NCBI GenBank assembly: GCA_963693365.1
Contig: CAVNZM010000024.1
Span: 1-64,000, forward strand
Source: Amoebidium appalachense
Lineage: Eukaryota; Protista; Ichthyosporea
Reading direction: 5' to 3'
Length of the DNA: 64,000 nt
The translations under genes were made by a program, and so were the position numbers. The notes beneath the pieces are model-generated. The model ran no database searches and was not told the DNA's origin. It worked only from the letters and a program-made list of their open reading frames with translations. This document shows positions 1 through 64,000 of this stretch, one piece after another (positions within the stretch are counted from its first letter, which is position 1; each line of letters starts with the position of its first letter).

Positions 1-2
1 TG

Positions 3-60
3 TGTCACGATATAAGATGAAAATAAAAATCCTAAATCCAGAAAGTGGTAAATTGTCAAA
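3..60 (+). repeat. Left terminal inverted repeat, followed by further AAATTGTCAAA subterminal copies to ~100
   Basis: TGTCACGATATAAGATGAAAATAAAAATCCTAAATCCAGAAAGTGGTAAATTGTCAAA. Confidence 0.9.
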
Positions 61-1716
61 AATCCGGAAAATTGTCAAAATCCAGAAAATTGTCAAATTT
101 CTAGGTCCGATGTTGAAAATCCAAAATATCGTCAATTTTGGAATTTTAGCAGACCAGGTTACACTCTGTAATTTATGGTTTTTATAAAACCCTTCATCAA
201 TAAAGCTGTTTATTAAAGCAGAGATATCTAAGAGTTTATTATGAACTTTGCCACTTCGTTTTAAACTTCAAGTTATGTATCTTTAATCTATCATTTTTAA
301 TTTAGATTTTTCATAAAAAGTCAAAGATTAGACAAAGCTAAAGCACAGAACTTTGCCAACTCTGTACATTTAGTTTGTCTTTACTTTGAATTCCACACCC
401 TTACCTTCTTATGTATAGTAAGAAATCTCGTGTTATTTTAATCGTACATTAGGTGTTGAATTAAATCCTTAAATAGTAGGAAAGAGATGTAATAGGGTCA
501 GAAGTCTAATTTGAAAATTCCGATTAGGTCATAAGTATAATTCCCAAAAAAGGGAGGTCTTAAATTTGAAAATCCTGATAAGGTCAGATGTCAATTTTGT
601 AAATTTAACAAACCATATTTTGAAATTTATGGGAGCGATAAAAATTTTAGAGGTAATAAAGGAAGGAAGTACTATGTTAATAGTACTCCATTAGTAAAAA
701 AGTATGATCGTAAATAGTAGATGCTAGTATTCCATGAGCTTGTCGTATCATGAGGATAAGAGTATTTTCTTAGGAAGTAATCTCTTAAGAAACTTTAGCT
801 GGCTTTCTAATTTTTCTAGAGCCCTAATCTTTGAATTAGTAGGAAAAATAAAGATGCTTAATTTCGACAGATCATAAATATATAGAAATAATGTTTATTA
901 GAACAGGTGCATTTGGAGATTCATTAGTAACAACTTTCTCTGTATCAAATTATATAGATTTAGAAGCACCAGGTACGATACTAAGAAACCATCATATTTT
1001 TAATATGATCAGTACAGCACATGCATTATTGAATTACAGATCAATTAGTTACACTAAATCCACGGCCAATTTCGCCCCTTTAGCAGCATTAGTATTCAAT
1101 ATGAGTACCGTATGTTGATTTCATAATTATAAAAATGGAGATATAATGATGATTATTGGTTTAAAAATGGTCTTTTCATTTGAGGAGTTTATTGATTAAC
1201 ATCTTTATTGTATAATTAAGATTTTTTTAACCCTAGAAGAAGAAGTAATGATTTTCTCTCGTGTATTCAGAAGCTTTATTGTTTTCAACCTTCTGAGTTT
1301 ACTTTCATAGCAGTCTTTCCTCATTTTTGATTTAGGAGATCCAAGGACTCCTACTGGAATTAAGATAATTGAATACCTTAATTTAATACTGCTAGTTTTT
1401 ACTTTACCTTTTTCTATTAGTGTCATCGGCATTATTAGAACAAGGTGCTGGAAGTGGAATTTTTGTTTAAATCCACTATAAATTTCGCTATATGCTGAAA
1501 TATCCTAAATCTTTAAGTTCTTTGTATTTATTGCAAATAATAACCTTAAAGATGTAATAGCTCTTGAGACAAGGAGCAGATCAATCAGCAGGAAACCAAA
1601 GTAGATCGATATCTATGATTAGGATCCTCAGAGACTACATGCGAAACAATATGGTTCACTAATTAATAGAACGGTATTGAAGATATAGTTCCTTCTTAAA
1701 TATGTAAAAGTAGCTC

Positions 1717-2093
1717 AAAGATTTAAGATATTACTTGCATGTACACAAAGCTAGGACTTCACGTCAGCTTATTTAATTTTAGGTTAAATTTTAAGCTTTA
1801 ACCCCTCCCATCTGAGATAGTATGATTAAAGGACTACTTATAGCTGTCCTACTGTTGAAGATGTGGAAGGAGCTTAAAGATTTAAGATATTACTTGCATG
1901 TACACAAAGCTAGGACTTCACGTCAGCTTATTTAATTTTAGGTTATATTTTAAGCTTTAACCCCTCCCATCTGAGATAGTATGATTAAAGGACTACTTAT
2001 AGCTGTCCTACTGTTGAGGATGTGGAAGGAGTTTAAAGATTTAAGTTATTACTTGCGTGTCCTCAAAGTTAGGACTTGAAGTCCGCTTATTTA
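1717..2093 (+). repeat. 159-bp tandem repeat, ~2.4 copies
   Basis: AAAGATTTAAG starts at 1717, 1876 and 2035; first two units are nearly identical. Confidence 0.9.
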
Positions 2094-2499
2094 ACAGTAT
2101 AAAAAGAAAGCTTCTTATAATGTACGATGAGGAGGTTGCGGGATTAGCTTTATTGAATAGTAAGATTATCTTAGTCCACCTGTTCAAGTCGGAGCTCTAA
2201 AATTTAGTTACATCTGTTTGAATAGGGTAACATTATCAATTTTCTCTTGAAGAGGAAGTTAATATTACGTCCTAGGTAGATCATTGTTGTGTTTACAAGA
2301 GTCTCAGATGAGCCTTATCGCTAAGGAACTTTATTATGCTTTTTGAATCTGAGGATCCCAAACTCGCCATGAAAACCTCTTCAGAGCCGCCCCTTGTCTA
2401 GGACTCGCAACTCGTTGGGACTTGTAATGCTCTTTTGGGATAGAGGAAATAATAGTTAACTTAAACTAAATGATCGGACGGGTGTTAGGGAATAGTTTT

Positions 2500-3050
2500 A
2501 ACTAGCTTGGAATGATATCCCTGGGCACAAAACAATTGGATTAAGCCCGCTGGGTACTGTATACCTGGGCGCAAGGCTACTAACCTAAGCTAGCTTGGAA
2601 TGATATCCCTGTGTACAAGACAATTGGATTAAGCCCGCTGGGTACCTGTGTGCAATACAAATGGCGTAAGCTAGCTGGGTACTGTGTGCCTGTGCAGAAG
2701 ACAAATTGATAATTTTGTGATTACAAGAGTTTCAGAAGAGCTTTCTCGCTAAGATACATTCTTATGCTTTTGTCATTATCATCATACGACGATAAGCTCG
2801 TTGGGACGCGCAATGCTATTTTGTAATTTGAAATAGATAGTAGTTATGCTACGAGATGATCGGACGGGTGTTAAGCAATAGCTTAAGTTAGCTTGGTACT
2901 GTGTACTTGTGCACAAGACAATTAGATTAAGTGAGCTTGAGAGGGTACCGCTGTGCACAAGACAATTGAATTAAGCCCGCTGGGTACTGTGTCTCTATGT
3001 GCAAGGTAAATAACCTAAGCTAGCTTAATATTGTGTACCAGGCTAGTAGC
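2500..3050 (+). repeat. Degenerate tandem repeats (GCTAGCTTGG / GCACAAGACAATTGGATTAAGCCCGCTGGGTAC units)
   Basis: Motifs recur many times with short spacing. Confidence 0.75.
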
Positions 3051-3425
3051 CTAAACTAGCTTAGGAGAGATCCTGCGCATTTAAGAAAGGTCCAACTTTA
3101 GTAGGAAGAGTCCAACTAGCTTAGGAGAGACCCTGCGCACTTAGGAGAGATCCTGCACACTTAAGAAAGATTCTGCACACTTAGTAAAAATCATGCACAT
3201 TTAAGAAAGGTCCAACTTTAGTAGGAAGAGTCCAACTAGCTTAGAAAAGATCCTGCGCACTTAGGAGAGATTCTGTGCACTTAGGAGAGTTCTAACTTTA
3301 GTAGTAAGGGTCCAACTAGCTTAGAAGAAATCCTGCGCACTTAGGAAAGGTCCAACTTTAGTAGAAAGGGACCAACTAGCTTAGGAGAGATCATGCGCAC
3401 TTATGAAAGATCCTGCGCATTTGGA
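3051..3425 (+). repeat. Minisatellite of ~20-bp units (TTAGGAGAGATCCTGCGCAC / TTAGTAGGAAGAGTCCAAC) with ~60-bp higher-order period
   Basis: Directly visible tandem repetition. Confidence 0.85.
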
Positions 3426-4124
3426 AGGGACTTTGTTGCTAGACAGAAGTCTATACTCTTGCTTTAACTGGCAAATAAATTCATATTTTCTGTAGACAAA
3501 ACGGATGCTTCACCATTAAGCTATATTAGTCATATTATTTTCTCCTATAAGTTGATAGTAGGACTTAAAAGTTTTTACTATTTTATTGTGAGTACTAAAC
3601 GAGCTTGTCGTCGTATCATGACAAGAGCATAAGACTTTTATCTTAGCGAGAAAGCTCTACTGAGACTCTAGTACCAACTTGGTACCTACGTAAATCTACG
3701 GAACTTTCACGGTGCTCCAACCTACAATCTATAGATACATAGTCAACTTTTCTATCCAAATAAGCTATATTCACTTTTATTTGTATGCATTGTAGTGAAA
3801 TCGAACTACTATTATAGACATAAAAATTTAAGATCTTAACTGTTATATAAATGGAACTATTATCTTAAAAGTGAGTGAGACTTGGTACCTACGGAAATCG
3901 ACGGAACTTTCGCGGTGCTCCAATTTAGGCAATTAATAACAATCTTAAGGGTAATAAAGGAAAGTACTATGGTTATAATTCTCTAAGAATAGAGAAACAT
4001 GATTGTAAAAAGTAGGTGCTAATACTCTACGAACTTGTCATCGTATAAGGACAAGAGCATAAGACTCTTCTCTTAGTGAGAAAGCTCTAATGAGATTCTA
4101 GTACTAATATACTATTTTACGGTA

Positions 4125-4320
4125 AGAGTATAAGATTATGGGTATTAACCACAGAAAATTTTAAAGCATGTAGTCTCATAATGACAAGAACATAAGATTA
4201 TTTATTTAAATCACAGAGAAAATTTTAAGCGTGTAGTTTCATAATTACAAGAGCATAAGATTATGTACCTTAATTATAGAGAAATCTTAGGCGTGTAGTC
4301 TCATAATTACAAAAACATAT
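4125..4320 (+). repeat. ~62-bp tandem repeat, ~3 copies
   Basis: GCGTGTAGTCTCATAATTACAAGAGCATAAGATTATG-type unit recurs. Confidence 0.8.
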
Positions 4321-6949
4321 ACTATTCTATTCTTATTAAAATATCTCATCAGGATATAAGATAGAGTTTGAAATCCAGGAAATCGTCAACTTTTGAATTC
4401 TAGTTGATTAAGAATTAGGATTAGAATTAATATTTTTATTAGAGTTATCATTAGCAAGATGAGCAGTTATTCTTTGGAGTACTAAAACAATATTATTAGA
4501 TAAATATTGAAATTACATATTTATTCTTAATACTAACTCAAATTTATGAGGTCGAAGATTAATGGTTCAAGTCTAGATTCTTAATTATTTAAATCTTTAA
4601 AGTATTTAGTTCAAAGAATAAAGCATTGATCTTTTAAATCTTTAGATTGGAGTATCGCGAAAGTTCTGTTGATTTCCGTATATACCGAATACTTTAATAT
4701 CTAATTAAGTAACCATTTAAGTTAAGAGTATTATTTAAGATAGAAATACTATTCAATGTTAGGAAAGAGAAAAGATGTTAGTTAGTTTAATAATAGTAAA
4801 ATTATTAATAATAATAGTAGCAGTATTATGAGTAGCATTTTTAACTTTATTAGAAATAAAAGTGTTAGAAAGTATATAATTAAGAGTGGGACCACAGACA
4901 GTGGTAGTGTGAAAAGTGTGAAGAGTGTTACAACCATTTGCAGATAGGATAAAATTCTTTATTTTTAATCATGCAAATGAAATTATTTTTTTTATTAACA
5001 TCAATTATTTCATTAGTGTTAATAAGATGAGCAATTATTTATTGGAGGACTGAAGCTATACTAGCAGACATAAATATAGGGGGTATTATATTTATTTGCA
5101 GTATTTTTTTATATTATTAATAGGATGAAGATTGGATAATCTATCATTATTTAGAAACGGATCGGAATTCTTATTAAACTGATTGTCGATTATTTTCATG
5201 GTAATAATGTTAATGTAATTTTATTCTTAAATTTATCTCTCCGAATGGGGAGGCTATTTCTTACTAAAGCTATTATTTTTTAGTAAGGAATAGTACAGTA
5301 GTACTAGAGTATTATTGCAGGAATTGTTACTCTAAATACTTTAAATTTTCTTATTCTACTGTTTAAATTATTACTTTTTTAATTCTTTATCTTTTCTATC
5401 TTATTCTTTTACTACCTCTTGTTTAGTAAACGATGGTATAGTTGTACCATAGTACTATCGCTGTTAAAATAGTAAAACAGAAGAAACATTTATTTAGTGT
5501 ATATAAGAGGAAATAACCGGAAGTGAGTACTCCATAGGCTTGTTGTATCCTGGCGATAAGAGCATAAGACTATCCTCTTAGAAAGTAGTCCCTTAAGAGA
5601 TTATAACTGGCTCTCTAATTCTTAGAGTGCTGTAATTATAGTAGTTACACTACTCCCTTAGTAGGAAAGAATAAAGATGGCATCATAAAAAATGCTTAAT
5701 TTCGACAGACCATACGGTATAGAAACGGTGTTTATTAAAGCAGGTGGAGGTTTATTAGCAACAACTTTCTCCGTATCCATTCATACCAAATTGAGAGTAC
5801 GAAGTAAAGTACTAGGAGATAAATTTTATGTATAATTCTATTCGGGCTACTACTTTTAAATTGTTGTACACATACTTTAGAAGCCCTTTATAATTTAGTT
5901 CCCCCCGAGAGTTATGGCTATTTTATGCTATTGTAGCAGCATTAGTATTTATATTAAATATCATGTATTGTTTTCATGATTATAAATTTAGAGATCTAAT
6001 GAGGATTATCGGTTTATAACTATTTAATTTTGAGAGAGATTCCCTTGGATGTAGGAGTAGTTTTAATAATAACATATAATTTAAGCATTGAAAAAGGTAC
6101 AGGGTACCAATTAGTATACAATCTGTAGTAGAAATCTTATACGAGACTGTTATGTATTAAGGGGGGGAGGGGTATATAACCTTGGAGAAGACGTTCATTT
6201 TTATTCTTTTGTTATCTTTCTATTAATTTCATATATAGTACTTTTGAATTTAATAGGACGGATTCTTTATGGGTTTAGTGCTACAATTTATATTAGTGTT
6301 GCCTTATCATTTGAAATTGAATTGAGAGCTATTCCACAAGGAGCTCCAATAGTTCTAGCTTCTTTATTACTAAGAATGGAATTAGTAAATTTTTCCGCTA
6401 GAGTACCCTCATTAGATATTTGTCTTCCTTCCAATATCTCAACATGGCATTTTTCTTAAGTTTATTTACTTTAATACTCTTATCCGCTAAAGAAGTTTTG
6501 TTTTCAAATCAAGTTTATGCTATCACCTTTTCAATTGAAAGATATTATTCCTAATCTACGACACGAAACATTGTGTTTATTAGTTGAATATCTCGGATGC
6601 GAGCCTTATCGCTAAGAACCTTTCTTATGCTTTTATAATCTGAGGATTCCAAACTTATCTAATACTCGAAACTCATTGTGGACTGACATTAGGAGCTAGA
6701 TTAACGATTCGAAGCAGGGTTTACTGAAGCTATTTGTAGCTAGGTTAATGATTTAAAGCAAGGTTTACTTAAACTATTCATAGCTCAATTTACGGTTAGC
6801 CGTTTATGATTAGAGGTCCAAAGCGTGTCGCCTATGTTAGGTAATGTATGTACTCTAATTTTAGGGTGTATACTGTTAAGTGCATGGTATAAATCGATTG
6901 GTATCGTGTATGAATAAATAGGACTATGGGGTGCATATTAGAAAACAAT

Positions 6950-7205
6950 GGTGTTATTATATGCATGAGTGTATAACATAAATGCAGGAATCAGTGGTGT
7001 TCTTGGGTACATGAGTAAATGATACTCTTAAGTCAAAGATGATCATACATGAATCAGTGGTGTCCTTGGGTACATGAATAAATGATGCTCTTAAATCAAA
7101 GATGATAGTGCATGAATAAGTGGTGTTCTAGGGTACATGAATAAATGATGTTCTTAAGTAAAATATGATCGTGCATGAATCCGTGGTGTTCTTGTATGAA
7201 TAAAT
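6950..7205 (+). repeat. ~62-bp tandem repeat, ~4 copies
   Basis: GAATCAGTGGTGTTCTTGGGTACATGAATAAATGATGCTCTTAAGTCAAAGATGAT-type unit recurs. Confidence 0.8.
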
Positions 7206-7719
7206 AATTGGTGCTTATTGAAAGAGGTATCGTTTATCTGGTATTATTTAGCTGGTACCCTTTGTTCTTATTTAAAGAGGTATCGTTTATCTGGTACCTT
7301 AGTGCTTATTGAAAGAAGTATCTGTTTAGGTTTTATGGTGTGAACGTGTTGGGTTGGTCGTTGATGTAAATGTGTAACAGCTCTCAGACAGCGGTCATTT
7401 GGTGACTATCGTCATGCTGTAAAAATGTAATAACTCTCATAGTGCTGTCATCTGTTGATTATCATCAAGATATTAACTTCTTGCGTTTGTTTAGTCGTTA
7501 TGCAAACTTCTTGCGTTGGGTCTCAGTAGAGCCTTATCGCTAAGAAACTTATGCTCTTGGGTACCTACGGAAGCCTACGGAACTTTCGCGGTGCTCCACT
7601 CTGAGGAGCCCAAACTCGTCTAGTACTTGCAACTCACATTAGTACTTGCAACTCGCAGATGTCTTCTGGTGAATTATCTCTTGATATAATGTTTCTAGAT
7701 AGAAGGTCTCTTGGTGTAA

Positions 7720-7890
7720 CCATCTTGGGTTGAGTTGGTCGTTGATGCAAACGTGTTGGATTGGTCGTTGGTGCGAACGTATTGGATTGGTCATTGGTGC
7801 GAACGTATTGAATTGGTAGTTATGCTTTAGTGTGATTTTCTTGTGTTGGTCGTTGGTGCGAACGTATTGGATTGGTAGTTATGCTTTAGT
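7720..7890 (+). repeat. Short tandem repeats (TTGGTGCGAACGTATTGGATTGGT)
   Basis: About 4 copies visible. Confidence 0.75.
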
Positions 7891-8509
7891 ATATGAATAA
7901 CAGGAATGCAAATACATGAATCAAATAAGGTTATGCATGAGTGTATGAATAATAGGAATGCAAGAATTAATTGAGATCGCGCACGGGATAGCAAAAGTAC
8001 ATAGCATAGTTGCGCATGCGAATACCTAGTATGAATAATAGGAGTGCAAAAAGCAATTTGGATCGTGCAGGAATTCGTGACGTTCTTGGGTGAAGGTAAT
8101 AATTTTTGTATTTCGTAAATGGCTTAAAATGTACACAAAAATTAAAAGGTTTACCTTGAATACCTAACTCCTCCCGGACCAAATCTAGCCCGGAAAGTCT
8201 CTTACCATTTAGAACGAGCTTATTATTAAAATTACTCACTAATGTACATAAAAACTAAAATTAAATTTGGATGAAAGACACTCATTTTCAAGAAAATAAG
8301 GTGCATGTAACAACTTTGGTAAATCATAAATGACTGAGAATGCTCTTTGTAATTTTAAGGTTTACCTCGAATACCTAATCCCCCGTCTTGGGTTGGTCAT
8401 CATACCTTGATATGACCTTCTTGTGTAAAGTCTCAGTAGAGCTTTCTCGCTAAGGAACTTCCTTATGCTCTTGTCATTATACGACAAAAAGCTCATCTAG
8501 GACTTGCAA

Positions 8510-10090
8510 CTTGTTGGCTGTTATTATTTGGATCTTTACTATTGTTATTATTTGTATATTTACTCTTATTATTCAATCTTTATTGCTATTACCTTAGTGC
8601 CATCTATGTTTATTACTATTGCTATTACTTTAATACCATCTATGTTTGTTATTACTGCTTTCATTCTTTATCTCTCTATTGCTATCATTATTTGTATTTA
8701 TACTTCTGTTACTCTTTCCTCACTATCTACTGCTGTCCCTATTTATCTCTCTACTGCGGTTAATATAGGTATCTCTATCGCTGTTACTCTTTCTTCTCTA
8801 ACTACAGCTATTACTCTTTTTCACCACTTACAGCTACCATTAGTATCCTTGTATCATTGTAACATTACAGCTACCATTGATATCCTTGTATCCTTAGATC
8901 ATTACAGTTACCATTAGTATCCTTATATCATTGTAACATTACGGCTTCCATTCTGGCTTATTGTATATTGTTATTTCTATTTATCTCATTGTATATTTGT
9001 GTTTTTGTGTGTTTCATCTCAGATCGTATAGTATAAGTTTATTGCTTGGTTACATTTAATTCCCTCTCGTATAATTTAGTATCAGTTTGTTGCATTCCTT
9101 GTTGTTATATTGCTTGATTCCATCTCGGATCGTTTAGTGTAAGTTTGTTGTTACATTGCTGGATTCTATCTGGGTCTCATTTCGTCTTGTGTAGGCTTAG
9201 TTACATCTTGGTCCCATCTCGTCTTGTGGAGGCTTATTTATTAGTCCCATCTTGATTACATCTCGGATCGTCTAGTATCAGTTTGTTGCATTACTTGTTA
9301 TTACATCACGTATCGTCTAATATAAGTTTGTTGCATTACTTGTTGTTACATTGCTTGATTACATCTCGTATCGTCTAGTATAAGTTGGTTGCGTTTGTTG
9401 TTACATTGCTTGATTACATCTCGTATCATCTTGTGTCAATTTGTTGCATTATTTGTTATTACATTGCTTAATTCCATCTTGGATCGTCTTGTGTAGCTTT
9501 GTTGGATTATTTGTTGTTACATTACTTAATTCTATCTGGATCCCATCTCGGATTGTATAGTATAGATTTGTTTAATTACTTATGGTTACGTTGCTTGCTT
9601 GCATACATACTTTTATTTCGTATCGTTATGCTGTATGTTGTTATTTATTAATTATTGCTTCCTTGCTTGCTTACTTAGTTATATCTTAATTGCATTTCGT
9701 ATAATCTTGTTGCTTGCTTGCATACATACTTTCATTTCGTATCGTTGTGCTGTATATTGTAGTTTATTAATTATTGCTTTCTTGCTTACTTAGTTACATC
9801 TTAATTGCATTTCGTATAATCTTGTTGCTTGCTTCCATTGTGATTACATCTCGTATTGTCTAGTATAGATTTGTTTAATGGCTTGTGGTTACATTGCTTG
9901 CTTTCATTTCGTATCATTGTACTGTATCTTGTAGTTTATTAATTATTGTTTTCTTGCTTACTTAATTACATCTTAGTTTCATCATGATTTCATTTCGTAT
10001 AATCTTGTAGCTTGCTTCCGTCTGGACTCAATCTTAGCTACATTTCATAAGGTCTTATTGCTTGATTCCATCTTGGCTACATCTTGACTC
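8510..10090 (+). repeat. T-rich low-complexity degenerate tandem repeats (ATTACTATTGCT; GTTACATTGCTTGATTACATCTCG; TGCTTGCATACATACT)
   Basis: Repeated units visible; explains the Tyr/Cys/Leu-rich spurious ORFs here. Confidence 0.75.
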
Positions 10091-10555
10091 CATATCATCT
10101 TATAAAGAACTAAAACAAATAACTCTAATTATTCAATTCCCTTTTCTATACCTTATTAATAAAATAATTACAAATCTTAATGTAGTTACTATTCCATATT
10201 CCACGATTAACTGTCCATATTCTCTTGTTAATCCTCCTCCTTCTTTATCCCTTTCTAATCACACAATTAGGCCTACTCCTATTATTGAAATTTTATAAAC
10301 TCAATTACTTTTACTTCTACTTTGTCCATTCTTGCTAAACATTACAATTAAAACTACTATACCTACTAATGCTATAATTGTTACATTTTTATTACATAAG
10401 TTATATTACACGTCTCTTTCCTACTATTGAATAGTTTAATTCAACTCCTAAATTATTATAATTAGAGCAATTTCTTCCTTTCTTACATTTAAGATTCCTA
10501 TAAAATCGGATTTCTAATTGGTTAAACCTCAAAATTTCAGATCGTCACCCTAAAA

Positions 10556-10613
10556 TTTGACAATTTACCACTTTCTGGATTTAGGATTGGAATTATCATC
10601 TTATATCGTGACA
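10556..10613 (-). repeat. Right terminal inverted repeat
   Basis: TTTGACAATTTACCACTTTCTGGATTTAGGATTGGAATTATCATCTTATATCGTGACA, reverse complement of 3-60 with 4 mismatches. Confidence 0.9.
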
Positions 10614-11002
10614 GAAGCTTCAAGTAAGAGTAGAGAGGCGAGGGGGCTATGTGAAATAACTAGACCACCCCCAACTATGTAGAATCTACACCTCCCTACC
10701 CTATGAGCGTAGTAAAGAAGAAGGGAGGAGGGGGCGAGCTCTTGATGGGCATGTTCAGGTTCTCTCTGTCGTGGTATAGGAGACACAAGGAGGACACACG
10801 GAAGAACTTTGTGGGGTACCCATTCCTGCTAGTGAAAATGGTGGAATTAGTGGGTGGTATGGACGCAGAGGTGGTGGCCAGGCTGGTGCCTGCCGTCAAA
10901 AGCAAGGTGACTAGAGTAAAGTGTGACAGGGTGTGGGTTCAGCTGGAGAGGGACCTTAAAAACTACCACATGCTTGTGGAATACAACATGTTCTGCCTGT
11001 AG
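10614..11002 (+). pseudogene. VLTF3: 5'-truncated, decayed VLTF3 (poxvirus A2-like late transcription factor) homolog
   Basis: ORF 10703-11002 reads LMGMF...RKNFVGYPFLLVKMVELVG...PAVKSK...DRVW, matching the VLTF3 C-terminal pattern L..MF...RKNF..Y...L.K..EL...P.LKS...D.IW. An upstream frame reads GYVK*LDHP, like GY.KYYEH.P. Confidence 0.6.
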
Positions 11003-11120
11003 CCTGGTGCTACTTGTACCTAAAGACAAGACAAGCCTTGTGCACAATACATTAGGGGTAGCAGGCGGTGGTAGGGGGGTGTGCCAGCACGTACCCACAC
11101 TACCGTCGACCCACTCAAGT

Positions 11121-11312
11121 TTATTTGAACACCACAGGTGCCGTGCGTATGGGACGGTTGGCGTTGATACCGGACAACGGTACGGTGTAGGCCAACGGAC
11201 GTTGCCGAAAGTCACGTATGGTGGAGACGTCCATAACGTTCAAGTTGTTGTTCTGCTCCGGAAAAATGAACGGCTTCTTGCGTATAGGGGGGCCGCCAAT
11301 GTTGAGCTCCAT
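11121..11312 (-). CDS. Small hypothetical protein (63 aa)
   Basis: ATG in CAACATGG context; co-oriented with the capsid cluster. Confidence 0.45.
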   Translation of the reverse strand: MELNIGGPPIRKKPFIFPEQNNNLNVMDVSTIRDFRQRPLAYTVPLSGINANRPIRTAPVVFK

Positions 11313-11628
11313 GTTGCTGCTGCTGCAGGGTGTTTACACAACCACACACAATATTTTAGAAGGTTTGGAAGGAGCTCTTGTCGGCAGCCACGGGCCAGGG
11401 TGTGTACGTGGCCGGCTTCGGTCTCATGGTCCCCCCTGGACCCTCAATGACGGTGTTTCCTGGTCCGTAGAACGGGCGGGTGTGGGGTACGGGTCCGGGG
11501 GCAGGCCGGGTGCGGTAGGGGGAGGGGTACGGGGAGGGGGACAAGCGTGTGTGGCAACGCATACATGCGCATGTGCTCCGTGTTGGGTGCCATGGTGGTG
11601 GTGGTGCCACTGTTGCCTGTGCCGTAGA

Positions 11629-13915
11629 TTATTTACCCTTCTTCTTGCCCTTCTTCTTGCCCTTCTTCTTCTTGTCCTTGTTCCACTCCGAGTCAACCAT
11701 GGGCACGGCGTTCGAGTTGCCGCCGGAGTGCCGGAGGGCGAACCGTGCCAGGTGCAGCCAGTAGTCAGGATTGGGGGCTTGGCTGCCTGTTGCCTGTGAA
11801 GGCAGGACTCGTGCGTGCGGGTGTCGTGTGTGGCTGGGCAGGTCGCCAGGCCCGTACTCGTCGTGCCGGGTGCTTGGCCTTGACCTTGGCCAGGGGGGAG
11901 GGACGGGGCCGGGCTTGGGGGGCCTTGTGGCCTTGGTCTTGGACGTGGTCTTGGTGTCGGCAAGGAGGCCGGTGACATTATTGACACCCTCGAGTATGGC
12001 TGTCATGTTGTAGCCCTTGCTCTTTGCATAGTCCTGCGCCAGCACCCAGCCGAGCATTTTCAGCTCACCCATAGTGTCCCTCTCCCCCAGTATGGCCTCG
12101 GCAAGGTTACCTCCACCGGCTATACCGGCAAAACCTTCCCCGCCGGGCACAAGCCTCCGGGCTGCGTTAGCAAAGACCGCCTTCACGTAGGGGTCAATGA
12201 TAGGGTTGTCCCACCCCGTCCCGTCCCCCGCCACCCGGCTCAGGAACTCCTCCGGGCTTTCCCCCCTTAGCTTAGCGAACCGTTCCCACGCCCGCTCCCA
12301 CAGGCCGGGTGTGCTCGGCGCCGTGACCCCATTCTTCTCCTTCACAGACAGGGCAGGGGACGTGGGGGGTCTCCACACGTCAGGGGTCCCTCCACCTACC
12401 GGAGAGACCGTCACAGGCTTCTTGGTCTTTGGGTACGACATGTCGCCGTCGTGGCCGATGGTGGCGAGTGCAGTGGTGGTGGTGGGACCCTCAATGCCGA
12501 GTGGCCGGGGTAGGTCCTCCCCTCCGCGTGCATGGTACTCAAGCATGGCCTGTTTCGAAGCCTTAGGCTCGTTCTTCTTGATTCCCCAGGCAAACAACTT
12601 GATGGTTTGGTACACGGGGTCGGTCAGCATCCATTTCCACAGGTCGGGGCTCTCTTCCTTCAAGCGCACCTCCCAGTCCCACATGGGTTTCTGGAACTCG
12701 AAATACTCGGTAAAATCTGGCAGCTTCCACACCGTGAGGCCTCTCTCCTCTTCGGGGGCCGGGGTGTGCCCTTCAGGGGGCTTGACGGGCACCAGGGGAA
12801 AGGCCTCGGCCCACATCTGGAGCGGATAGTTCCCCGAGCCCGACTGCTTGGACGGCTGCATGACGGCAGGGGGGTTGGGTCCACGGTAGGCGGGGGACTG
12901 GGGTAGGGGTCGGGGGCGTAGGGGTGGGAAGGCTATGGTGGGGCCGTGGGCAGGTGCTACAGGGGCCTCCACCTGCTTGCCGGCGGTGGAGGGGGGCCGG
13001 GAGCCAGGACGGGCGCTGCTGGTGCGTGTCACGGGCAGGCCGGGCCCGGCGGCCCTGCTGGGGGCTGGCCGTGACCGGTGGGCCACGGACTGGGGCATGA
13101 AGCCCTTTGCCGTCACGGGCGGCTTGGCAGGCAGGTGGGGTGCCACCGGGGTCTTTGGCGGTCCCCCAGGGTGCCAGCCGGGGGATGGGTAAGGTATGGG
13201 TGGGCCGTCGGGCTTGGCCGGTAGGTGGGGGGCCACCGGGGTCTTTGGCGGTCCCCCAGGGTGCCAGCCGGGGGGTGGGTAAGGTATGGGTGGGCCGTCG
13301 GGCTTGGCCGGTAGGTGGGGTGCAACTGGGGTCTTTGGCGGGCCCCCAGGGTGCCAGCCGGGGGGTGGGTAGGGTAGGGGGTGGCTTGGCCGGCAGGTGG
13401 GGTGCCGCAGGGGTCTTTGGCGGGCCCCCAGGGTGCCAATCGGGGGGTGGGTAGGGTATGGGTGGGGCTTGAGGTGGTGGGGGTGCCTGGGTAGGTGTGG
13501 GGAACGGTACGGGTACGGGTGCCACGTCGGGTAAGGGAGAAGGGGGAGGTCTGGGCCTGGTCCACACGTATGAGCTACCATACTTGTCCTTGAGGTGGGG
13601 GTAGTAGTCCATATAGTCTAGGTCCACCTTAACCACCTCCGGCAGATGCCCGCCCCACAACGACCCACCGTTACGGTCGGGGTCCATGTACTTGAGCTTG
13701 AGAAAGGCCTCGGGGCCCTCCCTTACGAGCTTACGGTAATCATCCGGGTGCAACCGCTGCTGCAAAGACCCAAACAAACCGACAGGGAGTGCACGCCACG
13801 TTTCCCCATCGTGCGGGTGCTTGTAGCTGACACGGTAATAGCCCACACGTTGTAACCAACCCAAATCCTTGTCCAAGTCGTCAGTGTGCCCATCTTGCTG
13901 CACGTGTGTGGTCAT
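11629..13915 (-). CDS. Large proline-rich protein (~760 aa) with 4 x 30-aa repeats and Lys-rich C-terminus; one frameshift near 13375-13382
   Basis: ORF 12773-13924 (CCACCATG at 13915) and ORF 11629-13581 share the repeat PIPYPPPGWHPGGPPKTPVAPHLPAKP and join at a G-run. Ends KDKKKKGKKKGKKKGK. Confidence 0.7.
13125..13465 (-). repeat. ~90-bp coding tandem repeat, 4 copies
   Basis: GGGGTCTTTGGCGG(T/G)CCCCCAGGGTGCCA recurs at ~13148, 13238, 13328, 13410. Confidence 0.9.
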
Positions 13916-13948
13916 GGTGGACACGGTGTTGTTGTAAAGTGGTGTTTA

Positions 13949-14329
13949 TTATTTGGAGAACCCGGCATACTGTGCCATGGGTTGTCTGGTAAAGCTGTTC
14001 TGGGGGTCACCACTACGACCCACCCTCACGGGCGTAAAGTCAAGGTAGTAGGCCTGGTTGTTGAACGGGAGACCCCGGCTGCCCAGACCACTCCTGCCCG
14101 GCATGGAGGGTAGGTGGTTGTCGGGGGGTAGGTTGTTGAAAGTCGGCAGCTCACGGAACGGTACACCGTACACCCCGGCCTGGAAGGTACCGTCACTGTC
14201 CGTGTGTCGTGCACGGTAGGGGGCTGCATAGGCAGCCTCATACTCGGCCTGTGGAGCTACCTTGTAGCCGTACACGGCAGCCTGGGCGGGTGTAGGTGCC
14301 CACGGTATGGAGGTTGTGTCGGTAGCCAT
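13949..14329 (-). CDS. Hypothetical protein (126 aa), possibly small virion protein
   Basis: Clean ORF directly downstream of MCP with AACATGG start. Confidence 0.65.
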   Translation of the reverse strand: MATDTTSIPWAPTPAQAAVYGYKVAPQAEYEAAYAAPYRARHTDSDGTFQAGVYGVPFRELPTFNNLPPDNHLPSMPGRSGLGSRGLPFNNQAYYLDFTPVRVGRSGDPQNSFTRQPMAQYAGFSK

Positions 14330-14383
14330 GTTTGTCGTGTGTCAGTGCTTGTTGTATGTAGCCAGACACAATTTAGCGTGACT

Positions 14384-16132
14384 CTAGGCCTCCACCGTCA
14401 CCTCACGGGCACCAGACAGCACAAGCACGTTCTCATGGTGAACAAACGTGTCAAGGGTCAGGTCGTCGTACTCGTTGGCTCTGGAGGTGCCGCTGGTGAA
14501 CTTCTCCGTGTTGAGGTGCAGCAGAATGGGGGTGGCATCGGAGCTGGTGTCGAGGCCAGAGTACAGGTCACGGTCCCTCTCCAGGTCAAGGGCAATCATG
14601 AACTGTTTATCCGGCCAGGCGGTGCTGTTGTACATGCAGTCGGCCGTGACGTCGCCCAAGAAGTACAGGGCCTTGGCCAACTCCGCCCATGCCTCGGCAC
14701 AGTTGTTTGAGGACACTCGAATCTCGTCGAGGGGCTTCTGGTAGGGTCCTATCTTGATCTGGTAACTGGTGATGTTGCTACGCGTGGACCTGAACGTCTC
14801 GCTGTTGGCCTGGGCCCAGTCGTTGCCACTCCTCACGAGGGACAACAGGGACTTGACGTTCCGCCCCCGGAACGAAATGTGCAGGTCGGCAGGACTACCC
14901 CCTTTGACGTAGCTCTGGAAATGGGTGAACGTGCTGTATGGAATATACACGTTCTTCTCCATCAGAGCCTTCTCAAAGCCGGCCGTGTACACGGCATTCC
15001 ACTCGATGATTTCACAGTGGAAGACGGGGTTGATAATTTCGTAGGACACGTCCTTCACCCATTCCCCGTTCTCGGTGGGCACGTACAGCACCTGGTTGGC
15101 CTCCCCGAGAGACAGTTCGATCTGTACCTCCCCCATGTAGGACAAGGGCAGGTACCTGCCGGAACGCATGAGGCCGAGCTTGAGCTGATGAATGTAGGTG
15201 AACCCGTCGGTGGCATCGATCTGGGCCTGCATGTTGGCCTGGTGGGGAGGCCACTTGGCCACCCTCTTGGTGTAGTCGAGGTACTTGCCGTCCGTAATGC
15301 GGTCCTTGCCGGGCACATTGCCGGCCTCGGCGGGTGTGGGCACCAGGGTCTCGTCGGCAAGGGGGGCTACGTCCTTGAGCTTTTCAATACCAAACAGCTT
15401 CTTGAGCGGGTCGGGGTTGAAGAGGGCGTATTTACTATCGACCGACGTATTCCACTTGTCAGCGTACTCCCAGTCGTCGTCCTGGGGCCCGTAGGTGCCG
15501 TGCATGCGGCCGGCAGGGCAGTTGCCGTAATCAGCCGACGACAGGAAGCGTTCAAGGTTGATCATGAGGTGGTTGTACCCAGAAATGTCCTCCACGGTAG
15601 TGCCGTTGATGGACACACGGGCACGGTCAAAGGGGGCAGCCGAGGAGCACAGGTGACCACCCATCATGGCCATACCCTCCAGGTTGCGGACCTTGAGAGG
15701 GAAAATGTCCTTACTGGCAACAGGCGTCGGATTGAGGGTGTCGGTTGCAAGCGTCGCGGGCTGGGGTACAGTGGTACCCTCATAGCTGACAGTGTCCGCA
15801 TCGCTGACAATGGGGTGGTCGAGCTGGCCGGGGAGGGGGAACTTGCGCATTCTCTCCACCTTGACACCCACGTTCTCGGGGGCGTTGGGGACGTTGGCCT
15901 TGAACTGGAACGTCATGTAGCTGTTGAGACAGTCCAGGAAGCCCACGGCAGGCAGGGAGAACCGAATCACACGCTGCCCCTTGGAGCTGTACGTCGAGCC
16001 GGTCACCGGGTAGGTCTTGACGGTCGACCGGCGGTTAATGTGGCTGAGCTCGACGGGCGAGTAGGTGCCGGCGTCCGTCAGCTTGTGGTAGGCCAGGTTG
16101 AGGGGCACGGAGGCGTCGTAGGGGGCTGCCAT
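14384..16132 (-). CDS. Major capsid protein, Polinton-like virus double-jelly-roll type (582 aa)
   Basis: PLV MCP-like motifs IRFSLPAVGFLDCLNSYMTF, VSINGTTVEDISGYN, GLMRSGRYLPLSYMGEVQIELSL, ITSYQIKIG, FMIALDLE; adjacent to packaging ATPase. Confidence 0.85.
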   Translation of the reverse strand: MAAPYDASVPLNLAYHKLTDAGTYSPVELSHINRRSTVKTYPVTGSTYSSKGQRVIRFSLPAVGFLDCLNSYMTFQFKANVPNAPENVGVKVERMRKFPLPGQLDHPIVSDADTVSYEGTTVPQPATLATDTLNPTPVASKDIFPLKVRNLEGMAMMGGHLCSSAAPFDRARVSINGTTVEDISGYNHLMINLERFLSSADYGNCPAGRMHGTYGPQDDDWEYADKWNTSVDSKYALFNPDPLKKLFGIEKLKDVAPLADETLVPTPAEAGNVPGKDRITDGKYLDYTKRVAKWPPHQANMQAQIDATDGFTYIHQLKLGLMRSGRYLPLSYMGEVQIELSLGEANQVLYVPTENGEWVKDVSYEIINPVFHCEIIEWNAVYTAGFEKALMEKNVYIPYSTFTHFQSYVKGGSPADLHISFRGRNVKSLLSLVRSGNDWAQANSETFRSTRSNITSYQIKIGPYQKPLDEIRVSSNNCAEAWAELAKALYFLGDVTADCMYNSTAWPDKQFMIALDLERDRDLYSGLDTSSDATPILLHLNTEKFTSGTSRANEYDDLTLDTFVHHENVLVLSGAREVTVEA

Positions 16133-16144
16133 GTTGCCGGTGTG

Positions 16145-16888
16145 TTACTCATGGTCGACATTTTTTTCACCCGTGCCGAGCACCACCTCCTCCTCAAAAT
16201 TGCGGAACATTCGGCCCTCATTCAGCCGGATGAACAAAAAATCGTGCTTGTCCCGGTAGACCGTGTCCATGAGCTCGAAAAACTGGGGGGTTTCGAGGGC
16301 CGGCAAGAACTCGTCCCTCAACACCTTGAGCTCGGTGTTGTTGGTGTTCTTAAAATAGACCAAGGCATCGGCCTGGCTACGCAGCTCGAGGGGGATCTTG
16401 TTCAATTTCTGCCCCACCATCATCACCGACACACCGATGTGTCGTCGGTTCTGTGCCATACGGACAAATTCACGGAGGTTGCCGGATTTTCTGAAAATGT
16501 GGGACATGTCGTCAAACACCAACAACATCCGGTAGTTGGGGTTAACCTTCTTGTGTTGGAGGGACAGTTTGAGGATCTCGGGGAGGAAGGTGACGTCCTG
16601 GTGCAGGCGGGCCTTGGGAATTTTCAGGGCCGTGCCGAGGGTGTGCATGCTCGGGCTGAAAATGTACACACGGTCAAACTGTTTATTGTAGAACTCGCCC
16701 TCCCGGGCAATGAGGTTGACGAGCAGGTTGGACTTGCCAGAACCAGGCTGGCCAATAAGCAAAAAGAAGAACACGTTGTCCATGAGGGGGTACGGTACGT
16801 TGAGTTTGGTGTCACACGTCATCGGAATGTGCTCCACCGACAGTGGTGCCGGCAGGGGGTTCACGGCTATGGGTGGGGCAGGGTGCAT
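16145..16888 (-). CDS. A32/FtsK-HerA-family genome packaging ATPase
   Basis: Walker A GQPGSGKS, VYIFSPS, Walker B LLVFDD, NRRHIGVS...Q...IP..LR motif. Confidence 0.9.
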   Translation of the reverse strand: MHPAPPIAVNPLPAPLSVEHIPMTCDTKLNVPYPLMDNVFFFLLIGQPGSGKSNLLVNLIAREGEFYNKQFDRVYIFSPSMHTLGTALKIPKARLHQDVTFLPEILKLSLQHKKVNPNYRMLLVFDDMSHIFRKSGNLREFVRMAQNRRHIGVSVMMVGQKLNKIPLELRSQADALVYFKNTNNTELKVLRDEFLPALETPQFFELMDTVYRDKHDFLFIRLNEGRMFRNFEEEVVLGTGEKNVDHE

Positions 16889-16916
16889 GGTGTCACTCAG
16901 TGTACGGTAGCTAAAA

Positions 16917-17153
16917 TTAATGACGGCAGCTGTCGATTTGCACGTTGTAGACGGTAAACTCGTCGAGGCACTTGAAGCTGCAGAGGTACATGGGCTCGTC
17001 CCCCAGCCACGTCATGGTGCACCCACAGTCAAAGTCATAGCCCTGCCCCTCCTCCTGGGTGGCACACCGGAACCAGTGCCCACAGAAGTCGCACGCGTGC
17101 TGCCACGGCTCGGCATCCGTGTCGGACACGCTCTTGGACATTGTAACGACCAT
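16917..17153 (-). CDS. Small Cys-rich putative zinc-binding protein
   Basis: CDFC...C...CGC...CSFKC pattern; AACATGG start. Confidence 0.55.
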   Translation of the reverse strand: MVVTMSKSVSDTDAEPWQHACDFCGHWFRCATQEEGQGYDFDCGCTMTWLGDEPMYLCSFKCLDEFTVYNVQIDSCRH

Positions 17154-17246
17154 GTTGGTTGACCGTGTTTGATAGTGGGTACACATTTTTTGGACGGGTG
17201 GACGTCCAACGTTGGAAAAAATGTGTCCCTACTGGTAACACCAACA

Positions 17247-17837
17247 ATGTCAACCGACGAGAACCAAATCGAACGCATGTCGGACAATGAGGCCGACCAA
17301 CCGGTGACCAAGGGGGCCACCAACACCGGTATGGGTGTGGAGCCCATGGTGCTGGAAGCAGGCAACGTGGCAAGGGCCAAACGGCAACCCACGGTACGGC
17401 AGCTGGAGGCCTTGGAGAAGGGTAGGAGCACACGTGTGGAACGCATGCGTAGGAACAAGGACTATATCCGTGAACTTGAGCAGAAGCTGCAGGTGCTGGA
17501 GACCCGCCCGACCGACCCCCCACCCCCAGCAGCAGCACCGGCACCCCCAAAGGCCCCCCGACCGAAGCAGAAGAAGGCCCCACGGAAACCCATGACAAGG
17601 GTGGCCTTTGAAGAGGAGGACAGCTACGAGGAGAGTGACGGGTATGACAACCCGTACAACCCCTACTTCGGGCAGTACTACATGCCCCCACCCCCGCCCC
17701 CGCCCCCTATGGGTGCACCGACACGTCACAGCATGCCCCACACGGGCTACGGCTCGTACCACACACAGGCAGCACAGGCGGCACCTCCCCCGCAGCGTAG
17801 TTACAGTGACCACATTGCCAACCTCATCTCATGGTGA
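17247..17837 (+). CDS. Hypothetical protein with basic helix and Pro-rich tail
   Basis: KRQPTVRQLEALEKGRSTR helix; ACAATG start; coding-like bias. Confidence 0.7.
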   Translation: MSTDENQIERMSDNEADQPVTKGATNTGMGVEPMVLEAGNVARAKRQPTVRQLEALEKGRSTRVERMRRNKDYIRELEQKLQVLETRPTDPPPPAAAPAPPKAPRPKQKKAPRKPMTRVAFEEEDSYEESDGYDNPYNPYFGQYYMPPPPPPPPMGAPTRHSMPHTGYGSYHTQAAQAAPPPQRSYSDHIANLISW

Positions 17838-17878
17838 AAAATTCGCACATACCACTAGTAGCTAGGCTACATGTAGGC

Positions 17879-18172
17879 ATGGCCACCCCGAAGAACATGA
17901 AGAACCTACCGTCGGCATACTCGTCACCCTTCACCTTTGACGACTACTTGCAGTTCTACATACGGCACGGTACCGACAAACCGTTTGACCCGGTCGGCAA
18001 CATGGAAGGGAAGAAGCCCGAAAACAAAATCGAGAAAAAGTTCCGGCAGCTGAAGAAGAAGGTGCCTGTGGACCGACAGGAGGAGTTGAGGAAGGTGCTG
18101 GAGTACGAAGCCCAGCTTGATGCACGCATGCTTGCCCACATACAGAAACAGGAGGGGGAGACCAATATCTAG
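17879..18172 (+). CDS. Hypothetical protein (~97 aa)
   Basis: Charged helical ORF with coding-like bias. Confidence 0.6.
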   Translation: MATPKNMKNLPSAYSSPFTFDDYLQFYIRHGTDKPFDPVGNMEGKKPENKIEKKFRQLKKKVPVDRQEELRKVLEYEAQLDARMLAHIQKQEGETNI

Positions 18173-18414
18173 GGGTACGACCGACCCCCACCCCGCCGGC
18201 CGGCCCGGAAGGACCTCTGCATGTAGCTGACGTTGCTGCCCACGTAGGCCAAGTTCTGGGCTGCACGGCTAATGTCCAACACGGTCCGGAACCTATCCCA
18301 GTGCTCGTTGGGGTGTACAATGACGGTGTGGTTGCGTGGTGCTGCCACCTGGTCCTGCCGGGGTGGTTGCCAGTACTCGGCCTCGTTGGTGTAACCCGTA
18401 CCTTGGAAATTCAT
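18169..18414 (-). CDS. Small hypothetical protein (~81 aa)
   Basis: CCACCATG start; downstream of minor capsid. Confidence 0.5.
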   Translation of the reverse strand: MNFQGTGYTNEAEYWQPPRQDQVAAPRNHTVIVHPNEHWDRFRTVLDISRAAQNLAYVGSNVSYMQRSFRAGRRGGGRSYP

Positions 18415-18455
18415 GGTGGTGGTGTATATTGGCTGGTGGTGAAAATATGCAACAC

Positions 18456-19514
18456 CTAGCCGAACCGTTGTGGCTTGCTCATGGGTCGGACAACCGTAGA
18501 CCCTGGGGGTCTGGGAATACGTCTCAGACACAATAAAAAGGTCACGTCACCTCTCATCCGTACAACGTTGCCGTAACAGCTCACCAGCCTCACTGTGAGT
18601 GAGTTGATGTGTGTGCTGACGTCGAGTGGTAGCTCGATGACTGCCCCGTTGTCAAAGAACGGGACGGTGATGTTGGGAAAGGTAGGAATGACGGCCAGCA
18701 CGTCCTTGCTGGGGTAGGAGGACTGAAACTTGACGTCGGCGTTGGCAACACTCACGGACGACTCGGCATTCACACCGTGAAGCTCAAGGAGGAAGTGGGT
18801 GGGGAAACACCCAACATTAGGAGCCACGTTCTCATCCCTGCCGGGCTTTGAGCTAACCAGGCCATCCCCCACGTTCATGCCGGCCGCGGCCGCCACTACC
18901 GGTGAGTCGAACCACATGAGGTACTGGGTGTCGGGTACACCGTTAACAAACTTAATCCGGCCGGTCTTCTCGTCGTACCTCAACTCCACCTCCCCGTCAG
19001 CAGGTTTGTCCGTGCCAAGTACGCTCGTAAGGTACCTATCAAGCAGGAACTGCAACCAATGCCCCATATACGACCCAAAGACGTTTTCGGTACTCTCCAA
19101 GTCTCGGGATAACTCGTTGCTGCTTCCACGGCCCACAAAGACACCCGTCGGGCTTACCCCTACCTCCCACAGAGGTATGGTATGCCAGGACTTCTTGCCA
19201 AGATTGGCTAGCAACTCGTCGGGTGTGGCCTCAAAGTACAGACGCTGGATGTCGGCGGGTGGGCCCCACCCCCCTCCCGGGGTCGGTAGCTGGCGGGCCA
19301 TGTTGACATAACACTCATCACGGGGGTACGGGTAGTAGTAGGTGGTGGGGGTGGTCATGGTGCTCACCCACTTGACCCCCAACGACGTGTTCTGCTGGAA
19401 GCCGATCGGGGGAGACAGCATGGCCTTCATTTCCACGGGGGCAGGGTCCTGCTGGCCTTGCACAAAGTCACCGACGTGTTGCATGACTACGAGGTGTGTT
19501 GGGGCCTGGTCCAT
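18456..19514 (-). CDS. Minor capsid (penton) protein, single-jelly-roll type
   Basis: N-terminal LSPPIGF...LGVKWV; C-terminal DVLAVIP...INSLTVRLVSCYGNVVRMRGDVTFLLCL, typical of Polinton/PLV pentons; CCACCATG start. Confidence 0.7.
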   Translation of the reverse strand: MDQAPTHLVVMQHVGDFVQGQQDPAPVEMKAMLSPPIGFQQNTSLGVKWVSTMTTPTTYYYPYPRDECYVNMARQLPTPGGGWGPPADIQRLYFEATPDELLANLGKKSWHTIPLWEVGVSPTGVFVGRGSSNELSRDLESTENVFGSYMGHWLQFLLDRYLTSVLGTDKPADGEVELRYDEKTGRIKFVNGVPDTQYLMWFDSPVVAAAAGMNVGDGLVSSKPGRDENVAPNVGCFPTHFLLELHGVNAESSVSVANADVKFQSSYPSKDVLAVIPTFPNITVPFFDNGAVIELPLDVSTHINSLTVRLVSCYGNVVRMRGDVTFLLCLRRIPRPPGSTVVRPMSKPQRFG

Positions 19515-19595
19515 GGTGGTAGAGGGCACATATACCGTTACAAAATGCCGTACAAAAATTCAGCGTCATGTAGTAACGTGCATGCTCTTGCAACC

Positions 19596-20950
19596 ATGCC
19601 CAGATCACTCAACTGGACCGTAGCCGACGGGCTTGCGCTCACGAACCGTCGAAAAGACGGCTACTACGTGGGACTGGTGGCCAACACAACAGGCCACACA
19701 CACGATGCATACGACCTGACGTTGCCGATAACCGGACCGGCCACATTTGCCTACATGGCATGTGACCCCAGCGGCAAAATGTCGTTTGTGGACGCTGCCG
19801 ACGTGCCCACCGATGCCACCGTGCAGGCACTGGGGGCCAGGGTGGCTGCCGTGGAGGGTGAAAACACCGTGCAGAACACCGACATTGCCGGACTCAGAAC
19901 CACGACAGGGACCTTGGGCACGAGACTGGCAGTTGTGGAAGACAAGGCCACCACAGCCCTCAACACAGCCAACGGTGCCGTGACAGTCAACAGCACCCAA
20001 AACACGGACATTGTCGGCCTCAAGACCACCACAGGGAACTTGGACATGCGGCTTACTGCCGTAGAGGGTAGGGTCACCACTACCCTAGATGTGGCCAACG
20101 GGGCCGTGACGGTCAACACCACACAGAACACGGACATTGCCGGCCTCAAGACCACCACAGGGAGCCTGGACACGAGGCTGACGGCAGTGGAGAGCAAGGC
20201 CACCACAGCCCTCAGCACGGCCAACGGTGCAGTGACGGTCAACACCACCCAGGGTACGGACATTGCCGGCCTCAAGACCACCACGGGGAGCCTGGACACG
20301 AGGCTGACGGCAGTGGAGAGCAAGGCCACCACTGCCCTCAACACGGCCAACGGTGCGGTGACGGTCAACACCACGCAGAACACGGACATTGCCAGTCTGA
20401 AGAGTACCACGGGTAGCACGACACTCGGCCTCGACGTCAACCGGCTCAACACGCTCGTCGGTCTCCACGACACGGCCGTGGCTACCCTGACCACAGACAT
20501 GGGTGCCATCAAACCCCGTACTGCCGTCGGCAGACGGCATAGAGGGCATGCTGCTCAGCAACAGGCTGGCCGTACGAGGGGGGGAGCCGGCGCACGGGCC
20601 CGGCCTACCTGACGGTGAAAGTACACCATGCTGCCGCCCAGGGGTGGAACGTTGCCGGAAAGGCTGCATGGGAGGACACGATCAGCATATACAGGTCAAC
20701 GTACGAGCCAGTCATTAAACCCCAGTGTATATCATCGCCGGGGGCCGAACTCATGGTGATTGTCTACTTCTGGACACTAGGGACCAACGGTGTGCGCAAG
20801 TATGTCACCCACGTGGGCTCCCTACCCATGTCGTGCGTGTCCCCGTGGGACATAAACAACATCTACCCGTTTGCGCTGGGCTCCGGCATGTTGGAGGGGG
20901 CCATTGTTCCCACAGGAACGGGACTGACTTTCGGTTCAAGCTCAAGGTAA
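19596..20950 (+). CDS. Fibre/spike protein with 42-aa coiled-coil stalk repeats; 3' part frameshifted (true end possibly ~21090-21145)
   Basis: QNTDIAGLKTTTGSLDTRLTAVESKATTALNTANGAVTVNTT repeats. Reading continues through ORFs 20503-20718 and 20615-20950 after shifts near 20515 and 20600. Confidence 0.7.
19872..20420 (+). repeat. 126-bp coding tandem repeat, ~4.4 copies
   Basis: Unit starts at 19872, 19998, 20124, 20250, 20376. Confidence 0.9.
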
Positions 20951-21190
20951 GGCTGACAAAGCTCTTCCAGACCGACACAGAGAGCTATGCAAGCGTTGCC
21001 GGCTACATCAAACTTTGACGTGCTGGTGTTGGCAAAGTACCCACGGTTTACCGACTATTCAAGGACAAGGCCAGCATTCCCCGCACCAACATAGTTACCC
21101 ACCCTCCCACCTTCTATGCAGACCTTCGAATGAACGAGGGGTAGCGGCCCGGGGTCAAAGGATTATTTCTAACACACTAGTAAACCCACC

Positions 21191-31439: not shown

Positions 31440-31650
31440 TTTCTGGCCAATGAGGACCGTAATCTTACTATCTGTGTCCTTATTGGACGCCTAGAACCAA
31501 ATGTGCCAGTCTGAATTCCGATTGGCCGCCTTGTGCGGCAATTGGCTTTTTGGAGCTGCATTATCATTGGCCGCCTTGCGCATCCGTAATACTATTGGAC
31601 GCCTTGTACAAGGAATTCAGAATTCGAATTCCTATTGGACGCCTTGCGCA
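31440..31650 (-). promoter_or_regulatory. Array of CCAAT-containing motifs AGGCG(T/G)CCAAT
   Basis: ATTGG(A/C)CGCCT at 31482, 31521, 31566, 31594, 31634. Confidence 0.7.
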
Positions 31651-31779
31651 AACCTTCGCATTCCTTTGATCCGCACTTGTGTGCATGTACGCACCACATG
31701 TACGCGTACACGTACGCGTACACGTGTTCCGCCCTCTCTCTCTAATTATTTTAATATTTAATTAAAACCACGTGTTTAT

Positions 31780-31780
<1 letters not shown>

Positions 31781-31810
<30 letters not shown>
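31781..31810 (+). repeat. (CA)15 microsatellite
   Basis: Directly visible. Confidence 0.95.
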
Positions 31811-31812
<2 letters not shown>

Positions 31813-31917
31813 GTGTGCACGTGCTCATGTACATATATCCACCCATATCACATATATCCCATATCGCGATATGTGTACACAGATATCACATATCTCATAT
31901 TCACATATCCCATATCC

Positions 31918-31987
31918 TAAGGGGTGCGGTTAATGGTCGAGGTGACGTCACCTGTGACGTCACGTCGACCATGTGCCGCGCCCCTTA
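31918..31987. repeat. 70-bp imperfect palindrome with two TGACGTCA cores, overlapping the DDE gene stop codon
   Basis: TAAGGGGTGCGGTTAATGGTCGA-GGTGACGTCACCTGTGACGTCACG-TCGACCATGTGCCGCGCCCCTTA. Confidence 0.85.
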
Positions 31988-34900
31988 TTGTAGTCTCTCG
32001 TGCAGTTCGGCCTTCAGTTTCTCGTTGAGGGCCGCCAGCACTTTATCCGCCCTATCTCGGGCGGCCTGGAGGACCGCGGGATTGGACGTGAGGACCTCTG
32101 GAAGCACAGGGGTGGCTGGGGCCTGGGGCTTCACAGGCTTCTGCTTGGCAGGACGCTGTGTGGCTACCAGCTCCTTCCGCTGCCAGGCCTTTGGGTCCGT
32201 GCTGAACAGCTGCCATCGGGGATCTCCGGTGGTGGGGGCGGTGCGCGTGTACGCACGCGCCAGGTCGGTGGTGGCGTGCCCCCTGTTGAGGGCATCGATG
32301 ACGGCCGTGCGTCCCGTTTCGGTCAGCCGCCACAGGGCGCCGGCGTGGCTGATAAAGCACGCGGGGTTCTCCAGTATGCTGTTGCGCAGGCGGCGCAGCT
32401 GGGACCGTGGCCAGTTCGGGTTATCGGGCCACTTGAGGGGTTTGTCCTGGGGGTTTGTGATCTTGACAACGCGAGTGTAGATGGTGCCTTCTGGTGCAAA
32501 GAAGCCCATGCGGTCCTTGCGGATGTTGGCGTTGCGGGTGATGTTGATGGGCAGACCATAGCCGCACTTCTTCATCCAGTTGACGATGTAGTCCGGGTTC
32601 CGCTCGATCAGTGAGCAGCCGTCCTGGATCAGCTTGCGAAGGTGGTAGTAGGTCTTGGGGTAGTGGGAGCGCACGTGCTGCTTGACAAAGCCGATGGCCA
32701 ACTCGGCGACGTTGTACTTGGAGTTGTAGGGGGGAGCCACTGGAAGCGCCAATGCTTGCTCACGGCGAGCTGCCTGATGTCCGGCAAGTTTTCCTTGGTG
32801 TTGTGCACGGGGGCGTTGTCCATGCACAGGATTGCGCCGTTCGTGCGTGGGTCGGCCCCCAGGACGTACTCCAAGAACACGTAGAACGCACGACCGTCAA
32901 GCTCGTCAGGCACCAGGCTTTCGTTGGAAAGCTCGGCTTGGGGCTCGCGGCCGTGGGGGGCGAGAGGCCGGTAGTTGAACAGCGGGTCGTCGGACGGCCG
33001 AGGACTGAGAATCAGGTAGTTGACCACGGCCCGCATGTTTCCATCGTTGTCCGCCTTGGGGAACCCCACGGAAATCAGCAGCTTTGTGCCGATGCCGCGC
33101 AGCTTGGGCTTGGGGGTTTTGTGATGCGAGCCGCGGTGCCCCCACACGCGGCCAGGGGTCTCATCCAGGTACACGGAGGCCTCGTCGATGAAAAGCAGAT
33201 TCTGGCGGTTGTCCTGCAGGTGTGGCAAGCGCTCGACCTCAAAGTACTGGGTGGCGGCAGCCACGGACCTTACAAAGGTGTTTGTCGGGTCGCCCTCCCC
33301 ACGGCGGTACGTCAGCCCAAGCCGCTTGCGCCACTTGTTGAGCGTGGACACCGACACGTTCATGCGCTCGGATTCGGGCAGGCCAGGCAGTGCGTTGTAG
33401 GCGGCCATGAGCTTCTCGCTGGTCAGGTTGGGTACCTTGGTCGTGAGCTCGTAGAGCACGATCTTCTGTGTGTCCGTCAGCTTGGTGGATTTCTCATGGG
33501 CCCTTGCGAGGTTGGTGCCGTGCCGGCTGCTGAACTCGCCGTGCTTGAGGGCACGTGCTATTACCCGCCGCACGGTCTGCGTGCTGACCTTGAGCCTCTG
33601 TGCGGTGTCCGTGAGCCTCTCGTCCCGCAGGTGCGCAAGCAGGATGGCATCGCGGATGTCCTGCGTGTATGCCTTCCCACGGCCCAGGCGTCCTACGGGC
33701 TGTTCGGCAGTTCTCAGCGTGTGCACTTCGACGTCTGCGGGCAGGGGCTGTGCGAGGGGTTCCTCCCCGTACCAACGCCCCCCGGCACCAGCAGCAGGCG
33801 GGCGCCCCCGGGGCCCACCACCCACAGGGCCTCCTCTGCCCCCAGGGCGACCTTGTTGTCGGGGAGGAGCCTCAGCGTGAAGGAGCCTTTCGATGCCACG
33901 GTGCTTCGGGATGGCAGGGGTTCATAGACCACGGAGCGGACAGGCGAAGGGCTGTCAGGCGCGTCGACGTTGAGAAGATCACCTGTGGACTCCAAGGGCA
34001 TCAGCCGCTGGCGCTCCAGCTGGTACAGCGCCAGAGGGGGGTTTCCCCCGGGCTGGGGTGGGTAGAACCCCGCGACCGTGGCCTTAGACTTGTACACAAC
34101 GGGCCTGCCCGTGTGCTCGATGACGTGCATCGCCACGAGCATTGCGCGCGGGACAAAGCGGTCGAGCCTGACGACCAGGTACGTCATCGGCCGGAAGTGC
34201 TTGGAGATGTGCGGATCCACAAACACGATCCCGCACACCGAGTCCGTAATGTCGGATGTTGTGTTGACGGCGGTGCCCGGCGACCGGGGCCTCCCGGCGG
34301 TGTACAGGCCCGCAAGCTGCTCCCGCTTCCGGTCGGCCCAGGCGGCGATGGCCGTGCGAGCGTTGTCCGGGCTCACGCCCAGCGCATGTGCAACCGTGGC
34401 AAGTTCCTGGGCGGTGGAGTCGGCAGTGGTGGGTGTGGGCGCCTCTGCTCTTCGGCGGGTCGAAACGGCATTGGCAACAAGACGGCTGCGGGCGTCATCG
34501 AAACGGGTTTCTGAGAGCTCAGGCCGGCCGAGATCGGCGTAGAAGCGTTTGTGCATCTCCCTTTCATCATCGATGCTGGTGGCTCCGGGGGGGCGTGTGA
34601 CCCGAGGTGAATACGCTTACCATCTCGAAGGTCAAGATCCTGGTCATCGGCAAGGGCCCGCAGGATGTGCTGGACACGGCCGTAGTACTCCTGCCCTGAA
34701 AGGTCGCGCGCAACACTCATGGTCAGTTCCTTGAGGGCCTGCCGCATGGTCGCACGATCGGTACCGGCTGCGCGCAGCTCCTTGGCCAGCTTTGCACGCT
34801 CGGCGATGAGTGTCTGGAGCGCGTGCTTGTAGGGGTAGGCCCGTTCGTCGTCCTCGCGGTGGACTCCTTCCACAAACTCAGGCCGTGGCAGCCCGGGCAC

Positions 34901-35563
34901 CATCAGGGCGAGCGCCTCGAGCATGTTGGGCTCTCCGGGATCATCGGAGTCTTCCGGCGCTTTGCCCTCCTTTGCTTTCTGGGAATCCCTTACGTTTTTT
35001 CCAGCTATGCGCTGGGCCTCCGCAAGGGCGGCATACGCCATTCGGATGCGCTCGGGATGGTCCGGTGTCGTGGGGTGGCGTGTCTTCCGATTTTCCACCT
35101 CCTTGGCGAAAAGCGCGTGGCCCCTAGAGTCCGTGACACCCTCGAGCTTGACCAGGCGCGGCGTGCTTGTGCGAACATACGCCTTGCTCAGTATCCCCTG
35201 AACGTTCTCGGCAGTTACACGGGCATCATCGAGGGGTTCTTGGGTCAGGTCCTTGCCTGCAAGCTCCTCCCACCAGGTCTCGGATCGGGACGGTGGGGTT
35301 TGTGTAGGCGGGGCGGGTGCGTACATGGGATCACGGACACGGAATCGCAGGTTCAGATTGCCATCCCTGGCCTGCCTATCGGTGCCGGTGTTGTATGACG
35401 GGTGACGCGGGTCCTGCACCAGCTGTGCGAGGGGGAAAGGGTCATCGGCTCGGGATTCTAGAAAGAAGCGGCCAGGATTCTCGGCACTTGGCCAGGCATC
35501 GGCCACGACTTTATTGGACTGAGTGTCCACCACAACATACCCCGGTCTACGGGACCGGTCCAT
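31985..35563 (-). CDS. Giant IS630/Tc1-mariner-family DDE transposase-like protein (~1193 aa reconstructed; three single-base homopolymer frameshifts)
   Basis: HTH RGKAYTQDIRDAI...TAQRLKVSTQTVRRVI; LFIDEAS; CMDNAPVH; LPP/YNSKYNVAE. ORFs 34373-35563, 33714-34556, 32629-33825 and 31985-32827 join at G7 (34587-93), C6 (33778-83) and G6 (32729-34). Confidence 0.8.
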
Positions 35564-35582
35564 GCCCCAGGCGTGGAAAATC

Positions 35583-36368
35583 TCACAATGGGCACAGATG
35601 GAAGGCTAGGACGCCTAAGTCACTGACGGCGTACTCGAATCGGATGAGCTTGTTACTGGACATGTGTATCCTGACGTTGCTGTTCACGCACGCGCCCTTG
35701 CAGAACGCGCTGAGATACTTGACCATGAACTGCGCCTTGACCTTCTCGATCGGGACCTTCTTGAACTCCACACCCGTGGCTTTTCCCCTTCTGATCTTCA
35801 GCGCGTCCTCTCCCTTTTCGGGGATGTCTATCCTGCACTTCCCCAGCGCGCCCAGCGCACGCAGCCGGAGCGTGCGATCCGCGACAGTGATCTTCACGAC
35901 ATTGGACACGGCCTGGATGTCCCTCAGGTAGCGCGCAAGCTCCTGGGCGTCGATGACAAAGACACAGTCGTAATCGAGCGATGGGGCGTCGAGGATTTGC
36001 CGCACCTCCTTGACCAGGGTCATGTTGTACACGATGCAGCTGCTGTCATCGGTGGTCTCCATCTTGACCTGCAGGGTGTCGTCCGTGGCGGTGAATGCGA
36101 TGCTGTTGAAGCGGTGGGCGGTGGCGTTCTTGACGATCTTGTACAGGTTCTGGATCTCGAACGTGGCGGTCACATCGTTGGGTACGTCGAAGATCTCAAA
36201 CTTGTCGGGGTGCAGCTTCATGTAGACGTAGGCCTTCTTTGCATTGTCAACTGCGGGCAGAACAAAGCCCTCCTTCCCACTGAACAGCACGGTCACCTCG
36301 CCGAGGATGTCCTTGACGCTGTCGATGGCGCATTTGAACGTGTTGACTTGCACGGTCTTGACGAGCAT
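35583..36368 (-). CDS. PCNA: Proliferating cell nuclear antigen (DNA sliding clamp)
   Basis: 261 aa; FKCAIDSVKDILGEV, VYMKL...FEIF, YLRDIQAVSNVVKI, FMVKYLSAFCK, IRFEYAVSDLGVLAFHLCP; CCACCATG start. Confidence 0.92.
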   Translation of the reverse strand: MLVKTVQVNTFKCAIDSVKDILGEVTVLFSGKEGFVLPAVDNAKKAYVYMKLHPDKFEIFDVPNDVTATFEIQNLYKIVKNATAHRFNSIAFTATDDTLQVKMETTDDSSCIVYNMTLVKEVRQILDAPSLDYDCVFVIDAQELARYLRDIQAVSNVVKITVADRTLRLRALGALGKCRIDIPEKGEDALKIRRGKATGVEFKKVPIEKVKAQFMVKYLSAFCKGACVNSNVRIHMSSNKLIRFEYAVSDLGVLAFHLCPL

Positions 36369-36404
36369 GGTGGGGGACTGACGCTGAACGTGCCGGCAAC
36401 GCTG

Positions 36405-36414
36405 TTTTTATACC
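36405..36414 (-). promoter_or_regulatory. TATA-like box GGTATAAAAA upstream of PCNA
   Basis: ~37 bp before the ATG; same motif at 53757, 54794 and 54848. Confidence 0.55.
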
Positions 36415-36456
36415 CTTGGGGGCCCGGGGGTTGGGGCTTTTTTCTATACAACCGGT

Positions 36457-37287
36457 ATGAATTCTGGATCCATGGACCGCACGCTGCTGTACATGGGCAT
36501 CATCGCAGCTGGCTTCTACTACTACAACAAGAGGGCGTCGGCATGGCCAACAGCACCTACGTTCCAGCCTGAGGACAGTGACCCGGGGCAACAGCCCGGA
36601 TTCAACAACGACCCTGGCATGCAGTGGGGGCTGCAACCCTCCGACAGCCCATTTGACCGAGACCTGGCACTTGCATACCGGGACAGTGCTAGGGGGTTCG
36701 ACGACGATACCGTCGCCATGGGCAACCAGGAGTACTTTGGAGACGAGGAGGACGAGTACGTGCTCGGCTACGACGAGTACGCCACGGCCGACGGCGGGGG
36801 CACGGTCGTCAACACGGGCAACGGGCCAGTTACGGTACCGCAGGCGCCTCCTTCGACGCGGGCTGTGCAGCAGGCTTCGGTGGTTCCCTCAGGCACACCG
36901 TCAGCGCTCATCGGCGCGCCCGCACGTCCGGCTGTGCACCCCAACCTTGTGCAGACCGTGCATCGGGCAGGGCCAAACGTCAGCAACTCCACCATGGACG
37001 CGATCTCACAGATCCGGGGCACGGGCCTCTTCACGGGCAGCGAGATGCGGCCGCGTGAGAGGCTGAGCGTGGCGAAGCTGACGCCGCAGGAGGTGCTTGC
37101 CGCCACGACACGTCCCCGCAACGTGGCGGCACCCGCCGTGTACAAGAAGAACGGCAACCTTCAGCTACGACCCGACCCAGCGATCCACAGCGCCGGGTTG
37201 GACAACCTCCCGTCCATCAGCACACAGCGCGACCTCAGGCAGCGCGAGTCGTTCTCAAACGAGCTGGCGTCGACACTGCTTTTTTGA
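36457..37287 (+). CDS. NCLDV minor capsid protein P11-like, N-terminal membrane anchor
   Basis: LLYMGIIAAGFYYY TM segment; C-terminal LTPQEVL...KKNGNLQLRPDPAI resembles the P11 NANLQLRS.PP motif. Confidence 0.6.
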   Translation: MNSGSMDRTLLYMGIIAAGFYYYNKRASAWPTAPTFQPEDSDPGQQPGFNNDPGMQWGLQPSDSPFDRDLALAYRDSARGFDDDTVAMGNQEYFGDEEDEYVLGYDEYATADGGGTVVNTGNGPVTVPQAPPSTRAVQQASVVPSGTPSALIGAPARPAVHPNLVQTVHRAGPNVSNSTMDAISQIRGTGLFTGSEMRPRERLSVAKLTPQEVLAATTRPRNVAAPAVYKKNGNLQLRPDPAIHSAGLDNLPSISTQRDLRQRESFSNELASTLLF

Positions 37288-37344
37288 ACGAAATAAAGGG
37301 GGGGGATGAAACCCCCCCCCCCCCCCCCCTCCCCAAGATGCACC

Positions 37345-37566
37345 GACCGTGTTCTCCCCCCCGAGCAGCCCGACCCGCCCGGACCGTTTTCTTACCAAAC
37401 CAGAGAGAACAGGACGGCGGGCGCGACCCTTTGGCCCGCGAATTCGTAGAGAAAACGGTCCTCGGCCCCACCATGTCTCCCGCGGACAAAGAGAACACCG
37501 TGGCACCCGTTGCAATGTCTCCGAAATTTCTAGAGAACAGGGTCGTGGGGTTGACCCTGTTCGCCC
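37345..37566 (-). repeat. Iteron-like ~42-bp-period array, copy A (inverted homolog of 59240-59464)
   Basis: AGAGAA(C/A)A at 37404, 37448, 37490, 37532; reverse complement aligns along its length with 59240-59464. Confidence 0.85.
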
Positions 37567-37669
37567 TGTCCAGGACCGCTTTTATTGAATAAAGGAGCCC
37601 CTCCCGGAATATAGGCAAGCAAAATATTCGATCAGTGGATTGCATGATTATCATCGGCGCTGTAAGCAA

Positions 37670-38976
37670 ATGTTGCGTTGCAAAGAACTGGTGTGCATGG
37701 AGCAGGCACTCGTGCCCCACTCCATCTCATTCGACACGGGCACCCTGAACCTCGAGGATGCGGCAGCGTGCGTGGCCCAAGTCCTCCCCTACTCCGTTCC
37801 GGTTGAGGGGCCGTGCGCGGGGCTGACGCTGGGCGCGGCGGTGGGGGTCCTGAACAGCGCGCTGACGGTCAAGGACGATAACGTGTTGTCCACGGTGAAT
37901 GAAATCAACGCAACATTGAGAAGCCATCAAGCTAGTCTGGCTCTCAAGGCTGAGAAGACTGCACTGGCAGCGCTTGCCGAGGTGGTTAATACAAAAGCAG
38001 ATGAAGTTAGTGTGGCGGAGCGCCTAGACCAGAAAGCAGATAAGATCACGATCGACACAACTCTCGATGGCATCACGCAGGAGTTTGGTGACCGGTGCAC
38101 AAACATCGAACAGCAAGTCCTTCTAAAAGAAGAGAAGAGTGTGGTGGCCCAGCTCCGCAGTGACTTCACCGAACGGACTGTCTATGTAGACAGCGAATTG
38201 TCGAACAGGGAGACCAAGGCCGTGGTGGGGAAGCTCAGAAACAACTTTACTGATAGGACCGCCTATGTCGATGGCGAACTCGCACCTTAGGGAGTCCAAG
38301 GCCGTGGTTGCAACATTAAGAACCGATTTCACTAACAGAACCGTTTACGTAGACGGCCATTGCTAGCAAGGCAAGCGTGAAGCCACCATTGTGGATGCTT
38401 TGCAGAGCACCGTGCAGACACGCACGGCACAACCCTAGCGGCGAAAGCAGAACTCAAGTTACGTAGACGGCCTTCTAGCCAAAAAGCGGAAGCTACCATT
38501 GTGGATGCCTTGACCAGCTGCGCACCGATTGCACAACCCTAGCGGCGAAAGCAGACTCACCTACGTTAACGGGCTTCTGGTCAAAAAGGGATTTTTTTTT
38601 TTTTTTTGTGTCGGCGAAAGCAGACTCAAGCACTGTGCAGGCACTCCAAACAACCGTCAAGACTCAAGGCACTACGCTGGCTGCGAAAGCCGATAAATGC
38701 TATTGCGATACGCAGTTGAACACCAAAGCAAACACCAGCGTGGTCGGCACCTACACCACCCCCACCACGGGCCCCGCCGCCACCAAAACCACCATCTCAG
38801 CCGCCGTGCTCGCGCTGAACGCGAGCGCCCCGCCGGCCAACGTGGGCACGTGGGCCGCGCCGACCGTGGGGCCCGCCGCGGGCAAGGCGACGATCGCCGA
38901 GGCCGTGCTGGCCATCAACGACCATGTGGACCGGCTGACGTCGGCGCTCGAGGCGCTGGTCGCCCGGCTTGAGTAA
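37670..38976 (+). pseudogene. Fibre-like coiled-coil protein with KAD/KAE repeats; multiple frameshifts at 38285-38610
   Basis: ORFs 37640-38290 and 38608-38976 share KAD and TAYVD repeats; the region between is similar but broken, with a T16 run. Confidence 0.7.
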
Positions 38977-38988
38977 AGTCTGACAAGT

Positions 38989-40617
38989 TCACGCATTTAT
39001 GTTGAGATACCAGCCGGCCCAGTCGCACCAGCGCCACGTCAGGTTCCGTGTGGCGTCATAGTAGTCCACGTCCTTGTACTGCTGCGCGTCGACGGTGCCA
39101 TCTGGCTTTGCGCCCTCGAGGTCGTCCAGGCGCACGATGCTTCCCGTGTAGTAGTTGCCAGTCGTTTGTGCGGGCCACGGGGAGCCCGTGTAGAAGGAGG
39201 ACACCAGAGGTTCATTGTTGTCGCTTGTAAAATCAAATTTCGCACACGAAACGCCTGGGTTGGCGGCCTCCATGAGGCGCCCCATTTCGTTTGTGTCCCA
39301 GAACGGTTCCGTACTATCCCTGACCGACTGCTTGGTTTTTGCGGTGTTGATTGCCACATTATAAGGCAGTGCCACGTATCTGTACTTTGTAGCCTGAGGG
39401 ACAACACAGACAAACTTTGTTTTGTGGCCGTACGATACGCTTATCTCATCCATGCCGACGTCCAATAGTATGTTCTCGTTGTTGATGGCGCCTCCGAAAA
39501 TATAGGAATCGCTTCTCCCGTCGCTGACAAGATAGGCGGGAACGGGTGTGTTCGAGAGCCAACTGAGGGACTCCGTGCAGAGGGCGCCTGGTGGGGCGGT
39601 CCAGCTATCCGATCCGAAGCTCGGGTACCTCCTCTCAACGGCGACAAAGCCCGGCTTGGGGACAAGGTAGAAGAAGTTGTCCGTTTGGAACATGTTGCGG
39701 TACAGAGAGGGCATGCCTGCGACACCTGGTGCTGCATACGTGCCTGCAAGGGACCCGGTGGTAACATTGACACATCGGACCGTTCCAAATTTCGAGCCGT
39801 GCGCCCACGTGAAGCACAAAGCTGCGAAGGTAGGACCCTCCTTGTAGATTATCCCAAACGTCACGGCCCCGGGCGGCACGCGCGGGCTGCGGACCCAGCG
39901 GTAGCCGGGCCCGTCGATCTCGTTGAGCACGAGCGAGCGGGCGTCGCGGCCGGGCACGCCCAGGTCGTACGTCCACAGCTCGATGTCCTTGACGGCGTGC
40001 TCGGTGTAGTCGGCCGTGGATGTGTAGGCGCACAGCGAGAGAAAGGTACTGGCGGTGGATGAGGGGGTCAGGTCGGCCAGTGTGTATGTCAGGCGCAGCC
40101 GGCCGAGCGAACAGAACACGTAGCCGGCGTCCGGGGCGATGCTTATGACGCACGTCTGCCAGGCGCCGTTGGTGCCGTTGGCCGGCCATCCCAGGAAGTT
40201 GAACGAGCCGTTGGGCTGGTAGGACACGACCTTCCCGGACCCCGGATTGAACTGCAGGCGGAACTCCTTGCCGGCGACGGCTCCGTTTGGGAACGAGTTG
40301 GCCTGGTTCCACGACACGTACAGGGCCTCCTTCTGCGGGGTGGACCCGGCGCCGGTCCTGAACTTGAAGGACAGCACGAAGCGCTGCCCGGGGCACACGG
40401 GCCAGTACACGTAGCCGGTCTGGTTGGCGGCGCGGTTGGTGAGGCGGATCTCGGCATTGGCCCTGTTCATGTAGGCGCTGCCGCCGAGCGTGCCGGTGGT
40501 GGGGCACGCCCAGTTGGTGCGGGCCCAGTTCTCGGGGGTCTCCTGGAGCACACATCGGGGGGGCGAGCCCTCGATGTTGAGGATGCGCTGTGTGAGGCGG
40601 GCGAGGCGGTCCGCCAT
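38989..40617 (-). CDS. Lectin-domain fibre/adhesin paralog 1 (L-type lectin-like + DM9-like), 542 aa
   Basis: Starts MADRLARLTQRI; GGSAYMNRANAEIRLT...QTGYVYW...F.LSFKF; EHAVKDI; VPPGAVTFG. Confidence 0.75.
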   Translation of the reverse strand: MADRLARLTQRILNIEGSPPRCVLQETPENWARTNWACPTTGTLGGSAYMNRANAEIRLTNRAANQTGYVYWPVCPGQRFVLSFKFRTGAGSTPQKEALYVSWNQANSFPNGAVAGKEFRLQFNPGSGKVVSYQPNGSFNFLGWPANGTNGAWQTCVISIAPDAGYVFCSLGRLRLTYTLADLTPSSTASTFLSLCAYTSTADYTEHAVKDIELWTYDLGVPGRDARSLVLNEIDGPGYRWVRSPRVPPGAVTFGIIYKEGPTFAALCFTWAHGSKFGTVRCVNVTTGSLAGTYAAPGVAGMPSLYRNMFQTDNFFYLVPKPGFVAVERRYPSFGSDSWTAPPGALCTESLSWLSNTPVPAYLVSDGRSDSYIFGGAINNENILLDVGMDEISVSYGHKTKFVCVVPQATKYRYVALPYNVAINTAKTKQSVRDSTEPFWDTNEMGRLMEAANPGVSCAKFDFTSDNNEPLVSSFYTGSPWPAQTTGNYYTGSIVRLDDLEGAKPDGTVDAQQYKDVDYYDATRNLTWRWCDWAGWYLNINA

Positions 40618-40650
40618 TGAGTAGGGCAAAACAAATGTGCGCAGTGGGCA

Positions 40651-42252
40651 ATGGCGGACCGGCTGGCGACGCTGGACGCGCGAATCGACAAGCTGGCAGG
40701 GCGGCACACGACGACGCTGGTGCTTGAGAACGCCGAAACGTGGAGCGCCACGCAGCAGGGCACGGCGTGGGTGGCGCCGGCGGCGGGCGTGCTGGGGGGG
40801 ACTGCGTACATGAACAGGGCGGGGGGGGAGATCCGGCTGACGGACAAGCAGAGCAGCCAGCACGGCTATGTGGTGTGGGTAATGCCACCCGTGGACAACT
40901 TCCAGCTTGCTTTCCAGTTCAGGGCCGGCGACGGCACGACCAGCGGTGCCGATGCCTTGTGGGCCAACTGGTTTAGCTTGGGGCAACGGTACTCCGGCCA
41001 GCGATACCAGGGGGAAGACGAGCTGCTGCAGCCCGGGGCGTACCGGCTGACGTTTGACGAGTACGAGGCGCAGTCGCGGGTGTACTTTGGCGCCACGGTG
41101 CTGGGCACAGCCACGTACCCCCGAGCCGGCACCAACGGGGTGTGGTGGACGTGCATGGTGCGGTTTGCCGCCAAGACCAACGGGCTGCAGGTGCTGCTGG
41201 ACAAGGGAGCGGGCTGGACGCAGCTGCACACCCAGACACCCACACAGCCTGCCCCCACGCGCGCGACCATCCTCTCACTGTGCGCACGCACGGGCGGGCT
41301 CTCGTGCGAGCACGCCGTGCGCAACATCACGCTCACCACCAACACGCCGTCGCCCGGGTGCGACGCCGCGCTGACGGCCATCAACGAGCTCGAGTTTCCC
41401 ACGCACACGCTTGTGCGTGCGAGCCGACCGCCGCCGGGGGCCGTGACGTTTGGGGTACATGTTAATCTGGGGCCGATCTATGCGGGGTTCTGCGCATCAG
41501 CACACGGCATGGTGCCGTGCAAGATTTCGGCGATCGGAAGCCCGATGACGGCGTACTACGCCCTGGGTGGGGCGTCCTACTCAAGCACAACGTTCTTCTA
41601 TGTGGTGCCCAAGGCCGGGTTTGTTGCAACGCGCAGGCGGCAGATCGGGGGACCGCCCAATAGCGCGCTGTACATCGGCAAACCACGGGCAGCGCAAGAG
41701 CGTGGCGCCCTGTACCTCATCTCTCTGGAACGCACGGACACGTTCACGTACGGCTCGTACGAGCCGGGGGGTTCGATCCTGTGTGAATACATGGGCGCTA
41801 TCACGCTTACAGACGACGGGTCGTGGGAGTACGTGTGCGTCGTCCCGCAGACCACCAAGGGGCGGTACGTGACGCTCCCACGAGGCGTCTGCACAAGTTC
41901 TGTAGGTGGTGAGTGGTCACCGGCGACTACCTTCACGGGCCTGGACGTGGACGAGATCGTGGCGGAGGGCGAGCGCATGGCGGCCGCAAAAGGGGTCACG
42001 CTCATGGCCGTGGACTACTCGTACAAGCCGGCACTGGGGCGGGGGTACTACTTCAAGCCGGCCCCGTCGTGGCCGGCCAAGACCACGTGGCGGGACGGGG
42101 CGTGCATCATCCGCACCGACGTGTTCGAGAACGCCAAGCCGCGTGTATCGCCAACGGCGTACACCAACGCCGACTACACGGACACCAACCTGCTGGTGTG
42201 GCGCTGGCACGCTGCCTGTGGCTGGTACCTGAACATGGCCATGCTCGCCTAG
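40651..42252 (+). CDS. Lectin-domain fibre/adhesin paralog 2 (533 aa)
   Basis: EIRLTDKQSSQHGYVVW...FQFRAGDGTTSGADA (legume-lectin-like); PPGAVTFG...PIYAG...GMVPCKI (DM9-like). Confidence 0.8.
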   Translation: MADRLATLDARIDKLAGRHTTTLVLENAETWSATQQGTAWVAPAAGVLGGTAYMNRAGGEIRLTDKQSSQHGYVVWVMPPVDNFQLAFQFRAGDGTTSGADALWANWFSLGQRYSGQRYQGEDELLQPGAYRLTFDEYEAQSRVYFGATVLGTATYPRAGTNGVWWTCMVRFAAKTNGLQVLLDKGAGWTQLHTQTPTQPAPTRATILSLCARTGGLSCEHAVRNITLTTNTPSPGCDAALTAINELEFPTHTLVRASRPPPGAVTFGVHVNLGPIYAGFCASAHGMVPCKISAIGSPMTAYYALGGASYSSTTFFYVVPKAGFVATRRRQIGGPPNSALYIGKPRAAQERGALYLISLERTDTFTYGSYEPGGSILCEYMGAITLTDDGSWEYVCVVPQTTKGRYVTLPRGVCTSSVGGEWSPATTFTGLDVDEIVAEGERMAAAKGVTLMAVDYSYKPALGRGYYFKPAPSWPAKTTWRDGACIIRTDVFENAKPRVSPTAYTNADYTDTNLLVWRWHAACGWYLNMAMLA

Positions 42253-42275
42253 CACATTTTGTGGGGGACTGCATT

Positions 42276-44660
42276 ATGGGCGACCGTGTGAGTGCCCTTA
42301 CAGCTCGCATTGCGTGGCTGCCCACCAGCCAGCAGGGATCGCGGTGCCTCGTCTGGGAGACCCCGGACGTGTGGGCCGCCACGGGCTGGCAGGCCCCGGC
42401 CACAGGCCACCTGGGAGGATGTGCGTACTTGGACAAGACAGGGGGGGAGATCCGGCTGACCCCGGGCACGGCCAGCCAGCTGGGCTACGTGTTCTGGCCC
42501 CTGCATGCGGGCCGCCGGTTTACGCTCAGCTTCGAGGTGCGGGTCAAGCGCTTCACGGCGCTGCCGGGAACCAAGATATGGGCGGCCGTGTGGAGTCCCG
42601 TTCTGGGGCACGCATCGAGCAGTGGAAGCACCAACGTGGACCTTCGGCTGACTATGGACGGCCAGGCCGGTACGCTGAGCACCGAGACGCTCACGCAGTC
42701 CGTGGATCTCGACTCCACGTACACGACGACGGGGGCCTGGACGCCAGTTGTGATTGACGTGGTCCGGGACCAGCGGGTGACGTACGTGCACGGGGCAGCC
42801 ACAAAGACCGTCACAAGCACGGCTGTGACGACGTCCGTGTCGCCCAGCAGCAGCTACGTGTGCATCGGCGCACAGACGGGCAGCAGCTACAGCGAGGTGG
42901 GCGTGCGCAACGTGGCGCTGCACTGCATGGATCCCGAAGCCATCGGGCGGGACGTGCGGCGGCTGGCGTGCAACGAGGTGGAGTTTGAGACCTACACGCT
43001 GGTGCGCCGGGCGGTGCCACCGCGCAATGCCGTGATGTTCCAGTGCGACGCGTATGGACCGGTGTGGGGGGGCTTCTGTGTGACTAAGGAGCACGGGCTG
43101 ATGCCATGCAAGATAGTGAGCAAGAACAACACCGAGCCGGTGGCTGTCTACGGGGTCGGAACCTTAGACATGTCCACATCCGATTTCGTTGATAAACCCG
43201 AAGGCGAGTCCCGTCAGATAACGGCGTCCGTATTCTTCTACCTAGTCCCAAAGCCGGGCTTCGTGGCGTGCCGGCGGCCCCAGATCAGAAGTGTGGCTGC
43301 CGGGGCCGTGGCCGTAACGTGTGCAAGCATGTCAGGGAGCCGCACGCCGCTGTACCTGATCTACTGCGAGTACAGCAACGCGTTCGGACGGTACGACCCC
43401 AGCAAGTTTGCCGAGGTGCAGTCGTCGCAGGACAGGTGGACACGCATGCTTGACTGCGGGAGTTGGGACTACGTGTGCATTGTGCCGCAGACCACCCGAG
43501 CCCCCTGGGTACAGCTGGCAAGGAGAACTTTTTCGGCGGGTGCCTCGGTATCCAACCCAGCTGGAACAAACCATTGGGCGGCAATAGTCGCGTACGCAGA
43601 CACAAAGGGTTACACAAAGGTTTGCTACGAAACCACCAGCAGTGCGCCCAATCTTAACTGTGTGTCTGGTGACATCAACACAAACGATGTCATGGTCCCC
43701 AATGGGGTGCGGTCGGCAGAATCTGTGGTGGTGAGGGCGGATCTTTTGACCAAGACCATGCCGGGCGCAGCGACAAACACCTCGAGCTACGTGTCTACCA
43801 CACTTGTCAACTCGTGTGTGCCATGGCGCTGGAACAACTGGTCGGGGTGGTACGTCTACATGCCGTATGCACGCTCGCGCTGGTACGTGTTTGACCAGCT
43901 GGCCGACCACAGCACCAGCAACACATTCAACGACTGGACAGATGCCAGCAATTTCGGATACGCAAGCCCGCAGCAATGCATGGCACGTGCAGAGGCCACC
44001 TCGGGGTGTCGGCAATTTGGCTTTGCGCCCGTCGTCAATGTAGGCGGTGTCTATGGCTACTGCTATATGCGCAAGGCGGTGGCAGCGTGGCCGTTGCAGG
44101 CCTGGACAAATCCACCCGGTATTTCCGCCTGGACTTACAGTACGCAGCAAACATATATCATGGAGCCTGATGTTCCAGTCGCCTACCGGAACCAAGGAGT
44201 CCTGTGCGAATGGAACGGCTATTACATTCGGAGATGGGCTGTTGAACTTGGCACGTACCCCATGTCGCCCTGGGGCTCGGCATCGGGGTTTGTGACCACT
44301 GTCGCAAAGTGGATCTGGTCCGTGCCTAACGCGCATCTGGGTTGTATGCCCAGCTGGACGTACGGCTACAAAACCTACGACAACGGGAGCTCCCCCCTTG
44401 ATGTTGTGATTCATGCGCTGTGCGACAAGACGATGCAAGTGAGTGTGAACGGCATTAAGCTCGGAGTGGTAGTCGGTGGCTGGACGACCACCTCCTACCC
44501 CAAGATCAATGCTACCCTACAGCCCTTTGGAAACGTCGTTAGTTTCGTGGCCAATAACGGCACAGCAGCAAGCACCGCGGGAGTGCTGATTGCTGTGGTG
44601 CGCAGGGACAATGGCGCCGTGTTGTTTGTGAGCGATGGGTCATGGACGAGTTCCATTTAA
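42276..44660 (+). CDS. Lectin-domain fibre/adhesin paralog 3 with added PAN/apple-like and C-terminal beta-sandwich domains (794 aa)
   Basis: Same N-terminal architecture; QQCMARAEATSGCRQFGF...CYMRK; AKWIW...CDK...VNG...GW...AGVLIAV...LFVSDGSW. Confidence 0.8.
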   Translation: MGDRVSALTARIAWLPTSQQGSRCLVWETPDVWAATGWQAPATGHLGGCAYLDKTGGEIRLTPGTASQLGYVFWPLHAGRRFTLSFEVRVKRFTALPGTKIWAAVWSPVLGHASSSGSTNVDLRLTMDGQAGTLSTETLTQSVDLDSTYTTTGAWTPVVIDVVRDQRVTYVHGAATKTVTSTAVTTSVSPSSSYVCIGAQTGSSYSEVGVRNVALHCMDPEAIGRDVRRLACNEVEFETYTLVRRAVPPRNAVMFQCDAYGPVWGGFCVTKEHGLMPCKIVSKNNTEPVAVYGVGTLDMSTSDFVDKPEGESRQITASVFFYLVPKPGFVACRRPQIRSVAAGAVAVTCASMSGSRTPLYLIYCEYSNAFGRYDPSKFAEVQSSQDRWTRMLDCGSWDYVCIVPQTTRAPWVQLARRTFSAGASVSNPAGTNHWAAIVAYADTKGYTKVCYETTSSAPNLNCVSGDINTNDVMVPNGVRSAESVVVRADLLTKTMPGAATNTSSYVSTTLVNSCVPWRWNNWSGWYVYMPYARSRWYVFDQLADHSTSNTFNDWTDASNFGYASPQQCMARAEATSGCRQFGFAPVVNVGGVYGYCYMRKAVAAWPLQAWTNPPGISAWTYSTQQTYIMEPDVPVAYRNQGVLCEWNGYYIRRWAVELGTYPMSPWGSASGFVTTVAKWIWSVPNAHLGCMPSWTYGYKTYDNGSSPLDVVIHALCDKTMQVSVNGIKLGVVVGGWTTTSYPKINATLQPFGNVVSFVANNGTAASTAGVLIAVVRRDNGAVLFVSDGSWTSSI

Positions 44661-44667
44661 GGACAAA

Positions 44668-45057
44668 ATGTCGCCCCCATGTATGCGGCGGCAGTCGGTT
44701 CTCTCCGAGGGCCTCGGGCTCGGCCGGCTGATGCGCAACGACGTGTACGCGCGCGTGCGGTCGCTGAAGGAGGACGTGGCGCGCCTGGAGCACGAGAACG
44801 ACCGCAAGGCATCGTTGGTTGAGCTGTACGTGCGCGAGATCGACGCCATGCGCAAGGACCTGCATGCCGTGTACGACAAGGTGGGCGAGCTTATTGACAA
44901 CCTCGCCGACATGCAGCACGACCACAACGACTTTGTGCGGGAGATCGTGCGGCTGCGTTGGACGGTCATGCACATGGGCGAGGACCTGCGCCGCATGCAG
45001 CAGCATCCACCCGTGGAGCCCTCCTCGCCACGGTGGCAGTGGAACGCGCCCCGCTAG
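44668..45057 (+). CDS. Coiled-coil protein (129 aa)
   Basis: Heptad pattern; strong GC3 bias. Confidence 0.7.
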   Translation: MSPPCMRRQSVLSEGLGLGRLMRNDVYARVRSLKEDVARLEHENDRKASLVELYVREIDAMRKDLHAVYDKVGELIDNLADMQHDHNDFVREIVRLRWTVMHMGEDLRRMQQHPPVEPSSPRWQWNAPR

Positions 45058-45079
45058 CGGTATTTTCCGCGCGTCAGGT

Positions 45080-46051
45080 ATGTCGTATGAACCCTCGACG
45101 CTGAAGGGATACCTAGCCGCCAACCATGATCTGCGGGCAAATGTTGTGAATCGCGGCAAACCGGCGCAGGCCAAGAATCAAGTCGAAGCACTCGGTGGGG
45201 GAAACCCGCCGATCCTTGCCCCCGAAGACCGCCAGAAGCTCCTGGGATGGCTGGCACGCGCCAGCACCGACCTCAAAGAGATACTGCTCGTGGACCGCGA
45301 GGAGGTGACCACGACCCATGCTCACATGGCTGCAAACCAGAAGGTGCTGCTGTACGGACCGGCCGGTGGCGGCAAGCTGCACTGTGTCTTCTCGGTGTGT
45401 CGGCGGGTCGGCGTGTTTCCGTGGGTGGTCATGGTAGGCGAGCTGCTGAACACGGAGAACCTGCCCTTGCTAAACTGGATTGCACAGCACGATCGACGAG
45501 GAGCCCTTGTTGTGCGAGATGCCCACAACCTGACGGAGCAGAGCATCTCGGTGCTTGTGCTCGGCCTAGCGTACGCGATTCCCATCATCGGGCTCGCGAG
45601 CACGGCATCGGAGGCGTCGTGTGCGACACGCAAGTACTTTGATGCGACTGTACACTGGCCGGCTCTGCGCGAGTCGGAGGCTAAGCTGTGTATGCAGCTG
45701 TTCGAGACCGAATTACTTGAAAGGGATCAGGATGTGTTCAAGGGCCTCCTTGTTGCCGCTGAAGACCTGACGGTTGGTGCACTGGTGGGAGCCCTACAGG
45801 TGGCAAGACGTACCCTCGCCGAACAAATGTCTGTTTGTGCAGTCGGGAGGGGCGATGACGGTGCGGTGTTTTTTGACACGCGTGCTGATGTACAAAGAGT
45901 TGTTCTAGCGGATGCCGGCGACAAGTTAAACTGGAACGCGCTTAGCTCAAGCGTACCCCATACCATCTATGCAGTCATGCTCCTGTTGGCATGGGTCCAG
46001 GGCATGCTCTTGTCACCTGTCGACGCAACCGATTTTGCTTGCTACAGGTAG
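45080..46051 (+). CDS. Divergent AAA+ ATPase, RFC clamp-loader small-subunit-like
   Basis: VLLYGPAGGGK (Walker A lacking T/S), degenerate Walker B ALVVRDAHNLT, PIIGLAS, WPAL..SE. Confidence 0.6.
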   Translation: MSYEPSTLKGYLAANHDLRANVVNRGKPAQAKNQVEALGGGNPPILAPEDRQKLLGWLARASTDLKEILLVDREEVTTTHAHMAANQKVLLYGPAGGGKLHCVFSVCRRVGVFPWVVMVGELLNTENLPLLNWIAQHDRRGALVVRDAHNLTEQSISVLVLGLAYAIPIIGLASTASEASCATRKYFDATVHWPALRESEAKLCMQLFETELLERDQDVFKGLLVAAEDLTVGALVGALQVARRTLAEQMSVCAVGRGDDGAVFFDTRADVQRVVLADAGDKLNWNALSSSVPHTIYAVMLLLAWVQGMLLSPVDATDFACYR

Positions 46052-46052
46052 A

Positions 46053-47090
46053 ATGGATCTGGACGAGTACACCCGAAGTCTGCTTACCATAGACCTCAAT
46101 CCGGGGCCTATTAGTAAAGAAGAGGCAAGAGACTATTCCGAATCGAATGTTTCATCGCTTCGCTGCCTCCTGTTTGCCATCCAGCTTTGGCTGGTCCGCG
46201 ATCCTCAAACCCCCTTGGACCTGGTCGTGGATGACTCAGGGCAGACCCCGGCGCTGGTGGTTCCTGGTCTGGATTGGCGCGTTTTGAAGCTCCCGCTCTT
46301 TGCCCCGGCTTTCGCGATCCCGTATCCGGTTGCCAAACCAACGTCGTTTGTGCAGCACGCGAACGACAGAACCTACGACAAAGACGAGCTTGCCGATCTG
46401 GTGACGGCCATGGTCCCGGGCATCCGGAGCATGATGCTCACCCGGCCCCGCACGCACGCACGGCACCCCGTGCTGCCGGCCACCATGGCCGAGGCTGTGA
46501 CGCGCGTGGACCCCGCCTTCGACAAGGTGGCCGCCCAGTTCGCCGACCTGGTGCGGGCGAGCACCCCGAAGGACTCGATGGAGGTGCTCAAGCGCGACCG
46601 CGAGATCAAGCTGCTGCAGCAGTGCCTGCTGGAGCTCGAGCTCGAGTACTTCCGGCTGCAGGCCGAGAACGAGCACCTGAAGGAGCAGGAGGCCGCCATG
46701 GAGAAGAACTTCCTGCTGCCATGGTTCAAAGCGCAGGAGGACGTCTCGCAGCGCATGGCAATGTTCGAGGCGGCCGAGCGCGACGAGTACTCGCGCATGC
46801 GCAACTTCCAGCAGCAGGTGTCGGTGCAGGCGTTCAACAGCAGCCTGCAGGCGCAGAACAACGCGCTGCTTGCGGCGTCGGGTGCCGCCATCAACGCTCG
46901 CCCGACGGCGGACTTTGCTGCGATGCTCTCCCGCAAGCGCGAGCTGGATCTGGACGACTTCGAGGAGAGCATGAAGCGCATACGCATGGCAGAGGACCAG
47001 CAGAAGGCAGCCACCATCAACCCCGACACCTACCGTGACAACATGACCATGCGTGAGGGCGTGACGTTCCCGTATTCGGCTGCAAAGTGA
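46053..47090 (+). CDS. Hypothetical coiled-coil protein (345 aa)
   Basis: Long ORF with strong codon bias in the 3' two-thirds. Confidence 0.75.
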   Translation: MDLDEYTRSLLTIDLNPGPISKEEARDYSESNVSSLRCLLFAIQLWLVRDPQTPLDLVVDDSGQTPALVVPGLDWRVLKLPLFAPAFAIPYPVAKPTSFVQHANDRTYDKDELADLVTAMVPGIRSMMLTRPRTHARHPVLPATMAEAVTRVDPAFDKVAAQFADLVRASTPKDSMEVLKRDREIKLLQQCLLELELEYFRLQAENEHLKEQEAAMEKNFLLPWFKAQEDVSQRMAMFEAAERDEYSRMRNFQQQVSVQAFNSSLQAQNNALLAASGAAINARPTADFAAMLSRKRELDLDDFEESMKRIRMAEDQQKAATINPDTYRDNMTMREGVTFPYSAAK

Positions 47091-47162
47091 ACAAAACCTA
47101 AAAACAGAGTTTGCGTTTCGGCTGCAAGGTGAGCGCCGGCGCCGAAAATGCATGCAAGAACC

Positions 47163-47513
47163 ATGACCCGCCGGCGACACTCCTCCACGGCTAAAACCTG
47201 CAAGAAACGCAAGGGAAAGAGACGTTGCTCAAGCAGGCACACCCACAAACACCCGGCCAAGCGGCGTAGCTCGCGCAGCGACAGAGAGCGCAGGCGCCAT
47301 CGGTACAGGACGCAGTGGCGCACCAAGTACCTCGTGCTGCCTTCCCGCTTTTATGGTGACAGGCAGCGCACATCTCCAAGCGCTCCCACCACAAAGTATG
47401 ACCCACCGATGCGCACGACCTCGAAGGCTTCAGGGTGTGGCTACAATGTCGGCCCCGGGGAAACTGGTCGGCCATGCAAAAACATCCATGACGTAGCCGA
47501 ACCGGAGTTTTGA
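47163..47513 (+). CDS. Small Arg/Lys/Ser-rich basic protein
   Basis: ACCATG start; RRRHSS...KKRKGKRR...RERRRHRYR. Confidence 0.55.
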   Translation: MTRRRHSSTAKTCKKRKGKRRCSSRHTHKHPAKRRSSRSDRERRRHRYRTQWRTKYLVLPSRFYGDRQRTSPSAPTTKYDPPMRTTSKASGCGYNVGPGETGRPCKNIHDVAEPEF

Positions 47514-47671
47514 TCTGGATCTAATTATATCTGATTTTCAATCGGTTGCGCGCGATCCGATTGGTCGGCATGGGTCGCCCGATCTGATTGGCTGGCATAA
47601 AACGTGGCTTCCTCACTTCGCTCCGGATCGCGCCGGCACGGCCAGCCCCATCTGAACTGCCTGCCGCGAAC

Positions 47672-48382
47672 ATGCATGTCTTTTGTCTGTTCTTGCTTGT
47701 GCTTGGGTGTAAGATACGTGCTCAGACGTTGTCCCGCTACGGTTCTGGGGATGGAAACGTGCTGTTTGCATACGAAGGGGTGGCCAACATAGACCGCTAT
47801 CCCGATGTTGCACATCTCGCACACAGCCACATTGTGAGGGTGACGCATGCAGTTACGGGCGTCGGTTGGACATCGGGGACATACATACCGGACGGGACAG
47901 GCAACGGAGTGTTTGTGCTGACGTGTGCGCACGGGCCCCCCACCAGGCACCCGGACCAGCTGGCGGTGGTGTTCCCGGACGGCACCGTATCCAACGCCAC
48001 TGTGCGATACAGGAGCGCTGAGCATGACTTTGCCATCCTCCATTCGGTATACGCACATGGGATGCACGACGACCGCTTTTGTCGCTACTACGCACCCCCC
48101 GCTGCCCCTGGCATGTCCGTGCTGGCCATCGGGCTCCCTGCGGGATACAGGGGTGTGCAGTTCAGTGTGGGGACGCTCTTGGACATACAGGGTTCCACGC
48201 AGGAACTTGTGTTCAGCGGGGCCGTAGACCGTGGGAATTCGGGGGGGCCCCTTGTGGACATGCGTGGGTGTTTGATAGGCATTGTCACGAGGCGCAGGTA
48301 CCGCATGAATGGCAGGGAGGTGTTTATTGGGATAGCGGTGTCTATTGCGGCCGCCCTGGAGGCGGATGCGCGCGGGTATTAA
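47672..48382 (+). CDS. Trypsin-like serine protease with signal peptide
   Basis: Catalytic triad motifs LTCAH, HDFAIL, GNSGGPL; hydrophobic N-terminus. Confidence 0.88.
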   Translation: MHVFCLFLLVLGCKIRAQTLSRYGSGDGNVLFAYEGVANIDRYPDVAHLAHSHIVRVTHAVTGVGWTSGTYIPDGTGNGVFVLTCAHGPPTRHPDQLAVVFPDGTVSNATVRYRSAEHDFAILHSVYAHGMHDDRFCRYYAPPAAPGMSVLAIGLPAGYRGVQFSVGTLLDIQGSTQELVFSGAVDRGNSGGPLVDMRGCLIGIVTRRRYRMNGREVFIGIAVSIAAALEADARGY

Positions 48383-48410
48383 AGCAGTCGCACGGGCAGT
48401 GCCCGTCACA

Positions 48411-49088
48411 ATGGACCTGATTTCGCGCCTGAAACAGCACGAGCTGCCGTACCCACAGGGCTCCCAGGCATGGCTGCGGGAGCGCTCCTGCATGCTGACT
48501 GCCTCCGACGTGGGTGCGGCTCTGGGGGTCAACCCATACGAGACCCGCCAGGACCTTATACGGCACAAGGCGGGCCTGGAGAGGCGCTGCGTGGACCCTG
48601 TCTTTGTTGCGTTCGGCCACAAGTACGAGGATGAGGCGGCTGATGCGTACGCCCGGAGCACAGGCCGGTCGTGTTTCTCCCTCGGGCTGGTGCGGCACCC
48701 CGTGCATCGGTGGCTGGGCGCGAGTCCGGACCGGGTGACGTTCTGTGGGCGCGTGGTGGAGATCAAGGTGCCCTACAGGCGCAGGTTCATGGAGGGGCAG
48801 GAGATCCCGGGACACTACCTGGCGCAGGTGCAGACGCAGCTGTTTGTCCTGGATCTGGACGTCGCGGACTTCGTGCAGTACGATCCACGCGACGGCTCGC
48901 TTAGGGTGGACGAGGTTTTGCGGGACCCCAACTGGTGGAGGGACAACGGACGCAGCCTGATGGCATTCCAGGGGAAGGTGCTGGACGTGCGTGCCGACCA
49001 CGAGCTGCAGGCGTGGGAGGAGGAGGAGCCAGCCGAGCCAGGCAAGTGCATGGTGCCATCCACGACGACACTCACGGGCTCTTCTTGA
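48411..49088 (+). CDS. YqaJ-like viral recombinase / lambda-exonuclease-family nuclease
   Basis: QGSQAW...R...LTASD, GHKYE, LGASPD, VEIKVP, YLAQVQTQL. Confidence 0.92.
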   Translation: MDLISRLKQHELPYPQGSQAWLRERSCMLTASDVGAALGVNPYETRQDLIRHKAGLERRCVDPVFVAFGHKYEDEAADAYARSTGRSCFSLGLVRHPVHRWLGASPDRVTFCGRVVEIKVPYRRRFMEGQEIPGHYLAQVQTQLFVLDLDVADFVQYDPRDGSLRVDEVLRDPNWWRDNGRSLMAFQGKVLDVRADHELQAWEEEEPAEPGKCMVPSTTTLTGSS

Positions 49089-49299
49089 GCTTCCTGTTCA
49101 CAAAGAACTTTAGGACCGGCAGCGGTACGAAGACAAGAACGTAGGGGTGGACGGCAAGGTAGACAAGCAGCAGACACCTGCTCAGCCAGTGCGCGTGACT
49201 CCTGTGGTCGGTGTGTACGTGTTGTGGTTCGCGCTGTTGTAGTGCTGGCGAAAACGGGTCGGAGGAGTGCATGGCGGTGTTTGGTGTAGGGCATATACA

Positions 49300-49533
49300 A
49301 TGTCACGGAGGGCCGGCGCCACACAGTGCTGCAGAAACAGCCGCACGGCCGCGCGACGCAGGGCAAAGAGAGCCCGGGCAAAGCGGAAACGAAAAGCAAA
49401 GCGGCTACGAGGGCTGTGGGAGCCGGAGTACCACGTTCAAGACTACACGTGGGGTTTGCCATTCAGGACGGCTATGGCTGGGGGGGAGACAGTGACTACG
49501 ACATATCCTTTGAGATTGGTCAGAATGGTGTGA
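49300..49533 (+). CDS. Small basic protein (77 aa)
   Basis: ACAATG start; RRRAKRARAKRKRKAKR; AATAAA follows. Confidence 0.45.
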   Translation: MSRRAGATQCCRNSRTAARRRAKRARAKRKRKAKRLRGLWEPEYHVQDYTWGLPFRTAMAGGETVTTTYPLRLVRMV

Positions 49534-49586
49534 TCCCGTGTTTATTTGAATAAAACTGCCCTGCCAGAGGGAAGAGAAATCCACCC

Positions 49587-49988
49587 CTACTCGTCATCTA
49601 CAACGGACTCGGTTTCGATGTAGTTGTCCTTGTCGATGTGCTTTAGAGACTGCTTCGTGGCCACCTCCTCCTCGGGGACGGCGGAGAGAAATGCCAGGAG
49701 GTCGTTGGCCTGCTTGGTGTCCTTGAAGTACACCTCGAACTGCTTTCGCAGATAGTTCTCGCTCAGCGAGGGCTTCTTGACGGCCTCGTGGAGAATCAAC
49801 AGGTCCTTGGTGGGCAGTTCCAGTGACCGCACGTTCTCGGTGGACATATACTTGAGAATGGCCTTCTTTATCGTGTTCAGTTTTCGGCTGATGGGTTTGG
49901 TTTGTGCGCTCTGCTCCTTGAGCTGGGCGTGGAGCGTCGTGTAATCCCGGAGCACACCTTTCAGGCCGTCAATAGAGGATATTTCCAT
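49587..49988 (-). CDS. DUF5760-like NCLDV protein
   Basis: Pattern L...LK......K....K..I..YM...V..L.L....L......K..L....L....YF. Confidence 0.7.
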   Translation of the reverse strand: MEISSIDGLKGVLRDYTTLHAQLKEQSAQTKPISRKLNTIKKAILKYMSTENVRSLELPTKDLLILHEAVKKPSLSENYLRKQFEVYFKDTKQANDLLAFLSAVPEEEVATKQSLKHIDKDNYIETESVVDDE

Positions 49989-50050
49989 GCCAGGACGTCC
50001 CATTACCAGTGGAACAGAAAATAAATGGCAGCCCAAGATGCTACACATGT

Positions 50051-51352
50051 TCAATACATGTGCCGGTAGGGCGTGTTGTGGAGATACAACAGGTCCGCGC
50101 GCGTCACCTCATCCGGCAGGGCACTCTCGGGCACGCACGCACGCGTGTTCAGGAGCAGCAGCAGCGCAAAGACGTGCTTGAAAAACGCCAGGGCCAGCTC
50201 CTCTGCGGGAAGGCTCGCGTGGTTGATTCGCGCCAAAACACTGTACCAGTCCGGTGTCTCGTCGTGCATCAAGAAGCGCCTGTTCGGGGCGTTCATGTGA
50301 GACAGGACGCGGTACAGGGCGGCACGGCTCAGTTGCTCGGCCCCTATGTACCAGGCGAACTCCGCGAGTTCAAAGAGGGCCGAGAGCGTGTGCTTGTCGT
50401 CGGCCGGGAGCTCGATGTTGCCCATGTGGAAGTACTGCAGGACACAGTGAAACACCCGTGTGGTTACTGCCAGACGAGGGCCTTCGGTGTGCTCCATGTA
50501 CCCGGTGCCCAGGAGCACCCTGAAGAAGCCGTTCGAATGGGACAAGAGTTCGGCGCAGGCATTCACGCTGCCGTCCAACAGGGTTATGTGCCTCCCACCC
50601 GGAAAGTCGGCTAGGACACGCCTGTAAGGCGCTTGCTGGGTGGAATAGCCGAACAGTGCGTGCCGGGTTATGCGGTACAAGCTGATTCCCGAAGCCATGT
50701 AGATTACAGGGCCAGACACGGCAATGTGCACGGCCGCGTGGGATTCGCCTGTAACTTCGGTGAACGGCCCCGCTACATATCCGACCCCGTGCACCGACAC
50801 CTCGAAGACGCACTGTGTCGTGGTGTCGAATATCCAGCTCCTGGTTTCTTCTCTGTCGTGCTTGTGGTAGCCGCGTGTGGACATGTGATTGCAGCACCAT
50901 ACACCGCCTATCAGGGGCGACAGATCGCGGACGGGCATCGGGGGGCGGGGCGAACATGCTGGCACCCCATTCTCGAGGTATAGCTGTTGGTGGTCGTCAG
51001 CCACAAACCCCACTTGGTGTGCTTGTATGATGCCAGGGGTGTAGCTGTCAAGGACAATGTACTCCGTTGGAGATCCAGCTCGGCCGACAAGAACAGGGTC
51101 AACGAGTGTCCGGTCCGATGGGACAACGGCCGTGATGACCTTGATGCGTTTCCCTGGATTCAGCTCGGCACTCCGGTTAGTTATCCGACCGGCGTTGTTG
51201 ACTTGAAAAACAAGATGTTCCATCGCCATGTACAATATACCATCCACTACGCCCAGACCGGTGATGTTGCGATCCAGGTTGGCGTAGGTGATGCGCTCGC
51301 ATTTCATCACGTGGGGCACGGAGGCAGATTCGACTGTCGTCCACTGGTTCAT
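50051..51352 (-). CDS. Beta-propeller-like N-terminus plus C-terminal BTB/POZ-like domain (433 aa)
   Basis: VNACAELLSHSNGFFRVLLGTGYME...VFHCVLQYFHMGNIEL...LFELAEFAWYIGAEQL matches the BTB consensus. Confidence 0.65.
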   Translation of the reverse strand: MNQWTTVESASVPHVMKCERITYANLDRNITGLGVVDGILYMAMEHLVFQVNNAGRITNRSAELNPGKRIKVITAVVPSDRTLVDPVLVGRAGSPTEYIVLDSYTPGIIQAHQVGFVADDHQQLYLENGVPACSPRPPMPVRDLSPLIGGVWCCNHMSTRGYHKHDREETRSWIFDTTTQCVFEVSVHGVGYVAGPFTEVTGESHAAVHIAVSGPVIYMASGISLYRITRHALFGYSTQQAPYRRVLADFPGGRHITLLDGSVNACAELLSHSNGFFRVLLGTGYMEHTEGPRLAVTTRVFHCVLQYFHMGNIELPADDKHTLSALFELAEFAWYIGAEQLSRAALYRVLSHMNAPNRRFLMHDETPDWYSVLARINHASLPAEELALAFFKHVFALLLLLNTRACVPESALPDEVTRADLLYLHNTPYRHMY

Positions 51353-51388
51353 CTTGAATATGACACATGAGACATGGCAGGTCGTCGC

Positions 51389-52498
51389 TTATATACCATC
51401 CACCGAATCCTGGATGGATGAGGATTGCAGGGCCTGTATGTAGCCATGGACCGCCTGTGTGTCCCCGGACAAGTCTTCCCGCGTGGGCTCGTGCGTTGCT
51501 TCAGGGTCTCCCTCCTTCCCAAAACCACATGACCGTGCAAAGCAGTTTGTTGTAACGTGTGCTATCGTCCACAGGCCCGCCATTGCGTGTTGGTATGCCA
51601 GCATGCACCCATAAGCAAAGTCCTGGTCTCCGGCAAACAACAAGACATCCACAGATGACTCCATGAATGTCACACCATCAAACATCTCGACTTTTTTGGC
51701 CGTGCATCGTTGGAGGGGGATCACTATATATCTGTTTGATCCTGGGATTTTCAGCACCCAACAGTTGGACCCTCTTTCTCCTTGAAACACCATCAGGCCT
51801 GAAAAAATGGCCCTCTTGATGATGCCGTCGCACAGAACCCAGGGTGATTGCGCTTGGACAAACACCTTTCCGCTGTATATGTCAACAAAAGTGGCCATCC
51901 AAACATCCGAATCTCGGGGCCTGTAATGATAGCCTGTCGTGTTTGTTCCTCGGGTGTTGCTGCTTGATTGTACGATCAAGGCTTCCAGCCTTCGTTTGTA
52001 CTCGGTCGTGTTTTTTCCGGATATGTCGATTGCGTCAATCAAGGATCTGTTGTTTTCTAATTGGGCCGCGAGCTTGCCCAGCGAAGCGTTGAGTGTGTCG
52101 GTTTCCCTTGATATTTTCTCGGCAATGTTTTCAGACCCCAAACTGACGACAACCTTGTTTCTGGTGTCTCTCACCAATTCATTGAACTCTCCTAGAGTTT
52201 TGAGAGCCTCTCCCAGTTTGGTGGACTCGGACTTGATTCTTTTTATTTTATTTTCGATGTTCTTGAATTTTACAGACTTCGAATCTAATGCCTTACTGGA
52301 AGTCAAGAGCGGCAATACATTTGACATTGTTTCCAGTACAGCCTGTGTGACTCCTGGGGAGACTGTCGTTCTAGTCTTGGTCTCGAGGTCATCTAATATG
52401 CGATGGATTTTCTCTTCAATTACTTTGTGCAGTGTCATTTCAGTGGTTTCGGTGTGTTTTTTGTCTTCTATGGAGGTCTCTACTTCCTCTGACGCCAT
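51389..52498 (-). CDS. Hypothetical protein with N-terminal coiled coil (369 aa)
   Basis: CCACCATGG start; long ORF; lower GC than neighbours. Confidence 0.7.
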   Translation of the reverse strand: MASEEVETSIEDKKHTETTEMTLHKVIEEKIHRILDDLETKTRTTVSPGVTQAVLETMSNVLPLLTSSKALDSKSVKFKNIENKIKRIKSESTKLGEALKTLGEFNELVRDTRNKVVVSLGSENIAEKISRETDTLNASLGKLAAQLENNRSLIDAIDISGKNTTEYKRRLEALIVQSSSNTRGTNTTGYHYRPRDSDVWMATFVDIYSGKVFVQAQSPWVLCDGIIKRAIFSGLMVFQGERGSNCWVLKIPGSNRYIVIPLQRCTAKKVEMFDGVTFMESSVDVLLFAGDQDFAYGCMLAYQHAMAGLWTIAHVTTNCFARSCGFGKEGDPEATHEPTREDLSGDTQAVHGYIQALQSSSIQDSVDGI

Positions 52499-52593
52499 GG
52501 TGGGTGTATCTGTCTTACTCTCCTATAATAATTTACAGCCACCAAACACCTATCATCCTCAACCTAGATTTGTCTATCCAAAACCACCACGCG

Positions 52594-53680
52594 TCAAACA
52601 AGTGCCGGCTCCATGGCAAGCGGCTGGACCCCCGTGTACTTGGACTCCAGGAGGTCCACCACGTCGCTGAAGTTGTGTGTGTGCTGTGTCTTGGGCATGT
52701 GCAGGCACAGCCAGTCCCGTGCCCTACTGAGCACCGTGTACGCCTCGAGCACCGTCATCTCCGTGCAGTAGGTGACGTTGCGCTTCCACCCCTCGATGAT
52801 CCGGCGCTTGATGGCTCCCTGCACTGCCGTGCGGGCAAGCACCACGCTCACGCGCCCCTCCTTCTCGTCCCAGATGCTCACGCCGATGGTGTCCTTGACG
52901 AACTTGCGGATCAGCCACGCCTCGCCCGATGTCTGGTCGGAGAACAGCGCACTCACCACGCTGTTGGCAAAGTTGAGCAGGCGTGCGCGCAGCACCTCGC
53001 ATCCGACGTCCAGTGCACACTTGCCTACGTCATCGGGCAGCACGCGCTCGTTGAGCGTGTGGGGGTCCGAGTTGATCTGCTCGCGCATCTGGCGGATGGC
53101 CCCGTTGCGCAGCGCAATGGTCAGCCGCTGCTCGTCCATCAGCTCCATGGCAACCTTCAGCAGCTTGGTCTTCTCGGCCACCAGCTCCTCCAGCTGCGCC
53201 TCGCGGGCCGTGCGCTTGGCCGCGCGCTCGGGGGTCTCCTCGACGCCGTTACGGAAGAACTCGCGCTCCTCGGGCGTGCTGTTGGTGTAGCGGGCCTCGA
53301 TGTCGTCGATGAGCGACAGGTCGCCGGCGAGCAGACGCGACATGTACGCCGCGCTGGTGCGGCGCACCTCGTGCGCACGCTTGCCGGGCAGCAGGTAGAT
53401 GATCTCGAGCAGGGTCTTGAAGGGGGCGACCGGGGTGACGTTGCCACGGTTGTTGATTTTCATGTCTTCGATGCCACTCATAATCGTAGGGGCTCCCAGA
53501 GTCTCTTTGGTAGACTGGACATCTGGGGAGTTCTTCAGGCGCTGCCAGGCCATCTTTGGCGGCGGGCACGTTGCCAAGGACAAGAGCAATAGCATCCAGC
53601 ACACTGGCCTTGTTGGTAGCCTGGTCGACGCGCACAACGGCATTCTTGAACATAGGGAACTGCTGGGCGAGGCTGTCCAT
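52594..53680 (-). CDS. Bro-N/KilA-like DNA-binding protein of an NCLDV multigene family; frameshift near 53555
   Basis: ASVLDAIALVLG, then TPVAPFKTLLEIIYLLPGKRAHEVR...RLLAGDLSLIDDI; ORFs 53249-53680 and 52594-53895 join at AAAG. Confidence 0.7.
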
Positions 53681-54028
53681 GTTGTCTGGGTTGTAGGTTT
53701 CTTGTTACTGGGTGGGCTTCTTTGGCAGACTGATGGCGGACTACACAAACCAGTCCTTTTATACCTTCGAATGAGTGAATCGAGGAATGAATGAATGAAT
53801 GAATTAGTGCTCCGAAATCCAATCTTCAACCAAAAAAAAATCTGGTAACTGGATTCGACATTGCGTGATGACGTCACAACAAAAATTCCAGCCAATCAAA
53901 TAACCGGTAACTGCTTGTTACCAGTTTTTCGACCAATCGAATCGAATTTGACGCGACGCGAACCCATTTCGAAAAACCTCTTGGTTGCAATAGGGTCACC
54001 TGCGATTGATGGAATGCTCGGTATACTG

Positions 54029-54714
54029 TCAGTTGACAAGCAGAAGCATAGCCAACTGCAGAATATCACTGACGACCCGGTACACAATAAAGTTGTCTGC
54101 ATATGGGTTGTACCGTAGCCACCTACATCCCAGTTGCTTGGTGATGTGGTTCTGGCGCTCTTCCTCATAGGTCGGATCGCGGTCATCATGATTGTGCTCG
54201 TCACACTCCACCACCAGGTTGAGTTCTGGAAAAAAAAGGTCCACTCGGTAGGGCTTGACATAGAACTGGGGCTTGCTTTTGAAACATGATGTGCACTGCC
54301 GTATGATGTTAATGGTCTCGCTCTCGGCCGATGTCTGCAGCAGTACTATAGGGAGGTCGGCCAAATCAAACACATGCATCCAGTATCGCTTCTTATCCAT
54401 GGACAGTTTGCAGCCTGGTATTAGAGCCTTCACGATCTCGCGAATTGTGTTGAGGGTAGCAAATGGTGTTGGCTTGCTCATTCCAGGTAAGCGCATGTTG
54501 ACCACACCCATTAGACGATCTTGATTGGTTAGCCCAGAACTGGCTTTCGTATGCCATTTTCCTTGACTCATACGTAGCCATGACTGGTGCGCTGCATTGC
54601 GATCTCCCAAGTACCAACGCCATGATGTCCAGAACGCTAACTTTGTTGGTAGCGGGGTCTGTTCGCACTGCTGGCATTCTTCAACACCGGAAATTGCTGT
54701 GTCAGGGTCTCCAT
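54029..54714 (-). pseudogene. Paralogous N-terminal domain fused to DUF559/Vsr-like endonuclease; two frameshifts
   Basis: METLTQQFPVLKNA / AVRTDPATNKVSVLDIMALVL parallels the 53680 gene; C-terminal YRVDLFFPELNLVVECDEHNH...RQNHI...WLRYNP. Confidence 0.75.
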
Positions 54715-54952
54715 ATTGATGGTAGAAGCAAGGTCCATCTTGCAGATACGGCGAATTTGAAGAAGTGAGACGAGTCAGACCATAAGGGGTTGCTTTTTAT
54801 ACCTCCCGAATCGCCACAGTTGGGAACTCAACCACGCCATTGTTGTAGGTATAAAAGCCAGTCCAACAGATTTTTTAGTGTGCCCAATCCCAGGGGCCCC
54901 AGGTATATAAGCCCCTCCCCGCTCCCGTCCTTTCATTCCGCCCCCTGGTAAC

Positions 54953-56392
54953 ATGGACGACTACCTCGCCTTCGAAGACACCGCCGCCGGCCCGCACTTC
55001 GGCATCCCCTTCGTCCCCGACGCCTGCCTGGACCACGAGTGGACCCCGGAGCTCGCCGTCGCCTACCTGCGCAGCAATGTCGCCCACGTCAAGGGCTGCT
55101 CGACGTACATCCTCAAGCAGTGGTGCCAGGACAGGCTGAAGTACGAGCACCGCATCCTGGGCAAGCGCGACATGCAGGACACGCTCGCCAAGTTCCACTT
55201 CCCGCTGCTGGCCGACCGCCCCAACCAGCAGCCCGCCGCCCCCTACCGCGGCCGCGAATACCTCAACAGCCCGTACATCCTCATGTACGACCGGCTGGTG
55301 TTCGATCCCGCCAGCCCGGACCCGCGCACGGGGGTGTACAAGAAGTCCGCCGGGCCCTACCGCACGTTCAACCTGTTCACCGGGTTCCGGTTCACGCTGA
55401 GCAACATGCCCGTAGCCCGGCGTGACGAGCTGGTGGCGCCCTTCGTCTCGCACGCGCGCGACGTGCTGTGCGGTGGCGACCCCGGGCTTTTTGACTACCT
55501 GATGCTGTGGATGGGCCACCTGTTCCAGCACCCGGCGTCCAAGCCCGGCAGCGCGCTGCTGCTCGTGTCCAAGCAGGGCGCGGGGAAGAACATCTTCTTC
55601 CAGGCGCTCATCGACGCCATGGGGGTCGAGCACTCGGTGTACGTCAACCGGCGCGACCGCATCCAGAACCACTTCAATGCGCACCTGCAGAACAAGCTGC
55701 TGGTGGTGGTCGACGAGGTGCTGTTCAGCAACTCGCGTGAGGTCAACAACATCATGAAGTCGCTCATCACCGAGTCGTCCAACATCCTCGAGAAGAAGGG
55801 TCAGGATGCCGTGGCTGTGCGTGCGTGCGAGCGCTACGTGCTGCTGACCAACGAGAGCAACCCCGTGCTTGTCGAGCCCAGCGACCGCCGCTACGCGTGC
55901 ATGGCCGTCAGCAACGCGCGTGTCGGCGACACGGCCTACTTTGCCACGTTTCACCAACACCACAGAGACCCCGAGGTGCTGCAGGCCATCCACGACCTGC
56001 TCGTGTCCGTGCCCGACGTGCCGCCCGTGCTGCCGCCGCCGCCCGTGACCGACCTCAAGAAGGAGCTGCGTGGCGCCACGCTTGACGACAACGTGGCGTT
56101 CCTTCGTGACATCGCCACGGGCGCAGACGGCTGCGAGGACCTGGCCGTCGCCGACGGCGCTTACGTGACCACTTTCGGGCTGGCCGAGCGCATGCGCACG
56201 TGGGCCGCACGCAACGGCAAGGACCCCGCGGCCGTCAGTGTCAAGAAGCTGGGCGGCGTGCTCGGCAAGGTGTTTGGGCAGCGCGTCAAGAAGCAGCGGA
56301 GCGCGGTGGCGGTGGGGGGCGTGGAGGGCACGGATCCGGAGGAGTACGTGCACGTGTACGTGTTCGAACACGCGAAGGTGGCGGGGGCGTGA
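54953..56392 (+). CDS. SF3 helicase (DUF5906 / D5-like ATPase) with C-terminal winged-helix-like domain, no primase domain seen
   Basis: FNLFTGF, Walker A SKQGAGKN, FNAHLQNKLLVVVDE, motif C LTNE, SDRRY. Confidence 0.88.
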   Translation: MDDYLAFEDTAAGPHFGIPFVPDACLDHEWTPELAVAYLRSNVAHVKGCSTYILKQWCQDRLKYEHRILGKRDMQDTLAKFHFPLLADRPNQQPAAPYRGREYLNSPYILMYDRLVFDPASPDPRTGVYKKSAGPYRTFNLFTGFRFTLSNMPVARRDELVAPFVSHARDVLCGGDPGLFDYLMLWMGHLFQHPASKPGSALLLVSKQGAGKNIFFQALIDAMGVEHSVYVNRRDRIQNHFNAHLQNKLLVVVDEVLFSNSREVNNIMKSLITESSNILEKKGQDAVAVRACERYVLLTNESNPVLVEPSDRRYACMAVSNARVGDTAYFATFHQHHRDPEVLQAIHDLLVSVPDVPPVLPPPPVTDLKKELRGATLDDNVAFLRDIATGADGCEDLAVADGAYVTTFGLAERMRTWAARNGKDPAAVSVKKLGGVLGKVFGQRVKKQRSAVAVGGVEGTDPEEYVHVYVFEHAKVAGA

Positions 56393-56518
56393 GGGGGGGG
56401 GGGGAGCTACAATGTTTTGGGTTTTATTCAAAAAGCAACACAGATATAATCAGCCAGCACAGCGGCCAATAAACAAACAAGCCTTCAGACAAGATCATGG
56501 GTGCCAGCCACGCCCATT

Positions 56519-57358
56519 TCAAAGCGCATGCCCGATGTCGCCCACCTGGTTCCACGGTGTTCTCTGGTTGTGCATGAATTCGGGGATGTCCCAGTACTCC
56601 ATGCCGCTGTTGTTGCCGTAGATGGCATGGATGATGTTCTGCCGCAGTGGGAGACCACCCGCTTCCAGGGCATGCTCAACCTGCGCGAGCCAGGGGTCCA
56701 GCCACGTGGTTGTCCATTGCTGCACAGCAGCCTGCAGCTCCTGGAAGGACGTGCCTCCCGGTGCGGCGGCCTCGGGGGCCTCGTGGTCTATCCCGGCCTG
56801 GTACGCCGTCTCGGGCGGGGGCTGCGGCTGCGGAAGCACCACCAGCTTCTCGAAGAGCAGTGCGGGCATGATCCAATACGGCCACCTCCTGACGCCCAAC
56901 TGGGCCTCCAGAAATTCCTCCTCCTCCTCCTCCTGCTCGCTTGTAGAGCCGTCCAAGGTGACAGCTTCCCAAAACACCCACCCACTGCTGGTCAGTTTCA
57001 TGCCGTATGACGTGTCGTCCATTTGCAGTTGCAGGACGTAGTAGTAGGGGCTGAGGCTGGTATTGGCAGCGGGATGTCCGGGGCGATACCGACCACTGCC
57101 GTAGTCGAAGTTGCATCTAAGACGCCAGACCTCGCTTATGGCGCCGCTGAATACGTTAATGGAGTTTTCTATTCCCGTGCCATCCGGACCCGTGGTGGTT
57201 ACCGGTGTTATCACGGGATGGGCAATCCTGTATGCAGACCCCTGCTGTCTCCATGTCACATCCCCGTCTTCAACACCATATGCTGGATCCATTTCATTTA
57301 GAAGCCCCACCAAGTCTTCCTCCGTGGTGATCTGGATTGGGTCCCAGCGTGTGGTCAT
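56519..57358 (-). CDS. Hypothetical acidic protein (~279 aa)
   Basis: Long ORF with poly-Glu tract. Confidence 0.65.
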   Translation of the reverse strand: MTTRWDPIQITTEEDLVGLLNEMDPAYGVEDGDVTWRQQGSAYRIAHPVITPVTTTGPDGTGIENSINVFSGAISEVWRLRCNFDYGSGRYRPGHPAANTSLSPYYYVLQLQMDDTSYGMKLTSSGWVFWEAVTLDGSTSEQEEEEEEFLEAQLGVRRWPYWIMPALLFEKLVVLPQPQPPPETAYQAGIDHEAPEAAAPGGTSFQELQAAVQQWTTTWLDPWLAQVEHALEAGGLPLRQNIIHAIYGNNSGMEYWDIPEFMHNQRTPWNQVGDIGHAL

Positions 57359-57507
57359 TACAGCCACATATCAAAATGTATGAACATTGCCCGAAAGAAC
57401 CACCGACGTGTTGCTTTATTCAAAAAAGCAGCATGATACACAGATACTTGGTTTATTTCGTGCATGAACTTCTCCCGGAAGCACATCAAACAACTTCCAA
57501 GCCCTCC

Positions 57508-57604
57508 CATGCTAACACCATCCCATCAAACCAACCCCCATCTAGCTCATGCTAACACCATCCCATCAAACCAACCCCCATCTAGCTCATGCTAACACCA
57601 TCCC
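57508..57604 (+). repeat. 40-bp tandem repeat, 2.4 copies
   Basis: CATGCTAACACCATCCCATCAAACCAACCCCCATCTAGCT at 57508, 57548 and (partial) 57588. Confidence 0.9.
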
Positions 57605-57627
57605 TCCCCCCCCCCCCCCCTCAGCCC

Positions 57628-58491
57628 TCACTCAAGCTCCGCAACAACCTTCATCACCCAATCATACCCCTCCCGCAGGCGCTGCTCAATCATCTCCATG
57701 TCCTGAACAAAATAGTGGTTGCCCTCATCCCACCAAACGGGAACCTCCACCGCCCACTCATCGATCGATGCCGCAAGAGCAGAGTCTCTCTCCTCCGCCC
57801 CCCACACATCGTCCGAGTCGATACGTTTCCCGGGAGGGTACTTCGGATCCCTCTGCACTCGATCAAACAGAAATATCTCGCACTGCCGGAGCACGTTGCC
57901 ACTTGCAAGCTCCCCGGGTGTGAGCGCAAAGGGGACGAGGTTTGGACGGGGAGAACCGGGGGGGCGGGGAACGTAGGCGAACTGGCCGGGCCCCTCCCCG
58001 CCCTGGCGGCGGTGGACACGTTCGGCAATCCGATGGCGCAGCGCTTGCTTGTTGCGCTCCACAGCATCCTCCGCCGACCAAAAACCCACATACCCGTCCT
58101 TAACCGCCCGAGCCGCCTCTGCCATGTCGTGGAGCGCCTGCGCCACCGCCCGTGCCTTAGCCGCGCCCACGACGTTGCGCCCAGGCTGCTGCAGGTACTG
58201 GCGCAGACCCGGCACGACGGACTGTGCAGCCACTGCGCACCCCCCGAACTCCGTGACCAACGGACGCACCTTGTCGCGCGCGGGCCCGACGGCGTTCTCT
58301 GCGGCGACGAGGGCAAGGATGGCGTCCTGGCAGTGGTTTAATTCCCTGCACACCTTCACATGCGAGGGGATCTGGTCGCTGTGCATGTCAGCGACACAAG
58401 CGCGGCACTTGACCATGTATTTGTCCTTGGTGTTCTTAGTGAAAAGGTGATCGGTCAGCCATTTGTAGCTGCGCTTGCCTACTTGTTCCAT
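57628..58491 (-). CDS. Hypothetical protein with N-terminal C2HC/BED-like zinc finger (287 aa)
   Basis: CACCATGG start; W...HLF...VKCRAC...SHVKVC. Confidence 0.65.
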   Translation of the reverse strand: MEQVGKRSYKWLTDHLFTKNTKDKYMVKCRACVADMHSDQIPSHVKVCRELNHCQDAILALVAAENAVGPARDKVRPLVTEFGGCAVAAQSVVPGLRQYLQQPGRNVVGAAKARAVAQALHDMAEAARAVKDGYVGFWSAEDAVERNKQALRHRIAERVHRRQGGEGPGQFAYVPRPPGSPRPNLVPFALTPGELASGNVLRQCEIFLFDRVQRDPKYPPGKRIDSDDVWGAEERDSALAASIDEWAVEVPVWWDEGNHYFVQDMEMIEQRLREGYDWVMKVVAELE

Positions 58492-59130
58492 GGTGTGTGT
58501 GTGTAGAAATGGGGGTGCAAAGCGAAAAATCAGTAAAAGGCGACCTAACAAGCGACTTCAAAGCCTTTGATGTTGACACTACAGAAGGTGTGTGAAAGTG
58601 ACACCCTATCAGCTGTGCCGTGCCCTTAGAAGCCAATTCCCAACTGATGCTGACGAAATGATATCATTGTAATTAAAAACAGTCACGCGTTTGATTGGGA
58701 GAATGCTTTCAGATCCAGATCACCAAACTGCACGATTGGCTGCTGGGGATTGGATCACACCCAATTCAAGATCCAATCAGATCCCGCGAAGAGCAGGCAA
58801 TGCCAGTGCTTCAAGATTTTTCAATGACAGCTGATGCCTTTTTCTCTTCTATCCCTTAGAACCAAACATAAGAATAAAATCAAACGTTTTATACCTAATT
58901 TCATATTCAAGATAGTTTTATAAACAATTCGGTCACATTTCTAATAGAAATCGCGAAGAAATAGTCCTTTCAACGATTACAAACAGATTCTGAAACCTTG
59001 GTCAGGATCTTGAACGCTTTCGACCAATCAGATCGAATAGCGGGGTAGCCAACTGCGCGCTGCTTTGGCCGTTTATTGGCACATCTGGCGCTGCTTTGGA
59101 ACGAAGTTGTGGTTCCGCGTTGCCTGTTCC

Positions 59131-59220
59131 GGGGGCCTGGGGGGGCGCCTGTGGCACACAGACCCGTGAGACCACTGTGCCTTCCGTGCCTCGCGTGCCC
59201 CTCATGCCCCCCAGGCCCCG
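59131..59220. repeat. GC-rich intergenic repeat, copy 1
   Basis: G-rich arm, GTGGCACAC, CCCGTGAGACCACTGTGCC, GTGCCTCGCGTGCC, C-rich arm. Confidence 0.75.
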
Positions 59221-59239
59221 CTCCTAGGAAAAAGCAATC

Positions 59240-59464
59240 GGCGAACAGGGTCCACCCCCGGCACCTGTTCTCCAAGGATCCGGGAGACATGGTTGGGGAT
59301 GCCATGGTGTTCTCTTGGGTTCCGGGAGACATGGGGGGGACCGGCGATGCTGTTCTCTAGCAAAATCACGGGCCAAACGTTCATGGGCACTGCCGTGTTC
59401 TCTCTGGTTTGTGGAGAAATCGGTGGACTGGGTAGGGGGCGGGGGCAGGAGAACAGGGTGGTGA
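59240..59464 (+). repeat. Iteron-like ~42-bp-period array, copy B
   Basis: TGTTCTC at 59266, 59308, 59351, 59396; GGAGACATGG at 59283 and 59325. Confidence 0.85.
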
Positions 59465-59488
59465 ACGCGCAGGTGGATATGGGCCGGG

Positions 59489-60355
59489 TTGTTGCCGTGT
59501 GACGTAAAGGTCGATTTTGATAGTTTGTGGTACTTTATCTGTCGGTTCAACACCGTGATGTCTCAACTCAGCGAAGGGGCTGTTGTGCGCTGCCTCCACC
59601 TGGTGCGCACGTTTTTGGATAACGATAAGAGCAGCGCTTTGTTCATGCAGGGATACACAACGCACCACCTAGTGTTATACATCAAGCACCTGATGGAATT
59701 GGAAATAAACGAAAAGGTCCCAGTCGAACATATTGAGAGGCTGATCTCCTGCCCCGATGAAACGTCCGAACACACGCGCTCATCGAAGAAACTGAAAAAC
59801 GTCGTTATAGCAGTTCGCGAGCTGTTCCCCACACCGTGGGTTTGGAAGGGGATTGATCCAGGCACGTTTACGGTGGAGCTCGCTAGGGAGGTCCATCGCA
59901 AGGTCATGGACGGGCTGCTCGATAGCGCTGGACGGTATCGGGTGCGCTTTGCGCTTCCCGCAGGCTGCAGTCATCAGTACCTTGCACCGTTCAAGATCGA
60001 AGAGGCTCTCAAGCGTCTGTTCGAAAGGACACGCACCGAACTCCAAGGCTGCAATGACGTTCTCGGTGCCATACAGGTCACCGCCCGTTTCCTCGGGGAG
60101 TTCCTCTACATCCACCCGTTCAGCAACGGCAACGGGCGCGTCGCCCGTCTGTTGGTCAGCGTGCTGCTCTCGCCCTATATTGCCGTTCCCCTCTCGTTGT
60201 ACACAGACCGCAGCTCCCGCGAGCGCTACCACTCGCTGCTGCTGGCCGCGCAGAGCCAGCCGCCCCCCCACGACTACTCCGAGCTGGCGGCCTTCGTGCT
60301 GGACTGCGCAAGGGCAAACCTGGTCTCGGTGTGCAACGCCCTGGATTTGGAATGA
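59489..60355 (+). CDS. Fic/Doc-family AMPylase (start uncertain)
   Basis: Canonical HPFSNGNGRVAR motif; upstream EVHRKVM...AGRYR. Confidence 0.92.
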   Translation: MLPCDVKVDFDSLWYFICRFNTVMSQLSEGAVVRCLHLVRTFLDNDKSSALFMQGYTTHHLVLYIKHLMELEINEKVPVEHIERLISCPDETSEHTRSSKKLKNVVIAVRELFPTPWVWKGIDPGTFTVELAREVHRKVMDGLLDSAGRYRVRFALPAGCSHQYLAPFKIEEALKRLFERTRTELQGCNDVLGAIQVTARFLGEFLYIHPFSNGNGRVARLLVSVLLSPYIAVPLSLYTDRSSRERYHSLLLAAQSQPPPHDYSELAAFVLDCARANLVSVCNALDLE

Positions 60356-60387
60356 AGCCGTCAACTCTTATCGCGCCCTACATCAAC

Positions 60388-61263
60388 ATGGACACACCCT
60401 CCCAAGCCAGGACACGTGTGCGGATCCTGCTGCCCGGGGGCGGCGTCAAGGGCTGCTTCCAAGTCGGGTTCATGCAGGGGATGCTCGCGTCGGGGCTGTA
60501 CCAGGTCGACAGGGTGTACGGCACGTCCGTCGGCGCGCTGGTGGCGCCGTTCGTGGTTGCCGACCGCCTGGACGACCTGGCGCGCGAGCTGGGGAAGCTG
60601 AAGTGCGTGGAGGACATTGTGGAACCGTGGGGCGGCGCAATGGCGCTGCTTCCGAAAAGCTGGAGGACGGTTGTGGGGTCAATGCTGTACGGGGCGGCGT
60701 ACAGCCGCTTCACCCTGCAGGAGCGTGCGGCGGCGCTTCTGGAGGGCATCGACGCGGACATCTACACGCGCTGCCACTGCGTCGCCTGGGACTTCCTCAA
60801 CAAGAAGGAGCGGTGGTTCACAGGGCCCGAGTACCAGGTCGGCATGCGCGCGTCTTCGGCCCTTCCACTCGCGGTCCCCCCCGTCGAGTACGACGGCACC
60901 GTGTTTCTGGACGGCGGGGTCTCTGAGCTGGTGCCCCTCACCAAGGCACTCGAGGATGCCGCAGATGGGTTCGACGGCATCTACGTCACGGTGCTGTGCG
61001 ACTCGCTGGCGCACTGCCCCGCAGAATCCGTGCCAAAAACGGGCATGGAGCTCTGCTATGCTCTGCAGCGTGACTCGGGCACCGAGCTAGCGGCCACCGA
61101 GTTCGCCAACCTCCGCACCCGCCTCGGAGACCGCCTCGTGGTGGTCGCTCCGGAGCGGAGGCTGTTTGCGTCGCCCATGGACGTCGACCCCGGGAAGGTC
61201 GCGCAGGCGCTTGCGGATGGCCGCACGGCGTTTGCTGCCTGGGCCGCCGCGGCACGTCAATAA
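60388..61263 (+). CDS. Patatin-like phospholipase
   Basis: GGGVKG oxyanion loop, GTSVG nucleophile, ASSALP, DGG. Confidence 0.93.
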   Translation: MDTPSQARTRVRILLPGGGVKGCFQVGFMQGMLASGLYQVDRVYGTSVGALVAPFVVADRLDDLARELGKLKCVEDIVEPWGGAMALLPKSWRTVVGSMLYGAAYSRFTLQERAAALLEGIDADIYTRCHCVAWDFLNKKERWFTGPEYQVGMRASSALPLAVPPVEYDGTVFLDGGVSELVPLTKALEDAADGFDGIYVTVLCDSLAHCPAESVPKTGMELCYALQRDSGTELAATEFANLRTRLGDRLVVVAPERRLFASPMDVDPGKVAQALADGRTAFAAWAAAARQ

Positions 61264-61310
61264 ACCCACCCCGAGTCGGGTCCATATCTGTCGTCCTCGG
61301 TCACCCATCC

Positions 61311-61410
61311 GGGCTGGGGGGCTGGGGGGCCTGGGGGGCCTGGGGGGCTGGGAGGGGCTCCTGTGGCGCACGTGCCTCGCGTGCCTCGCGGGCCCCCCAG
61401 GGCCTGGGCG
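61311..61410. repeat. GC-rich intergenic repeat, copy 2
   Basis: (CTGGGGGG)n, GGCTCCTGTGGCGCAC, GTGCCTCGC x2, GGCCCCCCAGG. Confidence 0.75.
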
Positions 61411-61617
61411 CTAGGTTTGGGTTGGGCTCTGGTGCTTGGCGGTGTGCCGCTTGAGGCTCAGAGCATACCGAAACTGCCGCCCGCACCCTGCATGCGTGCA
61501 CACGTGTCGCAGGGCGCCTGTGTGCTTGTCGCTGTGCGCGGCAAAGTTGCTGTTGCGGGTGGTGAAATAGCTGCAGCCGTCGACTGTGCACCGATACACC
61601 TTATACTCCTTGACCAT
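61411..61617 (-). CDS. Two-finger C2H2 zinc-finger protein (alternative start 61689)
   Basis: YRCTVDGC...HSDKHTG and CTHAGCGRQF...LKRHTAKH. Confidence 0.8.
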   Translation of the reverse strand: MVKEYKVYRCTVDGCSYFTTRNSNFAAHSDKHTGALRHVCTHAGCGRQFRYALSLKRHTAKHQSPTQT

Positions 61618-61688
61618 GACAGCGCCTCGGTCAGACCGGCACGTGCATAGGAACATTGTGTTACAGAAGTGGGAGAAAATAAATTCCA

Positions 61689-62384
61689 TCACGACTGCTC
61701 CTGGCTGTTAATGACCTGGCTGTCGATCCTGTAGCAATACAGAACATTGTTTGTTTCAGACACACGTGGGTGGTCTGGCCAGCGCGTCACCCTTTTTGCT
61801 TTGACGCCGATAGGTTTTCCCAGAATCTTCCTGAGGTTTACGCCAAAGATTTTCAAACTTGGAGTAGCTGTGTTAGAAGTATTCCGTTTATGCCACGAAA
61901 GGTATAGTTGGTACAGGTCAGATGAAGTCACGCGGCAGTCATCCTTTATGAAAGTCATGTCCTCACATCCATTGGTATGAGAGACCAAATCTTTTAAAAA
62001 TTGCTGTTCGGCTTGTTTCTGCTGGGCATTCTTGGGTTTTGCAGTTTCTGCTTTGGCGAGTGGACCCCACATATGCTGCAGTGTATCATGCTCGGTGGTG
62101 ACGGTAATGTTATGGCGCATCATGGTTTCCACAGCTACCTTGTATGTGTTGGCGGGGGCGTAGCCATATAGATGGACTCGTGCACGGTGGGTGGGGTAGT
62201 AATCTGTGTATGCAAGCACCTGCCCCATTGCCGATTTCCAACGTTGAACCTTCTTTACTTCAATGACTTCTGTGTCCGTCAGCAGGTCGATCCTACCGGC
62301 GGGAGTATGCACCTCGCTCTTCCCACCCTCCAGTCGCATAAGTCGGTCCCTCACCAAACCTTCGTCACACAGCGTGCTAGCCAT
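61689..62384 (-). CDS. PD-(D/E)xK-like nuclease domain fused to the helicase-type C-terminal winged-helix-like domain (231 aa)
   Basis: EVHTPAGRIDLLTDTEVIEVK...WKSAMGQVLAY...YYP...HLYG; FLKDLVSHTNGCED...LYQLYLSW parallels the helicase C-termini. Confidence 0.75.
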   Translation of the reverse strand: MASTLCDEGLVRDRLMRLEGGKSEVHTPAGRIDLLTDTEVIEVKKVQRWKSAMGQVLAYTDYYPTHRARVHLYGYAPANTYKVAVETMMRHNITVTTEHDTLQHMWGPLAKAETAKPKNAQQKQAEQQFLKDLVSHTNGCEDMTFIKDDCRVTSSDLYQLYLSWHKRNTSNTATPSLKIFGVNLRKILGKPIGVKAKRVTRWPDHPRVSETNNVLYCYRIDSQVINSQEQS

Positions 62385-62440
62385 TGTAGTTGGCGCTAGA
62401 AAAAATATACAAGCCACGACACCCGATGCTGTGCATACCA

Positions 62441-62540
62441 GTGAGGGCTTGAGGGGCTGTGGGTGGCTCCCGTGGCACACGTGCCTCGCGGGCCTCGCGT
62501 GCCTCGCATGCCCCTCAGGGCCCCCCAGGCGCCCCCGCAG
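62441..62540. repeat. GC-rich intergenic repeat, copy 3
   Basis: GAGGGGCTGTG, GGCTCCCGTGGCACAC, G(T/G)GCCTCGC x3, GGCCCCCCAGG. Confidence 0.75.
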
Positions 62541-63015
62541 TGTTGAACGTACGGCTGTGGGTAGACGTGTATCGCTGGTTACGGACACGGGTCTTGGGGT
62601 CGGGGTCGCTGGGGTCGAAAACAATACCACCGTCGTAGACGACCATTTGGCTGCTGTCCAGATGCCATGAGCCCTTGTATGTTTCCACCTTTTTGCCCGT
62701 CGGGTTGTATTTGAACTTGTACTTGGACAGCATGTCGGCCACCTTCTTCTTGGACTTGACCTCATGGACGAATCTCCCATCCTTGAAACGCTTGAAGAGG
62801 TACACACCGTCCGGGCGGGAATAAGCCACTAGTGTACGACAGAACGTGTGGATCTGCTCCTCGGTCCACTCGTAATTCTCGACAATGTCTGCGTCCAACC
62901 AGTTGTTGCGCGTGCCTGTTGTCCGCTCAAACTCTTCGTATGTCGCCAGTTTGCGCTGCTCGTTCTCGGACATGTCCGCGGCGATCTGCATGTATAGATC
63001 GTCCATGTTGTCCAT
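62515..63015 (-). pseudogene. N-terminal fragment of a DUF5906 helicase paralog, truncated before the ATPase domain
   Basis: VVYDGGIVFDPSDPDPKT...RTFNT aligns with LMYDRLVFDPASPDPRT...RTFNL of the 54953 gene, then runs into repeat copy 3. Confidence 0.7.
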
Positions 63016-63093
63016 TGTAGAAAGAATGGGGAGAAAATGAACCCGGGTCTGCTTAAGTACCCCCCCCCCCCTATAGCTAGCATCTGTTGGTTC

Positions 63094-63230
63094 CTGAGGG
63101 GCTGTGAGGGGCATGCGTGGCTCGCCTGCCTCGTGCTGCCCGTGAGACCACTGTGCCTCCTCTTCCTCCCCGGCCCCATGCCCTGTGTGCCACCCCCAGC
63201 CACCCCCAGCCCCCCATGCCCCCGCGCAGC
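63094..63230. repeat. GC-rich intergenic repeat, copy 4
   Basis: CTGAGGGGCTGTGAGGGG, CCCGTGAGACCACTGTGCC (identical to copy 1), CACCCCCAGC x2. Confidence 0.7.
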
Positions 63231-63242
63231 GTTGGGGAATGG

Positions 63243-64000
63243 CTAGGCCTGTTTGATCTTCTCGTAGTCGAACAAAAAAGCGTACGACGTTCCGGTTGGG
63301 GACAACGCGGGCATCCCAGGGGCAACAATCAGGTGGTTGTTTCGCACTCCCTTGTTGGGTCCAAGTATCTTGCTGAGCATGGAGCCCATGCTCTTCACAC
63401 TGGCGTACGGGATGCTCTTGGTCTTGCCGTTGAGTGAAAGCCACTCCTTGTACAGATGCAGCATTGTGGTGGCTGTAACACGGGCCCCATTGGGAAGTTG
63501 CTCGACAGACATGCCCTCGGCGCCTGTAGCCATATCTTTGAGAAACAGGAGTTCATCTGGCTGTGTCATTTCACGCAGTTCGCACCAGAGTTCAGTCTTG
63601 GGTGGAAGCGGAAGAACACGGGGAACATTTGGCATCTTCATGAAGTAGTCACAGACAGCCTGTAGGTTTGCAGGGTCTTCGTAAAACCGTGTAAAGTTCT
63701 GGTAGTAGGCTCTTGGATAGACCACTGGGGTCCCCTGCAAGCACACCCAACGACGGTCCGATTCCTCCACCCGAACGGGCCATTTCTCGTTTGAAAGCCA
63801 GACATAGCGTTCGAAACTCTTCACACACACAGCGTCCTGCCCCTTTCGCTCGATCATGTTCACCTGCTGGGTGATGCGAGCCTTCATCAGGTTCGCAATT
63901 TCCCTGTTACTGCCAAGACCCATTTCGTCGCACACAACCAGTAGCTTGTTCTCCAGATGCGCGTTGAACTTCCCCTCCAAATGCTCTCTGTGTGTGATAT
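63243..64000 (-). CDS. Second DUF5906 SF3 helicase, 5' part beyond the window
   Basis: FNAHLENKLLVVCDE, LSNE, SDRRW; frame open to the window edge. Confidence 0.85.
   Translation of the reverse strand, partial: ITHREHLEGKFNAHLENKLLVVCDEMGLGSNREIANLMKARITQQVNMIERKGQDAVCVKSFERYVWLSNEKWPVRVEESDRRWVCLQGTPVVYPRAYYQNFTRFYEDPANLQAVCDYFMKMPNVPRVLPLPPKTELWCELREMTQPDELLFLKDMATGAEGMSVEQLPNGARVTATTMLHLYKEWLSLNGKTKSIPYASVKSMGSMLSKILGPNKGVRNNHLIVAPGMPALSPTGTSYAFLFDYEKIKQA

What the first reader, a model, noticed from the sequence alone, without database searches (positions are those of the whole stretch)
10614..64000. Polinton-like virus capsid/integrase module joined to a giant-virus gene region: possible nested virus or hybrid virus
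Seen: a PLV-type morphogenesis set (MCP, penton, A32-like ATPase, fibres) with an intact rve integrase at 11-28 kb. It is followed without obvious host sequence by PCNA, RFC-like, P11-like, YqaJ, DUF5760 and Bro/DUF559 genes. Known: those latter families are typical of Nucleocytoviricota, and virophages and some PLVs parasitise and can integrate into giant viruses. Seen: no pPolB, helicase or maturation protease is recognisable between the VLTF3 remnant and 28 kb. Inference: either a replication-gene-free satellite PLV integrated in an endogenised giant virus, or a mid-sized virus pairing a PLV capsid with NCLDV-like replication accessories.
Basis: partly seen in the sequence, partly recalled or inferred. 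Interest (0 to 1): 0.85.

Follow-up and report, generated by a model that had tools for sequence, protein, structure and literature searches.

The report
Small virus nested in giant-virus relic
This stretch holds two different viral elements joined at one exact base: the end of a multi-copy Polinton-like virus sits inside a gene of what is likely an endogenous giant virus, so it is most likely a small virus that inserted into a giant-virus relic and not a new hybrid virus.

Summary
The genes are real but belong to two elements. Window 10,614-31,994 is a Polinton-like virus (PLV): double jelly-roll capsid protein, A32 ATPase, DDE integrase, Dam methylase, partial VLTF3. Window 31,995-64,000 is a giant-virus-like gene block (PCNA, YqaJ, patatin, Fic, helicase pieces) with no hallmark gene in view. 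The boundary is 31,994|31,995, not 28 kb. In 4 of 6 runs laid, contigs carry the right block uninterrupted and leave the window leftwards at 31,995. In one run, two other PLV copies end at 31,994-31,995 and run into other flanks. Base composition changes there too, and the junction cuts the tail of an IS630-like transposase gene. The hybrid-virus reading is refuted. The 'replication-gene-free satellite' reading is unsupported, because an AT-rich TIR element cuts the left arm at the window's edge. The PLV gene set matches the roughly 30-kb VLTF3/Dam/PolB 'adintoviruses' described beside many endogenous giant viruses in Amoebidium; the host here is not established. No listed contig bridges the window's own junction, and the left flank is unseen. 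One nested case is about what chance would give in such a genome.

The parts
3..10613 (.). AT-rich (33% GC) TIR element full of tandem repeats, with no long ORF; cuts the PLV's left arm (inferred)
   Evidence: 58-nt inverted arms 3-60 / 10,556-10,613, 93% complementary; longest stop-to-stop frame 138 aa; GC
10614..31994 (.). Polinton-like virus, visible part 21,381 nt; left end missing, right end at 31,994
10703..11002 (+). VLTF3-like remnant, C-terminal part only
   Evidence: Pfam PF04947 E 0.003, positions 98-164 of 168
14384..16132 (-). Double jelly-roll major capsid protein, 582 aa
16145..16888 (-). A32-like packaging ATPase
   Evidence: Pfam PF04665 E 1e-9; homologues; tree
18456..19514 (-). 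Probable penton (minor capsid protein)
   Evidence: weak: top of 399 ORFs at E 0.31
19545..20612 (+). Repeat protein, fibre-like (inferred)
   Evidence: 126-nt period repeat; no specific family
24779..26098 (+). DDE integrase of retroviral/IS481 type, unbroken ORF
   Evidence: NCBIfam IS481 E 6e-11; PHROG transposase E 7e-5; Pfam rve_3 E 0.014
26462..27007 (+). Dam-type adenine methyltransferase
   Evidence: Pfam PF05869 E 1e-15
28096..31643 (.). PLV right arm: two unknown ORFs (28,244-29,326 +; 30,376-31,293 -), four copies of a 13-nt CCAAT-box motif, (TG)n and (CA)n tracts
   Evidence: 4 matches against 0.07 expected (the motif was picked by eye from this region)
31918..31987 (.). 70-nt hairpin 7 nt inside the PLV end
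   Evidence: -33.5 kcal/mol, z -10, 0 of 200 shuffles as stable
31994..31995 (.). Junction between the PLV end and the giant-virus-like block
   Evidence: best composition change point 31,964
31985..35563 (-). Run of four ORFs that read like one long broken gene with an IS630-like DDE domain; its tail is cut by the PLV end, which supplies the stop codon
   Evidence: NCBIfam IS630 E 8e-12; Pfam DDE_3 E 3e-6; frames
35583..36368 (-). Divergent PCNA
   Evidence: Pfam; best single-ring cellular PCNA only 83 bits; 12 unnamed homologues at 44-49%
38989..44660 (.). Three paralogous proteins (533-794 aa), one with a weak lectin-like match
   Evidence: Pfam lectin E 3e-4 for 40,651-42,252; self-similarity
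45092..46051 (+). AAA-like protein; RFC label unconfirmed
   Evidence: PDB AAA match E 0.008
47672..48382 (+). Trypsin-like protease
   Evidence: Pfam PF13365 E 2e-13
48366..49088 (+). YqaJ / lambda-exonuclease family nuclease
   Evidence: Pfam E 1e-21; TIGR03033 above cut-off
49587..50048 (-). DUF5760-like protein
   Evidence: Pfam E 1e-3, under cut-off
54029..54571 (-). DUF559 nuclease-like protein
   Evidence: Pfam E 1e-4
54953..56392 (+). DUF5906 helicase; paralogous pieces at 62,515-63,114 (-) and 63,243-64,000 (-)
   Evidence: Pfam E 3e-19; paralogy E 3e-15
59558..61263 (+). Fic-domain protein and patatin-like phospholipase
   Evidence: Pfam E 2e-14 and 2e-18

Best explanation
A multi-copy Polinton-like virus likely integrated, through its own DDE integrase, into a transposase-like gene of a likely endogenous giant virus, and an AT-rich TIR element likely cut its left arm later. 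Shown: the right end of the PLV family lies at 31,994, the uninterrupted giant-virus-like allele exists without it, and the junction falls in the last codons of an ORF. Inferred: that the PLV integrase made the junction; that giant-virus DNA resumes beyond the PLV's unseen left end; that a polymerase gene lies in the missing 8-9 kb or so; that the host is an ichthyosporean-like protist. Whether the insertion happened in the host chromosome or in a replicating giant-virus genome is open; chance insertion in the chromosome is the simpler case.
For: (1) Uninterrupted allele in 4 of 6 runs laid (3 coded samples): X3 contig of 2,092 nt (depth 82) and X18 contig of 1,084 nt match from 31,995 rightwards with 1 differing letter each and leave leftwards; X1 contig of 2,897 nt (depth 51, 2,064 nt beyond the junction) and X20 contig of 174 nt do the same. 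(2) PLV end: X6 contigs of 626 nt and 158 nt match up to 31,994 and 31,995 and go on for 528 and 20 unlike letters; a 10-letter loose end in X2 stops on the same six letters that end the left block. (3) X3 depth is about 4-29 in bins left of the junction and 59-111 right of it; X18 covers little of the PLV side but holds near-identical pieces of the right side. (4) Best dinucleotide change point 31,964, plateau 31.36-31.96 kb; CpG o/e 0.69 against 0.95, per-kb medians 0.74 (n=20) and 0.96 (n=32), p 1e-7. (5) The stop codon and last two codons of ORF 31,985-32,575 come from the left block. (6) 35 of 51 loci fetched by ATPase similarity carry the same MCP family; of the first 46, none matched PCNA, YqaJ or other right-block genes except the DUF5906 helicase. 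L002, in the same ATPase group as the window (support 92, quick tree), carries a full VLTF3. (7) VLTF3 + Dam + mCP + MCP + PolB elements of about 30 kb with terminal repeats are described beside 90 chromosomal GEVEs in Amoebidium (PMC11244446); the only named MCP homologue is from the ichthyosporean Sphaeroforma arctica.
Against: No listed contig bridges the window's own junction (170 piece rows and 17 loose-end rows not shown). At 31,930 all contigs laid in X2 (5) and X6 (2) differ from the window, so its own copy of the hairpin was not seen. The listed rows of X2 and X6 do not show the uninterrupted allele. The PLV-end evidence with flanks comes from one run. The left end, left flank and target-site duplication are outside the window, and no reads were laid on the 10,613 junction. 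The right block shows no Nucleocytoviricota hallmark gene, so 'giant virus' rests on accessory genes. No named relative was found for PCNA or YqaJ. Related PLV contigs are distant (ATPase 39% identity or less).
Confidence: 0.7

Rival explanations
1. Secondary juxtaposition: the PLV inserted nearby, and a deletion or rearrangement that stopped at its end joined it to the middle of a giant-virus fragment, so the left flank is not giant-virus DNA.
For: The left flank is unseen; GEVEs are described as fragmented and chimeric (PMC12210455 passages; PMC11244446).
Against: The junction sits exactly at the family's end, which is what plain integration gives with no extra event.
Confidence: 0.15
2. Misassembly of two repeat families.
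For: Both blocks are multi-copy; no listed contig bridges the junction; single-letter differences between window and contigs suggest an unpolished assembly.
Against: There is no shared sequence at the junction, and it joins the exact element end to a mid-gene position, which assembly errors have no reason to pick.
Confidence: 0.07
3. One mid-sized hybrid virus with a PLV capsid and NCLDV-like replication accessories.
For: The blocks are adjacent with no host DNA; small viruses with NCLDV-like genes exist (Mriyaviruses and related clusters, 10.64898/2026.06.19.733378); DUF5906 helicases occur in PLV relatives.
Against: Each block occurs without the other; composition differs; the junction breaks a gene; 0 of 46 related contigs match PCNA or YqaJ.
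Confidence: 0.03
4. The PLV family itself lacks a polymerase and is a helper-dependent satellite (compatible with nesting).
For: No replication gene among the 19 ORFs scanned in the visible 21.4 kb; replication-gene-free 15-20 kb elements are described (VC40).
Against: The visible part is truncated; the most similar described elements carry PolB; relatives on long contigs usually carry a primase-helicase or SF1 helicase.
Confidence: 0.12

Closest known systems
Amoebidium 'adintoviruses' (Sarre et al. 2024, PMC11244446; sections 7 and 10 and supplement legends read, figures not seen)
   Same: VLTF3, Dam methyltransferase, major and minor capsid genes; multi-copy, diverged, some truncated; same genome holds many GEVEs with PCNA.
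   Different: PolB and the second terminal repeat are not visible here; host not established; the text read does not describe an adintovirus inside a GEVE (its example is flanked by host genes).
Amoebidium GEVEs, related to Mamonoviridae (Medusavirus) (PMC11244446)
   Same: Gene-dense, intron-poor blocks in many copies, enriched for PCNA and integrases, none with a full core gene set, with secondary insertions.
   Different: No MCP, A32, VLTF3 or full D5 marker in the right block, so the lineage could not be tested.
Sputnik 2 provirophage in Lentille virus (review PMC6723459, passages read)
   Same: A small DJR virus integrated in giant-virus DNA.
   Different: That is a virophage in a replicating mimivirus; here a PLV in endogenous giant-virus-like DNA, with no evidence of helper dependence.
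Mavirus/EMALEs in Cafeteria (PMC8547959) and Tetraselmis PLVs (10.1101/2025.10.09.676808), passages read
   Same: Integrated multi-copy elements with terminal repeats; EMALEs insert without sequence specificity, often in genes; VLTF3 is named in a Tetraselmis PLV figure legend.
   Different: They lie in host DNA and were shown to be reactivated by a giant virus; not tested here.
Mriyaviruses and Zora/Zephyr clusters (10.64898/2026.06.19.733378, parts 1-4 of 5 read)
   Same: PLV-sized viruses with some NCLDV genes such as VLTF3; VLTF3 in about 30% of VC123/VC126.
   Different: They are single genomes; here two elements; no HUH or VLTF2 family hit; the paper's MCP profiles were not available to place this MCP.

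Membership tests
Polinton-like virus / Maverick-Polinton | Double jelly-roll MCP | tested here: met
Polinton-like virus / Maverick-Polinton | A32-like packaging ATPase | tested here: met
Polinton-like virus / Maverick-Polinton | Single jelly-roll penton | tested here: inconclusive
   top of 399 ORFs but E 0.31; pairwise E 1.5
Polinton-like virus / Maverick-Polinton | rve integrase or tyrosine recombinase | tested here: met
   DDE integrase ORF; IS481 E 6e-11, rve_3 E 0.014; both under curated cut-offs
Polinton-like virus / Maverick-Polinton | Defined end shared by copies in different flanks | tested here: met
   two X6 contigs and one X2 loose end
Polinton-like virus / Maverick-Polinton | Paired terminal inverted repeats and target-site duplication | not testable with these tools
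   left end outside the window; no inverted copy inside it; no genome held
Polintoviricetes (Maverick-Polinton, adintovirus) | Protein-primed PolB and adenain-type protease | tested here: inconclusive
   no hit among the 19 ORFs scanned in the visible 21.4 kb; left arm missing
Amoebidium-type adintovirus | VLTF3 plus Dam in a capsid-coding element | tested here: met
   Dam E 1e-15; VLTF3 partial, E 0.003
Amoebidium-type adintovirus | Host is Amoebidium; sequence falls in a described clade | not tested
   no named sequence was on hand; host inferred only and the gene set
Giant endogenous viral element (Nucleocytoviricota) | Hallmark genes (NCLDV MCP, PolB, A32, VLTF3, full D5, RNA polymerase) | tested here: inconclusive
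   none among the 31 ORFs scanned in 32-64 kb; the block runs off the window and also continues 2 kb or more leftwards in uninterrupted alleles
Giant endogenous viral element (Nucleocytoviricota) | Dense intron-poor block of NCLDV accessory genes | tested here: met
   PCNA, YqaJ, patatin, listed among conserved Mimiviridae genes (PMC3620924); PCNA far from cellular PCNAs
Mriyavirus | HUH Rep endonuclease, VLTF2, NCLDV-like MCP in one 35-45 kb genome | tested here: not met
   no Pfam hit for these, no Capsid_NCLDV hit; two separate elements
Virophage (Virophaviricetes) | Virophage-type MCP and cysteine protease | tested here: inconclusive
   no Pfam virophage MCP hit; Sputnik ranks 41; left arm missing
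Virophage lifestyle | Replication depends on a co-infecting giant virus | not testable with these tools
   needs culture work

The most novel reading that the evidence does not exclude
The PLV is a provirophage that targets the genome of a still-active giant virus of this host. The uninterrupted giant-virus allele is present as abundant near-identical DNA in some runs, the PLV carries a captured late transcription factor (VLTF3), and the window records a virus-in-virus unit that was endogenised whole.
Probability: 0.15. Interest if true: 0.75.

Novelty: new member of a known kind. Interest (0 to 1): 0.4.

Why it matters
It removes a candidate 'hybrid virus' and shows how such chimeras arise in assemblies of virus-rich protist genomes. 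It also gives a base-exact, dated-in-order junction (giant-virus allele first, PLV second) that makes one open question testable: whether VLTF3-bearing PLVs insert into endogenous giant-virus DNA more often than chance, as a virophage lifestyle would predict. A single case does not answer it: with the published Amoebidium figures (44 elements; all giant repeats 3.1% of the DNA) up to about 1.4 such cases are expected by chance (my arithmetic, conditional on that host).

Tried and rejected
No whole genome held, so flanks and other copies could not be read directly. Single-sequence fold of the MCP failed (pLDDT 30). PDB sequence searches found nothing for MCP, integrase or ORF 30,376-31,293. IMG/VR scans with MCP, PCNA, ATPase, the PCNA alignment and YqaJ gave no locus; the MCP alignment had no usable pattern. 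None of 10 window proteins is in the protein collection by exact sequence. The metagenome scan gave 5 short loci and not the 22.6-kb contig of P0006. The VLTF3 of L002 did not match the window's remnant by tblastn. No RNA holder listed, so nothing on expression. Earlier findings: 4 look-ups, all empty. Joints 37,333/4 to 23,516-24,501 were set aside as likely C-rich low-complexity matches, not tested. The inverted (TG)n/(CA)n tracts at 29.6 and 31.8 kb were considered as ends of a separate insert and rejected: plain microsatellites, and a shared CCAAT motif runs across the left one. A Helitron-like reading of the terminal hairpin was considered from memory and not tested. The ATPase tree is the quick tree with unnamed rows, so it does not assign a class. 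Contig depths are quoted as printed; the tool says they are not copy numbers.


Full report
What is in the sequence. The window has three parts. Bases 3-10,613 are an AT-rich element (33% GC) with 58-nt inverted ends and no long ORF. Bases 10,614-31,994 hold a PLV gene set; bases 31,995-64,000 hold giant-virus-type accessory genes. Of 50 ORFs scanned against Pfam, the left block gave a partial VLTF3, an A32 ATPase and a Dam methylase; the right block gave DDE_3, PCNA, a trypsin-like protease, YqaJ, DUF5760 (weak), DUF559, DUF5906 twice, Fic and patatin. The 582-aa ORF next to the ATPase had no Pfam or PDB sequence match. It has 298 relatives at E 0.001 or better. With 127 of the 150 listed, chosen by length, it folds at pLDDT 79 and matches iridovirus and chlorovirus double jelly-roll capsids at E 1e-13 and about 10% identity. 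The atlas places it at 0.97 among clusters that are mostly Preplasmiviricota or carry DJR families. Its only named homologue is from Sphaeroforma arctica, 29% identical, a species in which PLV MCPs were reported (PMC7805220 passage). The integrase ORF is unbroken and matches IS481-type DDE profiles. The penton is only weakly supported. The P11, RFC and Bro labels were not confirmed.

Where the boundary lies. Of 24 runs listed for 24.0-33.9 kb, I laid 6: X2, X6, X18, X3 on 20,001-39,900 and X2, X6, X1, X20 on 31,830-32,200. Both blocks are multi-copy with diverged variants in X2, X6 and X3. In X1, X3, X18 and X20, a contig matches the window from exactly 31,995 rightwards with one differing letter and continues leftwards in unlike sequence, for 2,064, 1,256, 107 and 104 letters. 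The listed rows of X2 and X6 do not show this form; their tables are cut. In X6, two contigs match the left block up to 31,994 and 31,995 and continue rightwards in unlike sequence (528 and 20 letters), and a loose end in X2 stops on the same six letters that end the left block. So 31,994 is the end of the PLV family and 31,995 is a mid-gene position of an allele that exists without the PLV. An independent test agrees: the best dinucleotide change point in 10.6-64 kb is 31,964, and CpG o/e is 0.69 on the left and 0.95 on the right. The junction lies in the third codon before the stop of ORF 31,985-32,575, the tail of a broken run of ORFs with an IS630-like domain. A 70-nt hairpin lies just inside the PLV end. 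Against this reading: no listed contig bridges the window's own junction, and all contigs laid over 31,930 differ from the window there.

The left end. No inverted copy of the PLV end lies in the window. The VLTF3 remnant starts 90 nt after the AT-rich element and matches only the last two-fifths of the profile, so that element likely cut the PLV. I did not lay reads on this junction, and no genome is held. The lack of a polymerase in 21.4 kb therefore says little. VLTF3 probably belongs to the PLV: L002, in the same ATPase group (support 92, quick tree of 67 unnamed rows) and with the same MCP family, carries a full VLTF3.

How it most likely works. The PLV would package its DNA with the ATPase into an MCP/penton capsid and integrate with its DDE integrase (inferred from gene content and from known Polinton and mavirus biology). 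One copy landed in a transposase-like gene of an endogenous giant-virus block, and a host TIR element later landed in its VLTF3 gene. The order giant virus first, PLV second follows from the uninterrupted alleles, which are near-identical across three coded samples. The right block is called giant-virus-like on accessory genes only: PCNA, YqaJ and patatin are conserved Mimiviridae genes (PMC3620924 passages), and the PCNA is far from cellular ones and 44-49% identical to 12 unnamed proteins. No hallmark gene is in view.

Comparison with what is known. Sarre et al. (PMC11244446; passages, sections 7 and 10, supplement legends, figures not seen, tables searched for four terms only) describe in Amoebidium 44 'adintoviruses' of about 30 kb with VLTF3, Dam, two capsid genes, PolB and terminal repeats, beside 90 chromosomal and 42 unplaced Medusavirus-related GEVEs. 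The left block matches that gene set; I did not establish the host. Their figures, which I could not see, may already show nested cases. A small virus in giant-virus DNA is known from Sputnik 2 (PMC6723459 passages). EMALEs insert without sequence specificity (PMC8547959 passages). Chimeric endogenous viral regions are described in Acanthamoeba (PMC12210455 passages). Bellas and Sommaruga (10.64898/2026.06.19.733378, parts 1-4 of 5) describe PLV-sized viruses with NCLDV genes, including VLTF3, but as single genomes. Other passages read: PMC10120064, PMC12220804, PMC12455990, 10.1101/2024.09.03.611062, 10.1101/2025.10.09.676808. Eight literature searches showed no paper, in the listings and passages I saw, that describes a PLV inserted in a GEVE; the library lacks most subscription papers.

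Verdict. Nested insertion 0.70, secondary juxtaposition 0.15, misassembly 0.07, hybrid virus 0.03; separately, a polymerase-free PLV family 0.12. Both kinds of element are known, probably even in this host lineage, and one nested case is within chance for a genome with tens of each. Interest 0.4. The bold reading, a provirophage of a still-active giant virus endogenised as a unit, is not excluded (0.15).

Noticed in passing
window 31,985-35,563 (-): Four ORFs read like one gene of over 1,100 codons with an IS630-like DDE domain in the middle. Contigs in X3, X18 and part of X2 differ from the window by single-letter indels in this interval, so the breaks may be assembly errors. IS630-superfamily integrases are reported in the Chlamydomonas GEVE (10.1101/2024.09.03.611062).
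   Followed up: partly
window 31,995-39,900: In two very small runs (X1, X3; about 1 million letters of contigs each) the right block assembles as long near-identical contigs at depth 51-92, several times the PLV side in X3. Unexplained: many recent copies, an episome, or enrichment in the library.
   Followed up: partly
window 3-10,613: 10.6-kb AT-rich element with 58-nt terminal inverted repeats that begin with TG and end with CA, a second inverted pair at 449-490 / 10,410-10,451 and many tandem repeats; no ORF over 138 aa. It starts at the third base of the window.
   Followed up: partly
window 37,341-37,565 and 59,240-59,463: A 225-nt intergenic segment present twice in inverted orientation, 72% identical; possibly a small mobile element or a repeated regulatory module.
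   Followed up: no
window 54,953-64,000: Three paralogous DUF5906 helicase genes or pieces, with a GC-rich 9-nt-period repeat at 59.2, 61.3, 62.4 and 63.1 kb; may be a duplicated cassette.
   Followed up: partly
window 31,918-31,987: The terminal hairpin holds two TGACGTCA palindromes (CRE/ATF-type motif, name recalled), and the right arm has four CCAAT boxes; this hints at host-polymerase promoters in the PLV arm.
   Followed up: partly
window 11,424-13,915 (-): Overlapping proline-rich ORFs with a 90-nt tandem repeat at 13,121-13,472; probably one frameshifted PLV gene.
   Followed up: no
L002:2,641-3,288: An IMG/VR contig of 12.4 kb with the same MCP family carries a full VLTF3 with zinc ribbon: VLTF3-bearing PLVs of this group also occur in metagenomes.
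   Followed up: partly
L004:13,778-14,617: Telomere resolvase (ResT/TelK) domain, E 5e-10, on a 21-kb contig found by ATPase similarity.
   Followed up: no

Follow-up and report, generated by a model that had tools for sequence, protein, structure and literature searches.

Do four broken open reading frames in the genome of Amoebidium appalachense make up one real gene, and does its product, a transposase-like protein lying among virus-like genes, serve the virus or only itself? The window (the whole stretch of 64,000 nucleotides that was analysed) carries these frames directly behind a gene for PCNA. Amoebidium has been reported to contain giant endogenous viral elements and adintoviruses, with "recombinases, integrases" among the enriched domains (PMC11244446). 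The inserts described there are gene-dense, contain PCNA and D5 primase and lie beside Dam-bearing polinton-like viruses, a mix that the window resembles, whereas the passages of that paper covered here mention neither an IS630/Tc1 enzyme nor ends nor a mechanism. DDE enzymes act as viral integrases in Teratorn, sesarmid nimaviruses and punuiviruses (PMC10175614, PMC10871703, PMC12993054). For integration of giant viruses, a tyrosine recombinase (phaeoviruses) and a retroviral-type integrase (punuiviruses) were proposed, and the passages covered give no mechanism for other giant-virus groups (PMC13236599, PMC12993054). Neither a long IS630/Tc1 family serving as a viral integrase nor a conserved IS630/Tc1 family of 1400-1600 aa that has two uncharacterised regions was found in the titles, abstracts and passages of the literature covered (including PMC11890097, PMC5294986, PMC2518934, PMC11544213 and 10.1101/2025.04.19.649669; subscription papers fall outside this scope).

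The initial annotation, made from the sequence of the window, had proposed that the four frames fuse at three G/C runs into a single 1193-aa protein. Read through these three homopolymer runs, they form a frame of 1193 codons on the minus strand, composed as follows (P0012 is one of the relatives described below):

34590..35563, minus strand: piece 1, the start codon and the front portion of the N-terminal region, with a motif around KLEGVTDSRG (family profile built without the window, E 1e-10; tblastn with P0012, E 7e-12; alignment)
33781..34589, minus strand: piece 2, the next portion of the N-terminal region (31% identity to P0012 over 95 aa in tblastn, E 3e-6; missed by the five-member profile)
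32732..33780, minus strand: piece 3, two helix-turn-helix (HTH) units and the first two catalytic aspartates (Pfam HTH_23, E 4e-7; DDE_3, E 1e-5; NCBIfam IS630, 67.6 bits; 44% identity to P0012)
31995..32731, minus strand: piece 4, the catalytic glutamate and a conserved C-terminal region, cut at a junction (family profile, E 1e-43, covering positions 931-1132 of the 1444 in the model; tblastn, alignment)
34587..34593: homopolymer run, first assembly error (indel in 7 of 8 sequencing runs)
33778..33783: homopolymer run, second assembly error (indel in 6 of 8)
32729..32734: homopolymer run, third assembly error (indel in 7 of 8)

Judged by third-position G+C content, the coding frame changes at 33778-83 and 32729-34, with a less clear signal at 34587-93. 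The stretch is present in 20 public sequencing runs, among which no RNA data set was listed, and the indels were checked in the contigs of eight public runs from five samples, one of which may be the source of the window. Relative to the window, a single-base indel keeps the frame open in seven of the eight runs at 32728, in six at 33777 and in seven at 34586. Run X20 is without cover at 33777. In run X8, none of the three indels is found among the matches listed, its pieces end on either side of the third homopolymer run, and two of its contigs have gaps whose positions are not given, so that X8 neither confirms nor clearly refutes the indels. At 34586, the indel accounts for 1817.5 of the 3980.8 summed depth in run X15. 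Since the frame stays open in the run contigs, the three breaks are due to assembly errors, and the four frames are one real gene. The proposed fusion is thus borne out at each of the located runs, and the frameshifts are not kept in the sequencing data, the frame being open in 6-7 of the 8 runs. Programmed frameshifting and pseudogene decay at the three runs were both considered and rejected, since the run contigs are without the breaks.

The 3' end of the frame meets DNA of another source, for which the following features were recorded:

31994..31995: junction cutting the element inside the gene (loose ends at 31995 in X13, X18, X4, X1, X3 and X8)
31985-31987, minus strand: stop of the 1193-codon frame, on the foreign side of the junction
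31918..31987: hairpin with 34-nt arms (85%), the end of the foreign DNA that adjoins the gene (inverted-repeat listing; followed by other sequence in X13 and X20)
10614..31994: Polinton/adintovirus-like neighbour (A32 ATPase at 16145-16888, retroviral-type integrase at 24779-26098, Dam methylase at 26462-27007)

In six of the eight runs, contig matches extend from 31995 rightwards and other sequence follows leftwards; the X4 contig continues for 2140 nt past the junction without branching. At this point X20 has no cover of the gene, and X15 is not among the matches listed. No contig bridging 31994/31995 was found among the matches listed, the missing 3' part of the gene was not found elsewhere in the window, and left of the junction there is no inverted copy of the foreign end at a length of at least 8 letters. 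The Polinton-like block also holds a probable capsid gene at 14384-16132, without a family match, and a further A+T-rich block with terminal repeats occupies 3-10613; the window is therefore a patchwork. We read the junction as a private insertion or rearrangement, or as an assembly join; the possibility that it is the element's own integration end was rejected, as it lies inside the gene. Because the window changes source at 31994/31995, the stop falls in foreign DNA. The figure of 1193 aa consequently holds as the length of the frame when read through and fails as the length of the protein, and the initially described C-terminal end, with an extension of ~190 aa, falls with it, since both the stop and the final codons are on the left side of the junction. 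Judged from sequence, the uninterrupted protein is likely to measure ~1400 aa or more.

The HTH region begins at residue 630; its first unit matches Pfam HTH families and the second was read from a conserved stretch of the alignment. The catalytic triad is D794, D916 and E955 (codons at 33184-33186, 32818-32820 and 32702-32704, minus strand), and the HTH as well as the D...D-38-E core with its motifs FIDEAS, MDNAPVH and NVAE, all described in the initial annotation, are present in the frame. The predicted structure of the catalytic half (pLDDT 58.6) gave Sleeping Beauty (E 1.2e-4), Mos1 and SETMAR as its best PDB matches in Foldseek and also resembles the short transposases of giant viruses; on this model, the core folds like the IS630/Tc1/mariner transposases Sleeping Beauty and Mos1. 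The N-terminal region had no sequence match in Pfam, the Atlas or PDB, and its search against PHROG returned one weak nameless family (E 0.002) and no useful match. Its model is poor (pLDDT 52.5), and the structural matches, either long helices (best Z 7.6) or noise, are uninformative on the novelty of the fold. In one relative, the region that corresponds to piece 2 was predicted with low confidence to be beta-rich. The search against Rfam gave no match.

Relatives were sought by a HMMER scan of 1.84 billion representatives, with the HTH and the first two aspartates as the query and no limit on length, and by two word searches confined to proteins of 584-2000 and 764-2433 aa, so that short relatives were sought by the HMMER scan only. 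Seven matches were obtained in that scan, and the four strong ones (E < 1e-49; 1619, 1390, 1533 and 738 aa) are all members of the long family; it contained no close short relative. The word searches contributed P0001 (1432 aa) and P0012 (1403 aa). The resulting family comprises six clusters, five of them full-length (1390-1619 aa) and one starting within the second HTH. The full-length relatives are 37-44% identical in the core and have a common plan: ~560-630 N-terminal residues, two HTH units, an intact D-D-E and a long tail. Their starts align, and a motif around KLEG.TDSRG is common to them and the window. All four pieces of the window align with P0012 in the same order (tblastn E 7e-12, 3e-6, 1e-109), and a profile made from the five full-length relatives, with the window left out, detects pieces 1, 3 and 4, and not piece 2, among 850 window frames. 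Pfam DDE_3 scores above its cut-off in P0001-P0005. Close relatives are therefore full length, and not stand-alone cores of ~400 aa. Prokaryote genomes yielded only four distant, short bacterial matches (29-38% identity); the three whose frames were measured have 156-201 codons.

The triad is kept in the window and in all six relatives, with 121-164 residues between the two aspartates. Spacing from the second aspartate to the glutamate is 38 residues in the window, as opposed to 39 in five relatives and 41 in one, so that D-38-E is not a mark of the family. The Intruder DD38E elements have the same 38-residue spacing, are 1.5-1.7 kb long and carry terminal repeats (PMC7731502); membership in this group was rejected, as the window gene alone exceeds 3.5 kb and its relatives have 39 or 41 residues, on account of which the match in spacing looks incidental. 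After the catalytic glutamate, the relatives have 457-671 residues versus the 235 encoded by the element in the window. Since the five relatives keep the N-terminal motif, the HTH pair, the triad and the tail, catalysis and end binding appear to have been under long selection within this long architecture. The P0012 cluster includes three short annotated proteins from assemblies of Daphnia sinensis and D. pulex, two of which have near-adjacent locus tags on one 183-kb contig; the three appear to be fragmentary annotations of this one long gene, whose host would be the animal or an organism living on it. Among the relatives, KAI9549612.1 and KAI9549614.1 lie on the 183-kb contig, EFX61888.1 on a 34.7-kb scaffold and P0002 on a 22-kb contig. 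Loci of the relatives were found neither in viral contigs (searched by piece 3, family alignment, PCNA, PCNA alignment and a degenerate motif) nor in metagenome contigs.

The family resembles the IS630/Tc1/mariner enzymes (IS630, Sleeping Beauty, Mos1; DDE_3) in placing two HTH units ahead of an RNase H-fold D-D-E domain. Those, however, measure ~340 aa versus 1390-1619 aa in the long family, which adds conserved N-terminal (560-630 aa) and C-terminal (450-670 aa) regions without family matches and stays below the cut-off of 100 bits of NCBIfam NF033545 (IS630), with 67.6 bits for piece 3 and 62.2-85.5 bits for the five full-length relatives. An ordinary IS630/Tc1 transposon has terminal repeats (PMC7731502) and TA duplications (10.1101/2024.09.03.611062) near its gene, whereas the window gene has no 5' terminal repeat near it. 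By structure the protein is like an IS630/Tc1 transposase; by context, as far as the 5' side shows, the gene is not an ordinary IS630/Tc1 transposon. The protein belongs to a small, conserved and apparently undescribed family of IS630/Tc1-type proteins ~4x the usual size.

Whether the gene is a resident of the element or an insertion in it can be judged from its upstream side:

35583..36368, minus strand: PCNA gene, upstream neighbour, complete to the last residues (Pfam PCNA_N, PCNA_C; 12 relatives at 44-49%)
35564..35582, minus strand: gap of 19 nt from the PCNA stop to the start codon (no TA, no repeat partner found)

As the initial annotation had noted, the gene starts just behind the PCNA stop in the same orientation. 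The PCNA C-terminus ends where its 12 relatives end, so that PCNA is whole. The gap contains no TA dinucleotide, the nearest ones lying inside the two coding regions, and its length is typical of the element, in which 9 of the 13 intergenic gaps measured are at most 158 nt. No repeat pairing with the gap was found among the 25 longest of 83 inverted pairs, self-BLAST of 31995-64000 gave no partner for it, and no terminal inverted repeat was seen near the gene on its 5' side (the 19-nt gap), the only flank that the window holds. Single contigs span the gene, the gap and PCNA in X4 (32800-36033), X1 (32800-37038) and X3 (33025-36336), at depths close to those of far parts of the element (82.8 vs 84 in X1; 81.6 vs 81 in X3). 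Several copies with different flanks were not seen in X1, X3 and X4, where the contigs are unbranched at backbone depth, contigs being prone to drop rare variants. Given the lack of TA, the typical gap, the unbranched contigs and the even depth, the gene behaves as one fixed resident gene per element and not as a free insertion sequence; the idea of a single long protein encoded by a resident gene is supported.

These data bear directly on an explanation that we consider unlikely, namely a selfish, unusually large IS630/Tc1 transposon sitting in the virus, perhaps with a downstream Fanzor, its left end hidden or decayed in the end of PCNA. Such passengers are common in giant viruses (10.1101/2024.09.03.611062; PMC11544213), and one Atlas cluster holds 97 viral DDE_3 proteins of ~343 aa, but known passengers are of ~340 aa, and here only 19 nt without a TA lie upstream of the gene, with PCNA intact to its last residue, contigs unbranched at the 5' boundary and the gene at backbone depth. 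The window lacks the 3' flank, where a Fanzor partner could lie, and there was no family match to Fanzor/TnpB among the 55 window frames scanned, which include none from that flank; against a passenger, a partner repeat is absent from 31995-64000. At 32797-32829 the contigs break in five runs, and a 33-nt piece there has nearly double depth. A second sequence therefore shares 33 nt at the catalytic motif, which counts in favour of a passenger.

We favour the reading, with roughly even confidence in it, that the long IS630/Tc1-type DDE protein, present once per copy of a nucleocytovirus-like element, integrates the whole element into host chromosomes. The initial annotation had likewise named it a candidate integrase of the giant-virus element. 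That it would act on the far ends of the element is suggested because the end-binding and catalytic parts are kept over 27-44% identity with no transposon end adjoining. The HTH pair would attach to inverted repeats lying at the distant termini of the linear viral DNA, and the RNase H-fold core would join these termini to host DNA; by the rule of the superfamily, the target would probably be TA, which would be duplicated. The extra N- and C-terminal regions may keep the widely separated ends paired or direct the complex to its target. The ancestral transposon would long since have lost its own nearby ends, earlier than the divergence of the relatives to 27-44% identity. More tentatively, and with somewhat less than even confidence, we suggest that a giant-virus lineage rebuilt an IS630/Tc1 transposase into a 1400-1600-aa integrase with two new domains, which pastes whole genomes at TA and still generates dozens of fresh copies in the host, with relatives in other freshwater hosts, e.g. 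behind the Daphnia assemblies.

Known systems offer partial parallels. Endogenous nimaviruses of sesarmid crabs have a Ginger2-like DDE integrase, 46-bp inverted repeats and insertion in TA-rich repeats (PMC10871703). A large DNA virus with a co-opted cut-and-paste enzyme is the mechanism proposed for the window element, although the virus group and the transposase superfamily differ, and the ends are known there, whereas the window element is known without its ends. Teratorn of medaka, a piggyBac-herpesvirus fusion whose viral genome of ~180 kb is multiplied inside that of its host (PMC10175614), likewise has a transposase gene embedded in a viral genome; it combines, however, piggyBac with an alloherpesvirus, and long accessory regions are not mentioned in the passages covered. 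The Chlamydomonas punuivirus is an integrated nucleocytovirus with IS630/Tc1 genes, terminal inverted repeats and 6-bp duplications (10.1101/2024.09.03.611062; PMC12993054). It is thought to use a retroviral-type integrase (PMC12993054), and its IS630/Tc1 genes, unlike the window gene, are multi-copy selfish Fanzor-carrying passengers (10.1101/2024.09.03.611062). This precedent counts against the integrase role proposed here.

The same gene could instead be a resident viral gene acting on viral DNA, by cutting concatemers or processing genome ends, with integration left to another enzyme or to chance, which we regard as rather unlikely. A conserved, single-copy, co-oriented neighbour of PCNA fits this role equally well, and tyrosine recombinases or retroviral-type integrases carry out integration in other giant viruses (PMC13236599, PMC12993054). 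The bipartite HTH, a binder of transposon ends, is nevertheless kept in the window and in all five full-length relatives. Further against such a role, we know of no IS630/Tc1 enzyme that processes viral DNA in a virus. The count of 12 PCNA relatives (44-49%) versus 6 DDE clusters may indicate a patchily distributed lifestyle gene, a comparison that is biased by the size of the contigs.

As a candidate integrase, the family is a named candidate for the entry of giant viruses into host chromosomes, and it predicts inverted repeats and a TA duplication at the ends of the element. If the proposal is true, giant viruses would have a third way of becoming latent, and a Tc1-type enzyme suited to very large cargo would exist in nature; users of Sleeping Beauty-type vectors would take an interest in such an enzyme if it is adapted to very long DNA. 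Should the integrase role fail, what remains is a conserved IS630/Tc1 family of 1400-1600 aa in which two regions are uncharacterised.

The element itself makes up the right half of the window:

31995..64000: gene-dense nucleocytovirus-like element (PCNA, YqaJ exonuclease, DUF5760, two DUF5906 (D5-like), Fic, patatin, DUF559)

DUF5760 is, we assume, typical of nucleocytoviruses. The CpG observed/expected ratio is ~1.0 in the element vs ~0.7 to its left. Three long repeated proteins are encoded at 38989-44660, one of them with a weak lectin-fold match, and in our reading they are fibre-like. Among the genes in 31995-64000, which is a part of the element, no major capsid protein, family B polymerase, A32 ATPase or VLTF3 was recognised; capsid and polymerase genes would be proof of a virus. 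Another integrase may lie in the remainder of the element. Both points weigh against the favoured reading. Contigs of the element are ~20-30x deeper than the left contigs identical to the window (1993-2619 vs 76-99 in X15; 81-106 vs 3.4 in X3). This excess, which is no copy number, hints at many near-identical young copies or at free viral DNA.

The gene content and the depth are relevant to one more explanation, quite improbable in our view: a giant Tc1-type DNA transposon with virus-derived cargo, never or no longer forming particles, of which the protein is the transposase. No capsid, polymerase or packaging gene was recognised in these 32 kb, and the depth is high and even, as in a young repeat family. 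The window, however, shows only part of the element, and its gene content and density are nucleocytovirus-like, with the fibre-like repeated proteins at 38989-44660. Mechanically, a transposase moving such a giant transposon and an integrase inserting a whole viral element would differ little.

Within the long IS630/Tc1-type DDE gene behind PCNA (minus strand, 31995-35563), contigs from the public sequencing runs X1, X3, X4, X8 and X13 break at 32797-32829. Because of these breaks, and because this 33-nt piece is deeper than its surroundings in X4 (867 versus about 500), we infer that a second sequence has the same codons of the second catalytic motif; this could be a paralogue, or else a sister element. 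Some X13 contigs, in addition, exit the gene at 33100 and 35481 into at least 255 letters of unrelated sequence; such exits would be expected if some of the copies had insertions or breakpoints of their own.

Distant relatives of the long DDE family were found among the weaker matches of the HMMER scan (HTH and first two catalytic aspartates) of 1.84 billion protein representatives: P0006 and P0008 (E-values of 2e-6 and 2e-4; 724 and 652 aa). Both proteins combine an HTH with a stretched DDE domain and have a C-terminal chromodomain; judged by this architecture they are IS630-type enzymes with a chromatin-reading domain.

The junction at 31994/31995, where the gene is cut off, is immediately preceded by a 34-bp hairpin within the foreign end (31918-31994). 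This end is very deep in X20 (3710), the contigs of X13 and X20 continue differently from it, and it could be the end of the Polinton-like element on that side or of a Helitron-like element. The features on both sides of the junction are as follows.

Features of the window outside the DDE gene
3-10613: A+T-rich block, about 33% G+C, with 58-nt inverted repeats at both limits
10614-31994: Polinton/adintovirus-like element, directly adjoining the virus-like element
28244-31650: two convergent genes, 360 aa and about 305 aa
37341-37565 and 59240-59463: 228-nt repeat in inverted orientation, 72%
38989-44660: cluster of three related long proteins, 542, 533 and 794 aa
59163-63183: four intergenic repeats, short and rich in G+C, near 59180, 61370, 62480 and 63100

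The Polinton/adintovirus-like element encodes its own retroviral-type integrase (24779-26098), a Dam methylase and an A32 ATPase. Relatives of this element in the runs depart from the window sequence at numerous positions. The stretch with the convergent genes differs in run-contig depth from the remainder of this block; family searches with the two genes gave no match, CCAAT-like boxes seen by eye precede each of them, and TG repeats lie between them.

The A+T-rich block contains decayed pieces resembling mitochondrial genes. One, at about 4790-4960, is presumably nad1-like, being recognised by eye from a motif; database searches with it gave no match. Another, at 6115-6456, is atp6-like (Pfam E-value of 0.005), and all six of its weak PDB matches are ATP synthase. 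Linear mitochondrial chromosomes that carry terminal repeats are described in Amoebidium (PMC2518934), and the block is similar to these; it represents either an inserted mitochondrial-type chromosome or an assembly join.

Within the virus-like element, read depth and loose ends suggest that copies vary at the cluster of three long proteins. These are possible attachment fibres, and one of the three has a weak lectin-fold match.
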